A stretch of 64,000 nt of DNA from a virus. Below the pieces are notes generated by a model. The model worked only from the letters and a program-made list of their open reading frames with translations, was not told the origin of the DNA and did not search any database. This document shows positions 1 to 64,000 of this stretch, piece by piece (within the stretch, counting starts at the first letter, position 1; each line of letters opens with the position of its first letter). The stretch lies in the IMG/VR virus record IMGVR_UViG_3300020027_000006, positions 11,245-75,244 of that record, one strand, 5' to 3'. A program made the translations under genes and the position numbers.

Positions 1-265
1 CTCCTGTTACAATACCTTTTCTGCCGTAATATATACTTTCTTTTGAAACTCCTGAAATTTGAATATGAGTTCCAACAGGTGTAAATTTATACTCTAGACT
101 AATATTTTCAGATTCACCAAAGACGGTTCTAGGTTTAAAATTCCATTCAAATGCCGTTACGTGAACCATATCGTCTTCAATAAATTTAACATGACCACGT
201 ATCCACTTTATTTCACCTTCATGAAAAGTTTTTACTGATACTTCGTCTCCCACACCGTATTCCAT
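1..265 (-). CDS. Partial SH3/KOW-like small protein (MEYGVGDEVSVK...), runs off window
   Basis: Hand translation: ATG at 265 just after the TAA of 267..650; N-terminus matches the YxxGDxV pattern of neighbours. Confidence 0.7.
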   Translation of the reverse strand, partial: MEYGVGDEVSVKTFHEGEIKWIRGHVKFIEDDMVHVTAFEWNFKPRTVFGESENISLEYKFTPVGTHIQISGVSKESIYYGRKGIVTG

Positions 266-266
266 A

Positions 267-650
267 TTAACCTGCTATCCATATATAAACTGCAGAACTA
301 TCAAATACTTCAAACTCTGAGTCTATAACTGAAAACTGAGACCTGTCTAATAAAGTATAAATTGAATCTGGGTCAAGCCTTACTGTATAATCAGAGTAAT
401 CATAGCTTATACTCATTATCGTTCCTTCTCTGTTTTTCCACTTTTCACTGGTTACTTTAATTCGTTTACCAACACTTGAAGCTTTATGCGTTGTAATAAT
501 TTCATGTGATTTACGATACTCGAATTTTCTGAAATCGGGAAAACTCCCATGACTTATAATAATTCTATCTTCTTCAGAGTATATATCAATAATATATCCA
601 TAAATATCAGTATCTTTAATTTTTACTCTGTCTCCTATTTCAAACTCCAT
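267..650 (-). CDS. Tandem KOW/SH3-like protein with C-terminal VxxWI tag
   Basis: FEIGDRVKI and VGKRIKV beta-barrel starts; ends SAVYIWIAG. Confidence 0.7.
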   Translation of the reverse strand: MEFEIGDRVKIKDTDIYGYIIDIYSEEDRIIISHGSFPDFRKFEYRKSHEIITTHKASSVGKRIKVTSEKWKNREGTIMSISYDYSDYTVRLDPDSIYTLLDRSQFSVIDSEFEVFDSSAVYIWIAG

Positions 651-652
651 AA

Positions 653-1150
653 CTATCCTTTTAACCAGTCATGTACAGGAACTTCTTTTTTTATTTCAAT
701 CCACTCTGTTGCTTTATTTTCTGCATCCCATAAAGCCCATGACTTGAATTTTTTTAGCAGCATATTTTCAAAATAAATTTCAGCCCCGAATCTTACTCTA
801 AGACCATCGTACCTAGTAAACTCTTCATCATCAATTAAATAACCAGAACGAATAATATATCTATCACATTCTTTATCTGAAGAACTCCAAAAAATATTAC
901 GTACACCGTTTACTCTGTCATTTATCCAATTCTCACAATCTTCTAACGCATCTATCGGCTCAATCACGTTTTTTGAAGTATGCCCACCTAAAAAACTATG
1001 TCCAAAGGTATTTGACAGTGAGATATAGCCGTTAATCTTGTTTTTACACAATAAAAGTTCAGGTAAAGTTTTTATTGTTATCAAATATTCTTTGTAGATA
1101 ATTTTTTCTATGACTCTCGGCAAAACTAACATAGTCAACTCCCCAACCAA
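653..1150 (-). CDS. Hypothetical protein with C-terminal VxxWL tag
   Basis: ORF track; ends VPVHDWLKG. Confidence 0.65.
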   Translation of the reverse strand: MVGELTMLVLPRVIEKIIYKEYLITIKTLPELLLCKNKINGYISLSNTFGHSFLGGHTSKNVIEPIDALEDCENWINDRVNGVRNIFWSSSDKECDRYIIRSGYLIDDEEFTRYDGLRVRFGAEIYFENMLLKKFKSWALWDAENKATEWIEIKKEVPVHDWLKG

Positions 1151-1362
1151 TCTGATAGAGAAGTATCAGGAGGATGTATTTTCTCTAAAATAAAATAAGG
1201 TAAAGTTATAATAATTTCAGTGCTTGATTCGTATCTAGTTTTAATTTTAATGTGAAGGTTAGATTTTATTCCAACTACAGTACCTCTCTGTAATTCAGGA
1301 ACAAGCCAACCAGACTCCTCCCAAACTACTTCATCTCCTATATCAAATTCAAGTTTTATCAT
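1135..1362 (-). CDS. KOW/SH3-like small protein with LxxWL tag
   Basis: FDIGDEVVW; ends TSLSDWLGS. Confidence 0.7.
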   Translation of the reverse strand: MIKLEFDIGDEVVWEESGWLVPELQRGTVVGIKSNLHIKIKTRYESSTEIIITLPYFILEKIHPPDTSLSDWLGS

Positions 1363-1363
1363 G

Positions 1364-1615
1364 TTAATTTTCTAACCAGTCTGATAGAGAATTGTTAATG
1401 AATTCAGCTTTTTTAACCATACTTTTTAAAGTTAATTTTTTTAACCAGCCGTTAGGAAGAGTTTTAACCTCACCAACCTCTGCACCCTGTTCGGGCTCAA
1501 GTCTAACGTAGGAACAATACGTTCCTACAGTAAGTATGGTTCCTTTTCTCATTTCGACTAAGTTATTTACACAGATTTTATAAGTCACCTCATCGCCTTT
1601 TTCAAATTTTAACAT
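1364..1615 (-). CDS. KOW/SH3-like small protein with LxxWL tag, probably leaderless
   Basis: FEKGDEVTY; ends NSLSDWLEN; TTGACA-17-TAAAAT then 7 nt to ATG. Confidence 0.75.
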   Translation of the reverse strand: MLKFEKGDEVTYKICVNNLVEMRKGTILTVGTYCSYVRLEPEQGAEVGEVKTLPNGWLKKLTLKSMVKKAEFINNSLSDWLEN

Positions 1616-1659
1616 AAAATATATTTTATCATATGTATTCTATTTTGTCAATACAAAAA

Positions 1660-2103
1660 TTAAATCCTCAACCACTGTTGCACCGCATTAGAGTCCTTAT
1701 CAGGATTATCACTCGCTCTTTTAACTAATTTAAAATCCTCGAAAAATAAGTCGCCAGTCCTAACACGGTCGGAAGAAGCATCGAAGTAAGTAAATCCAGC
1801 TTTCATCCTTCCTTCAACCAAATAAACAGAAGTCACAATTGTTCTTGAGCCGTTAAGAAGTTCGATTATATCTCCTTTCTTTATAAACTCTAAAGGCTCC
1901 GATTCTAAAATAACAAGTATTCCTTCAGAATTTATATAAGTGCCATTATTAAGTTGAAAGACTTGTAATTTTTCAAAAGCCGTAAATTGAATTAAAATGA
2001 AGTCTTTAACTACATCTGATACTACTCCTTTTAAATACTCCCCCTCTGGAGAACAATAATGTATTGATTGACCAACTATAAACATATATCTAATTCTAAC
2101 CAA
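1660..2103 (-). CDS. Tandem SH3-like protein with VxxWL tag
   Basis: FIVGQSI and IKKGDII; ends NAVQQWLRI. Confidence 0.7.
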   Translation of the reverse strand: MVRIRYMFIVGQSIHYCSPEGEYLKGVVSDVVKDFILIQFTAFEKLQVFQLNNGTYINSEGILVILESEPLEFIKKGDIIELLNGSRTIVTSVYLVEGRMKAGFTYFDASSDRVRTGDLFFEDFKLVKRASDNPDKDSNAVQQWLRI

Positions 2104-2552
2104 CGATGAAGTCCGTCTTTTTCAGGTTGTATTACTATTAAATCAGCGTATCGAAATTCCTCGTTCCAGCCAACACCTTTTTCTGTATATGATACCCTCG
2201 CCCAACAATCGTTAGCAGGTAATTCTATCCAAGTCTTGAATACCTCTCCTATCTCACCGTTAGGAAGGAGCACTTTATCACATATTTTTATTCTGTCTAA
2301 TGAATCTGTATTTAAGAAGTTTAAAGTTTCGTTATAACAATTTTGGTATAATTCAGATTCCGGAGAATAATTAAAAGTTTCTACCATTTCTGGGAAATTC
2401 CATTTAGCCAAAATAAGAGGTGGAGAATCAAATATAGCATATACTGTTCCTTTTTTTATTATTTGTTTTCCATCTCTTCCTCTTCCGTCAGAAAGGCTCC
2501 AAACATTCATTCCTTTGACAATTAAATCTTTCATACCTTTGCGGACAACCAA
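2076..2552 (-). CDS. Tandem SH3-like protein with LxxWL tag
   Basis: IKICDKVLLPNGEIGEV; ends GLHRWLELDICL. Confidence 0.65.
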   Translation of the reverse strand: MVVRKGMKDLIVKGMNVWSLSDGRGRDGKQIIKKGTVYAIFDSPPLILAKWNFPEMVETFNYSPESELYQNCYNETLNFLNTDSLDRIKICDKVLLPNGEIGEVFKTWIELPANDCWARVSYTEKGVGWNEEFRYADLIVIQPEKDGLHRWLELDICL

Positions 2553-2803
2553 TTTGTTACACTCGTATTTTCAATAATCAGCTCAGTTGTAAAGCTTAAA
2601 TTATCCTCATGCATAAAAAAATCATTATAATCATTTACCTTATGTACAGCCTGTCCATTATCATCTACAGAACAAACACAGTAAATATATTCCGAACCCT
2701 CAAAGTTTTTTCTTACGGATACAATAACTCCTTTTACAAGAGGAAGTTCTGAACCGTACTTAACCGTTACACAGTCACCTGTTTTAAATTTTGGATAACT
2801 CAT
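2531..2803 (-). CDS. KOW/SH3-like protein with VxxWL tag
   Basis: PKFKTGDCVTV; ends TSVTNWLSAKV. Confidence 0.75.
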   Translation of the reverse strand: MSYPKFKTGDCVTVKYGSELPLVKGVIVSVRKNFEGSEYIYCVCSVDDNGQAVHKVNDYNDFFMHEDNLSFTTELIIENTSVTNWLSAKV

Positions 2804-3224
2804 TAGACATCCAATTAAGTACAGGATAAAGTGTTGTATCCTGCACCTCTAATTTATCCTCCCAAACCCAAACTCTTTCACCAGTTATAAGACGTACTAA
2901 ATATATATTTATAACTTTATCTTGACGCCAATCAAATTCAGACTTACATCTAACTATATGTCCTAATGTATTATTTGTTAGTATTATTACTTTTGTATTA
3001 TCTTCAAATTTTATCGAGTTTGCCCGTCTGTCACTGGCTTTTTCAATCAAAGTAAGCTGATTGACAGGCTTTAAGAATCTTTTTATGCGTCCTGCATCAT
3101 CAACACCTCTTATATAATACGCTTCGGGGTGCAATTTAGAAGGACAAAATATATACAGATTTCTATAAAAATACAGATAGTCACAGCGTACTTTGTCATT
3201 TTTCTGAAATTTATACTTACTCAT
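2784..3224 (-). CDS. Tandem SH3-like protein with VxxWM tag
   Basis: Start MSKYKFQKNDKV by ATGA overlap; ends YPVLNWMSNELSKI. Confidence 0.7.
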   Translation of the reverse strand: MSKYKFQKNDKVRCDYLYFYRNLYIFCPSKLHPEAYYIRGVDDAGRIKRFLKPVNQLTLIEKASDRRANSIKFEDNTKVIILTNNTLGHIVRCKSEFDWRQDKVINIYLVRLITGERVWVWEDKLEVQDTTLYPVLNWMSNELSKI

Positions 3225-3379
3225 ATATTTATAATCCATTCACAAACTGGTGAAATAACTGAAAAAATATCTTCTTCTAAGTCTGACTCAAAACACCAAA
3301 TTGTTTCTTCATTATCGAGTTTTAAAAGATATTCATGTATAACTTCGCCTTTAATTACATATTTTTGAAATTTATACAT
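3221..3379 (-). CDS. 52-aa protein missed by the ORF track, with PVCEWI tag
   Basis: Hand translation MYKFQKYVIKGEVIHEYLLKLDNEETIWCFESDLEEDIFSVISPVCEWIINI. Confidence 0.6.
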   Translation of the reverse strand: MYKFQKYVIKGEVIHEYLLKLDNEETIWCFESDLEEDIFSVISPVCEWIINI

Positions 3380-3382
3380 ATA

Positions 3383-3691
3383 TCATTCGTTCGCGGACAG
3401 CCAATTTTGTACAAAATTAACTTCTTCGACTATCCCATCATCCTGTATAAAACTTTTTGGGTGTATAGAAGTTAAAGTCCACCAAAACCTGTGAACAATT
3501 TTGAAAATATGTTTATAATTATCTTCTTCCAGTCTTAAATCATAATAACTTTCGTCGAAAGACAGAGAAACCGATTCTGTTTGTCCATAGTTTTCTACGA
3601 TACATCTTATTCCAATTTTGTGCGGAGAGCTTTTATACAGTACAAGTTCTCCTATCTCAAATTTAGGTTTCTTCATAAATTTTCTATCCAC
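3383..3691 (-). CDS. KOW/SH3-like protein with VxxWL tag
   Basis: KPKFEIGELV; ends NFVQNWLSANE. Confidence 0.75.
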   Translation of the reverse strand: MDRKFMKKPKFEIGELVLYKSSPHKIGIRCIVENYGQTESVSLSFDESYYDLRLEEDNYKHIFKIVHRFWWTLTSIHPKSFIQDDGIVEEVNFVQNWLSANE

Positions 3692-3927
3692 CTGTAAACA
3701 GACTCATCAAAAACATCTTCATTAGCTGTATAAGGTAGTACATTTGTCAGTCTATCCTCTAAATACACACCGCTCACATTACAACCTTCTAAAAATGAAT
3801 GTGTTGTATAGACAGGAAATTTATCCAAACCTATTCGAGATATTTTAACTATTATTCCAATAAACGGCTCTTTTTTAGGCTCTGTAATCATTACAGATTG
3901 TCCTATACTATATTTAGGTTTGTTCAT
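3673..3927 (-). CDS. KOW/SH3-like protein with VxxWI tag
   Basis: KPKYSIGQSV; ends ESVYRWIENL. Confidence 0.75.
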   Translation of the reverse strand: MNKPKYSIGQSVMITEPKKEPFIGIIVKISRIGLDKFPVYTTHSFLEGCNVSGVYLEDRLTNVLPYTANEDVFDESVYRWIENL

Positions 3928-3962
3928 GTTCCATTCATTTAGATACAGAAGATTCTGAATTA

Positions 3963-4214
3963 TCAGAATTTTTCATTGGTCAGCCAATTCTGTAAGCATT
4001 CGTAAACAGGTATAATAGACTCTAAATATTGATTTTTAAAATACAGTGACTCTTCAAACTCAGTTATAACTGTATATTGATATTTTTCTACTTGTCCTAT
4101 CAAATCGTGGACGATTGTAATCTCTGTTATTCTACCTATCTTATTGTTATGAGTGACACTAGGGGACACGATACGGACTATATCTCCTATTATGTACTCT
4201 GGTTTTCCTAACAT
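3963..4214 (-). CDS. KOW/SH3-like protein with LxxWL tag
   Basis: KPEYIIGDIVRI; ends ECLQNWLTNEKF. Confidence 0.75.
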   Translation of the reverse strand: MLGKPEYIIGDIVRIVSPSVTHNNKIGRITEITIVHDLIGQVEKYQYTVITEFEESLYFKNQYLESIIPVYECLQNWLTNEKF

Positions 4215-4358
4215 ATATCTAATTAAATTTACCCATTCGCGGACAGAGAATAAGTTTACGAATCAGTTCCTGAATAAGTAGTCATTAAACTTTCAGGAAG
4301 TATAACACCTAATTTATTACCTAGACGGATAATCTCTCTATTGTCTAAATCACGTTGC

Positions 4359-4865
4359 TCAGTTTTCACTTACTTTAGACGCTTCAGATGCCTTTACCAG
4401 CTCTACCAATTTCTTTTTATTAAACAATATACCAGATTCAAACATAGCCAAAACTGTGAGTCCATTATACATGGAGCCGCTCCATAGACCAGTATCTCCG
4501 TTTTTAATATTAATGAAGTTGCTAACAGATGAATCGTATTTTACAGTAAGTTTTGTGTCCTCTCTCGTGTTCAATAGATTTACTTTATTTGTTAAACTTT
4601 CAAAAATAACAGTCTCTGCGGACTTTACCGGCTCCTCATCCCAATGTGTCCAAGCCAATATATAAACCCAATCAATGCTTTCACCGACAGGAGTGTTACC
4701 AACTACAATAAACCTGAGTAAGGAACTGCCTCCCTCGCTGATTGAAATATATGGAAAATCTTTGTCGCTGTGTTCAGTAATAGTAAGTTTATTTGATTCA
4801 CATATATCATTTATTTCAGTTAGAATATATGTACGTTTTGTAAATAAATTTTTAAGTTCAGTCAT
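4359..4865 (-). CDS. Hypothetical protein
   Basis: 168-aa ORF with AGGAG RBS. Confidence 0.7.
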   Translation of the reverse strand: MTELKNLFTKRTYILTEINDICESNKLTITEHSDKDFPYISISEGGSSLLRFIVVGNTPVGESIDWVYILAWTHWDEEPVKSAETVIFESLTNKVNLLNTREDTKLTVKYDSSVSNFINIKNGDTGLWSGSMYNGLTVLAMFESGILFNKKKLVELVKASEASKVSEN

Positions 4866-4886
4866 AAATTTCTCCTAATCTTCAAT

Positions 4887-4994
4887 CTAATTAACTAACC
4901 AATCGACTAAATACGCTTTCACATTTTTCTGTTCATTATCTATAAGTTCGTTGGCAATAAGACAAGCAGATTCTATGTTAGAATAATATTTCAT
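4887..4994 (-). CDS. 35-aa peptide with YLVDWL tag
   Basis: Hand translation MKYYSNIESACLIANELIDNEQKNVKAYLVDWLVN; GGAG upstream. Confidence 0.5.
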   Translation of the reverse strand: MKYYSNIESACLIANELIDNEQKNVKAYLVDWLVN

Positions 4995-5027
4995 TTTTTT
5001 GAATTCTCCAGTATTTCACATAGTTTT

Positions 5028-5213
5028 TATTCATTTGCGGACAGCCAATTCTGTACATCAGAATAACCTTCTTCGATTTCAATAGAAGGTTCATATGCTT
5101 CAATCATAGCTTTTATAAGAAGTTCAGCTCCAGACTCTGCACTTTGTACAGTAGTAAAACCCTTTATGGGTATAGTCAGAGACTAAATGCATTACATCTA
5201 TTGAACTTTCCAT
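5028..5213 (-). pseudogene. Frameshifted tag-bearing gene remnant ending DVQNWLSANE
   Basis: ATG at about 5213 is in a different frame from ...IEIEEGYSDVQNWLSANE*. Confidence 0.45.
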
Positions 5214-5216
5214 TTT

Positions 5217-5477
5217 TTATCCTTCTGCGGACATCCAATTGAAGACCGCTAAAGTTATTTGACTCTTCTTTTCATCCAGTTCTTTTGCTAAAATACCAGA
5301 TATATAATACTCAGCAAACATTTTAGCTCTATAAACAGTAGTAAAATTTTGAGCCAGATAATAACTTCCGTCATCTTTGTAAAGTTTAATTTTATATGGT
5401 GCTTCTTTATCCCAATCCCATATATCTTCGGGTGATTCAATTACATAACGTACACCTTTATAATAATAATTAGACAT
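5217..5477 (-). CDS. Hypothetical protein with VxxWM tag
   Basis: Ends LAVFNWMSAEG; sigma70 promoter upstream (TGTCAA at about 5521). Confidence 0.7.
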   Translation of the reverse strand: MSNYYYKGVRYVIESPEDIWDWDKEAPYKIKLYKDDGSYYLAQNFTTVYRAKMFAEYYISGILAKELDEKKSQITLAVFNWMSAEG

Positions 5478-5924
5478 AAACTTTATTCCTTGAATTTATT
5501 GTACCATATACAATCTCTTATGTCAATAAAATAATACTTTGGTGTTAATTTTATACACCGCTCGCGGACAAAAAATTAGGCGAACTGTCCAATCTTTTAT
5601 ATAAATTTATATAATATATAATAACAACCAATATTAGACAGTAAAAAGAGCATATATTCTGAATACAAAAGAGCAATTAAAAAGAGAAAAATATATACAA
5701 AACAGCTTTATTTATATAAGAGATAAACAATATTACACATTAAGTAAATATAAGAAAACCAGACACAAAACTAATTTTTTAATACCCACCTGCGGACGAA
5801 GAAAAAGCTAATAAATACTAAGAGCAAATAAAAAGATAACTAACAAAGAGTTAACTAATACAGAAGAAGAGAACTAAAATAAAAGCCTTATAGAGTAATA
5901 GAGAATAGAGTAGCCAATAGAGTT

Positions 5925-6149
<225 letters not shown>

Positions 6150-6586
6150 GGCCCAATTTGCAGTTTTCCCTAATTTGCACTCAACTGGAAGTTCCCTCTA
6201 CACGTTCCCAATGCTTTTTATAAGTTCTAGTATATACAGCAGTAGCCAATCGTATCCAATCGTTATTTTCCATTTTATAGGGTATAAAAGTATGTTCAAT
6301 TGTCTCAGCTTATGTTCAATAGTAGGTATTAATCTGACAAAATATAAAGGGCTCCGCGAAGCAGGGAAAAAGTTGTATTGGCTAAGGGGTCAAAGTATAC
6401 TTTTTGCTAGTAAAAACGCATATATAGTTTTCTGTAAAGTGGCTTTATTTTGCCTGTAAATACGCAAAGACGGGTTTTTACTGTGTAGCATATACTAATA
6501 CTAGTGTCAACACGGAAAAAGGGCAGGTCGGGGCAGCAAATGGCTTCTTTTACTGTCCGCAACCCTATAAAAGTATCATTTTTGTG

Positions 6587-6950
6587 TTGACAAAGCATAT
6601 AAAACTATGATATAATGTATGTGGAGGGGTGCGGGAAAAATAAAAAAATTTAGTTAAATTCCTGCGTCCGATAATGAGTACTGACGCAGGGGAAAAGTTA
6701 CTCTGAAAATTCGTAACCTTTTTGTTTTCAACAGTTTAATTTTTTGACGCATTTTATATAAGATTATATAAAAACAGGGATATTTCACTTGCATTTTGCA
6801 AGTAACTTGAGGATGTAATGCACGTTATGCCAGCAAACAGCTAAATAGATAAAAAGATATGAGAAATATAAAAATAAAACTTTACACACTGCGGAAGTAC
6901 GTAAAGAGAAGAGAAAAAAGGCAACCAGAACGGCTACCTTTTTATTTTTA
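6587..6950 (+). ncRNA. Putative GGGTGCGGG small RNA unit 1
   Basis: TTGACA 6587, TGnTATAAT 6611, GGAGGGGTGCGGG 6623, hairpin plus T tract at about 6913-6950, no credible ORF. Confidence 0.5.
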
Positions 6951-6965
6951 TTTGGTGGGTACTAA

Positions 6966-7889
6966 CTATGCGGTCTTCGTCAAAGCAGCAAGTGCCTTAG
7001 CATTAGATGCCTTAACCTTGTCAGCCTTAGCATCCTCAGCTTCTTGTGCCTTAGCCAAAGCCTTTGCCTTTTGCTCATTTGCACGAGTGACTGACTTAGC
7101 CTGTGCTTCCTTAGCTTTAGCATCAGCCTTAGCAACTGCATCCAAAGCCTTCTGCTTTGCCTTTTCCGCTTTTTCTACTTCCTTAAGGTCAGCCTGTCGC
7201 GTTGCTTCAATTGCACGAAGCTTTGCCTTTTCAGCCTTAGCGGTTTCACGTTCTGCTTTTCTACGTGCGGTTTCCTTACCTAACTCAACCGAACGGAGTT
7301 CCTTAGCCTTTACTCGCTCGGCTTTACGAGCCGCTTTTGCCTCGTCCGCAATACGCTGATTTTCAGCATTTACTGCTTCTCGGGCTGACTTTGCTTCTGC
7401 CTTTTTCGCCTCGTAAGCTTCGGTCGCATTGACACTCGGATGAAATACGTCGTTGCTGTCGGTGAATTCTACCGTCATGATAGCATCACCTTCTTTCCAC
7501 GACTTAGCATCAGGAACCATAGCAGGGATACCTGCATCCTGATATTGACGAGCCTTTGCTTGTTCCTTACGCATAGCCGCAATCTCAGGACGACTTGTCC
7601 ATTCTGTTGCCTTTGCGGTCTGGTCTTTCTTACAGATATTGCGGAACTTGCCGTTTGCAAGCTTCGAGAAATTCGATACACCTTCAACTGTCTTTTCCGG
7701 TGTTCCGCAAACCGAGCATTTAACTTCTGCCGTCTTTACTACTTCTGCCTTAACTACTGCCTTAACTACTTCTTTCGCCGGAGCCGTTGCTGTAGTTTTG
7801 GTCTTCGTTGCCGACTTTGCTGACTTTGCCGACTTCGTTGCCTTAGTAGTTACGTTACCTTTACCGTTTGTCTTTTTATTCGTTGCCAT
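6966..7889 (-). CDS. Lys/Ala-rich histone H1-like protein with CxxC and coiled coil
   Basis: KATKSAKSAKSATKTK N-tail, CSVCG...ICKKD, KA-rich C-terminus; two identical tandem promoters (about 7938, 8069). Confidence 0.8.
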   Translation of the reverse strand: MATNKKTNGKGNVTTKATKSAKSAKSATKTKTTATAPAKEVVKAVVKAEVVKTAEVKCSVCGTPEKTVEGVSNFSKLANGKFRNICKKDQTAKATEWTSRPEIAAMRKEQAKARQYQDAGIPAMVPDAKSWKEGDAIMTVEFTDSNDVFHPSVNATEAYEAKKAEAKSAREAVNAENQRIADEAKAARKAERVKAKELRSVELGKETARRKAERETAKAEKAKLRAIEATRQADLKEVEKAEKAKQKALDAVAKADAKAKEAQAKSVTRANEQKAKALAKAQEAEDAKADKVKASNAKALAALTKTA

Positions 7890-8140
7890 AATTTTAACTT
7901 TGTCCTTTTTACTGTGTCCCTTTGTTTGACTTAATCAGTGTACCAAATGAAAAGCATTTTGTCAACATCTTTTTTAACTTTATTAAAATAAAAAAGTTAA
8001 TTATTTTTGTAAACTTTCCTCTTCACTTTGTCCATTCTTTTTAAGTTACCTTCCTTCGACAAAAATAAGTGTACCAAATGAAAAGCATTTTGTCAACAAA
8101 AATATTAGCAGAAAACCCTGAAAATAAAAAAAGTTTTATG

Positions 8141-8325
8141 TTGACAAAAGATTACTTATATGATATACTATTTGTGGAAGGGTGCGGGACTTCCAGTTGA
8201 GTGATAGATGAAACAGTTGTTGCAGAGACGAAACACAAACACAACAAAGATAAGATAATGAGAAGCTATAAAAGGTTGACATACTGAGGAGCAAAACTCT
8301 GATAAGAAGTCTTATCAGAGTTTAA
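8141..8325 (+). ncRNA. Putative GGGTGCGGG small RNA unit 2
   Basis: TTGACA-17-TATACT, GGAAGGGTGCGGG at 8176, hairpin aaactctgataag...cttatcagagttt. Confidence 0.5.
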
Positions 8326-8378
8326 GTGGTTTCATGGGTTTCATGGGTTTCATGAATTTAATAATTATTAATAATTAG

Positions 8379-10743
8379 TTATACTACGTAGTCATGCCAG
8401 TACTTTAGGTCGTGCTCTTCTAATACTCCTAAAGGAAAGTAACCGTCCGTGAACTCTTCTTCTTTGTATAACATTGAAAAGTCCTCTTTGTAGTAACTCA
8501 TTGCAAATTTCTGTGCTTGGTCTCTATCACGAGCATTTTTTATAAGAGCATAACCATCACGTCGCTTCCTGTCTTTCTGTCCGAAAGTTACAAAATATTT
8601 TGGCTTGGTTTTTTGCATACTAAACTTGTGAATTTTTTTGTCGTACTTGCGGACTCTCCGCAATAGCCTCAGAAATTAATGTAAGCCTTCCCATAAACTT
8701 TGTCTTAGCCATTTGATACCCTTGCTCAAAATGTCCGAGTGCTACTGTTAGACTTCCTATTGTTCCTCGTGCTATAACATTCATTTCGCCAGAGGACGTT
8801 TCATAAACTGTGTTATCAAACCTATCCGCACCAAAAGCTGTCTTAAGGTCTAGCCCAGTACGTGAATTTACATTACAAACAAATACATCCAACATCTTAG
8901 ATGTATGAATATCGGGAAGATTAATATTATCCATAATCACTCTCTCCTGTTCACTGATTATTCACTGATTGTTCGCTTATTATTTCAGTAACTATTGTTA
9001 GTCTATTTGTTAAGCTATTATTAGTCTATTATTAAGCTGATTTGTCATATTCTAAAGTACCTAAACTTTGTGCAAATTCCAGTTCTGTATTCTTATACTT
9101 TATAGCATAACTCGCTGTATGTTTATTAGCAAACCAAAGCTCGAACTCTCCCGTATTTAAGTTGAAAAGAATGTGCTCTTTATTATTACTCATAGAAGTA
9201 ACATACTTATAACCAGCTTTCCTCATCGTTTCCCTGTTATCCATAAATTTTATAGTACCACAAAGAAAGATTTTTGTCAACAATTAAACTCTAACTACTC
9301 TTAGTTTATTATTAAATATTACTTCAGGAAGAGAATCAAATTCTTGAACTGTTAACTTTGATTCTCCTCTAAAGTCGTAAGTATCGCCCATTAATATGCA
9401 AGCTTCGTCCTCATTAGACGCTTTAACGTAATACTCTTCACTGCCCATATCGTTTCCGTCAGCTATTATGTATATTTTCATACTCTCTATATTTTTCATT
9501 TTCTTTGTCATTTTCTTTGTAACTTCATTACGCAGCTTGTTGATTAGCAATCTTAGCTAATTCTTTCTTAACACCGACCGCAACTATACCTTTCCAGTTT
9601 TTTGAATGGATAAGAAAACTAAGCACCGTATTACGTGCGTTCTCTTCCGTAATCTGGTCAAGGTTAAACATTTCAGTAACTCGTTCCTTTGCTTCGCCAC
9701 TAAGATTTGCATAATCTCGTTTGATTGTCCCTGCGAATCTATAAAGTGGCTTATGCTCTGTATTGTTTTCCATAATATGTAGTGTACCAAAGATTTGCTG
9801 CTTTGTCAACAAGAAAACCACACCCTAAATTTTTATTCCTAATGACTTTAGATTCTTATTAAGAATAGCCTCACCTGCTTTTAGATTAGCCTTTACATCG
9901 TTTACTAGGCTTTGTACGGCGTCTAAACCTCCTTTTAAGGTTACTATATAAGAAAGCGGTCGTTTAACCTTAAAACTACGTACATTATAGGTTGCAGTAT
10001 TTTTTTCGATAGTGCCATAACAAACACCCGTATTGCTATCACTTGCAATCTTCTTTTCGAATTTTTCCGTTTCTTTCTTGTTATAGTAAGCATAAAGCAG
10101 CTCATCCACTTTTTCGATTAGCGTATCCATTTCGATGAACCCTATAAAATTTGTCGAAGCTACGTAAATATAAGTCTCTCCGCCACGACCTTCATTTTTT
10201 GCTTCGCCAACACGAACACCATTTTCATAAACAGATGCGGAAAAACAAATTGTTTCCTCACTCATGAATTCCGAAATTTTAATATTTTTTAATGTTATTG
10301 ACATAAGAGTAATGTAGCATATTATTGCTATTTTGTCAAGATAAAAAATTCTTTTTATTTTCTCTATTCTCTATTCTGCTCAGTAATATGTTTGAACTTA
10401 TCTTCTTATTTACTTTATTGGTTAGTTAGATAGGCAATCACTTCTTATTTAATTTTTTTTATTTTTTTGTGATTTGCGGATGAGAAACTACTATATCTTT
10501 TCTTTTTCCTCTTTCCATGTCTTAGTATAATACCAGAAATGAAGGTTGTCAAGTGCGGACATTACTTTTCCTACTAATACTAATTAAATCAATAATATCA
10601 AGCAGTTCATTTATATCAGCATCTTGTACATCGACACGCTCCTCTAGCTTTGTTATCATATTAAACAGGCCAAAGAGCAGTATGAAAATTAGTACAAGTA
10701 CAACTATCAAAAATATACATACACCCATTAGTAAACTTTCCAT
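8379..10743 (-). other. Run of small hypothetical early genes (8379, 8620, 9032, 9284, 9528, 9825, 10549 ORFs)
   Basis: Co-oriented small ORFs, several with their own TTGACA/-10 promoter; 9825..10304 has SEETxCFxAxVYxNGxxVGxAxNxGRGG, a motif I recognise from phage hypotheticals. Confidence 0.7.
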
Positions 10744-10800
10744 AGTAAAATTCTATCATAAAATAAATATAATGTCAACATAAAAAATAGAAAATAAGTG

Positions 10801-11070
10801 TTGACAAAAGATTATTTATATGATATACTATTTGTGGAGGGGTGCGGGTGGTACTTTTTTCCCCGGATTCCGGGGAAAAAGTAAATAAATTTATATGTGT
10901 GTATACGATTCCAGTTGAGACACACTTGACTAATAATGAGAGAGCCCCTCTCTGAGTGGGACTACTCTCTGGTGGGTGAGAGGAGACCTGCTCGATTGAT
11001 GGCAGATAAAGAGAATAGAATAGAAGAGACAAAAAAGCCTGCAAACTTTGCAGGCTCGTATTTTTTTTTG
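10801..11070 (+). ncRNA. Putative GGGTGCGGG small RNA unit 3
   Basis: TTGACA-17-TATACT, GGAGGGGTGCGGG at 10836, terminator agcctgcaaactttgcaggct. Confidence 0.5.
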
Positions 11071-11609
11071 TTTTGTATTTATTCTGTGTTCTTATTTTGC
11101 CAAACAAAATAATCTTTTCCGTATATAGCCTTCATAGCTAACTCGAACATAAAATGTATGTCGTCATTATCATCGTGATAAGTACCATTTGATACTGCCT
11201 TAACTCGTTTTTCTGCTAACCGAATTAAAGGATTCCAGTCTATTTTTGGTTGGACTTTAGGAGATTCACACTTGGGTTCAAATATAAATTCCCCGTCAAT
11301 AAAATCTATTAATTGTATTTGACGGAAAGTTGTTATTGATTCTTTTGACATATTAAATCTCTAAAAAATTTGTTAGCTTGTCGCGGAGTTCATCTAATTC
11401 AGACCCGTCAGTTTTGAATCTTGACTCTATATTAAGAGTATCTGCTATATCTTGCTCCCCTAATACGGCCTGTGCTATCACCATAGTCATAGCAAGTTCT
11501 CTACGTGAAAACCCTTTAATACCTACTCCTTCCTCAGTTTTGCTTACCGTTATTTTTCTTAGCGTCTCTTTGTCCATATTTTTAATAGTAACACAATTAA
11601 AAATATTTG

Positions 11610-12095
11610 TCAAGAGGTTGTTTTAGTAATTTCATATGCGTTGTAAACCCACCCATCCTCTAAAAAAGTGTCGTATATTTTACCATCGCGAATACAAAAT
11701 ACATGACCCCATAAATTAAAGTCAGTTGTCATTAATACATAAGTACCGACTGGATGAGCATCTATAAAACTTTTAATTGTGGTGGTCTTTCCTTTACCCC
11801 ATGTATTGATAATGGTGGCCTCGTGTCCAAAGAAAGTACGCTCTTCATAGAACGACTTCATGGGATGTATATTCCAGCCCCCGAACTTTCTCCAGCCGAA
11901 ACGCTTTGCTACATACCAAACATCAGCGTAGTCTGCACCTGTGGCATGGACTAATGTTCTAACTCCGCAATCTCCTATTTTATTTTTTCCCTTTGTTGCG
12001 GACACCCCTGATGCCCACCTCCCGCCGTCAGAATAAACAAAATGCTTATACATTACACTAAATTCTGGTGTGTATTTTTTCAGTAACTTCAACAT
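11610..12095 (-). CDS. Conserved phage protein, possible Cys peptidase-like fold
   Basis: GDCGVRTL...GHVFCIRDGKIYDTF (Cys-His-Asp pattern); leaderless-type promoter. Confidence 0.6.
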   Translation of the reverse strand: MLKLLKKYTPEFSVMYKHFVYSDGGRWASGVSATKGKNKIGDCGVRTLVHATGADYADVWYVAKRFGWRKFGGWNIHPMKSFYEERTFFGHEATIINTWGKGKTTTIKSFIDAHPVGTYVLMTTDFNLWGHVFCIRDGKIYDTFLEDGWVYNAYEITKTTS

Positions 12096-13795
12096 AGATA
12101 TAAGTGTAACATATACTTGTTAAATTGTCAAGAGAAAAAACCATAAAGCAGAGAATAAAAATGAAAAACTCTGCTTTATGGTTTAATTGCGGAACGAAAG
12201 ATTGCACCCCTAACTTTGTCCGCAAGGTCAGGACGAACTGAATCCAAATGATTGAACAATGCTTGACCGTATCGCCAGCCTTTTTGGTTAGCTAGTGTAA
12301 ATGCGAAAAAATAGAATTTGTGTAATGTCATATAGTAAATTAAGTGTAGCAAATGAAAGACATTTTGTCAACATAAAAACTAATCCGGTTCTTCTACCAA
12401 TTCAAGAAAACGATTTTCCGTGTCAACTTGTTCGTCGTTAATAGCTAGTAACAGATTGCTGAGACACTCTTTAGCATCATTTCCTTGTGCTACTGATTCT
12501 GACCCTGTATCTTGATACATTACTCTAAACATTTTATTTTCTCCTATCTCTATCGCAAAGTAACATGAAAACTGCAAAACATAGAAAAATTATTGCTATG
12601 TTTTGTAACAAATCCGTTAATCCAAGTAATGGCATATATTTATTTTCCCCTCATGCGGTTAAAGAGATAAATTGCATAACATTTGGCACAGTCTCTAACT
12701 GGTTTTATAAGACCTCCAATAGCCGTTATAGCTAAACCAATCATCCCTATCTCATCTGAGCAAATATGTAATACCATAATTTTTTCCAGTTCTACTTTAT
12801 TTACTGTTTTTTCTTTCTCTCTCTTTACCCGCCTGTTGTGCCTTACACCCTTCAGCGTAATAAGTTATAAAAGCAACGATTAAAGTTAAAACAACACTAC
12901 CAACACAAAACACCTTAAATTGCATAACTTAAGTGTAGCAAAATGTTCTCCTTTTGTCAACATAAACTTAGCAGATTTTATTTTTCATTAAATTCTTAAC
13001 AGGAAGATGATTATATCCCTGTATATACATAAACGGACTACGTATTCCAAACTTGCTCAGGTTTCTTAAATAATCGACTTCACGTGCAGCTACAACCTTA
13101 AGGTCAGAACTAGCCAAAGCCTTTATTTCTGCATCTATTGAATCCAGAACAGTGAATAACTCGTTTGAACTTATTCTAGTTGCCATAGTATTAATCTCCA
13201 CTAAGTAAATAGTGTATCATATAGTAATCTAATTGTCAAGAATTATTTCCAGTTGAGTAAGATAAAAAATTATTAGTGGGAAAAGGCGTCCGATAATGAG
13301 TCTCTAATGAGTCTCCATCCTCGTCACGAGCAGGTAAACCCGATTCTTCTTCTCCTCCACAGAGTTATTTGTTTTATTACAGCAGATATTACAGCAGAGA
13401 AGAAAAACCTCCAACTTTCGCTGAAGGTTTTATTGTATTATATTGTATTTACCGGTATTAAAAGAGGTTAGAGAAAGACGCTTTTGCACGTGAAAACAAA
13501 GTAGCCGTTAAAGCCTTCTTTGCAATTTCTTCCCAGTTCGCGGTTTTCTTATACTTATTCCAAGTAGTTCTATCAGGATAAGGCATATTGTTAAGTGTTG
13601 CAAAAGATTTGACCTCTATTACTAGACCATCGAGGAGTTCCATTTTTCGGTCTAGTTCTATACTGCCAAATAATCCTTTAAGCGGTGTTTCGGTGAGTGC
13701 TTCAAACTTTAGTACCGCTTCTCCAAAATATCCCTTTTTATCTTTCATACTTAATAGTACCAAGTAATTATTACTTTGTCAAGAAATAATAAAAG

Positions 13796-14200
13796 CTACT
13801 CAATTCCGCAAATATAAAAAATATAATTTTTATACTCCTCATTAAGTTTAGTCTCATGAATCCATTGACGGGCATTAGGAAAATTATAGTCATAGTTTCG
13901 GGTATAACCATTAGTTTTTATAATTCCCCAACTATAATTCCCTTTAATAGTTCGAGTCTTACAATTAACTTCCATGTTTATGTATTTTGGATGAACCATT
14001 GATTTATTAAATACAGCGGCCCAAAAAGCATAATGTTTTTCATCAACACGTCTTATACTGGAGCGTTGAATCATCCAAACTGTGACCTCAGAATTTATTC
14101 TACTAAAGAGTACATCATAATCTTTAGCATTAGACGACTGACCAAAAGATGCAATATTTGCACTCACTACCAAAACAATTAACATTAAAATATGTTTCAT
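13796..14200 (-). CDS. Secreted/periplasmic protein
   Basis: N-terminal signal peptide MKHILMLIVLVVSANIASFG-QSS. Confidence 0.65.
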   Translation of the reverse strand: MKHILMLIVLVVSANIASFGQSSNAKDYDVLFSRINSEVTVWMIQRSSIRRVDEKHYAFWAAVFNKSMVHPKYINMEVNCKTRTIKGNYSWGIIKTNGYTRNYDYNFPNARQWIHETKLNEEYKNYIFYICGIE

Positions 14201-14271
14201 AATGTAATCATCTTAACAGGAATTAGATAACTTGTCAAGAGTTATCTAATTAAATATGAAAAATATTTTTG

Positions 14272-14425
14272 TTGACAAAAAATATGGTTTTTAGTACACT
14301 ATATTTGGTTAGGAAGTAAATCTCTTGACCGTAATTTAGATAGACCCTTTAATGTGTGTTTGTTTAAATAATGCTGAGAGGAAGGGTAGCAGTGAACAAC
14401 CAAGCTGCTACCCTTCCTCTTCTCT
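14272..14425 (+). ncRNA. Putative structured small RNA or strong terminator
   Basis: TTGACA-17-TACACT then about 120 nt ending in long stem gaggaagggtagcag...ctgctacccttcctc. Confidence 0.4.
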
Positions 14426-14810
14426 TCAAATTAAATTCCAGCTAATTTTTTTCTACGTGCGGAGCGGCAAAGAGCGTGTTCTAAAGTAGAACATATTTTG
14501 TTAAAATCCCCTAGCCGAGGGTTTTCCATAGTCTCAACCGCAAGTTCAAATAAATCGTCAGCCAACCTATCAGCCTGACTAGACAGTGATAATAAAATAT
14601 AAAAGGGCATGAGATACCTCCTAGAAATTATAGATATTCGTCTAACTCTTCGTCGTAGCCTAAATCCTCGTCCTCATAGACCCATCCTGAGTCTATGATA
14701 ACTTCGCCTTTAGAGGTTGATTCCATTTCATTTATTACGCTTGGGTTTTCGAAATGATTTTGTATGAGCCAGATTACTCCATCTTCTGAAATTTCGACTG
14801 ATGTGTATTC

Positions 14811-15422
14811 GTGGAAAATTTTTCCTGCTTCTGCGGACATAAAGAAGTACCTCCTTTAGCTGATTTCATGGTATCATATATTATTATGATTCGCAAGGGA
14901 ATTTCAGAAGTAAGTTGGGAGACTGTACGAAGACTTGTCGACAGTGGTGAAAGAATAGTTGACATTGAAAAACGATTCAACGGAGCCATAACCGCATCAC
15001 AAATCTCGTACAAGAAACAACTTTGGAAAAAAGAAGCTTATTGCAAAGGTGATAACAAGTATTCAAAGTATCAGACACCTGAATACCGTGCTTGGCGTAA
15101 AGCTGTTCTTATCAAAGATGGGTTTAAGTGTATAGTATGTAAACGTGGAAAACCTGCTGTTAAGGTGCTACAATGTGACCATATAAAAAGTTATTCACAG
15201 CACCCCGAATTGCGTTACAACGTAAACAATGGTAGAGTACTCTGTGTATATCATCATAAACGTACTTTGAATTACGGATTCAAAGCTCTAAAATGTAATG
15301 ATGAGGATAACGGGGATACATGGGTTAAACAGGAGCAAATATTATGGAAGCAACAACTAATAGAGAAAACAATAAAGAAGAGACTTCAAAAATCATTAAA
15401 GAAGCCAATCTCGAAGCGATGA
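14811..15422 (+). CDS. HNH endonuclease
   Basis: WRKAVLIKDGFKCIVC...DHIKSYSQHPELRYNVNNGRVLCVYHH. Confidence 0.85.
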   Translation: MENFSCFCGHKEVPPLADFMVSYIIMIRKGISEVSWETVRRLVDSGERIVDIEKRFNGAITASQISYKKQLWKKEAYCKGDNKYSKYQTPEYRAWRKAVLIKDGFKCIVCKRGKPAVKVLQCDHIKSYSQHPELRYNVNNGRVLCVYHHKRTLNYGFKALKCNDEDNGDTWVKQEQILWKQQLIEKTIKKRLQKSLKKPISKR

Positions 15423-15611
15423 TAACAACTCTAAAAAATCGTGAGGATAGAAAAGTGCCTCAAAAAATTCGTTCAAAGAAACGTCGCCGTGCTGCTGCTA
15501 AGGTTGCTCGTAACTCTCGTAAAACTAATAAGTAAGTAGAATAAACATATCCAATCATTTAATAGTTACTAATTTCAATAAAAAAATGAATGAGTTCAAT
15601 ACCTTTATTCT

Positions 15612-15866
15612 TTACTTATTTTTTTTGATATACGCGGTCGGAGGGCCGGGCTTCCGGTGTCGAAATTCCTCCAATGCTTTTCCATACACGAGTGTCTTGC
15701 CAATAATTTCTTCCGTTTCCAATCGACCCCTTTTGATTAATTGAGAGATAGCCGAACGGTCAATTTTTTTCCTACTCGCGGCCTCTCCAATCGTAACCAA
15801 ATCCAATCGTTCAATAAGCGACTCCAATTCAATTTTCAATTCTTTTAATCGCTCTTTGTCTGTCAT
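15612..15866 (-). CDS. Helix-turn-helix (excisionase-like) DNA-binding protein
   Basis: VTIGEAASRKKIDRSAISQLIKRGRL. Confidence 0.7.
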   Translation of the reverse strand: MTDKERLKELKIELESLIERLDLVTIGEAASRKKIDRSAISQLIKRGRLETEEIIGKTLVYGKALEEFRHRKPGPPTAYIKKNK

Positions 15867-17027
15867 TTTTACCCATGTACTGGAGCTGTGTACTTAAACT
15901 TTTGCTTTATGTCAATTGAGTGCTTTACACTTACGTAATTCATACAAACTATCATTCGGTCAAGGTCTTGTCTTGTGGCTTGCGGAAACATGATAGCTCC
16001 TGTTGCATTGGATTTTACTTGATACGTACCATCATCACTCTTTGAAACTTCCATACCCGAATTAGTTAGCTTCCGGAGCGTGTCTCGTATATCGGAGGTT
16101 GCTACAAGAAAGAATGTTTTATTGTTTGTCATATGTTTTATTCTCAACGTATAATTAGCTTACCAAATGGAAGCTAATTTGTCAATACTTTTATTGGTTC
16201 ACTAAGCAGTTTGATTAACTTATCTTCAACTTCTTTGAGAAAGTCGTCTTTACCTAATACATCAGCCATAGGAGTTCCATAATCACTCCATCCTTCGGAT
16301 GTTATGTTATTCTCGAATGCTTCTACTATAATTGTTATTATTTCGTTTTTCATTATATTATCTTACCAAATGGAAGCTAATTTGTCAACACTTATTTTCC
16401 AGTTGAGGTTATTTTATTTTTATGTACTCATGTGCCCATACTTCTCGTTCTTCCAACCCCCATGTGAGCAAGCCACAACTCTTCAGTTTTTCCGCGTCCG
16501 ATAATGAGTAAATTGAAAATTTAAAAACCGTGCCTGATATTTCTACCAAACACGGTAAATTTTTTATATCTTTTGCGGACGAAAGAATAAGGTTGCCTTA
16601 AATACCCATCATCTCAGACACCGAGAACGAGACCCAACTTTGACCCTTATATCTTTCGTTTTGCTTTGCTTCTACTACAACGATTATATCTGGTAGTGGT
16701 GCTACTACCTTTTCTGCAGTTTGAACCGTGTACTCGCCCTTAACACGTCTTTGTTCGGTAATGGTGAATAGCTTTACAAAGCCACAGCTAAATTGAATGT
16801 CGTATGTATTACCTTTCTTTGGACAGTTAGTTGATTTGTTTCCGCACTTCGTTAAAAACGGGCAAATTTTACCCTTACGTATTTTTAACGACTTCGTTAT
16901 GTTGTTCAAGGTTGCCATAGAAGTATATTAGCAAATAATGATTTGTTCATGTTCGTAATCTTTAATTATCTTACTAAACGGGAGTTAACTTTGTCAAGTA
17001 AAAAGTGGGAGTTTTTTACTTTTATTC

Positions 17028-17390
17028 CTACGAAAGAGGTGCAAACCACGGCTCTCGGTCAGCGACCTTATTGTAAAAAGTTTCACCATTCGCGGTCAAC
17101 CGCTTAATGGTGTTCAAATTAATTACTCGATACTTTTCCTCACCTTCTTTCAATACTCCGTTTTCATGTTTGGGATTAGATACTTCAAACACGCCAACCA
17201 TATCACGAGCGGTTAAAGTAGCTTTACGCTTTGCCGTTATTTCCGGCTGTGTGTTTTTGACATAACGCTTTACTGCAAGCCGTGCAGTCATAGTCCGTTC
17301 CGTACCGTCTTGCTTAGTGAACACTACGGTGAAAAACTTGTCACCTACATAGCGTTTGAATAATTCGATTGTTAAATTGTTAATCAGCAT
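17028..17390 (-). CDS. SH3 beta-barrel (WYL-like/DUF2693-like) protein
   Basis: FFTVVFTKQDGTERTMTARL...YRVINL. Confidence 0.65.
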   Translation of the reverse strand: MLINNLTIELFKRYVGDKFFTVVFTKQDGTERTMTARLAVKRYVKNTQPEITAKRKATLTARDMVGVFEVSNPKHENGVLKEGEEKYRVINLNTIKRLTANGETFYNKVADREPWFAPLS

Positions 17391-17734
17391 ATGTTTTCTT
17401 TACGTCCTTTAACGTAAGGATATAATAGCACAAATTTAGAATAGTGTCAAGAGAAAAGAGAGTTTCTTTATTTTAATTAACTGAAGCTGTGTTATGCAAA
17501 ACTTCTTTACCCTCGAGCTCCGCAAGTTCTACAGCAAGGAGTCCCTGTTTAGATTTTGGTACACGAAAGAATTCGCGAGCCTTTTGTGTCGCCTCCCAAA
17601 GACTCCCTGCATCAATAATATGTTGTTTTTGATTGTAAAATGCAATGTATTTGTTCATATAATTATCTTACCAAACGGGAGTTAACTTGTCAACAATTTT
17701 CTTAGATTTTTGAAAAAAGTGGGAGTTTTTTTCT

Positions 17735-18211
17735 TTAATCCATACGCGATTCTGCATAACAGTTAATACCAGAATTTTGCAATACTTTAGCCATTGCACT
17801 TGCATGAGCATATTTACGCTCCATGCTTTGTCCGTAATCACCCACCCGAATATCGTAACCACCCGTGTAGCTTGTTCCTTTACAAATGCCTTGTGCTTTA
17901 AGCCATTTAGCAAAGGCACTGGTTGCTGGCTTAACTTTTACCCATGCAAAACCGCAAACACCGGAATAGATAACTTCCACAGACTTGCTCATGTCTATTT
18001 CATTCGAAAATAAATCTTTAGCTTGCCCGACGACCATTGGAGTAGGAGTGCAAGCCTTAGCAGCTGTTTGTCCTGCAAGCATTGCACGGTCGTATAGTTC
18101 TCGAAATGTTTCAGCTTTAGGTTTACTATTAAATCTTTGCGGTACATCCGACTCAAGTAATTGTTCGTAAGTTAAAATGTCAGGTTCGTTGTTCATAATT
18201 TTGTTCCTCAA
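17735..18211 (-). CDS. Conserved phage hypothetical protein
   Basis: GVCGFAWV...QSMERKYAHA...YAESRMD. Confidence 0.7.
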   Translation of the reverse strand: MRNKIMNNEPDILTYEQLLESDVPQRFNSKPKAETFRELYDRAMLAGQTAAKACTPTPMVVGQAKDLFSNEIDMSKSVEVIYSGVCGFAWVKVKPATSAFAKWLKAQGICKGTSYTGGYDIRVGDYGQSMERKYAHASAMAKVLQNSGINCYAESRMD

Positions 18212-18272
18212 CTTTAACTATATTAGCATATCTAAATTAGTTTGTCAACATAAAAACAATTAAAAATAAGTG

Positions 18273-18450
18273 TTGACAACACAGAATTTATATGATACAC
18301 TATTTGTGGAGGGGTGCGGGTGTTATATTAAAGAGTACAGTGCGTCCGATAATGAGTTTATTCTCTACGGTATGAGCAAGTATCTTTGTCCTCCCTTTTT
18401 TCTTACTGCTGAAGGAGTGAAAAAGGAAGCAGTTTCCTACTTCCTTTTAT
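18273..18450 (+). ncRNA. Putative GGGTGCGGG small RNA unit 4
   Basis: TTGACA-17-TACACT, GGAGGGGTGCGGG at 18308, terminator aaaaggaag...cttcctttt. Confidence 0.5.
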
Positions 18451-18886
18451 ATTGCTTTTGTACTGCTTCTTTATATCTTTTGCGGTTTCGTTGTACCGCT
18501 TCGACCGTTGCCAGCCTAATATGATTACTTGTTCGCATATAATTTACATCGAACGCGGCGTCCAAAGCTGACTTAAGAGTGTTGAAAATCTTACTTTGTT
18601 CTATTTCTGCTTCTGCTTATTTATTTATCATTTAATCCTTTCCTTCGTAATTATCTTTCAAGTCTCTCATTCGTTTTCCGAAATACCCTGCTGAAAAATT
18701 CAAAGGCAAATCATAAGGTATGTTTACACCAAATCGGTTAGTAGCATCACGGTCACCTTTACTTTTAATCAGTTTGTGCCGTTCCGACATAGCTTGCTGT
18801 ATTCTGTTGTTCGTTTCGTTTGCCATAAATAGATATTAGCAAACGAAAATGATTTTGTCAAGAGAATAATCCCGGATTCCGGGATT

Positions 18887-19189
18887 TTATTTAGAGAACA
18901 AAAGCGGAGCACTTTCTAAAAGTTTCATAACTGCGTTGTATTCGTCCATTATGCCCTCATTCGGTTCGATGTCCCAACCTCTGTCGTAATTAACTATTAC
19001 GCCGTCAAACCAGCTGTTAGTTGTATTACTTCTACAAAGTTCTCTAATACTAAGTTTGGAAACTCTTCCGTTGTTTATTCCAAACATCGAACCTGTATCA
19101 AACAGTTTAGCCTCAAACTCATAATTCTTGCCGACTAATCCGTTGACCCAATTATCTTGTAAATCAAATTTTGTGAATTGTGCTTCCAT
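18887..19189 (-). CDS. Conserved phage hypothetical protein
   Basis: FGINNGRVSKLSI...NYDRGWDIEP; RBS AGGAG. Confidence 0.7.
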   Translation of the reverse strand: MEAQFTKFDLQDNWVNGLVGKNYEFEAKLFDTGSMFGINNGRVSKLSIRELCRSNTTNSWFDGVIVNYDRGWDIEPNEGIMDEYNAVMKLLESAPLLFSK

Positions 19190-19236
19190 AAATACTCTCC
19201 TCTACTAAATAGATATTAGCAAATAGATTCTGTTTT

Positions 19237-19793
19237 GTCAACACTTATTTTTATCCTTTTTGCTTTTCTCTTTATTCGATTCATTTCTTTTTTATAAGAT
19301 AAAACATACCACTCGTTTTTCTCACCGAAAGAAAGAAATTTCAAAGATTCTTCTTTATCAGGTCTTATAAAACTTATTTTAATATGTCTTGTTGAGGTTT
19401 CAGGAAAACAGGTAAAAATAAATTGTACTGGCTTAAATTTTATTTTTACACCTTTAGATATAAAAGATTGTAAATTTTCAACAGATAAAAATGTGCTGTT
19501 AAATATACTTACTTCATAACTAAAATAAAAATAAATATACAGAATATCTAAATAATTTAAATCAAACCATTCTCCTTTTATTCTTTTATGTTCGAAAATA
19601 ATATGAAGATTTTTTTCGTCAGAGATTTTATCCTTATGGGATTAGACGACTGTAAAGCACAAAATCTCGACTTCATCTCACAAGTTCTTCCTATTTTGGT
19701 TAGTTTATTTTTACTGTCATAAGCTAGGTAAACGTAGTCATCACCCCTAAATAGTGAATCGTGAGTTTTAGTATAGCGAGTAATAAGCTTCAT
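19237..19793 (-). pseudogene. Frameshifted T5orf172/GIY-YIG-like nuclease
   Basis: YVYLAYD...KIGRT...LQSSNP in one frame; EKNLHIIFEHKRIKGEWFDL continues in another frame from about 19630. Confidence 0.7.
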
Positions 19794-20600
19794 TAAATTA
19801 ATGCTCCAAAATAAAATATAATGTCGATACTTACTTCACCCTTCTTGTTTTATTTTAGCTTGTTCTTGCTGTGCAATTAGTTCTCTAATGTTTTTAGCGG
19901 AACTTACTTGGATGCCTGTTAGATTTACGTTTGTCAGTAAGTCTTTCATCTCACCCTCAGCACGTACCTTTTCGAGTAGCATAGTAATTCGAAGTTTTTG
20001 GAAAGTATCAAAACCAACAGAAAAATTCCAGTAGTCAGTGTCTGCTATTTCGACAAACCTGTATAGATGATGCCCTTTAGCGTTATCAAACGCCTCATTT
20101 GATTCACGGTAAGCCCCGTAAAGACCGCCGAGTGCGGCATAGTATTCACCCAAACAATACATGAATCTTTTTCTGTCTGTTTCATTTTTGAACATAAAAT
20201 TATATTAGCAGATAAATTCTAATTTGTCAACACTTATTTTAGTCTTAGTTATAGAACTTTTCTCACTTTAGTCGTCATAGATGGGACATCCTCTCGAATA
20301 ATCATACCATCTAAACACTCGTTGTTAGCAGCGATTGAGTAACCTAATCCTTGTGAACGAGGATGATTTAGAACCCATGTTTCGACCCAAAACATATTGC
20401 GTTCTATTTTAGAAACAGAAGCTCCAACAAATACATTATAAATTCGTCCATTTCCTTTTTTGAATTTCAAAACAAATGCTTTTCCTCGCGTTTCGATTTT
20501 ATGATTCAAAAGAATAATTGGTAGTAACTGTTTGTCCATCATAAATAGATATTAGCATAAATAAATCGCTTTGTCAACACAAAAAAGTAGAAAATAAGTG

Positions 20601-20765
20601 TTGACAAAAGATTATTTATATGATATACTATTTGTGGAGGGGTGCGGGAGAAATAAAAACTGTGAAGAAACAGGAGGCACACCTGCTCGATGGGTGGAGT
20701 AAAGAGAGGAGAGAAAAGAGAGAAAAGAGAAGTAAAAAAGCCTCTGATTTCTCAAAGGCTTTTTG
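20601..20765 (+). ncRNA. Putative GGGTGCGGG small RNA unit 5
   Basis: TTGACA-17-TATACT, motif at 20636, near-copy of unit 7, terminator 20734-20765. Confidence 0.5.
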
Positions 20766-21780
20766 TTCGTAAGTTTTAGTTTGATTTAGACGGTGACCGA
20801 ATGTACCGTTTGACGTTTGAAGGCTTTGTCAGCAAGCTGTGTTACTTTACGAACCCAAAACTCAATGTTGACATTTTTCTTTTTGTCAACCGTTACGACT
20901 CGAACCAGTTCAGTGTCATTCTTTTGAAATGAACGAACGGTCAAGGTGGTTACAGAAGTTCGGTTTTCGATTCGATTTCGTTGTTCGCGTGTCATTTTTT
21001 CTTGTTCCTTTGCGGATACTCCGCGTCGTACCTTCAGATTGCGACAGGTGGCTCGTTGCCGTTTGTCAGAAATACATTAGATTTTTTCAACCCTCCATTC
21101 TTCCACTTGGACAAGTTTTCCGTTCGATTGTTTAATAACCAAATCAGTTTGGTGAGGGTATTTTTTTACTTCTACGATAGTAACTTCCGCAAAGCCATAT
21201 AAAACTTTTTCACCTTTGCGGTAACTCAACTGGTAAAGATTTATTCCGTGAAATTTCATAGTAACCTCCAACTAAACTTAATAATACCATAAACAAACTG
21301 TTTTGTCAAGAGTTATTTTGTGTTAGTCAAGTCTTTTCATATTTGTAAACCATGCGGACGGATAGGCATAACTAACTTCCGAAATAACTGCAACTGTAAT
21401 TTTATTGCTATTAATTTCTTCTGTTTTACGTGCAATCACTTTAGCCGTTTCAAGTGTTCCTATATGGTCTTGTATCCAGTTACCTGAAATAATACCATCT
21501 GCTTCGCTATGTACATTAATAAGTGAAAACCTCATAATTATTCTCCTCGTTTATATTTGGACTTGCGACCGACTTTATCGGCTTTACTTGCTCGCTTCCT
21601 ATCACGAAACACCCGAACGACTCCGCCTGTAGCAGTTATCATATCTTTGATACGCTCATCTCGTATTCGTATATCGTTAGGATTTATCTTTATACTTTCC
21701 ATAAACAGATATTAGCAAATAGATTCTGTTTTGTCAACACTTATTTAATAAAATTTTTATTTATTTTCATTGTTTTTATG

Positions 21781-22010
21781 TTGACAAAAGGTTACTTATA
21801 TGCTATACTATTTGTGAAAGGGTGCGGGTGTAAAATTATGCTTCCAGTTGAGAAAATCCCGTCAAACTGCGACCACGCTACAACTACTATTACTCTTCAC
21901 TGACATCTTCTCCTCCCAGTGAAGCAAGGGGCCATACGAGCATTATTTCCTCTCCTAAGAGTTCAGAAGTAAAAAAGCTCCTCCGATTTCTCGAAAGAGC
22001 TTGTGTATTT
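21781..22010 (+). ncRNA. Putative GGGTGCGGG small RNA unit 6
   Basis: TTGACA-17-TATACT, GAAAGGGTGCGGG at 21816, terminator at about 21971-22010. Confidence 0.5.
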
Positions 22011-22518
22011 TTTGTGGTTTGCGGACTTACTCAGCTTCTAAGTATTGATAGTTGCCTGAAATAAAAGCTGAGAGCTGATGTGCAAGATGTTTAACTCCTT
22101 GTTCGTCTAAAATAACTGACGCATAATCGTTGCTATCGTTGTTATGAGTTTTGTCTTTTATATATATCTGAACTGCTCGACCTATACTCGAACCGGCAAA
22201 AAACGCGACTAAAGTTATATCCTTTGCATCTTCCTCGTATTTAGGATGTCTGCCTTGTATTTTTCGTAGTGTTGTTGACATAAGATAATATTAGCATAGA
22301 ATAATTATTTTGTCAAGATTTATTTTTAAGTAAATTGACTTTTATATCTTGCTCTATCAAAACGTCGATAATATCATCATCATCATCGCTCCAGTCTATC
22401 ACTGACCCATCATCGCCTTGTATCGGAGTTTCCGATTCTAGCAATTCTAGCCGTCGATTGAGTTCGTGAAATATAACTTCGTCCGTCTGCTTTTCTTGTG
22501 GCATATTTTTTATTTACT

Positions 22519-23256
22519 TTATTTAGTCTTACCTTTTAGGTAACTGTTGAGTGTCTTAACACTTTTTGACCCTCTTGATAAACTAAAAACCATAGTCTGA
22601 GATTCCCCGTAGGTATGCCAAATTGTTTTGCCGCCCCTTGTTGCGTATAATTCCCTGATTGTTCGTGGAGTTTTAGTTCCGTCGAACCGTGCAAGCGGGT
22701 TTAGGTTAGCCCATGCGGTTTGTACTCGTCCAGATAGCTTACCATCATAGCCTAAATCTGCCCAAACTTTATAACCAACTGATTTATCCGACCGTGCATC
22801 ATTACGTAGAGCAAATGTGGATATATAAGATACTTTAGCTTTTTGTGCGTCCGCGACTTGTGTAGAAAATGATTTCGTACCAAGTCCTTTACCTTGTGCG
22901 GACGGAGAAAGAAAAAATGCATCGTTGCGGACAGTAAGTTTTCCATCCGCATCTCGGTACATTGTTCGCGTCATGCCGTCTGATTTGCTTATGTACTTAT
23001 GAGATATATCAACTTGCAACCGACCATCACGAAGTCCTATTTCGACTTTTGCACCGGAAAACGCTCCTGCTCCAGCAAGATTAGCAATATCACTTCCTGA
23101 CATTGGCTTACCAAATAATTTTCTAGCAAAAGCTTGTTCGGCTTTATCATAACCTTCTATATCAAAAGAGCTACCACCAGAAGATGAAGATAGTGCAGCA
23201 GCCGTCGCATTAAACTTGCTGCTTCCTCTACTTGTACTGTTTCCGCGACCGCCCAT
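22519..23256 (-). CDS. MGGRG-leader protein with GNAT-like acetyltransferase domain
   Basis: Starts MGGRGNSTSRG; acetyl-CoA motif A-like FFLSPSAQGKGLGT and GYKVWADLGY. Confidence 0.65.
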   Translation of the reverse strand: MGGRGNSTSRGSSKFNATAAALSSSSGGSSFDIEGYDKAEQAFARKLFGKPMSGSDIANLAGAGAFSGAKVEIGLRDGRLQVDISHKYISKSDGMTRTMYRDADGKLTVRNDAFFLSPSAQGKGLGTKSFSTQVADAQKAKVSYISTFALRNDARSDKSVGYKVWADLGYDGKLSGRVQTAWANLNPLARFDGTKTPRTIRELYATRGGKTIWHTYGESQTMVFSLSRGSKSVKTLNSYLKGKTK

Positions 23257-23257
23257 A

Positions 23258-23848
23258 TTAAGCCTCTCTCCAAGTCTTATTAGATTTAATTGAGTAAACT
23301 ATATCTAATGTAAGTTCGGAACAAGATATTTTTTCTAATATCTGCGGAGCAGTAAATTTATTTTTTAATAAGTGTTTAACTTGATATGCTATTTCTTTAT
23401 TGATTCTTTGATTAGGCTCATGTCCTTTTGGAAAAGGGTTGAAAGCTTTCATTCCTTTATAAAACCTACGCCCTTTACACTTATTGCCAGTTGCTTTGCG
23501 TTCTCGGTCTTTAGCCCTCATATCATCAGAATTGATTTTATGGTCACCTTCAAAAAGATGTTTAGGATTAACACAATTTCTAATATCACAAGTATGGCAT
23601 AAAAATAGTTTTTTGTCAATAAATAAATTATTAGCAATTATAAAAGAAACATGATGTACTCTTTTAGTTTTATCATTTATTGAAACTTGTCCGTATTCTT
23701 TTTCATTAGGGTTTACTTTGTTTTTCTTTGTCGCCCCAGTCCACAACCAACAGCCTTTAATGTTAGCATCTTTAATTACTTTATCAAAAAAATTATTTAA
23801 TTGTTTTTCCGTAATAAACTTCATTTGCGATTTTGAATGTTTCAACAT
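23258..23848 (-). CDS. HNH homing endonuclease
   Basis: GCWLWTG...YGQV...RVHHVSF...CHTCDIRNCVNPKHLFEGDHKIN. Confidence 0.9.
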   Translation of the reverse strand: MLKHSKSQMKFITEKQLNNFFDKVIKDANIKGCWLWTGATKKNKVNPNEKEYGQVSINDKTKRVHHVSFIIANNLFIDKKLFLCHTCDIRNCVNPKHLFEGDHKINSDDMRAKDRERKATGNKCKGRRFYKGMKAFNPFPKGHEPNQRINKEIAYQVKHLLKNKFTAPQILEKISCSELTLDIVYSIKSNKTWREA

Positions 23849-24665
23849 GTAAACTTACTGTATCTTTTTCATTATAACCTCCTGCCATAACAAATACAAT
23901 AGGGATATTCATTTGTTTCGTAAATTCAAATACAGAACGGTCACGTTTTTGTAGTTCTAATTTAGTTAAAATTCCACTTCCTAAGCTATCATGAATGTAT
24001 GCATCCATACCCGCTTGATAAATAATTAAATCAGGTTTAACATCAAGAATAGTTACAAAAGATTCAGCCAACGCTGCCTCGTAATCTATCCAACTTCTTA
24101 CTTTTCTACTCCAACTATGTATTGTTTCCTCGTCTGAAGAAAGTGCCAAACCAAAAATACTGAAATTATAAAGGTTATCAAGTTGTCTTGTAAAATCTCT
24201 TGTTCCATCACCAAAGTGAATGTCCACATCGAGTACAAAAACACGTTTATCAGGCAGTTCTTGTGCGACTAAAGCTAATCCGTTAAATGTGCAATAAGCC
24301 GACCCCCTGTCATAGGATGAATGATGAAAACCCGCAGCTATACAAGAACTAATTCCAGTGCTTAAAGCCTGTTCAGCAGCCGGAACCATAGATTCATTAA
24401 TGGCTAGAACCCCGTCTCTAATTTCTTTTGTCCAGTTCCATCCATTTGAACTTGCTAAATGTCCTTCTCCTTTAACAAAAGCTTCTACATATTTCGGACT
24501 ATGCAATTTGGTTAATTTATCAATTATATGTTCATCTGATTTTGATTCTATGATTTCAGATAGACCGATTTCTTGAACTTCTTTCGAGATTAAAGAAAGT
24601 TTTCGCATCGAAAGTGTGGGAGTATCTGCAAAAAATTTAGATTTATAGTATGTAGGTATCTTCAT
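23793..24665 (-). CDS. Histone deacetylase family (Zn-dependent) deacylase
   Basis: GFHHS, AYCTFN, LDVDIHFGDGT, YQAGMD, DSLG, GGY motifs. Confidence 0.92.
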   Translation of the reverse strand: MKIPTYYKSKFFADTPTLSMRKLSLISKEVQEIGLSEIIESKSDEHIIDKLTKLHSPKYVEAFVKGEGHLASSNGWNWTKEIRDGVLAINESMVPAAEQALSTGISSCIAAGFHHSSYDRGSAYCTFNGLALVAQELPDKRVFVLDVDIHFGDGTRDFTRQLDNLYNFSIFGLALSSDEETIHSWSRKVRSWIDYEAALAESFVTILDVKPDLIIYQAGMDAYIHDSLGSGILTKLELQKRDRSVFEFTKQMNIPIVFVMAGGYNEKDTVSLHVETFKIANEVYYGKTIK

Positions 24666-24870
24666 AATTTATTGTGTAGGCAAATTCCAATTTAAGTATA
24701 TCAAAGTTTTATTATTTTGTCAACAAATAAATTTAAGAGGTGTACTCCCTCCCAGTGAGCAGGGAAAAAAGCAAGCCCGTCATCCTCTCTGCTCCAGAGA
24801 AAAATTTAGAAGAGAAGTAAAAAGACCCTGCTTGTGCAAGGTCTCTTTCTTTTTCTAAGGTTTTAAGTGT

Positions 24871-25160
24871 AATAGTTACTAATTTCAATGAAAAACAATG
24901 AAATTAACTTTAAACTTTTAACAGTTTTGGGCTAACTAAAAAGCCCTCTACTTCGTTCGGAAAAACCTCTCCAAGTTTCTTTTTTAGAATATTCAATGCA
25001 GCGTTATAGTCAGCATTAACTGAATGAATGTAATACAAGCCATTGCTTTGTTGTGCTTACTTGCTAATCTGCAGAATTAGTTTTCAGTCAATTGGTTTAA
25101 GTTAACGCATAATGGTTTCCTCCCGACTTTAAGTCTTTACCAATCTCGAATACTTACCTT
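24871..25160 (-). mobile_element. tnpB: Internally deleted IS200/IS605/IS607-type element: TnpB C-terminus plus right end (omega-RNA region)
   Basis: Encodes HSVNADYNAALNILKKKLGEVFPNEVEGFLVSPKLLKV* (RuvC-III ADxNAAxNI) followed by a hairpin end. Confidence 0.75.
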
Positions 25161-26339
25161 CGACAATTAAAGTGTAGCAAACTAGAACTTGTTTGTCAAT
25201 ACAAAAAATATTTTATTTTTCAATTGCCGTGAAAAATTTATTGCCCTTACTTCGGACGGGTTCAACGGTCATTGAATCGAATCCCATTTCATCACCAAGA
25301 ATAGACCATGCATGGTTTGCGTTTTCTTGAGGAGATGAAGGAGATGTGCCACCTACGACCAAATAAGGAACAGACCTGCTTGCATCCAAAAGTTTCTGCA
25401 ATTGTTCATCAGTTAATTCAAATTCTTTTCTCATTGTCTTTCTCCAATCAATTTAATTTGTTCTAGGCTCCGTTTTGTCGGACATCAATCAATTTGTTTA
25501 TGGTTCAACACTAAATCTGAAATTGATTGACATTAATAGTCAAGCATAGGCTCCGGACTGTTGCCATATCCCGTAAACCCTGCATATTTATAATTTGTAT
25601 TTCATAACACTTATTTTTACCGTTCGCGGACTACCTTATATATGCCGCCTTTGCGTATAAATGCCCTATAACCTCTTTTTATCCAGTTTAGGAGTCCTTA
25701 CTTACACTTTCCGCATAATTCATTCCCCAAAGGATATAATTAGCTAATTCAAATCTAGTAACTTCATACTTAGATTCTACATTACCATTGAAAATCTTAT
25801 CCGCTTTTTGAAATGCTACTTCGGTTAAATCTTTGGCAGGTAACGCATCTAACTTACCTCTTAAGAAACCTCTCCAATAAGCCATTTCATAGATTCGGAC
25901 AAACGTATCCTCCAAGTAGGTTGGTCGTCTAGGTTGGTCGTCCTTTACCGCCCAATCAGCCACAGCATCTGAAATTATTGAATTCATTTCTATCTTATTC
26001 ATATTAAAATATTACCATAAAAAATTTAGTTTGTCAATAAGAGTTATCTACACTTAATTTTTCAAATGCTTGCCACCCTTTAATGACTATTAAAATGCTT
26101 GCCGATATAATAGCTGTATAGCCTAAAATTAATCGAATAACGTCCTCAACTACTACTAACTGGAAAACCTCGTCTAAGACGTTTGACATCGTAATAAAAG
26201 CCATTACAACTATAAAGGACAAGACCATTATAGCTATATCGAACTCCGCACCATTGAAATATTTTTTCATAAGTAACCTCAACTGCTACTATACCAAGTT
26301 TTTATAATTTTGTCAACATAAAAAAGTAGAAAATAAGTG

Positions 26340-26505
26340 TTGACAAGTTAGAATTTATATGATATACTATTTGTGGAGGGGTGCGGGAGAGATAAAAAAC
26401 TGTGAAGAAACAGGAGGAGGCACATATACCTGCTCGATGGGTGGAGTAAAGAGAGGAGAAGAGAAGCAGTAAAAAAGCAGCTAAATGTTTCCACTTAGCT
26501 GCAAC
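26340..26505 (+). ncRNA. Putative GGGTGCGGG small RNA unit 7
   Basis: TTGACA-17-TATACT, motif at 26375, terminator gcagctaa...ttagctgc. Confidence 0.5.
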
Positions 26506-26899
26506 TGTATTTTATCGTGTTGGTTTTATTTAATCGCTGACAAGTACGCCCTTCATTTTTTTTTGCTCCTTTTAGCTAAATGTATAACGTCTTACTACAA
26601 TGACTTCATCCTCTGAAACTTTTTGAACCTCGGTGCGGTGTTCGGTTCCTTCTTTATCTCGTCCGATTATCAGGGAAAATCTGTGTCCTATCGGCATCCG
26701 GCTCATTTCGTCGGCTCCGCGTTCGGTTAGTGCCTTGATTGCGTTCGGGGTGTTAAGCTGTATTCGGTTAAGTTGGGTTTTGTTGTTCATAGTGTTCTCC
26801 TCGACTAGATATATATTAGCAAAGAAGAACTGTTTTGTCAAGAGAATAATCCCGGATTCCGGGATTTATTTTTCGTAGCTTTTCGGAAAATTTGCCCAC

Positions 26900-27289
26900 T
26901 TAAATTTTAGTTAAATCAGCTGTCCAAGTATATTTTGATTTGTCAAGTGTTTGGTGAAAATCACCTGCGGCGTTTTTGTAAGTTGTTACTATCTCTTTTG
27001 TTGTCAAAGAAACTACTGCACAACAAAAATTTCCTGCGACTTTACCGCGTACCAGAACCCGAACTTCTCCTCCGTTATTGTTTGCCTCTATTACGGAGCA
27101 ATAGGTTAACATTGCCTTTATCTGTGTTTCGTCCACATGCTTTTGATTCATTCTATCCATTGCATGATTTCGGAAAGCATAATTTGACGAACGAACCTGA
27201 CTCATTAAATTCTGTATTTCAGGTTGTGACATTTGGGTATAGTGTTTTCGGTTTTCCATAATGATTCCCTCTACTAAATATATTAGCAA
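26900..27289 (-). CDS. DUF4258-like (RelE/BrnT-like fold) protein
   Basis: YAFRNHAMDRMNQKHV...RVLVRG...VVSL...IVTTY; true start probably MENRK (27259). Confidence 0.6.
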   Translation of the reverse strand: MLIYLVEGIIMENRKHYTQMSQPEIQNLMSQVRSSNYAFRNHAMDRMNQKHVDETQIKAMLTYCSVIEANNNGGEVRVLVRGKVAGNFCCAVVSLTTKEIVTTYKNAAGDFHQTLDKSKYTWTADLTKI

Positions 27290-27922
27290 ATAGATTCTGT
27301 TTTGTCAACACTTATTTTACAGAAAATAAAAATTAAAAGGTGTTGTCCGACGCACATTTATATTTTATCTATCTGCGGAAACTAAACCGCAAACCCTTAA
27401 AAAACTACACTATGAAAATGCTCCGGTCGTGCATCTTGCCTAACTATTGGCATATTCTTTATTTGATGAAAATCACCATCAAAGATTCGGATTTCAACAT
27501 TACCATTAACGGTAAGAAGTTTAACATCGTTCCACAGACCTGTTGTTAACGGGCTAACAATAGTGCAGTGTGAAAAGACTTGAACGGTCGGGTGTAATCG
27601 TGTAAAGAATTTTTCTGCAATACTAGCACGTTCGATTTTTGATGTTTTCCACAAATCCATTTTTTTTTTATCCTTCCTTAACCAACTTCCAACTATTAAA
27701 TTCTACCAAATAGATTCTGTATTGTCAACACTTATTTTTAATATTTTGCAGACGTTTGCGGAGCTTATAATAAGTTGCTTTGCTTATTTCTACACCATTG
27801 ATGAAAGCCACACCGTTAGACGTATAAGGATTATATTTTGACTCTCCGACCGTATAACCACCAGCCATTGGGATTTTGAAATATTTAATTGCGGAAAATT
27901 GATTTTTCATAATAACACTCTT

Positions 27923-28348
27923 TTAATTAATTTCTAGGGTTTGGAAAACATCTTTTATTTTAAGGATTTCTTTTTGAGCTTTTTCTTGTAAGAAAATAAC
28001 TTGTGTTTTACTTCTACTGATAATAACTTCATCAGTTCTATATTTGACTATTTTAACGTATCGTTTTTTGCACAGTTCAGAAAAAATTTGAGCGTCCTCA
28101 AAATCAAACCATTCCTTCAAAGACTCAAGAGAATCACAGCCAAAGCAATAATTTTCTATGTTTTTAATATCGAACGTATCAAAATCATGAGCATAAGTAG
28201 GTCTCTCATGCGGAAACCCATTATATTCCTTCATCCATTTTCCTATCAAGGCTGTAATGGCGACCGTTCTATTAGAATGATTATACACACCATTTGTTTC
28301 TCCGTCTCTGATTACTTCTAATCTATAAACTTCTTGCATAGTGACCAT
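27923..28348 (-). CDS. Conserved phage hypothetical protein
   Basis: VYRLE...GVY...P...FGCDSLESLKEWF. Confidence 0.6.
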   Translation of the reverse strand: MVTMQEVYRLEVIRDGETNGVYNHSNRTVAITALIGKWMKEYNGFPHERPTYAHDFDTFDIKNIENYCFGCDSLESLKEWFDFEDAQIFSELCKKRYVKIVKYRTDEVIISRSKTQVIFLQEKAQKEILKIKDVFQTLEIN

Positions 28349-29809
28349 CCTTACGAATTTAATTTTTTCTACTATATCGCGGTCTCAAAACCTAAACGCA
28401 CCCAAACAAAAAAATCAAACAGACTTACTTTTTTGTTTTCACCTATCATACGTTGTTGCTTATAAAGGATAACAGGCTTACTTTCGCCTCGTTGAATACG
28501 CACCACTTGATAAAACAATGTGCGATTATTTTTCTTTATGCTTGCGGACGTAGTAAAGCGAACACACTCAACAGCATCCTCAACAAATACTGTTTTGCTT
28601 TTTGTAACTTTGACGCCTTTATCGGTTGTGTTTGTTTCTGTGGTTTTCATTTCCAAATCGTGTTATCCGACAATTCCTGATTAGCATCTTCAAACGACAA
28701 ACCGAAAATGCTCATATAATCACAAATGATATTAGTGCATTTATTATCAAACTCCTCCGTTACTACTCCAACAAATTCTGTTTCATCCGTTTCTATTTCA
28801 TAGTTGCGGATAAAAGAAATAGCTGACATATTGACTATTTTGTTCCAGTCTGATTGTAATTCGGTTTTTGTCATTTCCTAACCTCTAACAATTCTAATAC
28901 TAGCAAATAAAAACTAAATTGTCAACATAAAAAGCAACCAGATACATTTCTGATTGCTTTTATTTTTAACCTTTTGCGGAGGCCTTAAAGTCTATCCATA
29001 AAATCATCTGTTAAACTTTCGATGAACGCCGCTTTTTCTTCTTCGTCAGGATAAGTAAAAAATTCCGCCCATTCCGTGGCATCCATATGAACCGATTCTC
29101 GGTCAGCAGTATTTGTAATTTTACAAATACCATAGTTAAAGAAAAGGTCACTCATTTGAACAGCGGAAACAAACATTCCTAAAACTTGGTTAGCCATATA
29201 GATTGTAAATTATCCTTTATCGTGAATTCGCTACCTTAGTAGCATAATAAAATATTAACACTTGCGGAACCTATTGTCAACAAAAAACATATCATTCCAG
29301 AATGAGAAGACCATTTCATGTATATCACGACCGAACAAACTGCATTCTATCCCACCGTCCACCAGACGAGCAGCGATTCGTTTCTTTTTTATTTATTTCT
29401 TTTCTTTTCTTTTCCCGCATTCTACTCTTTCTCCGCTCATTATCGGACGCAGACATAATTATGTAATTTAACAAGATTGTTAAATTGTTTCACGACTTTG
29501 TTTCATAGATAGCATTCTGTATTAAACCGATTTACACAGCAAATATCATGCCATTAAATTCTGGAAAAATATGAGTTTTTAAGCGTTTTTTGATTTACTA
29601 AGTGTTGCAAATAAAAGACTTATAGCATCAAAAATAAAGATGTACTAGGACAAGGGGTGACTTGTTTAACGCGACGAGAGCCCCGGAAATCAACACTGTA
29701 AATCCTTTATTTTCAACACTTTGCGGACATAGCAATTAGTATGCCAAAACAGCTGTTTAACACGTTGTTTCACATATTTATTTTACTACCTGCGGACTGA
29801 CACAGTTAT

Positions 29810-30130
29810 TCATTTATGAAACAGTTCATATAGTATTCTCTGTACTATCTATGAAACAACCTATTGTTACAACCTTATGCTATCTATGAAACAGTGCTAT
29901 ATGTATCAGGTTGTATCATATACGATACAGTGGCATCCTTACTATTACACACCATCTATGAAACAATGATACACATACCACGTTGTAGCATGTATAGCAC
30001 AGCCCATAACATACTATCTATGCAACATACCTTACTATAAAATAATGTATCACTAAATATTATAGTACAGTGCGGACAAAACAATAGGTAAACCATAAAC
30101 AAATAACATACTATCTATCAAAACCAAATG
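29810..30130. repeat. Dispersed direct repeats (CT)ATCTATGAAACA
   Basis: Copies near 29815, 29846, 29880, 29953, 30014, 30111. Confidence 0.7.
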
Positions 30131-30235
30131 ATAACTATATACATATAGTCATATAAAGTATTGACATATACCTATCTAAATGCTACTCTATCATAGAGGT
30201 TATATTGGTACTAACTTAAAAGGGGAATAAACACT

Positions 30236-30427
30236 ATGACACGCGACAGCTACACAATAGAGGACATCCAAAATGCCGAGGACGCAAGCAACGAATATAA
30301 ACGAGCAGCCGCTATTGCATCTATGGAGCAAGATGAGGAAGATGAAGCAGCATACTTAGTTGACACTAAGTTATTGGATTCATGGGAAAACTCATATATG
30401 GCATCAGGAATAAAAGATTGTGTATAA
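30236..30427 (+). CDS. Small acidic protein
   Basis: TTGACA-17-TACTCT promoter at 30161, AGGGG RBS. Confidence 0.55.
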   Translation: MTRDSYTIEDIQNAEDASNEYKRAAAIASMEQDEEDEAAYLVDTKLLDSWENSYMASGIKDCV

Positions 30428-30494
30428 GACTGTGCAAAAGATTGTACATAAATCGCATTCGCCTGATATACCAAATAACGGCACATTCTTGCTA

Positions 30495-30940
30495 CAATGA
30501 CATAAAATGTTATTTTATAGTAGTTTGCGGATAACAAAATATGTCACACACTACATATCCGCAGATAACTGACAAAAATTGATAACATACATTGTCAGTT
30601 ATCTGCCAAATATAAAACAAACGTATGAAAACTGACATATAGTGTCAGGGATATGTGACACAACTGTTTCATTACATAAAACAAACGAATGATACAGACA
30701 TAATTTGTCATAAGGAGGATACCAAATATACATTACTAACTAACAATAAATGTAACACTAACACATAGTGTCATATCATTAAGAGAGTAACATAACAAAA
30801 ACTGTCATAGTAACAGATATAGTAGTGACACATAGTGGTACAATGTCGTTTTCTGTCATTTACTCGAGGTACTGGTAGGTTGGCATGTTGAGGCACCCAT
30901 CTCCAGCCCTACTCAAAAAATCTCCAGCCCTACTCAAAAT
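30495..30940. repeat. Clustered TGACA...TGTCA inverted motifs and a 19-20 bp direct repeat
   Basis: actgacatatagtgtcag, gacataatttgtca, actgaca...tgtcagt; tctccagccctactcaaaa twice at 30900-30939. Confidence 0.7.
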
Positions 30941-31105
30941 CTTACCGTCCCATTCCCCTACTTTATCCTCTATTTAAATAGAGACTAATTTTATTTTTAG
31001 TTTTGTACTCGTCTTTTCTGTTTTTCCCTATTAAAATAGCCTTGTTGTACAAAAAAAATTTTTCTTGGTCATTTTTAATAGGGGGTCTGTTTTAGGTGTG
31101 TTTGT

Positions 31106-32223
31106 TTATTCTTTTAACCAATTGTGTAATGGTGTTATTAGTTTATTTAGTCTTTTTTCTTCTTTTATTACTTTTTGTTTATTTTCTCTCTCCACACGTA
31201 GTCTAATTTTTTGTCTTATTGTAAGAGCTGATTTATGTAACTTATCTAATGCACTCATATCACCATCTTGAAGAGTCTTTAAGTGCTCTTTTGAAAGAGG
31301 TCTAAGTGGTAAAGATTTAATTAATTTCTCTCGTTTCTTTTTATTTTTTATTTTTACCTCTTCTGGTATTGTGTTTGGCATTTGTTTTGGTTCCTTTTAT
31401 TTTGTCCGCGAGGCACTTAAATTTTTAACCATTTGAAAACTGGGCTTTCTTTACCTGATTCAGTTTTGATTTGATTATTTGTTTGATTGTGGTTTGAAGG
31501 TCTGTTATCTTCTTTTTGATTATTTCTAATTCTGGTTGGATTTTAGAAAAAGCATAATAATCATCTGGATGCATAACATAATCGTAAGCTAACCTGTCTC
31601 TGTCTTTAATAAGAATATTTAGTTTCTTTTCTAGAGTCTTTATTTTATAGTCATCCATTTTTGTATAGGTAAGCTGCATACAGTATTTAATTTATCTTGT
31701 ATCCTATCTTTTTCTTTTTGTATTTTTTTGTCCAACTCTATTGTTTTTAAGCTTATTCTTCTTACCTCATCATTGAATACTTCTAAGCCTATATGAGTTG
31801 TATTCATTTGTCTCCAATACTCATTCTTTAGTGCGTCGTATTCGTTCCAATTTAACTCCCTCTCTATGATTAAATCCTTTAATTTTTTAGATGTGGCATT
31901 CATTATTTCTTCTTTAACCATTTTTGTACACTGTTTGCTTCTTTTTGAGCTTCTTTTTGAGCTTCTTTTTGAGCTTCTTTTTCAAGCTTTTTAGTTAACT
32001 TTATCTGTGCTTTCTTAGTTATAAGTTTTGCTAAATATAGTTCAATATAATCCCTTGAATAAACCAGTTTTTCTATTTGTTTTTGTATAGACAGGGCATT
32101 TTTTACATCGTAGAGATTAAGGCTTACTCTGTAATTATTGTTTAGTGAGAATATTTTTGATATTATTGAGTTTAACTCGTCTGATACTTCTTCAATTTGT
32201 TTTTCTATATCTAGGTCACTCAT
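31106..32223 (-). other. Four coiled-coil small proteins carrying the same C-terminal tag
   Basis: 31106 TPLHNWLKE; 31640 LPIQKWMTIK; 31903 NSVQKWLKKK; 31425 has SPVFKWLKI in a shifted frame. Confidence 0.7.
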
Positions 32224-32428
32224 ATAATTTTACTCGTATAATTTTCGTATAATTTTATAGTGTCTGCGGAACACTATAATAGAACTCTTGTATTTATAAT
32301 CTTAACATAAAATCCGCAGATAGTCAACAAATATTTTATTTTTCTAATAAAATACATTTCTAATGCTTGACATATGCTGTAACTTTATATAAACTTTCCA
32401 GTTATGGAGATAAAATTATTAGTAAAAC

Positions 32429-33211
32429 ATGTCTAGTACAAAAACAATGAAACGCTCAAAAGAGCAACGTGAGTCTGATATGAATATACTGTCTAAAATG
32501 TATATTCGAAACAAATCTCAGATGGAGATAGGCCGTACACTTGGAATATCTCAAGGTCAGGTCTCCAATGACCTCAAAAAACTACTCAAACGTTGGGAAG
32601 ATACTCGCCTTAACGATATAGACCAATATAAAGCAGAGCAATTACAACGAATCAATCACATAGAAGGTGAAATGTGGACAGCTTGGGAGCTTAGTAAGAC
32701 CAAAGGTAAGATAACTATATCTAAATCAAAATCAGGAGAAATGGTCAAAATGCTTGACCCGTCGACCGGAAGAGAATTTAAGATGGACGATGACCGTTAC
32801 TGGAAAGCAGGTGAAATCGAAGAGCTTCCAACTGGCGGGGGTGATATGCAATACATGAACGGTATTATGTGGTGTGTACAAGAACGTTCTAAAATTATGG
32901 GACTTAATGCTCCTAAGAAAATTGCTGCTACTGACCCAACCGGTACAATAGAAGCAGGTCAATCTGCAAAAGAGATACTTGGGGATATAATAGGCGGAAT
33001 TTTAAAACGAGCTGAAAAATCTGATAAAGAATTAATAGGAAGTAAACTTATGGAAATCGGAGATAACAATGAGATTGATGTTAGCTCTGGCTCAGTTCTG
33101 GCTCAAAAAATAAGGGATGAAAAAATACGAAGACTTCCGCCTGCAAAAAACGCAGGTACATCTAGTACCGAAGAAAATAATTACATTGATGCGGAGATAA
33201 TAGATGAGTAA
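32429..33211 (+). CDS. terS: Terminase small subunit (HTH)
   Basis: SQMEIGRTLGISQGQVSNDL HTH, RSKIMGLNAP; overlaps terL start. Confidence 0.75.
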   Translation: MSSTKTMKRSKEQRESDMNILSKMYIRNKSQMEIGRTLGISQGQVSNDLKKLLKRWEDTRLNDIDQYKAEQLQRINHIEGEMWTAWELSKTKGKITISKSKSGEMVKMLDPSTGREFKMDDDRYWKAGEIEELPTGGGDMQYMNGIMWCVQERSKIMGLNAPKKIAATDPTGTIEAGQSAKEILGDIIGGILKRAEKSDKELIGSKLMEIGDNNEIDVSSGSVLAQKIRDEKIRRLPPAKNAGTSSTEENNYIDAEIIDE

Positions 33212-36200
33212 AGAAAAATCAGCAGGCATTGATACATATAATGTAGAAGGCAAAGAATCTAAGGTTGCCAATTATACCCCTGAACCTGATGATAACAGAA
33301 GCATAATGGAAAAACTTGCTGACCTTAGTGTAGAAAATCCAGAAGCTTATAACGAAGCAATAGACGCATTAATAGCCGAAAAAGGTGAAGATTGGTTTAA
33401 GAATCTTCGTTATGATTGGTCTATAAACGGACGACCTAAACAGTTTCCTCCACAGCCTATGGAAAAGTGGAGAGCTTGGATTTGTTTGGCAGGTCGCGGA
33501 TGGGGAAAAGATTTAAGTCCTTTAACCCCAATACTTACAGTCAATCGTGGATGGATTACATTAGATAATATTTTAGTAGGAGATGTAGTATTTGATGAGC
33601 AAGGTTCTCATACTTCAGTTACAGCTGTTTATGATACGAATCCTGAAAAATGTTATAGACTTCATTTTAGTGACGGCACTTGTATAGAGGCTGGAGAGGG
33701 ACATGAATGGGTGACTTGGGACAGACAAGACCGCAAAGCATATAGAAGGTCTACATACGAGGACGCTAATTCTTTTCCAGAAGATTGGGTTAATTGGAAG
33801 GTAAAACGTGTAACTGCTCGTACTTGGCTTAATAAAGAAAAAGTAGAGTCTGCTTTAGAATTATCTAAGGCTGGTTTTAGTAATAGAAAAATAGCTCAAA
33901 TAACAGGATTAGGGAGGCTTGCTTTGGCTAAACACATTAAAGCTGGGCGATTTATAGAAAAACCAGTTCATGAGTTTGGAAAAAACAGAGTAAAAACTTC
34001 ACAGGAAATAGTAGAAACTCTTTATCATGAGTTAGCTGACGGAAGATTAGAAACTAATCACTGTATTCCTAATACTCGACCGTTAAAGACGGAAAATAAA
34101 ATTTTGCCTATTGACCCTTATTTATTTGGTATGTGGCTTGGTGACGGTTCTAAAGCTAGTGGGCAAATCGCTACTCATAAAGATGACCTGTCTAATTTAA
34201 CCTGTGAGTTGGATAAATTAGGATACAAGTATTCAGAACATAAAGACTATATATTTAATGTTTACGGTTTAGTTACTCAACTTAAAGAGCTTGGAGTACA
34301 TAAAAACAAACATATCCCTTCAGATTATTTGTCGTCTTCCATAGACCAGAGACTATCTCTTCTGCAAGGTCTTATGGACAGTGATGGTACTGCTGATAAA
34401 GATGGCTCAAGATGTGAATTTAGTCAGAGTAATGAAACACTTGCAAAACAAGTGTATACTTTAATCGTCTCGCTTGGTATGAGTGCTCATATGACCTCTC
34501 GAATTCCAATATTAAATGGGGAAGAGAAAAAAGAAAACTGGAGAATAAGATTTACTCCTAATCTTCCAGTTTTCAGACTTCCTAGAAAACTGGAAAGATT
34601 AGATTTTTCTAGGTCTCAAATATTAAAAAGATATTGCAGATACATAATTAAAGCAGAAGAAATTGTTCCAATTCCTATGCGTTGCATAACTGTAGATTCC
34701 CCTAATTCTTTATACTTGGCAGGTGACCAATTAATCCCTACTCATAATACCAAGACAGGGGCAGAAACTACAAATATTTGGGTCAACACACATAAAAAAG
34801 GAACTCCACCTATACGTATAGCTCTTATTGGTGCAACTACTAGTGACTGTAACGCGGTCATGGTTTCTGGAAATTCTGGTATACTCAGTATTTATCCAGA
34901 TAAAGAAAAACCTGACTGGATTTCAACCAACAGAAAAGTTATTTGGCGGTATCCTGACGGAGAAGTAAAGGCTATTGCGGAATGTTTTGCTTTAGACATC
35001 AATACTGAGATACCCACACCCAAAGGGTTTAAACTTATGGGTGATATTACAGTTGGTGAACAAGTATTTGATGAAAAAGGTCTCCCTTGCAATGTAACTG
35101 CTGTAACTGATACAGGACTAGACCATAAATGTTTTGAAATAACGTTTAAAAATGGTCAAAAAATAACGGCTGATGCTGCACATCTATGGAAAATTTCTAC
35201 AGCTTCGGATAGAGATAGTAGAGTTGATAAAAGCAGAATAGTGAATTCTCAGTGGATTGCGGACAACTTTAGTGTTCCGCATAAGGGAAGAAAAAACGAT
35301 TTAAATATTTGGGTCAAATTAACAGAACCTGTATTGTACGAAGAAAAAGAGCTGTCTATTGCACCATACGTTTTAGGTGTATGGCTTGGAGATGGTGCAA
35401 ATAATAATAGTTCTTTTGTATCAGAAACTTCTGAGATTCCAGATTTCATATCATCTTTTGGTTATTCTGTAACAAAAACTAAAGCACCAATGCGTTACAC
35501 AATTTGTGGTCTTATTACTCAGCTTAAAGAGTTTGGACTTTATAGAAATAAGCATATACCTTCGATTTACAAGCAAGGGTCTATTGAGCAAAGAAAAGAA
35601 CTATTGCGGGGATTGTTAGATACAGATGGTTTTGTATCAAAAAAAGGTGCGATTGTATTCTCTAATACAAATGAAGATTTAGTTGATGGGGTGTGTGAAA
35701 TAGTTTCCAGTCTTGGTGGATGGACAACAAAAAAATTACAAAACCCAAAAAAGAATCTTCCTTATAATCAAAAACCTAGATGGAAGGTAGTTATTAGAGG
35801 GCTGTATGACCTTTTCAAACTTCCACGAAAACTGGAGAGAGTAATAATTAGAAGAGTGTCCACTGATTTGCCAGTAGTTTCACTTAAAGAAGTAGAACCA
35901 ACACCAGTTAGATGTATAACAGTAGACTCATCAGAACATCTATTTCTTGCTACTAGAAGCTATATTGTGACCTCAAACAGTGCAGAGGAGCCTGAGCGTC
36001 TTCGAGGCCCACAATTTAATTATGCGTGGTGTTTGATTGGAGAAACTCCAGTGTTAATGGAGAATTTTACAACCAAACCTTTGAAAGATATTAAAGAGGG
36101 AGAATATGTACGAACGAGAGACGGGGCTAAGAAAGTATTAGCTTCTTATCTTACCAAAGAAAATGCTGACTTGTATGAGTTACTTCTTATGGACGGAAGA

Positions 36201-37940
36201 GTTATTATAGGTACAGGTGAGCATCCTGTATATTTATCAGATTCAGGATTTACTCAACTTCAAAATATTAAAGAGGGAGATTTTGTATTATGTGCAAGTC
36301 CTGTATCAAATTCGACGGAGGAGTTTATCATCTTAGAGGAAACTCTCCTTATTATCAAACAAGTATTAGACTTCATAGAGAGGTATGGAGATACCACAAC
36401 GGAAGAATCCCAGAAGGACATCATATCCACCATAAAAACGAGGATAGAACAGATAATTCAGTTGAAAATTTGGAGTGCCTCACAAAAGAAGAGCATTCAA
36501 GAATTCACGGAACTAAGCGATTTGCGGAGTTTAGAGAGCTGGCTGTTGCAAATTCAATTAAATCTAGGGAGCACAATAGAAAAGAACTACTTAAAAGAAT
36601 TTTATTATGTAAATTATGCGGAAAAGAGTTTAGCAGCGGGTCAAAACATCCAAGACAACTATGCTCTCAAAAATGCATGGATGAACTTAGAAACACATCA
36701 TACACAGGAGAATCCAGATTATGTGCTTTTTGCGGAGAAGAGTACACTACATCAAAAAATGCTCAAAAATATTGTTCCAAACTATGCAATAACAGAGTAC
36801 ATGCGGACAGAGCCAGTAAACTGGTTGCTAAAACAATTAAATGTGTTATTTGTAAAATTGAATTCAATTCAAAACGATTCAATGCAAGATTTTGTAGCAC
36901 AAAATGCTCTAAATCTATACGATATGAAAGTGGTAGGCGTAAAAAAATTAGCGAAGAAATCAGACGTTTATGATTTAACTATTGAGGACAGTCATGAGTT
37001 TTTTGCAAACGGTGTTCTTGTGCATAATTGTGATGAATTAGCTGCTTGGCGTTATCAGGCAGCATGGGATATGTTAATGTTTGGTCTTCGTTTAGGAGAC
37101 AACCCACAGGTCATAGTGACTACTACTCCTAGACCTTTTCCTATTTTGCTCGATGTACTTAAATTAAAGACCAGCTGGACAACAATAGGTACAACTTATG
37201 AGAATCGTTCTAACTTAGCCCCTGCTTTTTTTAGTGACATCATAAACAAATATGAGGATTCAGCACTTGGTCGTCAAGAATTAATGGCCGAAATAATTGA
37301 AGAAGTTCCAAACGCTATGTGGAATGAGAAAAACATTGAGGCTAACAGACGTGATTATAGTGATATAATTAATCTTCCAGAAATGTTAAGTATGGTTATA
37401 GCTATTGACCCCGCAACTACTAGTAGAAGTGGTTCTGCAGAAACCGGTATGTGTGTAGCGGGTTATGGAGAAGATGACCATTTCTATATATATCATTTAG
37501 ACGCAGTATCTATGCAGCCTGATAAATGGGCAACTCGTGCTCTCAATTTATTTGAGGACTATAACTGTGATAAATTAATAGCAGAGGTTAATAATGGAGG
37601 AGATTTAGTAGAAACAGTTATAAAATCTATTAATCCTATGCAAAAAGTATACCCTGTTTATGCATCTCGCGGTAAAATTACTCGTGCTGAACCTATTGCA
37701 GCTCTTTATGAGCAAAATCGTGTTCATCATATAGGAAGATTTTTAGAGGGTGAACGTCAAATGACTACATTTAATCCGCTAGAGAACCCTCACGGTCTTA
37801 AAGATATGGTAGACGCTTTGGTTTGGGCAGTCACTTGGCTGGTTAATACTACTCAAGGTAAAAATACTTTTAAACCGGCAGTTGGGGGTTCTCGCACAAA
37901 ATTATCAAATTATAGAAAAATATTTAATACAGATTTTTAA
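33204..37940 (+). CDS. terL: Terminase large subunit with three inteins
   Basis: Spliced exteins: AGRGWGK|TKTG (Walker A), F|SAEEPERLRGPQ, W|CDELAAW (Walker B), VTTTPRP, AIDPA, AEVNNGG, DMVDA. Confidence 0.95.
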   Translation: MSKEKSAGIDTYNVEGKESKVANYTPEPDDNRSIMEKLADLSVENPEAYNEAIDALIAEKGEDWFKNLRYDWSINGRPKQFPPQPMEKWRAWICLAGRGWGKDLSPLTPILTVNRGWITLDNILVGDVVFDEQGSHTSVTAVYDTNPEKCYRLHFSDGTCIEAGEGHEWVTWDRQDRKAYRRSTYEDANSFPEDWVNWKVKRVTARTWLNKEKVESALELSKAGFSNRKIAQITGLGRLALAKHIKAGRFIEKPVHEFGKNRVKTSQEIVETLYHELADGRLETNHCIPNTRPLKTENKILPIDPYLFGMWLGDGSKASGQIATHKDDLSNLTCELDKLGYKYSEHKDYIFNVYGLVTQLKELGVHKNKHIPSDYLSSSIDQRLSLLQGLMDSDGTADKDGSRCEFSQSNETLAKQVYTLIVSLGMSAHMTSRIPILNGEEKKENWRIRFTPNLPVFRLPRKLERLDFSRSQILKRYCRYIIKAEEIVPIPMRCITVDSPNSLYLAGDQLIPTHNTKTGAETTNIWVNTHKKGTPPIRIALIGATTSDCNAVMVSGNSGILSIYPDKEKPDWISTNRKVIWRYPDGEVKAIAECFALDINTEIPTPKGFKLMGDITVGEQVFDEKGLPCNVTAVTDTGLDHKCFEITFKNGQKITADAAHLWKISTASDRDSRVDKSRIVNSQWIADNFSVPHKGRKNDLNIWVKLTEPVLYEEKELSIAPYVLGVWLGDGANNNSSFVSETSEIPDFISSFGYSVTKTKAPMRYTICGLITQLKEFGLYRNKHIPSIYKQGSIEQRKELLRGLLDTDGFVSKKGAIVFSNTNEDLVDGVCEIVSSLGGWTTKKLQNPKKNLPYNQKPRWKVVIRGLYDLFKLPRKLERVIIRRVSTDLPVVSLKEVEPTPVRCITVDSSEHLFLATRSYIVTSNSAEEPERLRGPQFNYAWCLIGETPVLMENFTTKPLKDIKEGEYVRTRDGAKKVLASYLTKENADLYELLLMDGRVIIGTGEHPVYLSDSGFTQLQNIKEGDFVLCASPVSNSTEEFIILEETLLIIKQVLDFIERYGDTTTEESQKDIISTIKTRIEQIIQLKIWSASQKKSIQEFTELSDLRSLESWLLQIQLNLGSTIEKNYLKEFYYVNYAEKSLAAGQNIQDNYALKNAWMNLETHHTQENPDYVLFAEKSTLHQKMLKNIVPNYAITEYMRTEPVNWLLKQLNVLFVKLNSIQNDSMQDFVAQNALNLYDMKVVGVKKLAKKSDVYDLTIEDSHEFFANGVLVHNCDELAAWRYQAAWDMLMFGLRLGDNPQVIVTTTPRPFPILLDVLKLKTSWTTIGTTYENRSNLAPAFFSDIINKYEDSALGRQELMAEIIEEVPNAMWNEKNIEANRRDYSDIINLPEMLSMVIAIDPATTSRSGSAETGMCVAGYGEDDHFYIYHLDAVSMQPDKWATRALNLFEDYNCDKLIAEVNNGGDLVETVIKSINPMQKVYPVYASRGKITRAEPIAALYEQNRVHHIGRFLEGERQMTTFNPLENPHGLKDMVDALVWAVTWLVNTTQGKNTFKPAVGGSRTKLSNYRKIFNTDF
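33510..34748 (+). mobile_element. Intein 1 (class-3-like, Asp at position 1) with LAGLIDADG and HTH insert
   Basis: GK|DLSPLTPILT...GHEW...GMWLGDG...GLMDSDG...MRCITVD...IPTHN|T. Confidence 0.85.
34989..35978 (+). mobile_element. Intein 2 (class-3-like, Ala start, SN end) with LAGLIDADG
   Basis: F|ALDINTEIPT...AAHLW...GVWLGDG...GLLDTDG...VRCITVD...IVTSN|S. Confidence 0.85.
36030..37028 (+). mobile_element. Intein 3 (class 1) with nested out-of-frame HNH gene
   Basis: W|CLIGETPV...GTGEHPV...VYDLTIEDSHEFFANGVLVHN|C. Confidence 0.9.
36290..36973 (+). CDS. HNH endonuclease with Zn-finger repeats, alternative frame inside intein 3
   Basis: RLHREVW...IPEGHHIHHKNEDRTDNSVENL plus three CxxC...CSxxC units. 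Confidence 0.85.
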   Translation: MCKSCIKFDGGVYHLRGNSPYYQTSIRLHREVWRYHNGRIPEGHHIHHKNEDRTDNSVENLECLTKEEHSRIHGTKRFAEFRELAVANSIKSREHNRKELLKRILLCKLCGKEFSSGSKHPRQLCSQKCMDELRNTSYTGESRLCAFCGEEYTTSKNAQKYCSKLCNNRVHADRASKLVAKTIKCVICKIEFNSKRFNARFCSTKCSKSIRYESGRRKKISEEIRRL

Positions 37941-38632
37941 GGAGCGTTATGGAAGAAAATAATCTGAGGAACAAGAACATGGACAAGCTGAATAATAAAG
38001 AGCACAAAGCTTGGGAAAATTATGAAAAAACCCGAGATGTAAAATATTTACAGGTTGTCAAAGACTGTATAGATAAACGAAGCAGACTCCTTGAATCTAA
38101 GAAGCCTGCTATGTATAGTGCCTTTTTCGGAGAGGTAGCATGAAAAAATTGAATAAAGCAAAATTATATCCTTTAAAAAGTAATACAGATTGTGAGAATG
38201 CTGATACTGTTCCAACATCAGGAGTAATAGGTAACGGAGACAGTATAGGTCAAATGGCTAGATGTAAGCCTATACTAAATAGGTTCACTCCGCAAAACCT
38301 TAAAAAATCTTCTAAATCTAATAAAAACAAATAATTATTTACTATTTGATTTGTAATTAGGTTTCTTTTATATTATACTGGTTTTTTAGGAGTATTTATG
38401 GAAGAAGCTTATATTTATACTGATTTAAACGAAGTTCCTATTAAGTGGCGTACATATAAAGGAGCCCGTCTTAGTCTGTCTCAAATAAATGACATAATGT
38501 CGTATGCCTACAGTAATAAAATAGAGTTAAACGATAATTTTATACCTGATTACGGCAATGCACGTCTTAATTTAGAGGTTAAGTATGAAATTAAGAATAA
38601 TTTTTGGGTGACAAAAGAAGAGGATTTATAAT

Positions 38633-41600
38633 ATGGCTTTACTCATGAACTCTGCTGGGGCATCTGCAGCTGACCCTATACTTCGTAATATCGGTATAGA
38701 ACTAGTTACTGCTAGTTCTACTATGGACATCGGAGTATTGACCGAAGTTTGGGTAGATACGGTCGCCGGTTTTGCAGACACTAATTCTATTAAGGCTAGT
38801 CTTTCACCAGTTGCCACTGTTCTTATTAGTGGTAATGCTGGTACATATGATGATACTACTAAACGATATACAATTACGTCTACTACAGGTCTTTCAGTTG
38901 GTGATTACCTTTATTTATCGCATGCGTCTCTGACCGCAGGGCTATATAAAATTGCAAGCATACCGTCTGGTGGACAAGTAACAATAATTTCCAATCCTCT
39001 TAATGGAACAGGGAATAAAACGGCTATTGCTTATCAGGTTGCATGGCGTTATTTAGGCATAACTGGAACATCCCCTATTATTTCATCAGCAGGGGGTCAA
39101 ATAAATTATCTAAAGACTCGTGCAGCTGATTCAGCCACTAACATAACCGATAGTTCAGATACTTTTTATGTACGAGATGCTCCTAGTGGGATTAATTTTA
39201 TACTTATTGATGGAAAAGACTATACTTTACAAACAACAGTAGATACAACACCTTCTTTTGGATTTTTACCCTCTTGGACAAATAAAGGAGGAGTTAGTCA
39301 TGTAGAATTAGCTTCTCATTCTGTTCAAAGTGTAAACAATTTTCAATGGGGAGACACAACTACATCTGAAAAAACTTTATCTGCTGCACTATCTTCTGGG
39401 TTTACCCTTACTGGTGGAGATGGAGTTAAATATGGTAGGCTACTTTTAAAATCTTCTGCTAGTGCGGCTGTGACTTATGGAATTGATATAAGTATAACAG
39501 TAGACAGTGCAGGCCCAGTATTAGTGTTTGGAGCCTATGGAAGATAATGATATTTAAAAAAGCTGATTTTACAGAAATATGGTTTAAATTAGAATCTAAC
39601 GAAGAGTTAGGAGTACTTGATACCGGCTATATAGAAGATTATTATGGTGTAAATGGACAGCTTACATTAGAAAATATTTCTACTAATACTGAATATATTA
39701 TATTAATGAATGAGTCAGTAGATTCAGTACATAAAACTATTTTCATAGGGTATTTAGATTTAAGAAGTTTACCGAACGGGGACTATATATTAAAAGGTAG
39801 AGTGAGAGACGTAATAGGTAATTATACTGTCTTATCCAGATTTCATTTATTGAATTCTGGAAATATAGTGCCTTACAGTTTAACAGTCACAAGTTCTGCT
39901 GATTATGGTTCGGTAACAATAGGAGGATTAACGTTGTCCGGTGGATTCACTATGACAGGTTCAATATCTATTAACACAGTCACTTCTACTCGGTTTGAAA
40001 CTAGTGAATCTACTGTTACTCATATTGTAAGTGACATTAATATTTTAACATCCGTTTCATCTGATATGAAAACAATAGTTAAATTAAATGGAGACACGAC
40101 CTTAAACGCGAGATTTTAATTATGGCAATTTATTCAGAAACATTTGGGTTTATAATAACTATTAACACCGGACAGGGTTTAGACTCTGCAACTAATTTTA
40201 GACTGCGTATAAAACCACCGACCGGCTCTACTGTAGATAAACTTTTAACTGACTCCGCTATCTTATCCCCTAAATCCGCAGGTAAGGTTGTATATGATGT
40301 AGTAGAAGGTGACTTCCCCGTAGGTGGAAAATACTATATTCAGTTATTTGATGAGACTGCCGGAAGAAGATTAGCCAGTGCAATTTTGACTTTAGACGTA
40401 AAACAAAGCTTAACTATATGAAAATCGCGATAGAGCATTTATTCACAGGTGAAACTACTCCTGTATCTAGCTATGATTCAACTAAAACTAATTTAGGGAC
40501 ACTCATAAAACAATATAATTTAGGCTCAAACCCTGAAGATAAGTTTGCTGCTCCTATACGTGCATCGGTTGCTCGTCCGATGGAGGCTTCTACAGGTATA
40601 GCTGTAGCATATCCTTGCCCAATTAGAATGACAGATAATTTAGATTATGTGTTTTTTGCTGAAAATTTAGCAGCAGCTGTAACCAGACGCATAGTAATGT
40701 ATACTTTTGATAGAAATACTTCCGACTGGGCTTGGATAGGCTATATAACTCTAACCTATCAAACCGCTACTGCTCATACTATCCGTGGATTTGAAATGAC
40801 GAGAGATTTATATACAACTGGCACGGTATCGGTTAGTGGTACAGCAGTAACAGGAACGGGAAGTGATTGGTCTATCTCAAAACTGTCTGCAGGTAGTCGT
40901 ATAGGTTTTGGTTCAACTGACCCAAAAAATATTACGACTTGGTATGAAATATCAGCAATAGGAAGTGATACAGGAATAACTTTAACAAGTACTGCTGGCA
41001 CAATAGGAGCTGGTGCTTCTTATATAATAGAAGATTGGCGTGCAGTTATGGCAACGTCTAATGCAACAACTACTAATGGTGGAGTATATGTAGTCAAAGG
41101 ACTTAGACCAGAATTATTTGTATCTAATGGAACTGCGATTACAGCAGCTACTACAGTTGATAATATACGTGGTATTTATTGGTTGGCTGATGCAGCTACT
41201 GTTTTAAACATAACTGCAGCTGGATGTGCTTTAGAAGCTAAAACATCTTGGAGTTCTCAATATGCATATGTACTAGATACATCAGGTCGAGTTTACAAAT
41301 ATAATATACGAGCTTCTTTATCAGGTCTAGCAGCTGGCAAGTCAGTATCTGGATTTGTATTTAGAACAGGAGTGCAAGCTGTAACTGGAACAATGTCTCA
41401 GACAGATAATGGAGTTGTTGTAACAGCAGCTCATGGAACAGGCAACGGTATTCCGAGTCTTTACTTTGTAACCACTACTCGTGTATATAGGGCTGCTATT
41501 TCTAATATAACTGACGCTTCTACTACTTGGCTTTCTGACAATATGGTTGAAATACCGCCGGGTTCGGCCTCTACTTTTCTTCCAAATTCCGTACTCGCTT

Positions 41601-42801
41601 TTGTAGAGTATTCTGGTTATGCTGATAGATTTATTATCATGTCAACAGGTGCAGCTGGTGCTCGTAATTATGTTACTCGATATAACACAATATCTGACCC
41701 TATGGATATGATGTTTTTAGTTGACACTAAAAACCTTGACCATAGCCTTGCTGACACAGACAGCCCTCCTAATCCGTCTATAAATGCTACTCCTATGACA
41801 ACTTGGAGTGAAGGTGGTTTGCTTTATATATGTAGGAACGGAGCTACTATCGCTCTTAATCAGGTATATGCAATACCGATAGGAGCACATTGGGGTTTGA
41901 ACATTGCAGAATCTGTTATTACCCCTGAGATAGTTTTAGGTGCAGCTACTAAACTTTATAGACTTTATGTAAGCAGTGTAAAGTGGTTAGGTTCAGGTGC
42001 TTTTAGATTACCAGTTGATGCTTTTCGTGTTTACTATCGAACCAGTGGAATAAATGATAATAGCGGAAGCTGGACAATGTTAAATGAAGGATATGACCTT
42101 TCAGGTGTGTCCCCTACCTCCACTATTCAATTTAAGTTTGAATTTAGAGTAGTTGGAAGTTACAGTCTTACTGCTCGTATAATAGGGTTGACTGTTGTAT
42201 GTGAAACAGGTGATTATTTACCTTCACAATATGCTTGGAATTATTCTGATATGAATACATCTGATGGAACAGTTGGATTTATTCAAAAATCTTTGTTCAG
42301 TATAACTATACCTGTCCATGAAATAAATTATTATCGTGCAGACACGGACGCTTTAGTCCTTACACAAAGTTCTAATTCTACTACAAACGGAATTTTTGAA
42401 TACTGGAACGGCTCCTCTTGGGTTGCTGGTACAGGCACAGATACTCTGGAATTACGTAGAAGATTTAGACCAACTGCAGGTCTTCCGTCTGGAGTTGACG
42501 TGTACGCTAAAATTCAGACTCAGGGAGATTAAAAATGGCTAATAATTTACTCTTAAAAGGATTTTATCTATTAAAAAAGGCTGAAGTTATCACTACAATT
42601 TCTTTAATAGGTGCGGACAAACAAATAGTTCAAGACATCGGTACTATCTCTGATTTAATAATGAGAGGCAAAAACATATCATCAACTTCTGATAATGACC
42701 TATATAATTATAATATACTGTATAAAGATAACTCTTTTCAATTCAGAATAAATGAAGACAGTATAAGCCCTACAATTATTTTCTCCGCGTTTGGAAGATA
42801 A
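38633..42801 (+). other. Virion structural/fibre-associated gene cluster (38633, 39547, 40122, 40418, 42535)
   Basis: Ser/Thr/Gly-rich beta proteins; YTTGTVSVSGTAVTGTGSDW fibre-type motif; 40122 BppU-N-like. Confidence 0.6.
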
Positions 42802-42879
42802 TTTAAAAATATAGTGAACAAACTTGCAATCTTTTTTAAAATGCAGTAAAGTAATAACATATTTGTAAAATATTAGTTT

Positions 42880-43746
42880 ATGATAGAAAGAGTATGTGGA
42901 CATTGTAAAGTTCAAATCTTAATTAAACCTCATAAGGTAAAATCTATTAACTTTTGCAAAACAGTTTGTTTTAACGAGTATAGAAAAAGAAAGCCTAATG
43001 GTTTGAGTACAAAAATTAAAAAGCAATGCTTAAATTGCGGTAAAGATATTTTTGTTCGAAAAGCTGGAGCAGATAGAAAGAAATTCTGTAGCAGAGGCTG
43101 CCATGATATTTACCGTAAAGGAAGCAAAAGAGAGGCTTTTAGTGAAGAGCATAAGAAAAATATAAGTAAATCTGCAAGGACTAGAGTTCTAACAGATGAT
43201 GGAAGAAGAAAAATAAGCGAAGCCAGAAAGAAACAGTACGTGGAAGGTAAAGCTCCTCAAATGTTTCAAAAAGGACATGAGGTTAAAGCTGAATGGAGAG
43301 AAGCGGGTAGGAAAGCAAATATTGGAAGTGCAAGGCATACTGTTCCTCATAGGGAAGAAACTAAGGAAAAGCTTAGACAGTTAAAACTCGGAACGAAACT
43401 TACTGAGGAAACAAAAGCTAAGTTAGCCATTTCTAAAGCTAGACAAGGAAAAAAGAAGGGGTTTACTTACATTGAGAAACTTCTTTACGGTTATTTAGAT
43501 AATAATTTAATCGTTTATGAAAAACAACATCCTTTAGGTAGTTTTGTGGCTGATGCTTTTATACAACATAAGTTATTAGTTATTGAGGCAGATGGAACTT
43601 ATTGGCACTCTACTCCGAGAGGTATAGAGACTGGCTTAAGAAAGGATAAATTTATAGAATCTTTGGGATTACGAATGATTCGAATACCTGAAGTAGATTT
43701 TAACAATGGAAAATACATTAAGACTTTGAATGATTTATTCTTGTAA
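42880..43746 (+). CDS. Homing endonuclease: Zn fingers, NUMOD3 and Vsr/DUF559-like nuclease
   Basis: HREETKEKL, TEETKAKL; VADAF...VIEADGTYWH...RKDK. Confidence 0.8.
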   Translation: MIERVCGHCKVQILIKPHKVKSINFCKTVCFNEYRKRKPNGLSTKIKKQCLNCGKDIFVRKAGADRKKFCSRGCHDIYRKGSKREAFSEEHKKNISKSARTRVLTDDGRRKISEARKKQYVEGKAPQMFQKGHEVKAEWREAGRKANIGSARHTVPHREETKEKLRQLKLGTKLTEETKAKLAISKARQGKKKGFTYIEKLLYGYLDNNLIVYEKQHPLGSFVADAFIQHKLLVIEADGTYWHSTPRGIETGLRKDKFIESLGLRMIRIPEVDFNNGKYIKTLNDLFL

Positions 43747-43773
43747 CTTAGTGATTATAAAGGAGATAAAATT

Positions 43774-44325
43774 ATGAGTGCAACTTTTAACTGGGATGAA
43801 GATACAGGAGTTCAAACAGGCTCACCAACTAAAGGTACAACTCGTACCGCAGGTGTAACTGACGTTAACTGGAAAAACAGCGGTACACAAGGTACAGCAT
43901 ATACAGCCGCTCCTATAACAGCGGGCAATAACAGTTTTGAAAAATGGCAGTTTGGACACTTTTCAGGGACTTATAACCAAATTCTTAACGGACTTTGGGC
44001 ACATACAGCTGGTACAGCGGGAACTGGTCTTACTCTTAAAGGAGCTCCTGCTTGCACAGGTGATGGTGATAGACTTCTTTACACTACCCCATCTGCTACA
44101 ACTAACGCAGCCTTAACTAATACAATGACAACTGCTATTGCTATTGGTTCTGGTGTAGGAGTTTGTTTTGGAGCTACAGGCCCAGAAGCCACTGGTAAAG
44201 CTACTTCTACAACTGCGAATCCAGCATACACTAATTATTTAACTACACAGTTACAGACTACAGGTAGTGCAGCTGCGGGTGATAGTTCGAGTCTTACCCT
44301 GACCCTCCAATACAACGAAAATTAG
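43774..44325 (+). CDS. Putative virion structural protein
   Basis: Thr/Gly/Ala-rich, PITAGNNSFEKW; AAGGAG RBS. Confidence 0.6.
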   Translation: MSATFNWDEDTGVQTGSPTKGTTRTAGVTDVNWKNSGTQGTAYTAAPITAGNNSFEKWQFGHFSGTYNQILNGLWAHTAGTAGTGLTLKGAPACTGDGDRLLYTTPSATTNAALTNTMTTAIAIGSGVGVCFGATGPEATGKATSTTANPAYTNYLTTQLQTTGSAAAGDSSSLTLTLQYNEN

Positions 44326-44472
44326 CATAGTTTTCATATTTTGTCAAGGCAATGTTTACAAGACCTTGACGTTTCAGTATGATGAAAAGACACATAAACT
44401 GAAATATTAACTTGACAAGTGAAAATTACTAATTTATAATTATTCTTGTAGGTATTTTTACAGGAGTAATTT

Positions 44473-45405
44473 ATGGGTAAATGGAAAATAGACGATGAAC
44501 TGGTTTCAAACCAAACTCTTTATATGAGAGAGTGGTCTGAAACCAAAAATGGTAAAGCGTATAAAGAACGGCATAAAGATTATGCAAAGCAGTGGAGATT
44601 AGATAATAGAGATAAAGCCAAAGCTATTCAAAAGCGTTCTATGTACGAAGCGAGAATGGAAGTTTTACAGCATTATTCAGGTTTAGAAACGCCAGAGTGT
44701 AAATGCTGTAAAGAACAGATGTTTGAATTTCTCCAAATAGACCATATTGAGGGTAATGGTGCAGGACATAGAAGAAGTATTGGAATGGCTCAAGGTGACT
44801 TGAATCAAGTAGCTAAACAAAAAGAACGTGGTAAAATTTCTTTGGGCGGTAATGGTTTTATCTATTGGCTAAAGAAGAATAATTTTCCAGAGGGGTTTCA
44901 AGTGCTTTGTGCTAATTGTAACTTGGGAAAACGTACCAATAAGTACTGCCCGCATGAGATACAAAATGGTATGGATATGTATGGAAACACAATAGCCGTG
45001 CAGAAAGAAGAATTCCCAGAATTAACTCGTCGTAGACGTGGTGAGGCACAAAAAGAAGCTGATGAATTGGGAGTTAATGTTTCGACTTTGCGGATGAGAA
45101 GATGGACAGAAAAGCAAAGATTATTAAACCCTAAACCAGAAAAAATTAAGTTAGAGCCTACTGCTTGTGGTAAAGGACATGTATTTCCTGAGAATTTATA
45201 CCAAAGAGAGGGAGATAATAGACGCTACTGTAAGCAGTGTAAAAGGGACTCAAAAGCTAGAAGAAAAGAGTGTGATACGCTATTAAATTCTGAGTTGTTT
45301 GATGATAATGAAGAGAATCAACATCATTGTGGAGGGTTTTGTAACTGTACTTTTTGTATGGACGAGGTAAATGGTGTTTCGTTGATAAACTCCGCAACCT
45401 CATAA
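44473..45405 (+). CDS. HNH-like endonuclease
   Basis: CKCC...LQIDHIEG...FQVLCANCNLGK; own TTGACA-17-TATAAT promoter at about 44412. Confidence 0.75.
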   Translation: MGKWKIDDELVSNQTLYMREWSETKNGKAYKERHKDYAKQWRLDNRDKAKAIQKRSMYEARMEVLQHYSGLETPECKCCKEQMFEFLQIDHIEGNGAGHRRSIGMAQGDLNQVAKQKERGKISLGGNGFIYWLKKNNFPEGFQVLCANCNLGKRTNKYCPHEIQNGMDMYGNTIAVQKEEFPELTRRRRGEAQKEADELGVNVSTLRMRRWTEKQRLLNPKPEKIKLEPTACGKGHVFPENLYQREGDNRRYCKQCKRDSKARRKECDTLLNSELFDDNEENQHHCGGFCNCTFCMDEVNGVSLINSATS

Positions 45406-45409
45406 AATT

Positions 45410-45817
45410 ATGAATCTAAGCAATCATCTTCTTTCAATAGGAGGAAACAGTATATTTAGTGACCAAATAGAATATGACCCAGATGTGGATTTATTATTGA
45501 AAGAGGGTAGAATATTTTCTGGTAGCAAAGCTTTTATAGAAATGCAGGTAAATGAATGTCATTGGAATGTAGCACATTTATTTGAGAATAAAGTAATAGA
45601 CCAGATAGTAATAGGATACGCATTGAATTACGAGGACATATGGTTTCAGCATACTTGGGGATTGAAAGAGGGTGTTATTATAGAAACTTCCGAAGTTAAT
45701 TTTGTCAATATTAAAATATATTTTGGAACAATTCTTAGTGCTCCGCATTCCTTTATAAAATTATGTAAAAATAATCCTGCTGGAAATGGAAAAGTTAGAC
45801 GAGTAAAAAAGAACTAG
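45410..45817 (+). CDS. Hypothetical protein, possible Cys-His enzyme
   Basis: NECHWNV...GYAL...WFQHTWG. Confidence 0.55.
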   Translation: MNLSNHLLSIGGNSIFSDQIEYDPDVDLLLKEGRIFSGSKAFIEMQVNECHWNVAHLFENKVIDQIVIGYALNYEDIWFQHTWGLKEGVIIETSEVNFVNIKIYFGTILSAPHSFIKLCKNNPAGNGKVRRVKKN

Positions 45818-45826
45818 TAAACTAAT

Positions 45827-46579
45827 ATGAGAAGAATGGGACGCATACCAAATACTGATTTAAGAAGATTTAATCATCTTCTTCCTAAAGTATCTTCTTC
45901 TGTTAGAAAAGCTACTACAAAACTAAAAGGACGTATGTGGCTTACATTTCCTGCTATGAATCAAGGGGATAAAGGCTATTGTGTAGCTTATTCTGGGGTA
46001 CAGTTTTTAACTGCCGCACCCGTAATAAATATTACTAAATGGTACGACAATCCAGAAGAATTACAGAAATTAGCAAGAAAGTATGACGGCCTGCCCCATA
46101 AAGGCCTAGAGGGTAGTACATCAGATGGTCTTTTTAAGGCTTTAAGAGAAGAAGGTTTTGTTAAAAATTATAAGTGGGCTATTGCTGGAGAGGTTGCTAA
46201 AAGTGCAGGCAAAGAAATAATGACAGGGGAAGATTTAGTAAATATAACTATTAACCATGTTTTAAAGAAAGCACCAGTCATAGCTGGTTCTGTATGGCTT
46301 AAAAGTATGCTGGATATTGATAAAAATGGCTTTGTTAAAGTTAACCCTAAAAGTGAGTCTGTTGGTGGTCATAACTATCTAATTAAAGGTGTAGATTTAG
46401 AAGTACAGTGCCCAGATAAATCAAAAGGAGCATTTAGAATTCTAAATTCTTGGGGTCTTGATGATTTTGGACAGCATGGCGAATGCTGGCTATCTTTTAC
46501 AGATGCGGACTGGCTTTGGTCAATGGATGGTGATATAGTTACTTCTAACGAGCTGTTAAAAGGCTCTAGAATTGGATAA
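45827..46579 (+). CDS. Papain-family (C1) cysteine peptidase
   Basis: NQGDKGYCVAYS, GGHNYLIKG, ILNSWG. Confidence 0.85.
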   Translation: MRRMGRIPNTDLRRFNHLLPKVSSSVRKATTKLKGRMWLTFPAMNQGDKGYCVAYSGVQFLTAAPVINITKWYDNPEELQKLARKYDGLPHKGLEGSTSDGLFKALREEGFVKNYKWAIAGEVAKSAGKEIMTGEDLVNITINHVLKKAPVIAGSVWLKSMLDIDKNGFVKVNPKSESVGGHNYLIKGVDLEVQCPDKSKGAFRILNSWGLDDFGQHGECWLSFTDADWLWSMDGDIVTSNELLKGSRIG

Positions 46580-46634
46580 AACTAGAAAATCTAGTTTGTT
46601 ACTGTAATAGACAGTCATAAAATAGTAGAGTTTA

Positions 46635-47056
46635 ATGAAGAAAATAATCAAATCTGTGATTAGACGGTTTTTAGTTCCAGATAGAGTTCCACATATGTTA
46701 GTATCATTGTTAATGGTTCTTATGTCTGTAGGTATTGGGATAGTATTTAACTCTATACTATTAGGAATATTTTTTTGGCCTTTATTCGGTTTAGGTATAA
46801 CGCTGCATTGAATATTCTAAAAAAGAAACTTGGAGAGGTTTTTCCGAACGAAGTAGAGGGCTTTTTAGTTAGCCCAAAACTGTTAAAAGTTTAAAGTTAA
46901 TTTCATTGTTTTTCATTGAAATTAGTAACTATTGTTGCATATTTTATTATAGGAGTTTATACTGCATTAGCTGTAAGTAAAGTGACAGGATTTATCTGTG
47001 CAGTAATTATAAACAAGCTTTTAGCAATTAGAGCATGGGCTTATGCTCAAGATTAA
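46635..47056 (+). pseudogene. Membrane protein gene interrupted by a 128-bp TnpB right-end insertion
   Basis: Removing 46802-46929 restores a 97-aa hydrophobic ORF (...LFGLGI-TIVAYFIIG...WAYAQD*). Confidence 0.7.
46796..46933 (+). mobile_element. 138-bp exact inverted copy of the TnpB 3' end/right end at 24871-25008
   Basis: Base-by-base match to the reverse complement of 24871-25008. Confidence 0.85.
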
Positions 47057-47375
47057 TTTTAAGGTATCCCGGAATCCGGGATTAAGGGAGAACGATTATT
47101 ATGGCAGAAACTAAAGTAGAATTAATGTTTGACGGTATTTTACAAGAGTGTGTATTAAAAGAAGATAGAAACAATGAGCTTCTTTATGTAGCAGATGACG
47201 GGCAGTTTGTGAAATTTCCTGTTACTGTTGATTTAGAAGAAGCAATTGAAAATCATAATGATGCTAACTCTAAAGAAGTAGAAGTTATTGAGGATGTGTC
47301 CTACGGGGATGTTACAACTTTTGACAGCGAAGGTAACGAAGTAAAATAATACAATACAATAAAGGAGCAATTATT

Positions 47376-47792
47376 GTGGATATACAACATATATATAGTT
47401 ATACGGCTACTTATGAAGATGGGTCATCTATTACAATGGATGCAAACGATATAAATTCTGATGTTTCAGTTTTAGATTCCGCAAAGTCTAAATTTTTTGA
47501 TGTGCTAGAGAAAGAAAAAGAATCTAAACTGATAAGCTTTGTTTTACATAATGCGGAACGAAGTGTAGGGGTGGATTTGCGAGATGGTCACTTTGAAATA
47601 AACGGAATACCTTTTTTTCAGCACAGACCTGATTTAAATTCTTATAAAGAATTTAGAGTAATATATTATAGAACTGTTCAACGTACAATGAATATGATAG
47701 GACAAGAAATAGAGTCAGGGGTTTTGGCATACAGCATTGGATGGCAAGTAACTTATAAAAATGAGAATGTACAACGTACATTAATGGTATAA
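47376..47792 (+). CDS. Conserved phage hypothetical protein
   Basis: VDLRDGHFEING...VIYYR...YSIGWQ. Confidence 0.6.
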   Translation: MDIQHIYSYTATYEDGSSITMDANDINSDVSVLDSAKSKFFDVLEKEKESKLISFVLHNAERSVGVDLRDGHFEINGIPFFQHRPDLNSYKEFRVIYYRTVQRTMNMIGQEIESGVLAYSIGWQVTYKNENVQRTLMV

Positions 47793-47793
47793 A

Positions 47794-48573
47794 ATGAAAA
47801 AACAAAAAGGATTTTGTATATGGATAACAGGTCTTTCTGGCTCTGGAAAAACAACTTTAGCTGATGAGTTAAGGCTCCAACTAGGAAGGCCTGTCAGCAT
47901 TTTAGATGGAGATGAGGTACGAAAAACTTTATGTAAAGATTTAGGATTCTCTAAAGATGATAGAGATGAGAACGTATCTAGAATTGCTTTTGTGGCAAGT
48001 GAGTTAGTTAAACAGGGGATTATAGTTATTGTTTCCTGTATAAGTCCTTATAAAGATGCAAGATTAGATGCTAGAAATCTAATAGGCGATTTTATAGAGG
48101 TCTTTCTTGATACCCCTAAAGAAGTGCTTTCTACCAGAAGCAAATACTTAGGAGAGTATGAAATAGGAACTCCAGAATTAGTTATTAACTCAGGAACTCC
48201 TCAAGACAATGCACTTACCCTTATAAATTATTTAGTAGATGCGGAGTATCTAGGGACATCTTTTATGTTAGGCAGATTTCAACTGTGGCATGCTGGTCAT
48301 ACAGCCTTATTTAAAGAGGCGTTGAAAGAAGGAAGAGTGTGCATCGGAGTAAGAAACCTTAAAAAAAGTAAAAGTAATCCTTTTGATTTTAGAGAAGTTG
48401 AAGTTAGCATTCAAAACGCTTTAGTTGCATATGAGGGTAGATATAACATCATCCAGATGCCTAATATAACTAGTATAGTGTATGGAAGAGATGTGGGGTA
48501 CGACGTAAAAAGAATAGATTTAACTCCTGATTTAGAGAGTATAAGCGGAACCAAGATAAGGAACAAGATATGA
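47794..48573 (+). CDS. cysC: Adenylyl-sulfate kinase fused to HxGH nucleotidyltransferase domain
   Basis: WITGLSGSGKTT, LDGDEVR...DLGFSKDDRDENV; C-terminal GRFQLWHAGH...YGRDVGY...ISGTKIR. Confidence 0.85.
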   Translation: MKKQKGFCIWITGLSGSGKTTLADELRLQLGRPVSILDGDEVRKTLCKDLGFSKDDRDENVSRIAFVASELVKQGIIVIVSCISPYKDARLDARNLIGDFIEVFLDTPKEVLSTRSKYLGEYEIGTPELVINSGTPQDNALTLINYLVDAEYLGTSFMLGRFQLWHAGHTALFKEALKEGRVCIGVRNLKKSKSNPFDFREVEVSIQNALVAYEGRYNIIQMPNITSIVYGRDVGYDVKRIDLTPDLESISGTKIRNKI

Positions 48574-49181
48574 GCAAGCCTCTATGTATTTTAGTATTAG
48601 GAGTCCCGCGTTCAGGGACATCCTGTGTTGCTGGGATTCTGCATCATCTAGGCGTGTCAATGACTGCACCCGATTGTATAGGAGGAGCTACTGATGCCAA
48701 CCCCAAAGGATTTTTCAGCGACACTGAGTTTGAATTTTTCTGTAATAAGAAATATGGAACATATTTCCCTGTTACTGCGGAGCCACTGACAGAAGATGAA
48801 CGAGAATATCTGTCAGATATGATTCGTGCTAGAAAAGCTCCTTTATGGGGAGTTAAGGAGTGGAGAATATCTTTATTTTTGGATGAGTTTATAGAGCTTG
48901 CTGGAGATGTCAAAGTTATTCGTACCTCTAGACCTTTGGAACGTTCATATAAATCTTGGAATGAGCATTTTAGGAATCTGGATAGCCCATCTTTAGATGA
49001 TTATTTTAGAGCAACTGTGTTAATAGATAATTCACTTAAAGATAAAGTCGTTACTGACATAGATTTTGACAGTATTGTTGATGATAAAAATACTGTTCTT
49101 AATACATTAGCTGATTTAACTGGGAGACCTCGTAACTCAAAGGTCGATTCAATGATAGATGCCAGTCTAAGGAGGTTTTAA
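48570..49181 (+). CDS. Sulfotransferase family protein
   Basis: PAPS-binding LGVPRSGTS, NPKGFF, WGVKE. Confidence 0.8.
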   Translation: MSKPLCILVLGVPRSGTSCVAGILHHLGVSMTAPDCIGGATDANPKGFFSDTEFEFFCNKKYGTYFPVTAEPLTEDEREYLSDMIRARKAPLWGVKEWRISLFLDEFIELAGDVKVIRTSRPLERSYKSWNEHFRNLDSPSLDDYFRATVLIDNSLKDKVVTDIDFDSIVDDKNTVLNTLADLTGRPRNSKVDSMIDASLRRF

Positions 49182-49183
49182 TA

Positions 49184-50271
49184 ATGGTGAGTCAAGGGCC
49201 AAACAGCCCATCTACAGCCGCAAGTATCGCAAATGGCACTGTCATTGTTTGGGCAAATCCTAATAATAGTCTTGCTTCCGATAATTCTTATTCAACCGTA
49301 GCAAATTCGGGGTCTGATAGTGAATATTTAAGAGTTACCAATTTTGGATTTTCTATACCGTCTGGGTCAACTATAAATGGTGTAGTAGTTGAAATAGAGC
49401 AAAAAGGTAGTGCAGCATTTTCTGTTTCTGATGGAATAAATAGTCTCACATTGAATAGCCACAAACTAATAAAATCTGGTTCTCCAGTAGGGACAAGTAA
49501 AAGAACGAATACTATGTGGTCAGCTACGGATGGCTACGTTACATACGGTAGCTCATCCGACCTTTGGGGTACGACGTGGACAATAGCCGAGATTAATGAC
49601 AGTAGTTTTGGCTTTCAAGGCTCCGCTCATATGTATGGTAAATCTTTGGTTACTGCTTCTATTGACCATATTCGTATAACAGTTCATTATACAGCTGGGG
49701 CAGCTTCTAATTTATTATTGGCTTCCTCTAGGACATATCAGCCAATAGTGGCACAGTAGGAGAATATATGGGAAGAATTTATACAGCATTAGGTGAAAAC
49801 CTAACACTTGGAACAGGTAACGTCTTGGTAGCATTGCAAACCGCAGCTGGAGTAGCGGCAGGTTCTCTTGTAGCAATTAAAAGAATAGAGATTGGACAAT
49901 CAGGAACAACTACAGCTGCACAAATACGTTTGGCATTATCTACAAGAAATACTTCAGGAACTCTAACAACTACCAGTGTTACTCCTCAATCTTTATCTCC
50001 GGTTACAGGGTCTGCATCTGGATTAGCAGGTAATACATCTGTAGTAGGTGCTGCCGCACGAATTGGAATAAATTCTTCAGCGGATTCTGGAGGAACCTAT
50101 ACTGACCACTACTATGCTACATTTAATAATCTTAATGGATGGTTGTGTGTTCCCACGCCCTCCGAAGTGATTGAGATTTCACCGTCAATAGTATGGTGTG
50201 TAAGATTTCTTGCGGCCCCAGCTACCACTACTGGATGGACTGTATGTGTAACTTATGAAGAAATGATATAA
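49184..50271 (+). other. Two putative virion beta-sandwich proteins (49184..49759, 49768..50271)
   Basis: TNFGFSIPSGSTINGV...YGSSSDLWGTTWT; Ser/Thr/Gly-rich. Confidence 0.6.
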
Positions 50272-50323
50272 TTATTAGGCTTTAACAGTCTGAATACAAT
50301 CAGACCTTCTATCTATCAATACA

Positions 50324-53300
50324 ATGATTTATTATTTGCCACAAATCCCTCAGCCACAGCGTAAAATAGCAGCTGTCCTCTTGCTGAGTGTAACTACCAC
50401 CAAGACTCAAGTTGGTGTAGCTAGACTAATCAAATCTGTTACTCAAACACAAGCAGGTGTTTCTCTAATACAGGCTACTGTTTTAAAAACACAAACAGGA
50501 ACTGCTAGAATTCGAGCTTCTGCTACAAAGACACAGATAGGCATCTCTCGTATTCAAGTTGTTCCTAGTACAGTTCTGACTACAACTGATGGACATAATT
50601 TTGGTACAGATACTACTCCAACTTTAGAATTTGTTGGTTCTGATGGAAATAGTGATGATATTACTTATGAAGTAGAAATTGTTAGTTCATATGTATCAGA
50701 TTTATCTACATTTAATAATAACTCTATATTATTATCGTCTACAACCAATAAAGCTATTGGACAGTCTTTTACAGGTGATGGCGGAACTCTATCTAAATTA
50801 ACTTTAAATTTAAGCAAAATTGGAGTCCCTACAGGAAACGCTGTTGCACACGTGTACGCTCATTCAGGTACTTATGGCACTAGTTCTATACCAACTGGTG
50901 CTCCAATTGCTACTTCCGATAATTTTAATGTAGCTACTTTAACCTCCTTAGTCACAAGTCGAAATATAATTTTTAGTGGAGTTAATAAGATTGTATTAAC
51001 TAACGCCACCAACTATGTAATTGCTATTGAATATACAGGAGGGGATGGAAGTAACAATATTCAAGTAGGATACTCAACATCTGTGAGTCCTCATACAGGT
51101 AATGCAAATTTTGAGAATACGTCTAATGTATGGACAGCTTTTGCAACTTCTGATTTATATTTTTATTTGACCTGTGAAAAAACTTTAAATAAATTGTCAA
51201 ATGCGGACTCAGGTTTTTTAAATCTTGATAATGGCGGAGATACTAACCCGTTTACATCAGGAGACGATATATCATTCACTGTTCAAGCAGGAGATGCTTT
51301 ACACGTCGGTTCTCATAGCTGGAGAGTTAGAGGTAAAGACCCAACAGGTACAAATACATTTGGTGCTTGGACAACTGCTAGAGTTATTTACATATCTGAA
51401 ACCTCTACCAAAACACAGTCAGGTGTATCTCGAATTCAAGTAACTCCTACTATTGTACCTAATACAGTTGACGGAACGAGTTTTGGAACTGATACAACAC
51501 CTACTATTGAATTCACCGGAACGGATGGAAATAATGATGATATAGAATATCAAATTCAAATATCACAGAACAATACCTTTCCAAGTGATGTTATTACATC
51601 AGTAGATTTAACAGGCTCTCCTTTTGACTTAGACTTAGCGGGGTTTTTTTCCGAAGTAGGGCAATCATTCCAAGGAACTAATGACGCACTTAGCATAGCA
51701 CGTTTTAGAATTAAACAAAGTGGCACCAGTGGAACATTAATAGCAAAGCTTTATGCTCATTCTGGAACATATGGAACTAGTTCTGTACCTGATACTGGAA
51801 CTCTATTGGCGACATCAAATTCTGTAAATATAAGTACAGTAGGAAGTTCGTATAACTGGGTAGATTTTACATTTTCATCCCCTTATACAGTTGTATCTGG
51901 TACTAACTATGTTATTGTTTTAGAAACTTCTGTATCGGGAGGAGCCTCAAGTGCAGAATGCCTTACTGACCCTGCTGCTCATTCAGGTAATTTATCCTTC
52001 TTTTCAGGCTTTTGGTCTTCTATTGGATTTGATTTATCAATACAGTTGGTAAAAACGGTCTCATCTGTAGATTTGGTTATAGATAAAACCTCAGTTGCTC
52101 ATGCAGGTTTTTTAAATACCGTAAATGGAGGAGATACACATCCTTTTACATCATCTGAAAAAGTTAGCTTTACTGTTCAAGCAGGAGATGTTTTAATTCC
52201 TGCACTTTATTATTGGAGAGTTAGAGCAGTAGATTTAACTGGCACAAACGCTTATTCAAGTTGGACTACTACACGTAGTTTTTATGTTTATGTAACTACT
52301 ACAAAGACACAGATAGGTATCTCTCGTATAACATCTAGTTCATCTAATACTCAAGCAGGTGTTTCTCGAATAAGAAAATCGGCAGGTCAAACACAAACTG
52401 GTTTTACTCGTATAACCACGTTTACACAGAGAAATCAAACTGGTAAATCTGCGGTTCAAAATACAACAACTATAACTCGAATCGGTGTTTCACGTATTAC
52501 TAAAGCTTCTGTAGTTACTCATTTAGGTAAGGCTGCAATTTATAATACAACATCTCGTACCCAAGTTGGTGTATCTAGAGTTACTAAAATTGTCACGCAA
52601 ATACAAACTGGCATCTCTGCAATCAGTAAGACAGTCCTCAGAACACAAACTGGTCTTGCACGTATTCAAATAACTTCTATTAGCAGTACTCTTAGACTCT
52701 GGACTCCTTATGATACTTCAAGCCCTGTATGGTGGGTTGATGCAACCCAATTAATAGGGTATGTGGATAACGACCCTGTAATATCATGGGATGACTCATC
52801 TGGTAACGGAGTACCAGCCACAAACGGTGTATTTAATGCTCCACATTATAAAACAAATCAATTAAATGGTCATCCAGTTGTAAACTTTGTAGCGGCTAAC
52901 AATGAGGGGCTGAGAGCGTACCCAACAGTTAATATTCCTTACAGTATTTTTGCGGTAGCGAGAATAGGGGCAACTAGCGAGAGACTTATTGGCTCTGTAT
53001 ATCCTGAGCATCAAAACTGGGTTATTGGGTGGCATTCTGCAAAAGAAGATGTTTTCTACGCTAACGGATGGGTTGAACCTACAGGAGTTTCTCCAACTTT
53101 TGACTGGAAGATTTACAGTGCTACTGGTACAGGGGCAGTAGCTTCGTTCTACTCTAGTGGTAATTTAATTGCTTCTAATTCTTCTGGGGTTGCTGGAGTT
53201 AACGGTGGAATAGCACTGTCTGGTTATGGTTCATCCTCTACCTCAGAGCTTTCAGATGGTGATATTGCAGAAGTTCTGATGTACACCACTGCTTTAACTG

Positions 53301-55885
53301 ACTCTGATAGAGAACGTGTAGAAGGTTACTTAGCATGGAAGTACGGCAGAGAGTCTACTCTTCCAATTGGACACGTCTATAAGTCTAACCCTCCTATGTT
53401 TGGAGAAGAGCATCAAGGTAAGGCTTGTATTCAAAAAATCACTACAGTCACACAGACTGGTAAGGCGGCTATAACTAACTCGTCTACACGAACACAGTCT
53501 GGTAAAGCTGCTATACGTAAGACTACGAGTTTTAGTCAAATAGGTGCAAGTCGTATCCGACAGAGTGCAACAAACACACAAACGGGTTTAGTTCGTATAC
53601 GAACTAATGTTTCTCGTACTCAAACAGGTTTAAGCCGTATAACTTCCTCTACCTTACGAACACAAAACGGAGTTTCCAATATTTATGCTACTACTGTTCG
53701 CACACAAATAGGAGTCTCACGGATACAAAAAACAATACTTCAAACACAGATTGGTGTTTCTCGTATACTTAAATCTGTGCTTCAAATTCAGTTAGGCAAA
53801 GCGTTTATAAATACTACTTTTTCTACTACACGTACACAAGGTGGTGTAAGTAGAATTCAAAAAACAGTAGCTTTAAATCGAACTGGGGTATCTCGAATTA
53901 CTTTATCTGTGACTGGCATACAAACAGGTAAAGCCTCCATACAAGCAACTACATTAAGAACTCAGGTTGGCGTTAGTCGTATTCTGAGAGTGGTTACATT
54001 AACACAAATCGGTTTAAGTAGAATACAAAAATCAGAGATTTTTACTCAAACAGGTATTTCTCGTATAAGGAAGTCAGTAAGTCAAATACAGAATGGACTT
54101 GCTCGTATAACTTCGTCTACTAATCGTATCCAGCTTGGTTTATCTGCTGTACGTAATACAACAATACGAACTCAGTTAGGTAAAGCAGATGTACAGTTAG
54201 CGACTACACGATTACAGCTTGGTATTTCTGACATACGTAAAACAACTGTACTTAATCAAATTGGTGTAGCTAGAATACGTATAACTACGAATTTTACTCA
54301 GACAGGTACTTCCCGCATAGGTAAATCAGTTATTTATCTTCAAACTGGGCTATCACGTATAACCTCCTCTACTAATCGTACTCAACTTGGTGTATCTGCT
54401 GTACGTAACACAAATTCTTATACTGTAATAGGTAAAGGTCTTATAACAGGAGCTCAAACTTCTTCTATTGACGGTCGTGCCGATATACGTAATTCCACCA
54501 CATATGTACAAACTGGTATTGCTCGTATTGGGTACATCATTAGTAAAACACAGATAGGACTATCTCGATTACAGAATATAATAACTGTAACTCAAACAGG
54601 AGTTTCTCGTATAGTAAAATCTGTGTTACAGACTCAGACCGGTATTTCAAGATTACAAAAATTTGTATTCAATAATCAAATAGGTGTGTCTCGTGTACAA
54701 AAACTTGAGGTAAGAACGCAATCTGGAGTTGCTCGGATATACGGAATAACTCAGCAGACACAGATAGGTATAGCACGGGTTATAAAGTTTGGACAGGTCA
54801 GTTTAAACGGTAAAGCTTCTATACGCAACACCTCAAGTAATTTACAATTAGGTGTTGCCCGTATACGTATAACTTCTACTAAAATTCAAGTAGGTGTATC
54901 TCGAATAAATCAGATATTAAACAGAACACAGAATGGACTTGCCCGTATAACTGCGTCTACTGTTAGATTATTAATAGGTAAAACTTCTATTTATAAAATA
55001 ACAATTCAGGCTCAGACCGGTTCAGGATTAATAACAAATGGTCAGACTGTAAGTCTAATTGGTGTTTCAGATATTACTAATTCTTCAGTAAAAACACAGG
55101 TAGGAATATTTCGAGTACAGAATACAGTAACTGTAAATCGAACAGGTAAAGCCTCTATAAGAAACACAAATACTCGAACTCAATCAGGATTGAATCGTAT
55201 AACTCAGTTTTCTAGTGGGATGCAATTAGGTTTGTCTCGTATAACTGGAAGAATTATACATACACAGTTAGGTTTATCTCGAATTGGTTATGTTGAAGTT
55301 CAAACCCAGATTGGTAAATCTCGCGTCACTAATGGGACAATTAAAACTCAGTTTGGAGCAGCTAGAGTTCGTAAAACCGGTGTTATTTCTATTTCTGGTT
55401 TATCTCGAATACGTAAAACTATACTTGCTACACAAATAGGTTCATCTCGAATAACAGCTGTTGGAGTAGTTTCGCAGATTGGAAAATCTCGCATCACTAA
55501 AACTTCTAACTTCTCTCAAGCAGGAGTAAGTCGTATACGTGTTACCTCTTTTAACACTCAAGTAGGCAAGAGTTTAATAACTTCGTCTACATTGATTGTA
55601 CAGTCAGGTTCTGCTCGTATAATAAATACAGCAACAACTATACAATCAGGGTTGAGTCGTATAACTCAAACAAGAGCTAACACTCAGATAGGGTGTGCTC
55701 GAATAGGGCTACGCACACAAAGAGTACAGTTAGGAACTGCTCATATTATATTTGTATTTGTAGAAGCTGTTGCTAAAAATAAGAGTACCGAAAATCTCGT
55801 GACATTAAATACAAATAAAGGTTTAAATGTCACACAATCTATTAAAAATTTAACAGTAGTTTCAAATGGAACAGAAGAAGTATAA
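50324..55885 (+). CDS. Giant fibre/adhesin-like protein with about 13-aa TQxGxSRI repeats, duplicated Ig/FN3-like modules and a LamG-like domain
   Basis: Dozens of QTG(V/K)(S/A)RI units; two GTDTTPT...SFTVQAGD...WRVR modules; WxDxSGNG...GDIAEV...VEGYLAWKYG. Confidence 0.75.
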   Translation: MIYYLPQIPQPQRKIAAVLLLSVTTTKTQVGVARLIKSVTQTQAGVSLIQATVLKTQTGTARIRASATKTQIGISRIQVVPSTVLTTTDGHNFGTDTTPTLEFVGSDGNSDDITYEVEIVSSYVSDLSTFNNNSILLSSTTNKAIGQSFTGDGGTLSKLTLNLSKIGVPTGNAVAHVYAHSGTYGTSSIPTGAPIATSDNFNVATLTSLVTSRNIIFSGVNKIVLTNATNYVIAIEYTGGDGSNNIQVGYSTSVSPHTGNANFENTSNVWTAFATSDLYFYLTCEKTLNKLSNADSGFLNLDNGGDTNPFTSGDDISFTVQAGDALHVGSHSWRVRGKDPTGTNTFGAWTTARVIYISETSTKTQSGVSRIQVTPTIVPNTVDGTSFGTDTTPTIEFTGTDGNNDDIEYQIQISQNNTFPSDVITSVDLTGSPFDLDLAGFFSEVGQSFQGTNDALSIARFRIKQSGTSGTLIAKLYAHSGTYGTSSVPDTGTLLATSNSVNISTVGSSYNWVDFTFSSPYTVVSGTNYVIVLETSVSGGASSAECLTDPAAHSGNLSFFSGFWSSIGFDLSIQLVKTVSSVDLVIDKTSVAHAGFLNTVNGGDTHPFTSSEKVSFTVQAGDVLIPALYYWRVRAVDLTGTNAYSSWTTTRSFYVYVTTTKTQIGISRITSSSSNTQAGVSRIRKSAGQTQTGFTRITTFTQRNQTGKSAVQNTTTITRIGVSRITKASVVTHLGKAAIYNTTSRTQVGVSRVTKIVTQIQTGISAISKTVLRTQTGLARIQITSISSTLRLWTPYDTSSPVWWVDATQLIGYVDNDPVISWDDSSGNGVPATNGVFNAPHYKTNQLNGHPVVNFVAANNEGLRAYPTVNIPYSIFAVARIGATSERLIGSVYPEHQNWVIGWHSAKEDVFYANGWVEPTGVSPTFDWKIYSATGTGAVASFYSSGNLIASNSSGVAGVNGGIALSGYGSSSTSELSDGDIAEVLMYTTALTDSDRERVEGYLAWKYGRESTLPIGHVYKSNPPMFGEEHQGKACIQKITTVTQTGKAAITNSSTRTQSGKAAIRKTTSFSQIGASRIRQSATNTQTGLVRIRTNVSRTQTGLSRITSSTLRTQNGVSNIYATTVRTQIGVSRIQKTILQTQIGVSRILKSVLQIQLGKAFINTTFSTTRTQGGVSRIQKTVALNRTGVSRITLSVTGIQTGKASIQATTLRTQVGVSRILRVVTLTQIGLSRIQKSEIFTQTGISRIRKSVSQIQNGLARITSSTNRIQLGLSAVRNTTIRTQLGKADVQLATTRLQLGISDIRKTTVLNQIGVARIRITTNFTQTGTSRIGKSVIYLQTGLSRITSSTNRTQLGVSAVRNTNSYTVIGKGLITGAQTSSIDGRADIRNSTTYVQTGIARIGYIISKTQIGLSRLQNIITVTQTGVSRIVKSVLQTQTGISRLQKFVFNNQIGVSRVQKLEVRTQSGVARIYGITQQTQIGIARVIKFGQVSLNGKASIRNTSSNLQLGVARIRITSTKIQVGVSRINQILNRTQNGLARITASTVRLLIGKTSIYKITIQAQTGSGLITNGQTVSLIGVSDITNSSVKTQVGIFRVQNTVTVNRTGKASIRNTNTRTQSGLNRITQFSSGMQLGLSRITGRIIHTQLGLSRIGYVEVQTQIGKSRVTNGTIKTQFGAARVRKTGVISISGLSRIRKTILATQIGSSRITAVGVVSQIGKSRITKTSNFSQAGVSRIRVTSFNTQVGKSLITSSTLIVQSGSARIINTATTIQSGLSRITQTRANTQIGCARIGLRTQRVQLGTAHIIFVFVEAVAKNKSTENLVTLNTNKGLNVTQSIKNLTVVSNGTEEV

Positions 55886-55923
55886 AGGTTGTAATTTAAT
55901 TATAAATGGAGTAAAATTTTCAT

Positions 55924-56298
55924 ATGGCAGATTTAGAAAACACAATAGACGATTTAGTGGTTGGGGATGATTTTGATGTAATACGAGATATTACTATTAT
56001 CCCTGCAAGTCAAACAATAACCGAGGCTTGGATGACAGTAAGAGAAGAGTCTTGGTCATCTTCTGCTGTATTCACTAAACATATTACTCCTACCATATCA
56101 GGAGATGGGTTGATTGAAGATACAGGAGCGGATACTGTAGGAAGAGTAATATTCACTCTTTTAAATACTGACACAATAGAGCTTCATGAATATTTTTCAT
56201 ATGCGTATGATATTCAAATAAAAACAAGTGCTGGAAAATTATATACTCTTGAGTCAGGTTTACTAACTCCTCATGCTAGTGTTACATCTGAAGTTTAA
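55924..56298 (+). CDS. BppU N-terminal-like structural protein
   Basis: GDDF...YAYDIQI...YTLESG. Confidence 0.6.
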   Translation: MADLENTIDDLVVGDDFDVIRDITIIPASQTITEAWMTVREESWSSSAVFTKHITPTISGDGLIEDTGADTVGRVIFTLLNTDTIELHEYFSYAYDIQIKTSAGKLYTLESGLLTPHASVTSEV

Positions 56299-56300
56299 TT

Positions 56301-56855
56301 ATGGCAATAGATTATTACACTGTGGGAGGTAGTTATAGCTGGCTTTGTCCATCTGGAGTTACTTCTGTAGACATTGATGTAGAAGGTGCAGGCGGAGGCG
56401 GAGGAGCAGGAGACAATGTAGGGTTTATCATTGGAGGTGGTGGAGGCTCAGGAGGTAATTCTACTAAGGTTGGGTACTCGGTCACGCCCGGTAACAGTTA
56501 TACAGTAGAAGTAGGCTCTGGAGGTGCAGGAGGAAGTTTTGGTGCTGATGGGGATACCGGAGGTCAGAGTTACTTCTCTTCTGCAGTAGTTGTTAGAGCT
56601 TTTGGAGGTAATGGAGGCCAATCCGGTTTCTCAGGAGGCAGCGGAGGTTCTGGGGCTTCATCTGGTACTGGGACATCTACAAATCCGGGCACTTCAGGTA
56701 ATCCCAATAACGGAGGTGCTTTTGCAGCATACGGTTACGGTGGTGAAGGTGGTGAAGGGTTCGGTGGACTCACTAATGGACAAGCTGGCGGAGATGGGCT
56801 TGTGCAGATTTCTTATGTTGCTACTCCTCCTCAATATTATATAGCTTATCAGTAG
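56301..56855 (+). CDS. Glycine-rich virion protein
   Basis: CPSGVTSV...GAGGGGG...VTPGNSYTVEVGSGG. Confidence 0.7.
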   Translation: MAIDYYTVGGSYSWLCPSGVTSVDIDVEGAGGGGGAGDNVGFIIGGGGGSGGNSTKVGYSVTPGNSYTVEVGSGGAGGSFGADGDTGGQSYFSSAVVVRAFGGNGGQSGFSGGSGGSGASSGTGTSTNPGTSGNPNNGGAFAAYGYGGEGGEGFGGLTNGQAGGDGLVQISYVATPPQYYIAYQ

Positions 56856-56891
56856 TTGAAAAACAGAAAAAAATATATTATACTATAACAC

Positions 56892-57632
56892 ATGTGGACA
56901 AAGACTTCGGATAGATGGCAAAAAAAGCCAGGCTCGTTTGATAAATTAAATATGCAGCACATTTTTCCTTCTAACAACAAGTATGGAATTCCTAATTTAA
57001 TTGCACCTACTATGATAGAGTTGCCAGAACCTCCTACTTGTTTAATACCTTACAATTTGAGAGTTCGTTCAGAGTTAGGATACTCTGACGCAGCTATGCA
57101 TTTCTTTTTGGATGATTATAGATTTGAATTCGTGTGGACGAATCCAACACAATCTTTTGAACGAATATCGAAAGCATGGCTCGCTGTCACTCCTGATTTT
57201 TCGTTATATGCGGATTTTCCGATAGCTGCTCAAATATGGAATACATACAGAAATAGATGGTGTGGAGCTTTTTGGCAATCTAAAGGACTAGTAGTGGTTC
57301 CTAGTGTTTCTTGGAGTACGACAGAAAGCTATGATTTTTGTTTTGAGGGTATAGAAAAACACTCTCCTGTTGCTATATCTACACAAGGAATGAAATGGGA
57401 TTCTGAAACTCTTGAAAAATTTCAAGAGGGTATGAGTGAAATGGTTCGTAGAATAGAGCCTCGCTTTATTATCTCTTATGGAAAAATGGACGAAGAGTTA
57501 GTAAGTCAGTACCCAGATACTCCTATTAAACTTTATCCTACTTACTGGGATGGGCTAACTAAAGCACGTAAAGCAGGTATAGCCAAAGATTTTTACAGTG
57601 GAGAGCCCAGCGTACATAATGGAGAGTTTTAA
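56892..57632 (+). CDS. DUF4417 domain protein
   Basis: HFFLDDYRFE, TPDFSLYADFP, QIWNTYRNRW, VVPSVSW. Confidence 0.85.
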   Translation: MWTKTSDRWQKKPGSFDKLNMQHIFPSNNKYGIPNLIAPTMIELPEPPTCLIPYNLRVRSELGYSDAAMHFFLDDYRFEFVWTNPTQSFERISKAWLAVTPDFSLYADFPIAAQIWNTYRNRWCGAFWQSKGLVVVPSVSWSTTESYDFCFEGIEKHSPVAISTQGMKWDSETLEKFQEGMSEMVRRIEPRFIISYGKMDEELVSQYPDTPIKLYPTYWDGLTKARKAGIAKDFYSGEPSVHNGEF

Positions 57633-58695
57633 TGGGAAAAATAGAAATATGTAAGTATTGTGGACAAGAGTTAGATAAGGATTCTAATGAGCGTAAGGAA
57701 ATTCAAGAAACTCAGTTAAAAAATATTATTGACGTTAGCGATGCTTTAACAGAACGCCAGAATAAGTTGGATGCTGCTTCTCACGAAATGCTTGATATAA
57801 TTCAACGAATTGAAGTAAAAGTTGGAGCAGATATGCAAACGTTACAAGAAGTTAAAGAGTTAGAAGCCAGAATAAGAGCGAAGATTTTGGTAGAGGATAA
57901 AAGACAAGATTTATTTAAAAATAGTAAGTAATTGGAGGGTTTGTGAGTAAGTTAATTAATTTAGAAGTAATGACCATAGAAGATGGTTATGTTGTTTTAG
58001 AGTCAGAAGGCGGAATTCAAATAGAAATGGAAGAATCTTTTTTACCTGATAATTTAAGAGAAGGTAAGTTTTTGCGTTTTGTAATCAGTCATACGGATTA
58101 TGACCCCGATAAACAAGAAAATTATATTTTTAAAAATAAATCAACCATTACAGGACTTCCTGACGTTGTTAACGGTAGAAAGTTAATGTATTAAATTCAT
58201 GCCAAAAACTTTAACAACAAAACAGAAATGCGAAAAACTTGCTAGAGTTTTAGAAACAGTTGCAAGTAAAATATCCGACCCTAATATGGGAGAAGATATT
58301 TGGAAATCAGAAGAACCTACTTTGCAGATTTTGGTAGCTCAGTTAAGTATATTACTTAAAAGAGCTGATAAATTATCCAAACAATCAGATATAAAAAATA
58401 CTCAGATTGAAGATGACTGGCCTGACATAATACTAGATTAATAGTAAAAAATTATAATTTTCAAGTTTAATTTTGTATTTTCTTCAGAAAGTTATATAAA
58501 AGCTATAAAACGCCTTGACAAAGAACTGTCTATAAATTACAGTATTAACTATACTTAAAGAAGTTTAACAAAATAGAGTACTAAAAATTTTGTTAAATAA
58601 GGCATTACAGGCTACAAGATAGCCAATTTGATAAAATCAGTGAAACAACACTTTAAAATTTGGTTGCGGGCGAAAAATTGGGGATATATTAGTTT

Positions 58696-60411
58696 ATGCC
58701 AGCTGTAAAACAAGAGTTAAAAGACGAAAAAACAATAGCTGTCGACCCAAGAAAAGAATATGTAGCTGGAGGACAGCTAGGCGGTACTTATTTTGGAAAC
58801 GGTTCCAGTGCTACAACACTGTCAGGTTTAAACGAACCTAAAGAATCATATCATTCTGCTAAAACTTATGAGCAGATGACCAAAGACCCTAAAATAGCGA
58901 AGGCGTTAACTTTGTTAACAATTTCTACGCTAGGAGATGGGATAGAATTGTTACCAGCCGTTCCTGAATCCCATGAGGATTACGAAGTTGCATCAGAAAT
59001 TGCAGAGTTTTGTGATAAAGCTCTTAAAGAGTTGGATGTACCTCTGAGATATACTCTAGAGCAGATGATGGAAGCTTTAGTGTATGGACATAAAATTGCA
59101 GAGATAACATATAAAACAACTACTGTTAATGGATTTCCGGGTATATATTTAGTACCTGCTACCATTAAAGTTAAAAAGTTAGATACAGTAAGATTTGTAG
59201 TAGACGATAAAGGTAATATTTTAGGGCTTGCAGCTAAAAATCTTGATTTAAAAGGCTCTTCTTTAGAGAATGATGCCACAACTCAAGCAGCAAAAGGCGG
59301 GTTAGGTTTGACTAGAGGAGCAAATGGTCAGGCTTATATAGATGGAAAGGCTCTTTTACCCCGTGAAAAATTTTTGGTATTGACAATTAAAGGTAAAGAC
59401 GGAGACCCTAGAGGCCAGTCTATGCTTGCACCGGCTTTTAAGGTCTGGCATCTGAAAACACAGATATGGCCTGAATACTTACGTTATCTTCTTCTTTGTG
59501 CTATCCCACTTCTTGTTGGATACACTCCAGAAAATGATGCAGGAGTTAAAGAACTATTACGAGGTGCGGATGGACAACCTGCTAGAGACCCTGCAACAGG
59601 TAATTTTATTGAAGCTAATCCTGTTGAACACATGCGTGATGCTTTATTAAATGCTCGAGATGGAGAGGTTCTTGCAGTTAAAGGCGGTTCTAAGATTCAA
59701 GAAATCGGAGCTCAAGGAGCTGGCACACCTTTCTTTAAGGCGATAGAGTTATTTGATAGCCAAATGGAGACAGCAATTTTATTGCAGACATTGGCAACGA
59801 GTGAAGGTATTCACCAAAACAGAGCAGCTTCTACTATGCATATGAGCGTACTAGACCAACTGGTTTGGTGGTTAAAAGGCATCGTCGTTGATATGCTGGT
59901 TTCGGATTTGCTCCGTCCGACTGTCAGGTTTAATTTTGGTGACGATGCCCTTGATTTAGTTCCAAAAGCAACTTTAGGTGATACAGAAAGAAGAGAGTTT
60001 TCAACTGATGCAGCGGCAGTGGCAGCTTTATATAAAGCAGGTTATTTACAGCCAGACCAGTTAAAACAAACTGATGCTATGTTAGGTTTGGGTATTCGTC
60101 AAACAGTTGACCCGCTACAATTAATTCAGCAACTGCAAGCCGCTGGAGTATCTATTGTAGCAGTTCCGCCGCCTGCAGAACAGGCAGCACAGATTCAGGC
60201 AGGGCCGGGTGGCGGAGTAGCCCCCGTTCCTGTAGCACCGTCAGGTGTAGCTTTACCGGTTGGTAAGAGCCTTAGTTCAGATTCCAACAATGGAAGAAAA
60301 CTAAATAGAGGCGGAAATGTGAAGTTTCCAGCTGCAGGCAGAGTAAAAGCAAAATTGAATAAGTCTCCAAAAAATGAGACTTTTCCATCTAGCATAAATA
60401 CGAAACCTTAA
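58696..60411 (+). CDS. Portal protein (DUF935/Mu gp29-like)
   Basis: ALVYGHKIAEITY, GDPRGQSML, IPLLVG, ILLQTL; position ahead of the protease gene. Confidence 0.8.
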   Translation: MPAVKQELKDEKTIAVDPRKEYVAGGQLGGTYFGNGSSATTLSGLNEPKESYHSAKTYEQMTKDPKIAKALTLLTISTLGDGIELLPAVPESHEDYEVASEIAEFCDKALKELDVPLRYTLEQMMEALVYGHKIAEITYKTTTVNGFPGIYLVPATIKVKKLDTVRFVVDDKGNILGLAAKNLDLKGSSLENDATTQAAKGGLGLTRGANGQAYIDGKALLPREKFLVLTIKGKDGDPRGQSMLAPAFKVWHLKTQIWPEYLRYLLLCAIPLLVGYTPENDAGVKELLRGADGQPARDPATGNFIEANPVEHMRDALLNARDGEVLAVKGGSKIQEIGAQGAGTPFFKAIELFDSQMETAILLQTLATSEGIHQNRAASTMHMSVLDQLVWWLKGIVVDMLVSDLLRPTVRFNFGDDALDLVPKATLGDTERREFSTDAAAVAALYKAGYLQPDQLKQTDAMLGLGIRQTVDPLQLIQQLQAAGVSIVAVPPPAEQAAQIQAGPGGGVAPVPVAPSGVALPVGKSLSSDSNNGRKLNRGGNVKFPAAGRVKAKLNKSPKNETFPSSINTKP

Positions 60412-60421
60412 GGAGAATTAG

Positions 60422-60517
60422 ATGAAAGTGCTTTTTAATTATTTATCAGCAGAAGAACGAAATGCTCTAGCGGCGGAAGAATTCGGTGACCCTACACGAA
60501 GATTATTTCCTGTATAG
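60422..60517 (+). pseudogene. Truncated duplicate of the prohead protease N-terminus
   Basis: MKVLFNYLSAEERNALAAEEFGDPTRRLFPV* vs IKFTYLTDEDRKKLPLEDFGDPNRRLFPL; AAGGAG RBS. Confidence 0.75.
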
Positions 60518-60524
60518 ATGAATT

Positions 60525-61304
60525 ATGAGTAAGCGATTGGAGATGCCTGATGAGAATGTAAGAAATGCTGTTATTGCAGATTATCAATCTGGAATGTGGA
60601 TGAGGCACTTAAAGTTAAAGTATGAGTCATATGGAGTTGGGTGGAATAATTTGAAAATTATTTTAGACGCTAATATGAGAAGAAAACGAGTGTTCAAATT
60701 TGATAAAAACTTTTTTTCTCTAAACACAGAAAAAAGTTTTTATTGGGCAGGATTTATCATGGCAGATGGTTCAATATCCAAAAGAGCTAATTCTACACAA
60801 TTAAGTTTAGTATTAAACTCTAAAGATGAAAATCATTTAAGGCAGTTTGCTTCAGATATTGAATGTGAAGATGATTATATCAAAGTATACGGTGACACTA
60901 TTGGAATAAGATTGACTGCTAAAGAGTTTGAAACAGATTTGATAAAGTTTGGAATTATACCGAGAAAAACTTATAATTTTATCGGGGCGAATAAAGAAGT
61001 TAGTAAGAATAAATTGATAGTTCATTATCTAAGAGGGTGGATAGATGGAGATGGTTACATACGAACTGATAAATGGTGTGAAAGAATGAAGCTTGCTGGT
61101 AATACAGAATCTTTATATTGGTTTAGTGAGCAGTTAATAGATTTAGGATTCAGTAAAGTTCCATTAATCTACCCACAAAAAGGCAAAGTTTGGGGAGAAT
61201 TAATTATATCTGGTAAAAAGAATATAAAAGAACTTTATAGTTTATTGGAGTGTGGGCAATTTACAGAATTATCTCGTAAGTGGGATAAAATAAAGAGTTT
61301 ATAA
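60525..61304 (+). CDS. Free-standing LAGLIDADG homing endonuclease
   Basis: YWAGFIMADGSI and YLRGWIDGDG. Confidence 0.9.
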   Translation: MSKRLEMPDENVRNAVIADYQSGMWMRHLKLKYESYGVGWNNLKIILDANMRRKRVFKFDKNFFSLNTEKSFYWAGFIMADGSISKRANSTQLSLVLNSKDENHLRQFASDIECEDDYIKVYGDTIGIRLTAKEFETDLIKFGIIPRKTYNFIGANKEVSKNKLIVHYLRGWIDGDGYIRTDKWCERMKLAGNTESLYWFSEQLIDLGFSKVPLIYPQKGKVWGELIISGKKNIKELYSLLECGQFTELSRKWDKIKSL

Positions 61305-61305
61305 T

Positions 61306-63027
61306 ATGCAAAACACGATTAAATTTACATACTTGACCGATGAGGATAGGAAAAAACTCCCTCTTGAGGACTTTGGCGACCCTAATAGAAGGTTGTTCCC
61401 TCTGATTACTCAGGAGGATGTAGACAAAGCACCTCATAGAGTATCTGCTTTAACCAATTTGGAAGAAGTAAAAAACAGAATTATTGATATTGCAAATAGA
61501 AAAGGCTTTCTATTGCCGGTTAATTGGATGAGTGAAACAAAAGAGATAGAACATTCTATGTTCTCTGTAAAAAATGAAAAATCTGACGCTATTGCAGAAT
61601 TTGAATTGGATTCAAGCACAGCTAAAGATACCAATGATGGAGAATATATACTCCGCACAGGTAAAATTTTTGAAGCAGGTCAGTATCCCGACAAGAAGTT
61701 TGAAATAACTCCAGAAGAGTTATGTGAGGCTATTGCGGATTTTGCTCCTGTAGACCTTGATTTAGAACACATGCCTACTATACTAGACGGAAAACTAGGA
61801 AAATTAGAGGCGGTTGCATTAGGTGCAGATGGTTGGTCATTGATAGGAACAGTTCGTTTACCTAAATGGTTAGATAAACAGCTGGGAGAAGCAGAGCGTA
61901 AAGTTTCTGCAACTTGGGATAGAGCGACTAAGAAACTTACAAAGCTTGCATTAGTTCGTAATCCTCGTGTTAAAGATGCAGCTCTTATGGCAGCTTTTAT
62001 GGCTAACGAATTTTCAGACCAGATTGAAGGGGCGACAGAATCTGATTTAGCTAAAACCATTGAGACACTCATGGAAGCCAAATTCGGTAAAAAAACTTGG
62101 GACGGAATATCCTTAATGCAGGGTATACATGATATGGCTGCACGTTCAGGTGCAGTGTGTTATGACGACCAACAGAAATTTAGTGAAGCAGAAGTAGAAG
62201 GTTTTGTATCATCTGCGGAAGCAAAATTAATACAACAGATACATGATGCCGCTTTACGTGGCAGTGCAAAATGTACTTTTTTAAAAGAAAGGAGCGGCAC
62301 AGAAGCCTCTTCAAACTATACTAAGGAGAATAATAAAATGACATTAGAAGATGTGAAAAGCTTTTTCAAATCTATGCCTGATAGCGAAGATGGAAAAGTG
62401 AATACAGAACTAAATGCTGAAGAGATTGCCAAAGAAATTAAGACCGCTGCAGAAACTGCTGCTAACGCTGCTGTTGAGGCATTTAAGTCTGAGTTAAAGG
62501 CTGAAGAAGAGGCTAAGGCTGCTACTCTAGCCGCAGAGCTAGAAGTTGCTGAAGTTGAAGAAGAGAAAGAATCTAAGGTTGAGGATAAAGTTGAGCATTC
62601 AGCTGTTGAACCTACCGACCGTGAAAAAGCTCTAGAAGCACAAATCGAAGAATTAAAGCAAAAAGATATTAGTCGTGAAGCAGAGAAATTTGCTGACACC
62701 GAAATTAAAACAGGTCGAGCATTTCCAGCAGAACGTGCTACTTTGATTGCTCTATTCTCACAGGCAACAAACGATGACAATGCATCAGAAGTAAAAGTAG
62801 CCTTCAAACAAGGCGAAGAAAATGTTGAAGTTAGTCGTGTAGAAGCTATTAAAGCTCTTTACTCGGTACGTAACCCACACAATATGACATATGATGACAT
62901 TGAAGATTTAAATTTGAATGTATTGGCTGTTTACAATGAAGAAGATTCTGATTATCTTGGTGATGCTGAAAAGCAGGCTAAAGAATATGCATCAAAAAAG
63001 AAAGCTTCAGGTAAAGGAAATTACTAA
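61306..63027 (+). CDS. Prohead protease/scaffold
   Basis: PVDLDLEH, VSATW, LALVRNPRV then acidic coiled-coil scaffold; downstream of portal. Confidence 0.7.
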   Translation: MQNTIKFTYLTDEDRKKLPLEDFGDPNRRLFPLITQEDVDKAPHRVSALTNLEEVKNRIIDIANRKGFLLPVNWMSETKEIEHSMFSVKNEKSDAIAEFELDSSTAKDTNDGEYILRTGKIFEAGQYPDKKFEITPEELCEAIADFAPVDLDLEHMPTILDGKLGKLEAVALGADGWSLIGTVRLPKWLDKQLGEAERKVSATWDRATKKLTKLALVRNPRVKDAALMAAFMANEFSDQIEGATESDLAKTIETLMEAKFGKKTWDGISLMQGIHDMAARSGAVCYDDQQKFSEAEVEGFVSSAEAKLIQQIHDAALRGSAKCTFLKERSGTEASSNYTKENNKMTLEDVKSFFKSMPDSEDGKVNTELNAEEIAKEIKTAAETAANAAVEAFKSELKAEEEAKAATLAAELEVAEVEEEKESKVEDKVEHSAVEPTDREKALEAQIEELKQKDISREAEKFADTEIKTGRAFPAERATLIALFSQATNDDNASEVKVAFKQGEENVEVSRVEAIKALYSVRNPHNMTYDDIEDLNLNVLAVYNEEDSDYLGDAEKQAKEYASKKKASGKGNY

Positions 63028-63046
63028 TTAATAGAGGTAAACTGAT

Positions 63047-63847
63047 ATGTCAACTTACGGACAAGAAACATACGATAGAATCGGTTCAGGTATAACAGTT
63101 ACCGCCGATGGTGCACCTATTGCTAAAGCAGCTGGTGTAACTGTTGATTGGGAGTCAGTTGTTATTACACCTGCTGATACAACATATTTTGATGAGGATT
63201 ATGTTGTAACAGGAGAAAGATTTTTACGATACGGTACTGTTATATGTAAAATCTTGACAAGTTCAGTTAATCAATCTAAAGTAGGAAAATATGCTCCTTA
63301 TGGTGTTACTACATCCGGTGCAGATACTATAACAGTAACTAACGCAGCTAATGGAAAGGGAAACTGGTATATTCTTAATGAATCAGTTCATGAGAGTGAT
63401 AAGAAAAGTGATTTTCCTCCTGTATTTGACGGAGGCAGAGTTTATAAGACTCGGCTTGACGTTGAAGGAGCTGGTGGTTTTGGTAATGAGATACAGACAA
63501 TAACATTAGGAGTAGGCAATAGTGGAGGAGCTTTTACTATTACGTTTAGCGGACAAACAACTGGCTCAATAGTATTCAATGCTTTAGGTTCGGCTGTTGA
63601 GGCTGCTTTAATTGCTTTAAGCAACGTTGCTCCTGCCGACGTAACAGTAGCAGGTGTAGCAGGTGGGCCTTATACCGTCACTTTTTCGGGAGTTTATGCT
63701 AATACTAACGTACCAGCTATGACAACTACGCCATCTTTAACAGGCGGTGCTAATACAGCAACTGTGCAAACATTGTCTACTATTGGAGTACCTTTAGCAG
63801 ACTTTGAAACAGCATTTCCAATGATTGCATATGTATCAGAGAATTAA
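63047..63847 (+). CDS. Head decoration-like protein
   Basis: GVTVDW...RYGTVI...GKYAPY; NEIQTIT...FTITFSGQTT insert. Confidence 0.6.
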   Translation: MSTYGQETYDRIGSGITVTADGAPIAKAAGVTVDWESVVITPADTTYFDEDYVVTGERFLRYGTVICKILTSSVNQSKVGKYAPYGVTTSGADTITVTNAANGKGNWYILNESVHESDKKSDFPPVFDGGRVYKTRLDVEGAGGFGNEIQTITLGVGNSGGAFTITFSGQTTGSIVFNALGSAVEAALIALSNVAPADVTVAGVAGGPYTVTFSGVYANTNVPAMTTTPSLTGGANTATVQTLSTIGVPLADFETAFPMIAYVSEN

Positions 63848-63889
63848 GAATATCAGTTATATACTGAATAGATAAAGGAGAAAATAAAA

Positions 63890-64000
63890 ATGGGAAGCTA
63901 TGGACAAGAAACATTTGAGATAATCGGTTCAGGTATAACAGTTACCGCCGATGGTGCACCTATTGCTAAAGCAGCTGGTGTAACTGTTGTTTGGTCTGCA
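63890..64000 (+). CDS. Partial paralog of the 63047 head decoration protein
   Basis: MGSYGQETFEIIGSGITVTADGAPIAKAAGVTV; about 68 bp identical to 63079-63146. Confidence 0.75.
   Translation, partial: MGSYGQETFEIIGSGITVTADGAPIAKAAGVTVVWSA

Follow-up and report, generated by a model that had tools for sequence, protein, structure and literature searches.

A C-terminal tryptophan tag shared by 22 phage genes and its possible role as a docking peptide

Introduction

Acidic C-terminal tails that dock on partner proteins are found in bacterial SSB, with its tip D-D-D-I-P-F, and in T7 gp2.5; in the SSB system one carrier serves many partners, and the free carboxylate of the terminal Phe matters. Degrons of the ssrA/ClpX type rely on conserved, non-polar, LAA-like last three residues with a free carboxylate, and the T4 capsid-targeting sequence is N-terminal, cleaved, and carried by proteins made for the prohead. 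The arrest peptides TnaC and SecM are selected at the peptide level, and peptides of this type keep a fixed spacing from a conserved Trp to the arrest or stop site. Small barrels of the SH3-like kind (Tudor, chromo, KOW), finally, have five strands in about 55-60 residues, and those of the SH3, Tudor and chromo types are typical peptide binders.

The motifs QL(S/D)LF, read by the beta-clamp, and LDFL, carried by T4 gp33 and gp55, illustrate how one motif can serve many C-terminal clients (PMC9690074), and archaeal PIP motifs at the extreme C-terminus form a one-turn helix that places three hydrophobic residues in a pocket (PMC6881253). C-terminal degrons for Lon and ClpXP work when transplanted, the Lon H-degron being a terminal x-[L/I]-[L/I/V]-His, and HspQ, a small SH3-like barrel, bears a Lon degron at its C-terminus (PMC11986505).

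Tagged genes and pattern of the tag

The window analysed here, 64,000 nucleotides long, spans bases 11245-75244 of a 75,244-bp IMG/VR viral contig from an uncultured large phage, and coordinates are window-based unless marked contig. The whole contig carries 22 tagged genes: 14 at 267-5477 on the minus strand, five to the left of the window, where the array continues for 2.8 kb (contig 8488-11509), and three in a distant group at 31106-32223, 26 kb from the array. The features of the window are the following.

2..265 (contig 11060-11509), minus strand: tagged gene of 149 aa, N-terminal part; the tag itself, AVQIWMSEKM, falls just outside the window on the left
267..650, minus strand: tagged gene, 127 aa, two SH3-like modules; ends SSAVYIWIAG
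653..1129, minus strand: tagged gene, 158 aa, no SH3-like match, no homologue found; ends VPVHDWLKG
1135..1362, minus strand: tagged gene, 75 aa, SH3-like; ends TSLSDWLGS
1364..1615, minus strand: tagged gene, 83 aa, SH3-like; ends NSLSDWLEN
1623..1651, minus strand: sigma-70-type promoter within the array, TTGACA-17-TAAAAT with TG
1660..2088, minus strand: tagged gene, 142 aa from ATG; ends NAVQQWLRI
2076..2534, minus strand: tagged gene, 152 aa; ends DGLHRWLELDICL
2531..2803, minus strand: tagged gene, 90 aa, the member modelled with AlphaFold; ends TSVTNWLSAKV
2784..3224, minus strand: tagged gene, 146 aa; ends YPVLNWMSNELSKI
3221..3379, minus strand: tagged gene, 52 aa, short SH3-like; ends SPVCEWIINI
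3383..3676, minus strand: tagged gene, 97 aa, SH3-like; ends NFVQNWLSANE
3673..3927, minus strand: tagged gene, 84 aa, SH3-like; ends ESVYRWIENL
3963..4214, minus strand: tagged gene, 83 aa, SH3-like; ends ECLQNWLTNEKF
4359..4865, minus strand: untagged gene within the array, 168 aa, no homologue found
4887..4994, minus strand: tagged mini-gene, 35 aa; ends AYLVDWLVN
5217..5477, minus strand: tagged gene, 86 aa, no SH3-like match; ends LAVFNWMSAEG
5498..5526, minus strand: sigma-70-type promoter at the head of the in-window array, TTGACA-17-TACAAT with TG
31106..31381, minus strand: tagged basic helical protein, 91 aa; ends TPLHNWLKE
31640..31921, minus strand: tagged coiled-coil-like protein, 93 aa; ends LPIQKWMTIK
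31903..32223, minus strand: tagged coiled-coil-like protein, 106 aa, first in the leftward unit; ends NSVQKWLKKK
32299..32327, minus strand: promoter-like site upstream of the three coiled-coil tagged genes, TTGACT-17-TAAGAT with TG

All 14 tags quoted in an earlier sequence-only reading of this DNA are present at the ends of minus-strand ORFs at 267-5477. The tag follows the pattern [A/S/P]-[V/L/I]-[Q/H/x]-[N/D/x]-W-[L/M/I] and is succeeded by 2-8 variable residues; in every one of the 22, position -3 is V, L or I (F in a single case, the AFQDWL of a gene beyond the left edge of the window), position 0 is W and position +1 is L, M or I. In all tagged proteins the W stands 2-8 residues from the stop; the distance of 2-7 residues given previously is counted from the end of the motif. 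At their very end the tagged proteins have G, S, N, I, L, V, K, E, F, M, C or R. The tag is preceded by an acidic stretch: over 12 residues the net charge averages -0.14 per residue, whereas in the bodies it is about 0. The commonest residues are S (4), V (3), K (3) and D (3) at -6, and E (5) and V (3) at -7.

A strict pattern, [VLI]xxW[LIM] within the last 14 residues, was scored on ORFs of at least 35 aa (n = 161) and occurs in 21 of them, or 22 with the F variant, where the rate of internal occurrences predicts 0.74 C-termini. Shuffling gave a mean of 1.06 matches and a maximum of 6 in 2000 rounds, and the expectation that the motif would exceed shuffled controls was thus confirmed. The N-termini of the same ORFs yield 0 matches, the C-termini of untagged genes in the same operons (TrpRS and the 168-aa ORF) are ordinary, and in about 530 kb of unrelated loci the pattern occurs in some 1% of ORFs. 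No description of the tag was found in the databases and literature searched, in agreement with the earlier remark that no described system was recognised, and no relatives of the phage were found in any collection searched.

Conservation at the level of the peptide

Across the 22 tags, the first and second codon positions carry much information (-11, -8, -6, 0..2, +4), whereas third positions stand at background (0.16-0.26 bits at -10, -7, -4 and -1; 0.51 at +5), and V, L and I are written with many different codons. Conservation of this kind indicates that the peptide, rather than a DNA repeat, is selected; judged by codon usage, then, the tag is conserved at the peptide level, as the sequence-only reading had argued from codon variety, and comparison with the bodies supports the view that this selection is far stronger on the tag than on the rest of the protein. 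The likeness could otherwise stem from a repeated boundary sequence in the DNA, such as a recombination site or a product of gene conversion. Four tags, sharing N-W-L/M-S-A and 'TGTCCGC' with two or three remnants, are indeed 70-89% alike in DNA over 19-33 nt, and one remnant copy is read in a different frame, but these DNA-alike tags are a minority of the set, no Rfam family matches the region, and the codon-periodic profile holds over all 22. A repeat at the DNA level is accordingly most improbable, being largely refuted by the codon-position profile.

Decayed remnants that keep the tag had also been proposed, and two of them, those with SVREWV and DVQNWLSANE, were found.

4215..4262, minus strand: remnant of a tag, FVNLFSVREWVNLIRY, with an open, in-frame reading immediately upstream of where the gene at 3963-4214 starts
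5027..5182, minus strand: remnant ending SDVQNWLSANE, 51 open codons with no start at the head

In the second remnant, whose DNA is 79-94% like that of other tags, one internal ATG would give 26 aa. The third proposed remnant, 'SSVSK-TGA-ME', is only about 12 codons long.

Bodies of the tagged proteins

The bodies had been described as unrelated or highly diverged, and the divergence is evident: BLAST finds almost no pairwise similarity between them, Pfam reports SH3 matches below threshold only, and among named Atlas clusters DsrB, DUF3104 and DfrB come nearest. Relationship is nevertheless wider than that description allowed. At least 10 of the 22 tagged proteins match one SH3-like HMM, which finds 10 proteins in the contig, all tagged, and no untagged one; about five more resemble the family by eye. 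Approximately 15 tagged proteins are thus probably members of one strongly diverged SH3/Tudor-like barrel family, and, to judge from these matches, the sharing of the tag owes much to common descent within a tandemly duplicated family. About seven tagged proteins have other bodies, including the three coiled-coil proteins 26 kb away, which supports the presence of the tag on bodies of two or more clearly distinct kinds.

In the AlphaFold model of the 90-aa member (2531-2803), residues 1-58 form a beta-barrel (pLDDT 82-87; strands 11-15, 22-32, 39-46 and 52-55), residues 60-74 are disordered (pLDDT below 50), and a tag helix is predicted at 83-87 over N-W-L-S-A with low confidence (pLDDT about 50); the tag is not docked on the barrel, again with low confidence. 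Chromo, SH3 and Tudor domains give the best VIA-align matches, at Z 4.9-5.4 (such barrels as a whole match at Z 4-5.4), below the tool's decisive level, and Foldseek gives E values of 0.2 or worse; the HspQ structure 5ycq is among the weak fold matches. With a disordered linker and a tag at its end, this one model resembles a portable docking or addressing peptide.

Common descent raises the question of whether the tag is simply an heirloom, i.e., the conserved last element of the duplicated SH3-like family, serving structure or self-association. It would then fold onto its own barrel, for autoinhibition or stabilisation, or onto a neighbour's barrel to form chains or mixed oligomers, and those tagged proteins that lack an SH3-like body would have derived from the family or been recruited as ligands of the barrels. 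The exclusive occurrence of the SH3-like matches among tagged proteins favours such an origin, as do the peptide-binding habit of the folds matched and the gene starts, which are also conserved as a 39-nt repeat family (D1) and fit tandem duplication. However, diverged barrels with a near-invariant tag are the opposite of what co-evolving receptor-ligand pairs would display, the SH3-like module and the W are 6 to 44 residues apart, the modelled tag is, at low confidence, undocked behind a disordered linker, and the seven tagged proteins lacking an SH3-like module include three coiled coils in another operon. This explanation appears unlikely to us.

Operon setting

Sigma-70-type promoters precede the operons of the tagged genes, which are tightly coupled, with many ATGA overlaps, and are encoded on the other strand from the virion genes. 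This arrangement bears on the suggestion, made previously by analogy with the T4 capsid-targeting sequence, that the tag loads proteins into the capsid by binding the inner capsid or a scaffold, the cargo then being packaged and injected. Shell-targeting peptides do exist (the T4 sequence, encapsulin cargo peptides), and the tagged proteins resemble many injected effectors in their small size and diversity, but the operons are of early type and opposite in strand to the head and tail genes, none of the 29 proteins encoded by plus-strand late genes carries the tag, and the T4 signal is N-terminal and cleaved. Capsid loading therefore fits poorly and is disfavoured, and we regard a virion-loading role as very improbable.

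Inside the array, between tagged genes, lies a full-length trpS equivalog (contig 9652-10590; TIGR00233 over residues 9-310 of 312, scoring 241 bits where the cut-off is 176.75; PF00579, E = 7e-56). Together with the tight coupling and frequent ATGA overlaps, and with the peptide-level selection that arrest peptides likewise experience, this gene lends some appeal to a signal acting in translation, in which the nascent V-x-x-W-L or the UGG codon would pause ribosomes near cistron ends and operon expression would be tied to the supply of charged tRNA-Trp, secured by the phage's own TrpRS. Such a signal seems highly doubtful, since its geometry is not fixed (W to stop 2-8 codons; W to next start -1 to 143 nt, or no next start), untagged genes of the same operons are coupled alike, and Trp use outside the tag is ordinary (1.40% in tagged proteins vs 1.35%). 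Two aaRS genes lie nearby, and that one of them encodes TrpRS amounts to a coincidence of about 1 in 10.

A proposed docking peptide and its possible reader

With moderate confidence, we propose that the tag is a docking peptide on a flexible tether that is read by one partner. One to two turns of amphipathic helix would present V/L/I at -3, W at 0 and L/M/I at +1, with a small residue (A/S/P at -4) capping the helix and the acidic, flexible tether holding it at the extreme end of the protein, where a single partner surface, phage- or host-encoded, could read it. Early, fast-evolving small proteins, mostly SH3/Tudor-like barrels with a few clients of other folds, may in this way be gathered at one place or passed to one machine. 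The portable docking signal envisaged in the sequence-only reading is strengthened by peptide selection, the occurrence of at least two kinds of body and the disordered linker, and weakened by the fact that the bodies are not mostly unrelated; binding in trans, a single reader and the 'hub' itself are what we infer.

Among possible partners, a hub or ring-shaped component of the replication or transcription machinery would rank first because [N/D]-W-L near the C-terminus resembles the LDFL and h-x-x-a-a tails that bind clamps. No sliding clamp was matched (PF00712, PF02916, PF00705) in the 75-kb contig, which represents about 56% of the genome (CheckV), or less should a 250-kb contig that encodes the same proteins be the complete phage. 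Second may come an AAA+ protease or adaptor, the tag serving as a timed-removal label for early proteins, and a phage protein encoded outside the contig third. The untagged 168-aa gene at 4359-4865 is a candidate partner by its position only.

Timed removal is a special case of docking in which the tagged proteins are expected to be unstable instead of being recruited: an AAA+ protease of host or phage, or its adaptor, would recognise the tag as a degron, and the early set would be cleared together. The early-type character of the genes with their sigma-70-like promoters, the established transplantable degrons of Lon and ClpXP (PMC11986505), and the HspQ precedent, with 5ycq among the weak fold matches, are consistent with this possibility. 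On the other hand, the tag fits no described degron: none of the 22 tagged proteins ends in His as the Lon H-degron does, there is no LAA-type end, and the residues after W-[LMI] vary in length and sequence, so that the signal does not include the free C-terminus. We judge removal by a protease to be distinctly unlikely.

Beyond this locus, the docking peptide leads to a tentative and more doubtful proposal, namely that each large-phage lineage might possess a private tryptophan 'address label' with its own reader, gathering a fast-evolving set of early effectors on one hub in the infected cell; here, the label would be [ASP]-[VLI]-x-[ND]-W-[LMI] with about 22 clients. If true, this would constitute an undescribed organisational layer in the takeover of the host by phages.

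Comparison with known systems

Relative to TnaC and SecM, the tag lacks the fixed spacing from W to stop. With the T4 capsid-targeting sequence and encapsulin cargo peptides it would share the use of a short portable peptide that brings diverse proteins to one destination, but it is C-terminal, belongs to early-operon proteins and is absent from the virion block. Like the AAA+ degrons of the Lon and ssrA type, it is a C-terminal peptide that would be read by one machine, and the tagged barrels have in common with HspQ a small beta-barrel followed by a tail; its sequence pattern is another one, however, and its extreme C-terminus is unconserved. SSB tails offer the same acidic, flexible tether with hydrophobic or aromatic end residues, whereas the tag occurs on many proteins and its last 2-8 residues are variable.

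Clamp-binding tails (T4 gp33, gp55 and gp43; QL(S/D)LF; PIP Q-x-x-h-x-x-a-a) differ from the tag in several respects: the conserved Gln (position 1 of the PIP box, the Q of QL(S/D)LF), which stands three residues ahead of the first hydrophobic position, is missing, with no Gln preference at -6 or -7, the second 'aromatic' of the PIP box is aliphatic here, the upstream hydrophobic residue stands one position farther away than in LDFL, and the clients are replication and repair enzymes rather than some 22 tiny early proteins. They nevertheless resemble it in placing near the C-terminus of many otherwise unrelated clients a hydrophobic-x-x-aromatic-hydrophobic core on a one-turn helix (predicted here) and a flexible tail. 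A core of the PIP/clamp type is present in 22/22 tags, 2-8 residues from the stop and, in the model, behind a disordered linker, and the [N/D]-W-L of the tag recalls the D-F-L of T4 LDFL-type tails.

Occurrence of the C-terminal tag

The shared C-terminal tag of this phage is real, with overwhelming statistical support. Every tag quoted in the sequence-only reading was confirmed as the C-terminal part of a minus-strand ORF, and a scan of the whole contig extended the array of tagged genes 2.8 kb past the left window edge and added three more genes further inside the window. In total the tag, [A/S/P]-[V/L/I]-[Q/H/x]-[N/D/x]-W-[L/M/I] with 2-8 residues after it, was counted at the ends of 22 genes. 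The added genes are listed below (positions marked contig or L002 refer to the whole contig).

Tagged genes added by the whole-contig scan
contig 8488-8787, minus strand: tagged gene without an SH3-like module, left of the window
contig 8940-9413, minus strand: tagged gene, left of the window
contig 9410-9652, minus strand: tagged gene, left of the window
contig 10622-11056, minus strand: tagged gene, left of the window
contig 11060-11509, minus strand: tagged gene across the left window edge, its tag just left of the window
window 31106-32223, minus strand: three further tagged genes, served by a promoter of their own where the leftward transcription unit begins

The strict pattern [VLI]xxW[LIM], searched in the last 14 residues of each ORF, was present in 21 of 161 ORFs, against 0.74 expected from its internal frequency and a mean of 1.06 (maximum 6) in 2000 residue shuffles, which bears out the C-terminal enrichment over shuffled controls. 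The pattern had no match in the N-termini or in the late-strand proteins of the contig, and its background in about half a megabase of unrelated loci is approximately 1% of ORFs. Among the tags, the Trp and the two flanking hydrophobic positions are invariant at a spacing that suits a helix, while the residues that follow vary, leaving the extreme C-terminus variable. Two minus-strand proteins encoded to the left of the array, ending in …MLVLDWSK (L002:1785-2120) and …EFNLSWLIHDDDT (L002:7747-8478), each lack one hydrophobic position and may represent degenerate or variant tags.

A degron carried by early proteins is a possible function for such an ending, but the tag does not match the Lon H-degron or a terminus of LAA type. 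Mimicry of the FtsZ C-terminal peptide, whose motif requires Pro at -2 and a basic residue at +2 (counted here from the tag Trp), was rejected, as neither residue is present.

Selection on the peptide

A DNA repeat was one of the alternatives by which the sequence-only reading proposed to refute its own claim, and the codon-position profile speaks instead for selection at the peptide level. When the 22 tags were aligned on TGG and information content was calculated per codon position, the first and second positions were highly informative (xCx, xTx, CAx, xAx, TGG, xTx), whereas the third positions at -10, -7, -4 and -1 carried 0.16-0.26 bits, near the small-sample floor, and that at +5 carried 0.51 bits; selection therefore acts on the amino acids of the tag.

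Within this general picture, a subset of four tags with N-W-L/M-S-A (2536-2554, 3388-3406, 5222-5240 and the decayed remnant at 5032-5050) is also alike in DNA, with 'TGTCCGC' in common and 70-89% identity over 19-33 nt. The G+C-rich word 'CTGTCCGCGAA' occurs six times in this DNA of 32% G+C: the copies at 2536-2554, 3388-3406, 5032-5050 and 5222-5240 translate as W-L/M-S-A after the tag Trp, the copy at 4234-4252 lies in a remnant, in another frame and ahead of a Trp (S-V-R-E-W), and the copy at 5559-5577 has Phe for Trp (NFLSASGV). The subset suggests either a younger tag subfamily or an exchange of gene 3' ends. One of its genes (5217-5477) lacks the SH3-like match seen in two others, a weak sign that gene ends move between bodies.

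At the nucleic-acid level, a Shine-Dalgarno or coupling element was rejected: the distance from TGG to the next ATG is mostly 14-17 nt, but ranges from -1 to 143 nt. No Rfam family matched in window 1-7000.

Tagged proteins and predicted architecture

The bodies of the tagged proteins show almost no pairwise similarity by BLAST. Nevertheless, eight single-domain members could be aligned and share the start M-x-K-P-K-F-x-I-G-D-x-V, and an HMM of this SH3-like module recovered 11 copies in 10 contig proteins, all of them tagged, with the same start visible by eye in about five more tagged proteins. The module is absent from seven tagged proteins (contig 8488-8787; window 653-1129, 4887-4994, 5217-5477, 31106-31381, 31640-31921 and 31903-32223), the last three of which are lysine-rich and coiled-coil-like. 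The description of the bodies as unrelated thus goes too far: the array core consists of a single family, strongly diverged after tandem duplication, but the tag is also carried by other proteins.

For a 90-aa member, AlphaFold with a 22-row alignment predicted a four-strand barrel over residues 1-58 (pLDDT 82-87), low-confidence residues 60-74 (pLDDT < 50) and, spanning N-W-L-S-A, a short helix (residues 83-87); with an 8-row alignment the pLDDT was 42. In structural comparison the model comes closest to chromo, SH3 and Tudor barrels, with Z scores of 4.9-5.4 that are compatible with such a fold but short of the decisive level, and the named language-model look-alikes (DsrB, DUF3104, DfrB) are small barrels too. 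No match above threshold was obtained for ten tagged proteins in Pfam and PHROGs. The distance from the barrel module to the Trp varies from 6 to 44 residues, and the 12 residues ahead of the tag carry a net negative charge (-0.14 per residue, compared with about 0 in the bodies). A membrane-targeting helix was discarded as a candidate, the context of the tag being acidic and polar, not basic.

The main rival to a docking function is a role within the family itself, in which the tag would fold back onto its own protein or serve related members. Such a role loses weight in view of an invariant tag on barrels that have diverged, and of tagged proteins that have no SH3-like module.

Operon and genome context

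The tagged genes lie in tightly packed, coupled operons with many ATGA overlaps, driven by sigma-70-type promoters with extended -10 elements. The untagged genes of the array are a 168-aa ORF for which no homologue was found, a 40-aa ORF and a full-length tryptophanyl-tRNA synthetase (TrpRS); another 1.5 kb to the left there is a shortened lysyl-tRNA-synthetase-like gene.

Aminoacyl-tRNA-synthetase-type genes
L002:9652-10590, minus strand (654-1592 bases to the left of the window): TrpRS, matching the trpS equivalog over its full length at 241 bits
L002:5799-6956, minus strand: shortened lysyl-tRNA-synthetase-like gene, 385 aa, scoring far under the equivalog cut-off

The TrpRS shares 44-45% identity with its nearest bacterial relatives, from Tissierellales-type Firmicutes and cyanobacteria, and these relatives together with the promoter type weakly suggest a low-GC Gram-positive host. 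Its presence inside an array of proteins with an invariant Trp could be chance or could reflect a connection with the supply of Trp, and a translational role of the tag tied to the neighbouring enzyme is attractive as a coincidence, but lacks any fixed geometry. Recoding of TGA as Trp was also rejected for this region: the standard code leaves late genes open, and within the array tags end 2-8 residues from TGA, TAA and TAG stops alike, the excess of TGA there being due to ATGA overlaps. The lysyl-tRNA-synthetase-like product could be a second phage aminoacyl-tRNA synthetase or an EpmA/GenX-like lysine ligase.

Small genes form a long minus-strand block in the left half of the window, with 32% G+C in the tag-array region, and plus-strand virion genes lie in the right half, including an intein-rich large terminase, the portal and a 1853-aa protein; no tRNA genes were found in the window. 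Capsid loading, the analogy preferred in the sequence-only reading, is disfavoured by this layout: the position of the tagged genes counts against it, and so does a late block in which no protein bears the tag.

Several further features were recorded. The large terminase (window 33204-37940, plus strand, 1578 aa) has terminase matches in separate blocks with an endonuclease-like insert, which fits several inteins. The early block encodes a histone-deacetylase-family protein (window 23793-24665, minus strand; PF00850, E = 2e-32) and the virion block an APS-kinase domain protein (window 47794-48573, plus strand; PF01583, E = 4e-38). A 32-residue ORF fragment, 100% identical at window 24910-25038 (minus strand) and 46775-46894 (plus strand), about 22 kb apart, is an inverted DNA repeat. 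Seven near-identical strong plus-strand promoters (TTGACA...TATGATATACT) lie in window 6575-26432 (e.g., 6587-6635), oriented against the early genes, and each is followed by GGAGGGGTGCGGG.

Searches for relatives

The 75,244-bp IMG/VR viral contig, of which the window covers bases 11245-75244, is estimated by CheckV to be 56% complete, and identical proteins are also encoded on a 250,550-bp contig. Neither blastn nor megablast found relatives among 50,697 phage records; IMG/VR pattern scans with two tagged proteins, the portal and TrpRS returned only the phage's own proteins, and TrpRS matched only bacterial TrpRS genes (≤45% identity) in metagenome and genome contig sets. A profile of the eight SH3-plus-tag members, run against 5.8 and 1.84 billion proteins, gave full-length matches to the window's own proteins only, the remaining hits being untagged tandem 'KFKxGDxV' barrel repeats of a generic kind. 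The untagged 168-aa ORF and a 158-aa tagged ORF, each searched as a single protein, likewise had no relatives. Across all of these collections, neither the family nor the tag was found outside this phage, the single variant seen being a 99%-identical copy of one protein, and no described equivalent of the tag was found in the literature searched. Seven IMG/VR contigs found with the phage's own G-rich RNA-start motif as probe (40-54% GC, without tag or family match) were rejected as relatives.

Interpretation and comparison with known systems

The simplest reading of the tag is a short docking peptide that would be read in trans by one partner. An invariant Trp, two invariant hydrophobics at helix spacing and a small capping residue point to such a peptide, as do the acidic disordered tether, the variable spacing from the domain, the variable extreme C-terminus and the different bodies to which it is attached.

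Early genes of large phages mostly lack known relatives and hence an experimental starting point, which a shared tag supplies: through one tag, the partner of all 22 proteins could be named, and with it the host or phage machine targeted by the cassette. Should the partner be a general hub (a clamp, RNA polymerase or a protease, for example), the tag would provide a new, extremely compact ligand of that hub; should similar private tags hold for other large phages, they would constitute a general means of organising host takeover. For annotation, domain databases are blind to terminal motifs common to proteins within one genome.

Among described systems, clamp-binding tails come closest in logic: many clients carry a common C-terminal motif, and three hydrophobics of a one-turn helix insert into a pocket (PMC6881253; PMC9690074). 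The [N/D]-W-L of the tag is reminiscent of D-F-L in T4 gp33 and gp55. However, the tag has no counterpart to the Gln of PIP and beta-clamp motifs, its spacing is one residue off that of LDFL, and a clamp gene was not found in the 75,244-bp contig; for these reasons the tag is not filed as a clamp-binding motif. The motif itself is new, while the general kind to which it belongs, a shared linear docking or addressing peptide, is already known.

Follow-up and report, generated by a model that had tools for sequence, protein, structure and literature searches.

A recurrent promoter cassette and a shared G-rich 13-nt start probably define a new family of gene-free phage regulatory RNAs

Introduction

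To our knowledge, phage-encoded small RNAs are poorly catalogued, and we know of almost none that form conserved multicopy families. PeSL (promoter-early stem-loop) cassettes are reportedly a feature of T4-type phages, and SAS and ESAS (start-associated sequences) are said to be carried by Cluster K mycobacteriophages. The ops element of RfaH, with the 12-nt consensus GGCGGTAGnnTG, is a non-template-strand element in the leader of long operons. In Bacillus, the polypurine element of phage SP82 (Hue et al. 1995) and STAB-SD are 5′-proximal Shine-Dalgarno (SD)-like mRNA stabilisers (PMC7509114, PMC3997798).

Here, we describe a repeated promoter cassette in a 64,000-nt stretch of phage DNA, referred to as the window (part of a 75-kb record). 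Related uncultured phages carry the same cassette, and the hosts of this phage family are probably Firmicute-type.

Results

Seven copies of GGGTGCGGG were found in the window (+ strand positions 6627, 8180, 10840, 18312, 20640, 21820 and 26379), compared to 0.03 expected from shuffling, and all seven were on the + strand; the remaining 11 kb of the record contained no additional copy. Each copy lay 11 nt downstream of a near-consensus sigma-A-type promoter (7/7), and this position means that the predicted transcripts should begin G(G/A)A(G/A)GGGTGCGGG. The seven near-perfect promoters of the original prediction were thereby confirmed, each with the pattern TTGACA-17/18-TGnTA(T/C)A(C/A)T. The invariant sequence, which had been placed at +1, was moved: with the start 7 nt past the -10 box, the nonamer occupies +5 to +13. 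Within the window, the conserved module extended from the back-to-back -35 box of a leftward promoter to +13, where it stopped sharply. We refer to the first 13 nt of the predicted transcript as the tag, and to promoter plus tag as the cassette (Table 1).

Table 1. Units, promoter-less islands and a unit-like body in the window
Feature	Coordinates	Strand	Promoter	Predicted start	Tag	Body
u1	6587..6945	+	6587-6616 (TTGACA-18-TATAAT with TG)	6623	6623-6635	~320 nt; module C 6664-6678; ends at hairpin 6915-6943 of convergent 307-aa gene
u2	8141..8321	+	8141-8169	8176	8176-8188 (GGAAG variant)	module B 8191-8201; hairpin 8296-8321
u3	10801..11056	+	10801-10829	10836	10836-10848	CCGGATTCCGG hairpin 10863-10873; module B 10909; CTGC-N8-TGG ~10988; two-way terminator 11036-11056
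u4	18273..18448	+	18273-18301 (-10 TACACT)	18308	18308-18320	module C 18342-18356; hairpin 18421-18448
u5	20601..20764	+	20601-20629	20636	20636-20648	CTGC-N8-TGG 20683; GA-rich tract; hairpin 20735-20764; near-identical to u7 body
u6	21781..22002	+	21781-21809	21816	21816-21828 (GAAAG variant, without SD-like site)	module B 21842; hairpin 21975-22002
u7	26340..26502	+	26340-26368	26375	26375-26387	paralogous to u5; hairpin 26477-26502, without + strand U-tract
Promoter-less island 1	13245..13431	+				modules B (13247) and C (13286), unit-like order and orientation
Promoter-less island 2	16397..16556	+				module B 16397; module C 16494; terminator hairpin 16527-16556
Unit-like body	29340..29452	-				module C; GA-rich tract; CTGC-N8-TGG module

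The adjoining early genes run leftward on the minus strand. That the seven promoters oppose their surroundings was borne out by the ORF lists and by homologues in related contigs. Near the units, approximately 17 minus-strand promoters had an ATG 5-7 nt past the -10 box, corresponding to predicted leaderless early genes; only three of the seven units had a leaderless partner gene. A + strand late block, towards which all seven units are directed, begins at 32429, and no strong sigma-A-type promoter of the same pattern was found for it. Thus, as far as sequence can tell, the predicted picture of multicopy ORF-less units behind very strong host-type promoters, close to many leaderless early genes, is supported.

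The block from -17 to +13 was found 21 more times, in 11 metagenome contigs of related uncultured phages whose neighbouring proteins were 30-70% identical to those of the window. The layout (several copies, each pointing away from an early promoter and running antisense to the genes) recurred in all relatives, and the divergent arrangement was kept while the spacing between the two -35 boxes changed. One unit, u2, was the positional counterpart of units in two relatives (L044 and L051), adjoining the homologue of the 307-aa gene. All 28 copies opposed ATG-led ORFs, and no ORF lay downstream of any. Positions +5 to +13 were invariant in the 27 distinct copies from the window and the 11 contigs: when up to three mismatches were permitted anywhere in the 13-mer, every change lay within +2 to +4, leaving +5 to +13 untouched. 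Twenty distinct copies started with GGAGG; the variants were GGCGG (six copies), GACGG, GCGGG, GGAAG and GAAAG. The -35/-10 spacer and the sequence past +13 varied across the family, and an A/T-rich stretch was frequent directly after the tag. Exact GGGTGCGGG in the family was always located at the predicted start, except for an in-tag triplication in one relative (L054), where the heptamer GGGGTGC is present three times in tandem, giving four G-tracts. The stretch from -17 to +13 is an unbroken block of DNA that includes the discriminator, which is also what one would expect of a DNA-binding site or of a promoter cassette that has been homogenised.

No match was found in Rfam, cultured phages, IMG/VR or GTDB genomes. 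The Rfam 15 covariance models gave zero matches at gathering thresholds over the whole window; at E<=5 over 6000-27000, only weak matches well below the gathering score appeared, none of them on the tag or on the body beyond its terminator end.

The claim that the units lack a credible ORF held: none of the seven had a credible or conserved + strand ORF, and the sole SD-led ATG (20690, 29 codons) was absent from u7, the near-identical paralogue, which differs from u5 by 1-nt and 7-nt indels. An intrinsic terminator had also been predicted after each unit. A hairpin was indeed present at each end; however, these hairpins belong to convergent minus-strand genes. In six of seven cases stability was -14.7 to -17.5 kcal/mol on the minus strand versus -6.6 to -13.7 kcal/mol on the plus strand, because minus-strand G-U pairs become C-A mismatches on the other strand, and + strand U-tracts were poor at the u2, u6 and u7 hairpins. 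As for the opposite-strand overlap of a cis-antisense RNA, a unit and the convergent mRNA, judged by predicted ends, have only the terminator hairpin in common, unless there is read-through on either side.

Unit bodies were mosaics of short shared modules and were not conserved family-wide. Unit u5 had its promoter spacer in common with u3 and its body in common with u7, so that the near-identical u5 and u7 bodies follow different spacers. In eight units, the tag was predicted to pair with a CUGC-pyrimidine element at -12 to -18 kcal/mol, compared to -6.0 +/- 3.4 for random 14-mers, and 84% of cells were paired in this register versus 43-54% after sliding the partner. This pairing showed no covariation because the tag side is invariant. 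Neither a structure common to all members nor a significant general partner of the tag inside its own RNA was found.

Nearly all islands with a minus-strand terminator had a unit; two of them (promoter-less islands 1 and 2) were without the cassette. In the first of these two, a leftward promoter stands on one side of the modules and a minus-strand terminator on the other. The unit-like body on the minus strand, which has neither tag nor strong promoter, adjoins the iteron region. Because modules B and C occur in promoter-less islands, the bodies, at least, may have a role as DNA or through the opposite strand.

Discussion

The units share with PeSLs a repeated early-promoter cassette in a plastic early region, cassettes that are more alike than the flanking genes, presence or absence at junctions (two islands lack it) and mosaic recombination (u3, u5 and u7). 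However, PeSLs are co-oriented with the small ORFs under their control and are not known to carry a transcribed leader that is invariant, whereas the cassette described here opposes its genes, drives no ORF and is most conserved in a transcribed part (+5 to +13). SAS and ESAS are also invariant G-rich 13-nt motifs with an SD-like core, repeated ~10-20 times per phage genome, but they directly precede start codons of co-oriented genes, whereas the tag is a predicted transcript start with no gene after it.

Like the units, the lambda PR′/6S RNA/qut system has a strong constitutive promoter, a conserved element that reaches from the promoter into the beginning of the transcript, and a short, terminated product free of ORFs; ops resembles the tag as a G-rich 12-13-mer on the non-template strand. 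Unlike both, the phage units are multicopy, antisense to their neighbours and associated with no known factor. The -10-like pause hexamer of qut was absent from the initial transcribed region, in which +1 to +13 is G-N-N-R-GGGTGCGGG and nothing is conserved past +13. Co-oriented late genes directly behind the leader were absent as well, the nearest + block lying 6-26 kb downstream across antisense early genes. With the ops consensus, only GGCGG is common (in the six variant copies), and the phage element is at +1 with no operon after it.

Similarly to the SP82 element and STAB-SD, the tag is in most copies a purine-rich, SD-like extreme 5′ end of a predicted early RNA in a phage of a probably Gram-positive host, and could bind 30S untranslated and block RNase J1; here, however, the SD-like bases are variable, and GGGUGCGGG, which does not vary, is no SD. 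In addition, G at position 2 makes a preferred RppH substrate (PMC3997798), which argues against a simply stable 5′ end. As in protein-sponge sRNAs (CsrB/RsmZ) and multicopy sRNA families, several paralogous ORF-less RNAs are predicted, at high expression, suggesting a need for dosage, and GGA/SD-like motifs are enriched. In contrast to a sponge of that kind, there was no GGA hairpin-loop array and no Rfam match, and conservation lies in one tag at the 5′ end, not in a motif repeated along the RNA.

A repeated promoter that would launch gene-free RNAs with an identical G-rich start probably reveals phage regulatory RNAs of a new family, all short and with a common 13-nt start. We suggest, with a probability of roughly 0.45, that the units give rise to abundant non-coding RNAs early in infection and that some partner recognises their invariant 5′ tag at the RNA level. 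The seven units would be genes for ~100-330 nt RNAs, transcribed early and at a high level by host sigma-A RNA polymerase from the conserved cassette, which adjoins the promoter of an early gene in a back-to-back arrangement and would fire at the terminator of the early operon before it. Through the kept geometry (-10 box and ATTTGT discriminator), every RNA should start at the same base, as G-N-N-R-GGGUGCGGG. The functional determinant would be these first 13 nt, a recognition handle for a protein or RNA partner on the finished RNA or the nascent transcript; many copies could supply dosage in decoy or sponge fashion. Bodies would be exchangeable, and in one sub-family the CUGC-pyrimidine pairing may also shield the 5′ end.

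Several observations support the reading as an RNA tag: the seven exact copies are all in one context and on one strand, the block recurs 21 times beside proteins only 30-70% identical, +5 to +13 is fixed while the spacer and later sequence vary, exact family copies sit at the predicted start (bar the L054 triplication), u5 and u7 keep their bodies despite differing spacers, ORFs are missing, pairing of the tag is predicted in eight units and the layout recurs in relatives. Conservation at +5 to +13 also exceeds the known reading of downstream duplex DNA by RNA polymerase. A more specific and rather speculative version is that a phage or host protein dedicated to these RNAs takes them up by their invariant 13-nt 5′ end, with the exchangeable bodies as a guide or decoy panel, possibly tied to anti-defence or to switching of translation between the SD-led and the leaderless mode. 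Its logic of constant tag and variable body is similar to that of crRNAs; here, each RNA has its own promoter and there are no repeats.

If the tag is read as RNA, it would represent a new RNA-protein (or RNA-RNA) interaction in host takeover, and -10, ATTTGT and tag could serve as a search key for further members. The predicted output per genome is as many as seven RNAs, or more, all of them abundant and identical over the first 13 bases aside from the variable +2 to +4. A 30-bp signal has stayed frozen while this family of uncultured phages diverged, and in the genome studied here many early genes are predicted to be leaderless. If the tag acts in cis only, it would offer a clean case from nature of early operons insulated by promoters.

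That only the act of transcription matters is a live rival reading. A very strong promoter that fires against the incoming early operon, with the next early promoter at its back, could insulate transcription units: it would send polymerases into collision with those reading through, or its RNA would pair as antisense across the terminator that both sides share. The RNA would then be a by-product and the G-rich start a means to tune promoter escape; the firing may also supply negative supercoils to the divergent promoter. We consider this unlikely, although it accounts well for the placement in nearly every terminator island, the divergence kept in all relatives despite changed -35/-35 spacing, the terminators owned by the other strand, the bodies not conserved family-wide and the many downstream genes that, being leaderless, depend on an exact start at their own promoter. 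Strong T5 early promoters likewise keep a conserved transcribed region. However, nine consecutive invariant bases, at 30-70% protein identity, go far beyond the needs of promoter escape, two terminator islands do without the cassette and only 3/7 partner genes are leaderless. Recruitment of a phage antiterminator or elongation factor to the initiating polymerase by -17 to +13, in the style of lambda PR′/qut or RfaH/ops, appears improbable. It would allow read-through of the + strand hairpins, which are weak and in part without U-tracts, resulting in antisense silencing of early genes and/or reach to the rightward virion genes. The element does cover the promoter and initial transcribed region as a single block, the factor-free product would be short, ORF-less and terminated like lambda 6S RNA, all seven units aim at a late block that lacks a strong sigma-A-type promoter, and six variant tags start GGCGG like ops. 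Yet that motif is the extent of the ops match, a -10-like pause element is missing, seven copies over 20 kb would require 6-26 kb of antisense transcription, and no Q-, RfaH- or LoaP-like gene turned up in a screen of a few proteins (28 in the case of Q) from an incomplete genome (56%).

It is quite improbable that GGG-TGC-GGG in the non-template strand, together with nascent RNA, forms a stable rG:dC hybrid or DNA:RNA G-quadruplex that keeps the region unwound to prime replication or modulate adjacent promoters. The two G3 tracts with a 3-nt loop right after the start, the four G-tracts of L054, the A/T-rich sequence often following the tag and a candidate iteron origin within the same early region are consistent with such a device; nevertheless, it leaves the invariant TGC loop and the discriminator unexplained, seven sites per 20 kb are many for origins, and two G3 tracts, as in most copies, make an intramolecular quadruplex impossible. 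Translation into micro-peptides, either as M-x-G-C-G... from a GTG that precedes the predicted start by 2 bases or from short ORFs with L-x-x-x-W at the end, is hardly credible. GTG-NNN-GGG-TGC-GGG is in frame in all copies, the variable bases forming codon 2, and the CTGC-N8-TGG module reads L-x-x-x-W, with a stop codon immediately after it in four units. However, the GTG is just 5 nt past the -10 box and leaderless initiation requires AUG, GGG-TGC-GGG has no third-position variation in 27 distinct copies, the predicted peptides, of 7 to 73 aa, do not resemble one another in their tails, the L-x-x-x-W frame, counted from the 5′ end, is either closed or in phase 1 or 3 and has no start or SD that goes with it consistently, and the u5/u7 indels are not multiples of three. 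The original prediction proposed titration of the 16S anti-SD (30S) or a CsrA-type protein, to the benefit of leaderless phage mRNAs; in a milder form, the 5′ SD-like tract would bind 30S and stabilise the RNA. Bacillus SD-like 5′ stabilisers act without translation, including in a phage SP82 RNA (PMC7509114, PMC3997798). The GGAGG starts were real (20/27 distinct copies), as was the richness in SD-like sites (0.9 per 100 nt versus 0.075 elsewhere on the same strand; 5-12 times background), and ~17 leaderless early genes adjoin the units. However, the SD look is not the conserved feature, because +2 to +4, the SD-like positions, are the sole variable ones of the tag while +5 to +13 is fixed, and GGCGG, GACGG, GCGGG and GAAAG are not SD-like. 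Five units had no site pairing with the 16S 3′ end at -9 kcal/mol or better. GGA motifs were few, at 0-9 per unit (zero in u6), and mostly paired, with 0-4 unpaired in the MFE fold, and the tag was predicted to be paired inside its own RNA in eight units. Titration as the conserved function is thus not supported and seems very improbable. Given the enrichment of SD-like sites, some members may have a secondary SD-related role.

Tagged units and their ends

The nonamer GGGTGCGGG occurred seven times in the window, always on the + strand (0.03 copies expected), and no further copy was present in the 75,244-bp source record. Each copy was preceded by TTGACA, a 17-18 bp spacer, TG and then TATACT (TATAAT in unit u1, TACACT in u4), and the seven near-consensus promoters lay where the original prediction had placed them. 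The aligned copies shared a module extending from the -35 box of a leftward promoter, arranged back to back with that of the unit, to a sharp end at +13. With the transcript start set at the usual 7 nt past the -10 element, the nonamer corresponds to positions +5 to +13 of the predicted RNA; thus, the invariant sequence that had been proposed at +1 is indeed common to all seven units, but lies further downstream. We refer to +1 to +13 as the tag, and to the strong promoter plus tag as the cassette.

The units had also been described as lacking a credible ORF, and this description held. The only + strand ORF in them that had both a suitable start and a Shine-Dalgarno (SD) site was a 29-codon frame in u5; in u7, which is near-identical, this frame had only 11 codons, the two units differing by 1-nt and 7-nt indels. 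Coding readings of the form M-x-G-C-G and L-x-x-x-W were rejected on ORF and reading-frame checks.

A hairpin was found at the end of each unit, as expected for the intrinsic terminators previously assigned to them; however, these hairpins are terminators of convergent leftward genes. Six of the seven were more stable on the minus strand, by 1-8 kcal/mol, since the + strand has C-A mismatches where the minus strand forms G-U pairs. All units had a good U-tract on the minus strand, but on the + strand that of u2, u6 and u7 was poor. Given these borrowed terminators, a unit is the spacer between the terminator of one early operon and the promoter of the next, read backwards. A role of the islands as minus-strand C-rich Rho sites was rejected, as G-C skew was inconsistent in a family-wide comparison. 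In addition, a palindromic hairpin core, CCGGAWTCCGG, was present in four copies in the window (0.01 expected), one of them within u3, in use as a two-way terminator-like element; similar GGAWTCC-loop hairpins occurred in the related metagenome contigs L044, L053 and L056.

Unit bodies were built from a few modules: TTCCAGTTGAG, GCGTCCGATAAYGAG, CTGC-N8-TGG and a GA- or A-rich tract preceding the hairpin. The first two were also present, arranged and oriented as in the units, in two terminator islands without a cassette, a unit-like body was present on the opposite strand, and u5 had its promoter spacer in common with u3 and its body in common with u7, suggesting that cassette and modules recombine independently.

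Coordinates of features in the window
Feature	Position	Strand	Details
Predicted RNA starts, u1-u7	6623, 8176, 10836, 18308, 20636, 21816, 26375	+	
Cassette-less terminator islands	13245-13431, 16397-16556		TTCCAGTTGAG and GCGTCCGATAAYGAG
Unit-like body	29340-29452	minus	module content
Promoter plus terminator unit without ORF on gene strand	24734-25199	minus	promoter 25199, terminator 24848-24819
Leaderless-type promoters (examples)	26037, 22316, 21737, 20577, 20230, 18861, 17693, 16388, 12960, 10778, 10339, 9809, 9280, 1651	minus	ATG 5-7 nt after -10
CCGGAWTCCGG core	10863, 18872, 26852, 47069		
Histone-deacetylase-family early gene	23793-24665	minus	Pfam PF00850, E 1.6e-32
Large terminase ORF	33204-37940		1578 aa
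Further HNH/homing endonuclease genes (at least four)	14811-15422, 23258-23848, 42880-43746, 44473-45405		
Candidate replication origin	29200-30160		CTATCTATGAAAC-like iterons

Relatives carrying the cassette

A metagenome scan with promoter plus tag as the query returned 13 contigs, 11 of which (L044-L051 and L053-L056, with an identical unit in L046 and L051) encoded proteins 30-70% identical to early proteins of the window. Homologs included the 307-aa protein adjoining u1 and u2 and the deacetylase-like operon; L056 retained the deacetylase-family protein at 49% identity together with a neighboring 245-aa gene. A relaxed search within the related contigs brought the number of additional copies to 21, with as many as four in 5-6 kb. 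These copies were always opposed to ATG-led ORFs and diverged from a leftward promoter, with a variable gap between the two -35 boxes. Judged by sequence, the cassette is the mark of a phage family.

Searches elsewhere gave little. Cultured phages gave only generic promoter-half matches when queried by megablast with 6 kb and by blastn with the 63-nt cassette; no close relative of the window was found among these phages (tblastn hits at only about 23% identity), nor any IMG/VR relative by a portal-based search. Motif scans of IMG/VR returned 36 and 4 matches, all unrelated single copies without promoter context, and the one match in GTDB genomes was by chance. Rfam had no relevant match at gathering or loose E-values, and a literature search for the motif gave only unrelated eukaryotic papers. 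In these searches, the tagged units matched neither an RNA family described so far nor a cultured phage nor an earlier paper. PeSL, which consists of repeated early-promoter cassettes, and phage sRNA families are alike in kind, but the present units differ in orientation, absence of an ORF and the invariant transcribed tag.

Conservation and the titration model

Comparison of 27 distinct copies showed an almost frozen block between -17 and +13 (TG, -10, discriminator ATTTGT and tag), although this conservation is partly a product of the promoter-plus-tag search by which copies were found; no information was present in the -35/-10 spacer or from +14 onward. Exact nonamers across the family were all located at predicted starts. 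Allowing up to three mismatches anywhere in the 13-mer recovered nine copies, which had changes at +2 to +4 only (GGCGG, GACGG, GCGGG), the region in which u2 and u6 supply GGAAG and GAAAG. Therefore, selection does not act to maintain the SD-like appearance of GGAGG. In L054 (5114-5142), the tag was lengthened to three tandem GGGGTGC, giving four G-tracts, enough for a possible intramolecular quadruplex.

It had been proposed that the RNAs could titrate the 16S anti-SD or a CsrA-type protein, favoring leaderless mRNAs. The surrounding genes are served by about 40 leftward promoters that are broadly of the same type. In about 17 of these (minus strand, TTGACA-17-TGnTAnnnT; window 1600-26100) an ATG followed the -10 by 5-7 nt, so the predicted mRNAs are leaderless. 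Such starts were also found in related contigs; leaderless early genes of this kind are unusual in a phage with Firmicute-type signals. SD-like sites were dense in the units (0.9 per 100 nt, versus 0.075 elsewhere on the same strand and 0.18 on coding strands). However, five units had no such site, the SD-like bases were the variable ones, and GGA motifs were few and mostly paired, so titration would at best be a side effect in some members. An SD-like tract at the 5′ end stabilizes one phage SP82 RNA in Bacillus (PMC7509114, PMC3997798), and by analogy such a tract could stabilize unit RNA. The preferred RppH substrate has G at position 2 (PMC3997798).

RNA structure and proposed function of the tag

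No fold was common to all units, nor was one found around the CTGC-N8-TGG module. Pairing of the tag with a CUGC-pyrimidine partner in eight units (JRYL contigs and L044) reached -12 to -18 kcal/mol, compared to -6.0 +/- 3.4 for random 14-mers, and in an 11-sequence alignment 84% of cells were paired in this register versus 43-54% with the partner slid. The 11-unit consensus fold contained this helix only, without compensatory changes; since the tag never varies, there is no true covariation. Within its own RNA, the best duplexes of the tag were not better than those of shuffles, and a continuous 7-bp complement occurred in 9 of 27 units (5-7 expected, not significant). Elsewhere in the phage genome, the only target detected was its own antisense.

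The reading that we tentatively favor, with a probability of about 0.45, is that the units give rise to one family of non-coding RNAs, early and abundant, and that a putative partner recognizes the invariant 5′ tag at the RNA level. Strict promoter geometry would fix the first base of the RNA, and multiple copies would supply dosage of tagged RNA. The main rival, a cassette acting only in cis to insulate early operons or strengthen the divergent promoter, accounts well for position, but leaves nine invariant transcribed bases unexplained, and we regard it as rather unlikely. The unbroken block from -17 to +13 would also fit an antiterminator loading site, which appears improbable, or an R-loop or hybrid G-quadruplex device, which appears slightly more so. 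A KOW/NusG-like nature of the neighboring small proteins was rejected, as they gave no significant Pfam match.

Genome setting and other repeats

The window covers bases 11245-75244 of the IMG/VR source record, which is 56% complete by estimate. Small early-type genes of the window form a leftward block up to about 32.2 kb; genes for terminase, portal and tail proteins are part of a block pointing rightward from 32.4 kb. The look of promoters and SD sites suggests a low-GC Gram-positive host. No tRNA or tmRNA was found in a scan. In the large terminase ORF, terminase matches were split into separate stretches with an endonuclease-like insert, implying that it probably holds inteins.

The hexamer TGCGGA was overrepresented in the whole record (62 + strand and 30 minus-strand copies, about 7.5 expected per strand; 25 against 5 for TGCGGAC), and a T-run lay 7-8 nt upstream of 27 of the 62 + strand sites (background 6%). 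In related contigs, both strands likewise showed an enrichment of TGCGGA of about 8-fold. Some copies formed part of the coding sequence for a C-terminal peptide that recurs, W-[LM]-S-A, and others were intergenic. A candidate replication origin is an ORF-free region of about 1 kb that separates the last of the early genes from a promoter on the + strand at 30161; it contained five CTATCTATGAAAC-like iterons, one of which was inverted, as well as several TGCGGAC sites.

Follow-up and report, generated by a model that had tools for sequence, protein, structure and literature searches.

A phage terminase intein that encloses an HNH homing-endonuclease-type gene in a second reading frame

Endonuclease domains of inteins usually sit at the middle of the intein, which is also where the HNH gene of the locus described here lies. 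Phage genes have been reported in which such a nuclease is encoded out of frame with the protein around it. In brucellaphages, an intein of the large terminase gene (terL) with a nested, out-of-frame HNH gene was published in 2015 (Tevdoradze et al., PMC4422536); in the Brucella phage record NC_019446 (Tb, Pr and relatives; Perisivirus), terL lies at 2347..4893 with the remark "intein present" and the HNH gene at 3170..3856. In inteins of actinobacteriophages, with terL among the host genes, the homing endonuclease can be encoded out of frame or on the opposite strand, and these non-canonical inteins are proposed to have arisen when a free-standing endonuclease gene invaded an intein (Gosselin, Arsenault and Gogarten, bioRxiv 10.1101/2025.01.02.630785). 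A cyanobacterial dnaX intein of this out-of-frame kind was published in 2026. Also described are fractured genes, where a free-standing endonuclease gene lies between the halves of a split intein (Dassa et al. 2009, PMC2677866), and ShiLan-type insertions of a "hidden HNH" into DNA methylase genes of phages (Arsenault et al. 2025, PMC11855218). Because the layout has already been published for other phages and nucleases, the locus presented here is a further, well-documented example of a rare and little-studied design and introduces no new principle.

The window, that is, the whole stretch analyzed, comprises 64,000 nucleotides of an uncultured, low-GC phage (IMG/VR record IMGVR_UViG_3300020027_000006, positions 11,245 to 75,244; genome GC 35.6%). 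Its terL precursor ORF (33204..37940, + strand) encodes 1578 amino acids, carries three inteins, and matches the Pfam families Terminase_6N, Terminase_6C, Intein_splicing, and LAGLIDADG_3. Intein 3 (36030..37028, + strand) is a class-1-type intein of 333 amino acids in the Walker B motif (W|CDE). Its first residue is Cys (TGT at 36030), its last two are His-Asn (37023..37028), and Cys+1 follows at 37029, with the C-terminal junction VLVHN|C at 37014..37031. An intein-less TerL of a Desulfofustis phage (448 amino acids) aligns across this junction without a break at Walker B (...GPQFNYAW|CDELAAW in the window and ...GPQHDAAW|LDELCKW in the homolog), so the coordinates given in the initial annotation are exact. 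Relative to that protein, intein 3 is a precise in-frame insertion at a conserved site, and the canonical splicing ends that had been claimed for it (Cys1, His-Asn, and Cys+1) are all present, with boundaries fixed by the intein-less homolog. The C-extein starts with Cys-Asp-Glu (37029..37037, + strand), which by sequence and by that homolog supplies the +1 nucleophile plus the acidic pair of Walker B; we take the site to be Walker B from the hhhhDE pattern of terminase ATPases.

The terminal parts of intein 3 form a predicted Hint fold. The N-terminal splicing half (36030..36308, + strand; residues 1-93) includes block B (TGEH) and was modeled by AF2 with a pLDDT of about 96, and the C-terminal half (36897..37028, + strand; residues 290-333) contains blocks F/G (VYDLT ... 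ANGVLVHN), was modeled with a pLDDT of 84-96, and is conserved among 13 aligned inteins. In the same alignment C1, H65 (the His of TGEH), and N333 are invariant. Foldseek matched the halves to solved mini-inteins at probability 1.0 (6rix and 6qaz; 4o1r with a TM of 0.82 on target), and Pfam Intein_splicing covers residues 34-333 (E 4e-16). Between the halves lies a spacer (36309..36896, + strand; residues 94-289) that is open, unconserved, and without a confident fold (pLDDT <50 for residues 94-282), and that is the shadow reading of the HNH gene. A Pfam scan of the intein frame detected no domain in its middle, in agreement with the earlier claim that a nuclease domain is absent there. When 35800..37300 was scanned against Rfam with E values up to 1, neither an intron nor any other RNA family was detected, and an intron around the HNH ORF would be unnecessary because the intein frame is open.

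The nested HNH homing-endonuclease-type gene (36290..36973, + strand) encodes 227 amino acids in the +2 frame relative to terL, with its own ATG and TGA; terL codons start at HNH codon position 2, placing the HNH frame one base out of step. The ORF starts 87 codons after the intein's Cys1 and ends 18 codons before its last residue, with its TGA (36971..36973) falling within the Tyr-Asp codons of block F, and the first ~25 codons of the C-terminal splicing half double as the HNH tail. Both frames are free of stops across all 684 nucleotides of 36290..36973, as the initial annotation had stated. The complete HNH plus zinc-finger ORF that it described is likewise borne out by the ATG, the TGA, a match to Pfam HNH_3 (E 2e-18, 66.2 bits; gathering cut-off 24.8), and the Cys modules. 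The HNH (beta-beta-alpha-metal) nuclease domain occupies residues 7-78 (36308..36523, + strand). It is followed by three CxxC...CxxxC zinc-ribbon modules (residues about 105-210; 36602..36919, + strand), which are likely the DNA-binding part of the protein. In an alignment of 17 family members, H47, H48, N56, N60, H69, and H73 are invariant, as are the zinc-ribbon positions C107/C110/C125/C129, C145/C148/C162/C166, and C206, with C185/C188/C202 near-invariant; every family-invariant His, Asn, and Cys is retained in the window ORF.

The predicted structure of the HNH protein has a pLDDT of 89.5. Because the model consists of several small domains one after another, Foldseek with the whole of it found nothing significant in the PDB. 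In the wide VIA search that followed, the structure most similar to the nuclease domain was that of I-HmuI, an HNH homing endonuclease encoded by an intron of phage SPO1 (1u3e_M, Z 7.9, rmsd 2.2 Å over 71 residues, with 17% identity over aligned residues; runner-up Z 4.6). A profile search of the PDB also gave 1u3e (E 0.046), and the zinc ribbons had weak fold matches, e.g., YacG (Z 4.5). The gene for I-HmuI sits in a group I intron and its product binds DNA via NUMOD and helix-turn-helix modules, whereas the window protein is encoded in an intein and carries three zinc ribbons.

Complete splicing halves flank the HNH ORF, which rules out a ShiLan-type hidden HNH insertion. Such insertions resemble the window in having an out-of-frame HNH gene within a host gene that is kept open, but they have no splicing domain and the insert stays in the host protein, whereas in the window a complete Hint fold would remove it. 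A fractured gene or split intein is ruled out as well, since terL runs through intein 3 as one continuous ORF of 1578 codons. In the terL of Vibrio phage 1.245.O (NC_055736), a member of the same HNH family lies between the intein halves in the same relative frame, but there the intein frame is interrupted by 14 stops over the length of the HNH gene, and the annotation splits terL into two ORFs. The brucellaphage element is alike in that its HNH gene (~228 amino acids) sits entirely within the terL intein, is read from the same strand in a different frame, and leaves the terL frame open, and the two inteins have a similar C-terminal splicing block. It differs in having the zinc ribbons first and the HNH domain last, and an offset of +1 instead of +2 from terL; the Brucella phage protein was rejected as a homolog of the window HNH (BLASTP E 0.8). 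The actinophage inteins share with the window a free-standing-type nuclease gene that lies between the splicing blocks out of frame (or, there, antisense). They differ in nuclease type, the out-of-frame, same-strand nuclease there being endonuclease VII-like and the HNH inteins being in frame, while the window combines HNH_3 with three zinc ribbons.

Chance can be excluded as the source of the double openness, because the shifted (HNH) frame of terL contains 168 stops in 1578 codons yet is open for 233 codons at intein 3, and the next-longest alternate-frame open run among the long ORFs of the window is 86 codons. When the codons of the HNH ORF were shuffled synonymously, the terL frame acquired a mean of 5.6 stops, and none of 20000 shuffles produced zero. 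In the HNH ORF, the base after an NTA codon is invariably C or T, and A never comes after an NTG codon. Such stop avoidance was absent from the split Vibrio HNH (14 stops observed, 12.6 expected) and from the free-standing Shemara HNH (10 observed, 9.7 expected). Across the family, 25 nested ORFs had 2 stops in the other frame versus 51 expected, and 54 free-standing ORFs had 558 versus 533. The double-frame layout is thus real and maintained by selection, and the earlier suggestion of an intein frame that is being kept open finds support both in the codon-placement shuffles of the window HNH and in the family-wide counts. When the same DNA was aligned with relatives in each frame, z was 20-57 for the HNH frame and -0.6 to 5.7 for the intein frame, a pattern in which the HNH frame reads as a conserved protein and the intein frame as an unconserved spacer. 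Codon usage did not tell the frames apart, with a likelihood ratio of 0.07 in each (0.5-0.65 for ordinary coding sequence).

The initial annotation named assembly frameshifts as a possible refutation, and the window does come from a metagenome-assembled viral contig, in which two compensating assembly or sequencing indels might have displaced an ordinary in-frame HNH domain. Such indels would leave the terL frame with ~10% stops; none was observed in 228 codons, in which codon placement is arranged to avoid them. The same layout with the same offset recurs in 25 other independent contigs plus a cultured phage genome. We therefore consider an artefact of this kind extremely improbable.

A library search returned 8378 relatives of the HNH protein, the closest of which is 46% identical, and no relative above this protein identity was found in the searches made; a word-based protein search gave one match only, at 42% identity. 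For viral loci, the search used an alignment of five HNH sequences, the 17-sequence alignment being too diverse for pattern design. Dual coding was found in 26 of the 80 related loci, with the same frame offset in all but one of the 26, and in nine of ten tested the enclosing ORF was terL with Intein_splicing. One locus (L015) has the identical insertion site W|CDELAAW. Thirteen relatives share the nested anatomy, with the HNH ORF ending 11-23 codons before the end of the intein, and elements of this type occur at several terL sites and in two terL families, a distribution consistent with mobility of the type. The same nested layout is present in the complete genome of the cultured Clostridium phage phiCDHM19, where the annotation gives terL and no HNH gene. 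Standard annotation thus misses the HNH gene in this genome, as the initial annotation had expected, but not in Brucella phage Tb, whose record lists both. Gene callers usually report terL alone, so that nested nucleases are under-counted in phage genomes.

In cos phages, HNH proteins encoded beside terminase genes act in packaging or end cutting. The nested HNH could likewise be a domesticated helper that aids the terminase in DNA packaging or end cutting instead of a selfish homing gene. Its relatives often lie beside or inside terL, and a role of this kind was raised in the brucellaphage paper for the HNH nested there (PMC4422536). We judge such a role to be quite improbable for the window protein, whose nuclease domain most resembles that of I-HmuI, a homing endonuclease. 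Many relatives are free-standing, and ~9-10 HNH_3 relatives from other branches are nested in DNA-methylase-like genes (identified by motif, without a terminase), nine of them at the same offset. Intein-less TerL homologs without the HNH also exist.

A purine-rich, Shine-Dalgarno-like GAGGGAG (36273..36279, + strand) lies 10 nucleotides before the HNH ATG and also codes for part of the intein's KEGD. Taken alone, the window copy has a modest signal, and in this phage many genes have none; among the 17 intein-nested HNH ORFs, however, 12 have such a motif upstream versus a background of 24% (P 7e-5). Met1 is invariant in all 17 aligned HNH sequences. In a promoter/terminator scan, no promoter-like site was detected on the + strand within the intein, and the counts were equal to those of shuffled sequence. 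Both frames would be on one mRNA and the HNH frame is open for 6 codons before its ATG, so that the nuclease might be made by ribosomal frameshifting from the terL frame, fused to the N-terminal part of the precursor, and not from its own start. This seems highly improbable, because the stop at 36269..36271 that closes the HNH frame upstream leaves only 18 nucleotides for a shift, no X XXY YYZ heptamer was seen in them, Met1 is invariant, and Shine-Dalgarno-like motifs precede the starts of the family.

The weak ribosome-binding signal would also fit a relic, a former homing nuclease of the intein that is now silent or inactive, with the intein fixed and vertically inherited and the ORF not yet broken. 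The single HNH protein and the TerL C-extein, searched in viral contigs, returned no confirmed relative and no empty-site alleles, and the intein DNA had no match among 50,697 phage records in a blastn search (distant mode); close relatives or empty sites that would signal ongoing movement are thus lacking from these searches. Degraded copies exist in the family, such as a truncated HNH ORF of 94 amino acids inside an open terL frame (locus L009). Against a relic stand the 227 codons without a stop in a genome of 35.6% GC, where alternate frames have ~10% stops, the retention of all family-invariant catalytic and zinc-binding residues, and a confident HNH fold prediction. The intact ORF of the window could have been inactivated recently, but we regard the relic explanation overall as unlikely.

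Instead, the element is probably a contiguous class-1 mini-intein with an overprinted, self-contained I-HmuI-like HNH gene that works as a homing element. Ribosomes translating terL would read the intein frame through the region, giving a ~190-residue spacer without a predicted stable fold, and the two Hint halves would fold together and splice out the whole insert, restoring Walker B. Other ribosomes would initiate at the internal ATG (36290) of the same late mRNA and release free HNH protein, which would most likely cut intein-less terL near Walker B in co-infections, and repair after the cut would copy intein and nuclease together. Selection preserves the HNH protein and, by way of HNH codon choice and placement, a stop-free terL frame. 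The analysis showed the anatomy, the avoidance of stops, the conservation specific to one frame, the predicted folds, and the recurrence of the layout; from these we infer that translation starts internally, that cleavage is specific, that the intein can splice, and that the element is still mobile. The initial annotation proposed the invasion of a mini-intein by a free HNH gene, and the free-standing and split relatives are in keeping with this inferred order of events.

All 17 intein-nested HNH copies group together, with the split Vibrio and free-standing Shemara copies nested among them, and all use one frame offset. This fits a tentative reading, which we consider possible but rather doubtful, in which nucleases with HNH_3 and triple zinc ribbons are a lineage of overprint-adapted homing genes and a +1 frame without stops is inherited as a property of the gene itself. 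If so, the cassette could move between inteins and terL sites (Walker B, linker, and nuclease domain), and would sometimes degenerate into split-intein or free-standing forms. Alternatively, each case would stem from a separate invasion followed by clean-up of stops. A crude motif search around 54 non-nested HNH loci found no split-intein ends.

The window element is a clean example from nature of overlapping genes that differ in the kind of selection acting on their shared DNA: one frame is selected for its protein, the other just for remaining open from one functional splicing half to the next. It lends support to the "splicing first, nuclease later" account of the acquisition of endonucleases by inteins. 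Together, the nested, split Vibrio, and free-standing relatives form a series open to experimental comparison.

The source of the window is a 75-kb uncultured viral contig that is ~56% complete by CheckV and has 35.6% GC. Its large terminase gene, terL (33204..37940, + strand, identified as an ORF with Pfam matches), encodes a 1578-aa precursor in which the Terminase_6N and Terminase_6C parts are split up by three inteins. The third (36030..37028, + strand) has the canonical splicing ends reported in the initial annotation: a Cys start, a TGEH block B and a VLVHN end followed by Cys. Its boundaries are exact because the 448-aa intein-less TerL of Desulfofustis phage LS06-2018-MD02 aligns without gaps over the junction (slash; ...GPQFNYAW/CDELAAW in the window vs ...GPQHDAAW/LDELCKW). 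The insertion lies within the Walker B motif, where the +1 Cys takes the place of the hydrophobic residue directly before the Asp-Glu pair. Two more inteins lie upstream (33204..36029, + strand), with extents taken from gaps in the alignment with the 448-aa protein. Intein 1 (residues ~103-537) sits in Walker A (GRGWGK/DLSP ... THN/T) and contains Pfam LAGLIDADG_3 and Hom_end matches, and intein 2 (residues ~582-925) precedes the RLRGPQ motif (ECF/ALDI ... TSN/S). A Cys or Ser first residue is absent from both.

Overlapping intein 3 is a complete ORF of 227 residues with its own ATG and TGA (36290..36973, + strand), in the +2 frame relative to terL, such that position 2 of each of its codons starts a terL codon. 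It matches Pfam HNH_3 (E 2e-18) and has twelve zinc-binding Cys positions, while Pfam found no domain in the central part of the intein-frame product. The ORF starts 87 codons 3' of the intein Cys1, which is the usual place of endonuclease domains within inteins. It ends 18 codons ahead of the last intein residue, with a stop codon that straddles the Tyr and Asp codons of the conserved block F motif VYDL, taking one base from the end of the former and two from the start of the latter. Its ~25 3'-end codons are shared with the confidently folded C-terminal splicing half, and this stretch is therefore coding in both frames.

Several comparisons show which frame carries the nuclease. The HNH frame has 8378 library relatives at E up to 1e-3 (901 of them at E up to 1e-10), the nearest sharing 46% identity, vs none by Pfam for the middle of the intein frame. 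All family-invariant His and Asn residues are retained along with the Cys positions, and alignment z-scores against relatives are 20 to 57 for the HNH frame vs -0.6 to 5.7 for the intein frame of the same DNA. A simple codon-usage score over the overlap did not tell the two frames apart. AlphaFold2 modeled the HNH product with a mean pLDDT of 89.5, and its best structural match was I-HmuI (1u3e; Z 7.9, rmsd 2.2 Å, 71 residues; next Z 4.6). The intein-frame product reached pLDDT ~96 for residues 1-93 and 290-333 vs <50 for 94-282, and its confident parts matched solved mini-inteins with probability 1.0.

The overlap with an open terL frame is more than chance. The +2 frame of terL has 168 stops in 1578 codons, yet contains one 233-codon open run, the HNH ORF, over which terL itself has 0 stops; the second-longest alternate-frame run among the long ORFs of the window is 86 codons. 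When synonymous codons were permuted among positions with HNH protein and codon usage held constant, the terL frame acquired 5.6 stops on average and was stop-free in 0 of 20000 shuffles. In the actual ORF, C or T follows every NTA codon and A never follows an NTG codon. No avoidance was seen by the same test in the split HNH gene of Vibrio phage 1.245.O (14 stops observed vs 12.6 expected) or the free-standing one of Salmonella phage Shemara (10 vs 9.7). In a set of 79 related viral loci, 2 stops were seen in nested HNH ORFs vs 51 expected, and 558 vs 533 in free-standing ones. On the basis of these tests, the terL frame is kept open by selection on HNH codon choice and placement.

In tblastn against cultured phages, the HNH ORF matched within or adjoining terL genes. 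Clostridium phage phiCDHM19 (NC_028996) has the same architecture at another terL site, with a 221-aa HNH ORF (2056..2721) at the window's offset inside the open C-terminal intein of a 799-aa terL (443..2842). A match at a similar position in phi CD119 is under 'hypothetical protein'. In Vibrio phage 1.245.O (NC_055736, 197..3925), terL is split and annotated in two pieces: the N-terminal part, which includes the N-intein half, ends at 3073, the free HNH ORF spans 2959..3669, and a 109-aa piece (3596..3925), in frame with the N part, carries the C-intein half and a short C-extein. Here the intein frame has 14 stops over the HNH gene. Four sibling Vibrio phage records look similar. Such a split form was reportedly described by Dassa et al. 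2009.

Among 80 viral-contig loci retrieved with the HNH family alignment, 26 have the HNH ORF wholly within a long other-frame ORF, 25 at the window's offset. Nine of ten tested enclosing ORFs were terL genes (Terminase_6 and Terminase_3 families, several insertion sites) with an Intein_splicing match across the HNH region, and one (L015) has a W/CDELAAW site identical to the window's. The sole exception in offset (L043, 1587..3443; +2, where the window type is listed as +1) has a 619-codon enclosing ORF with no Pfam match. In L009 (2965..3249), the HNH ORF is shortened to 94 aa within a still-open terL frame and is likely a decaying nested copy. About 9-10 other enclosing ORFs (L030, L033, L036, L041, L042, as well as L031, L050, L071, L080) resemble DNA methylases by motif (e.g., SRFFYCAK, DPF.GSGST); their HNH_3 ORFs are ~130-230 aa at the window's offset, without recognizable intein ends. 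In a weakly resolved HNH tree, the 17 intein-nested HNHs all fall in one group, which also holds the split Vibrio copy and one free-standing copy; methylase-nested copies arise in several other clades. Three library relatives (P0004, P0008, P0036) have an extra Arg-, Gly- and Pro-rich stretch of ~87 residues at the N-terminus. This stretch is probably an intein's N-terminal splicing half read out of frame in a high-GC genome, suggesting that the HNH gene is nested in these cases too. Stop avoidance and recurrence in independent genomes make it very unlikely that the layout is an assembly artifact.

Met1 of the HNH protein is invariant across the family. A Shine-Dalgarno-like motif precedes 12 of 17 nested starts, vs 24% at random host-ORF positions (P 7e-5); the window's, GAGGGAG, lies 10 nt 5' of the ATG and is modest for this phage. 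A stop 5' of the ATG, the absence of a slippery site and the conservation of the start all speak against synthesis as a frameshift fusion from the terL frame. No promoter was found inside intein 3, and the nuclease is therefore likely translated from the late terL mRNA. Ribosomes would read terL straight through intein 3, with a spacer predicted to lack a stable fold, and the two Hint halves would associate and splice, restoring Walker B. The nuclease, most likely made separately from its own ATG, may cut empty Walker B sites, with repair copying the element, as its family and layout suggest. A role as a packaging helper fits poorly with the family's distribution. The most serious rival is that the ORF is a recently inactivated relic, as the searches retrieved no close relatives that would reveal current selection or mobility.

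Stop avoidance, frame-specific conservation and the split and free-standing relatives support the overall interpretation of the initial annotation. Its expectation that annotation misses such elements holds for phiCDHM19, where terL alone is annotated, but not for a Brucella phage (NC_019446), where both genes are. A putative out-of-frame, intein-encoded HNH gene in brucellaphage terL was described by Tevdoradze et al. 2015 (PMC4422536), but it has no sequence kinship to ours and uses the other offset. A 2026 preprint describes a cyanobacterial dnaX intein with an out-of-frame endonuclease, and Arsenault et al. 2025 (PMC11855218) reported methylases with out-of-frame HNH genes without inteins; the methylase-nested HNH_3 ORFs found here resemble these hidden HNH insertions of the ShiLan type. 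For actinobacteriophage inteins whose endonuclease lies in a separate frame or strand, Gosselin, Arsenault and Gogarten (bioRxiv 10.1101/2025.01.02.630785) proposed that endonuclease genes which were once free-standing had invaded them. An HNH_3 plus zinc-ribbon nuclease as an out-of-frame intein gene was absent from the published accounts compared. The layout is thus already known but little studied, and intein 3 is a well-supported further case. What is added here is quantitative, namely the stop-avoidance test and the frame-specific contrast in conservation and fold, together with a link from nested HNH genes to their split and free-standing relatives.
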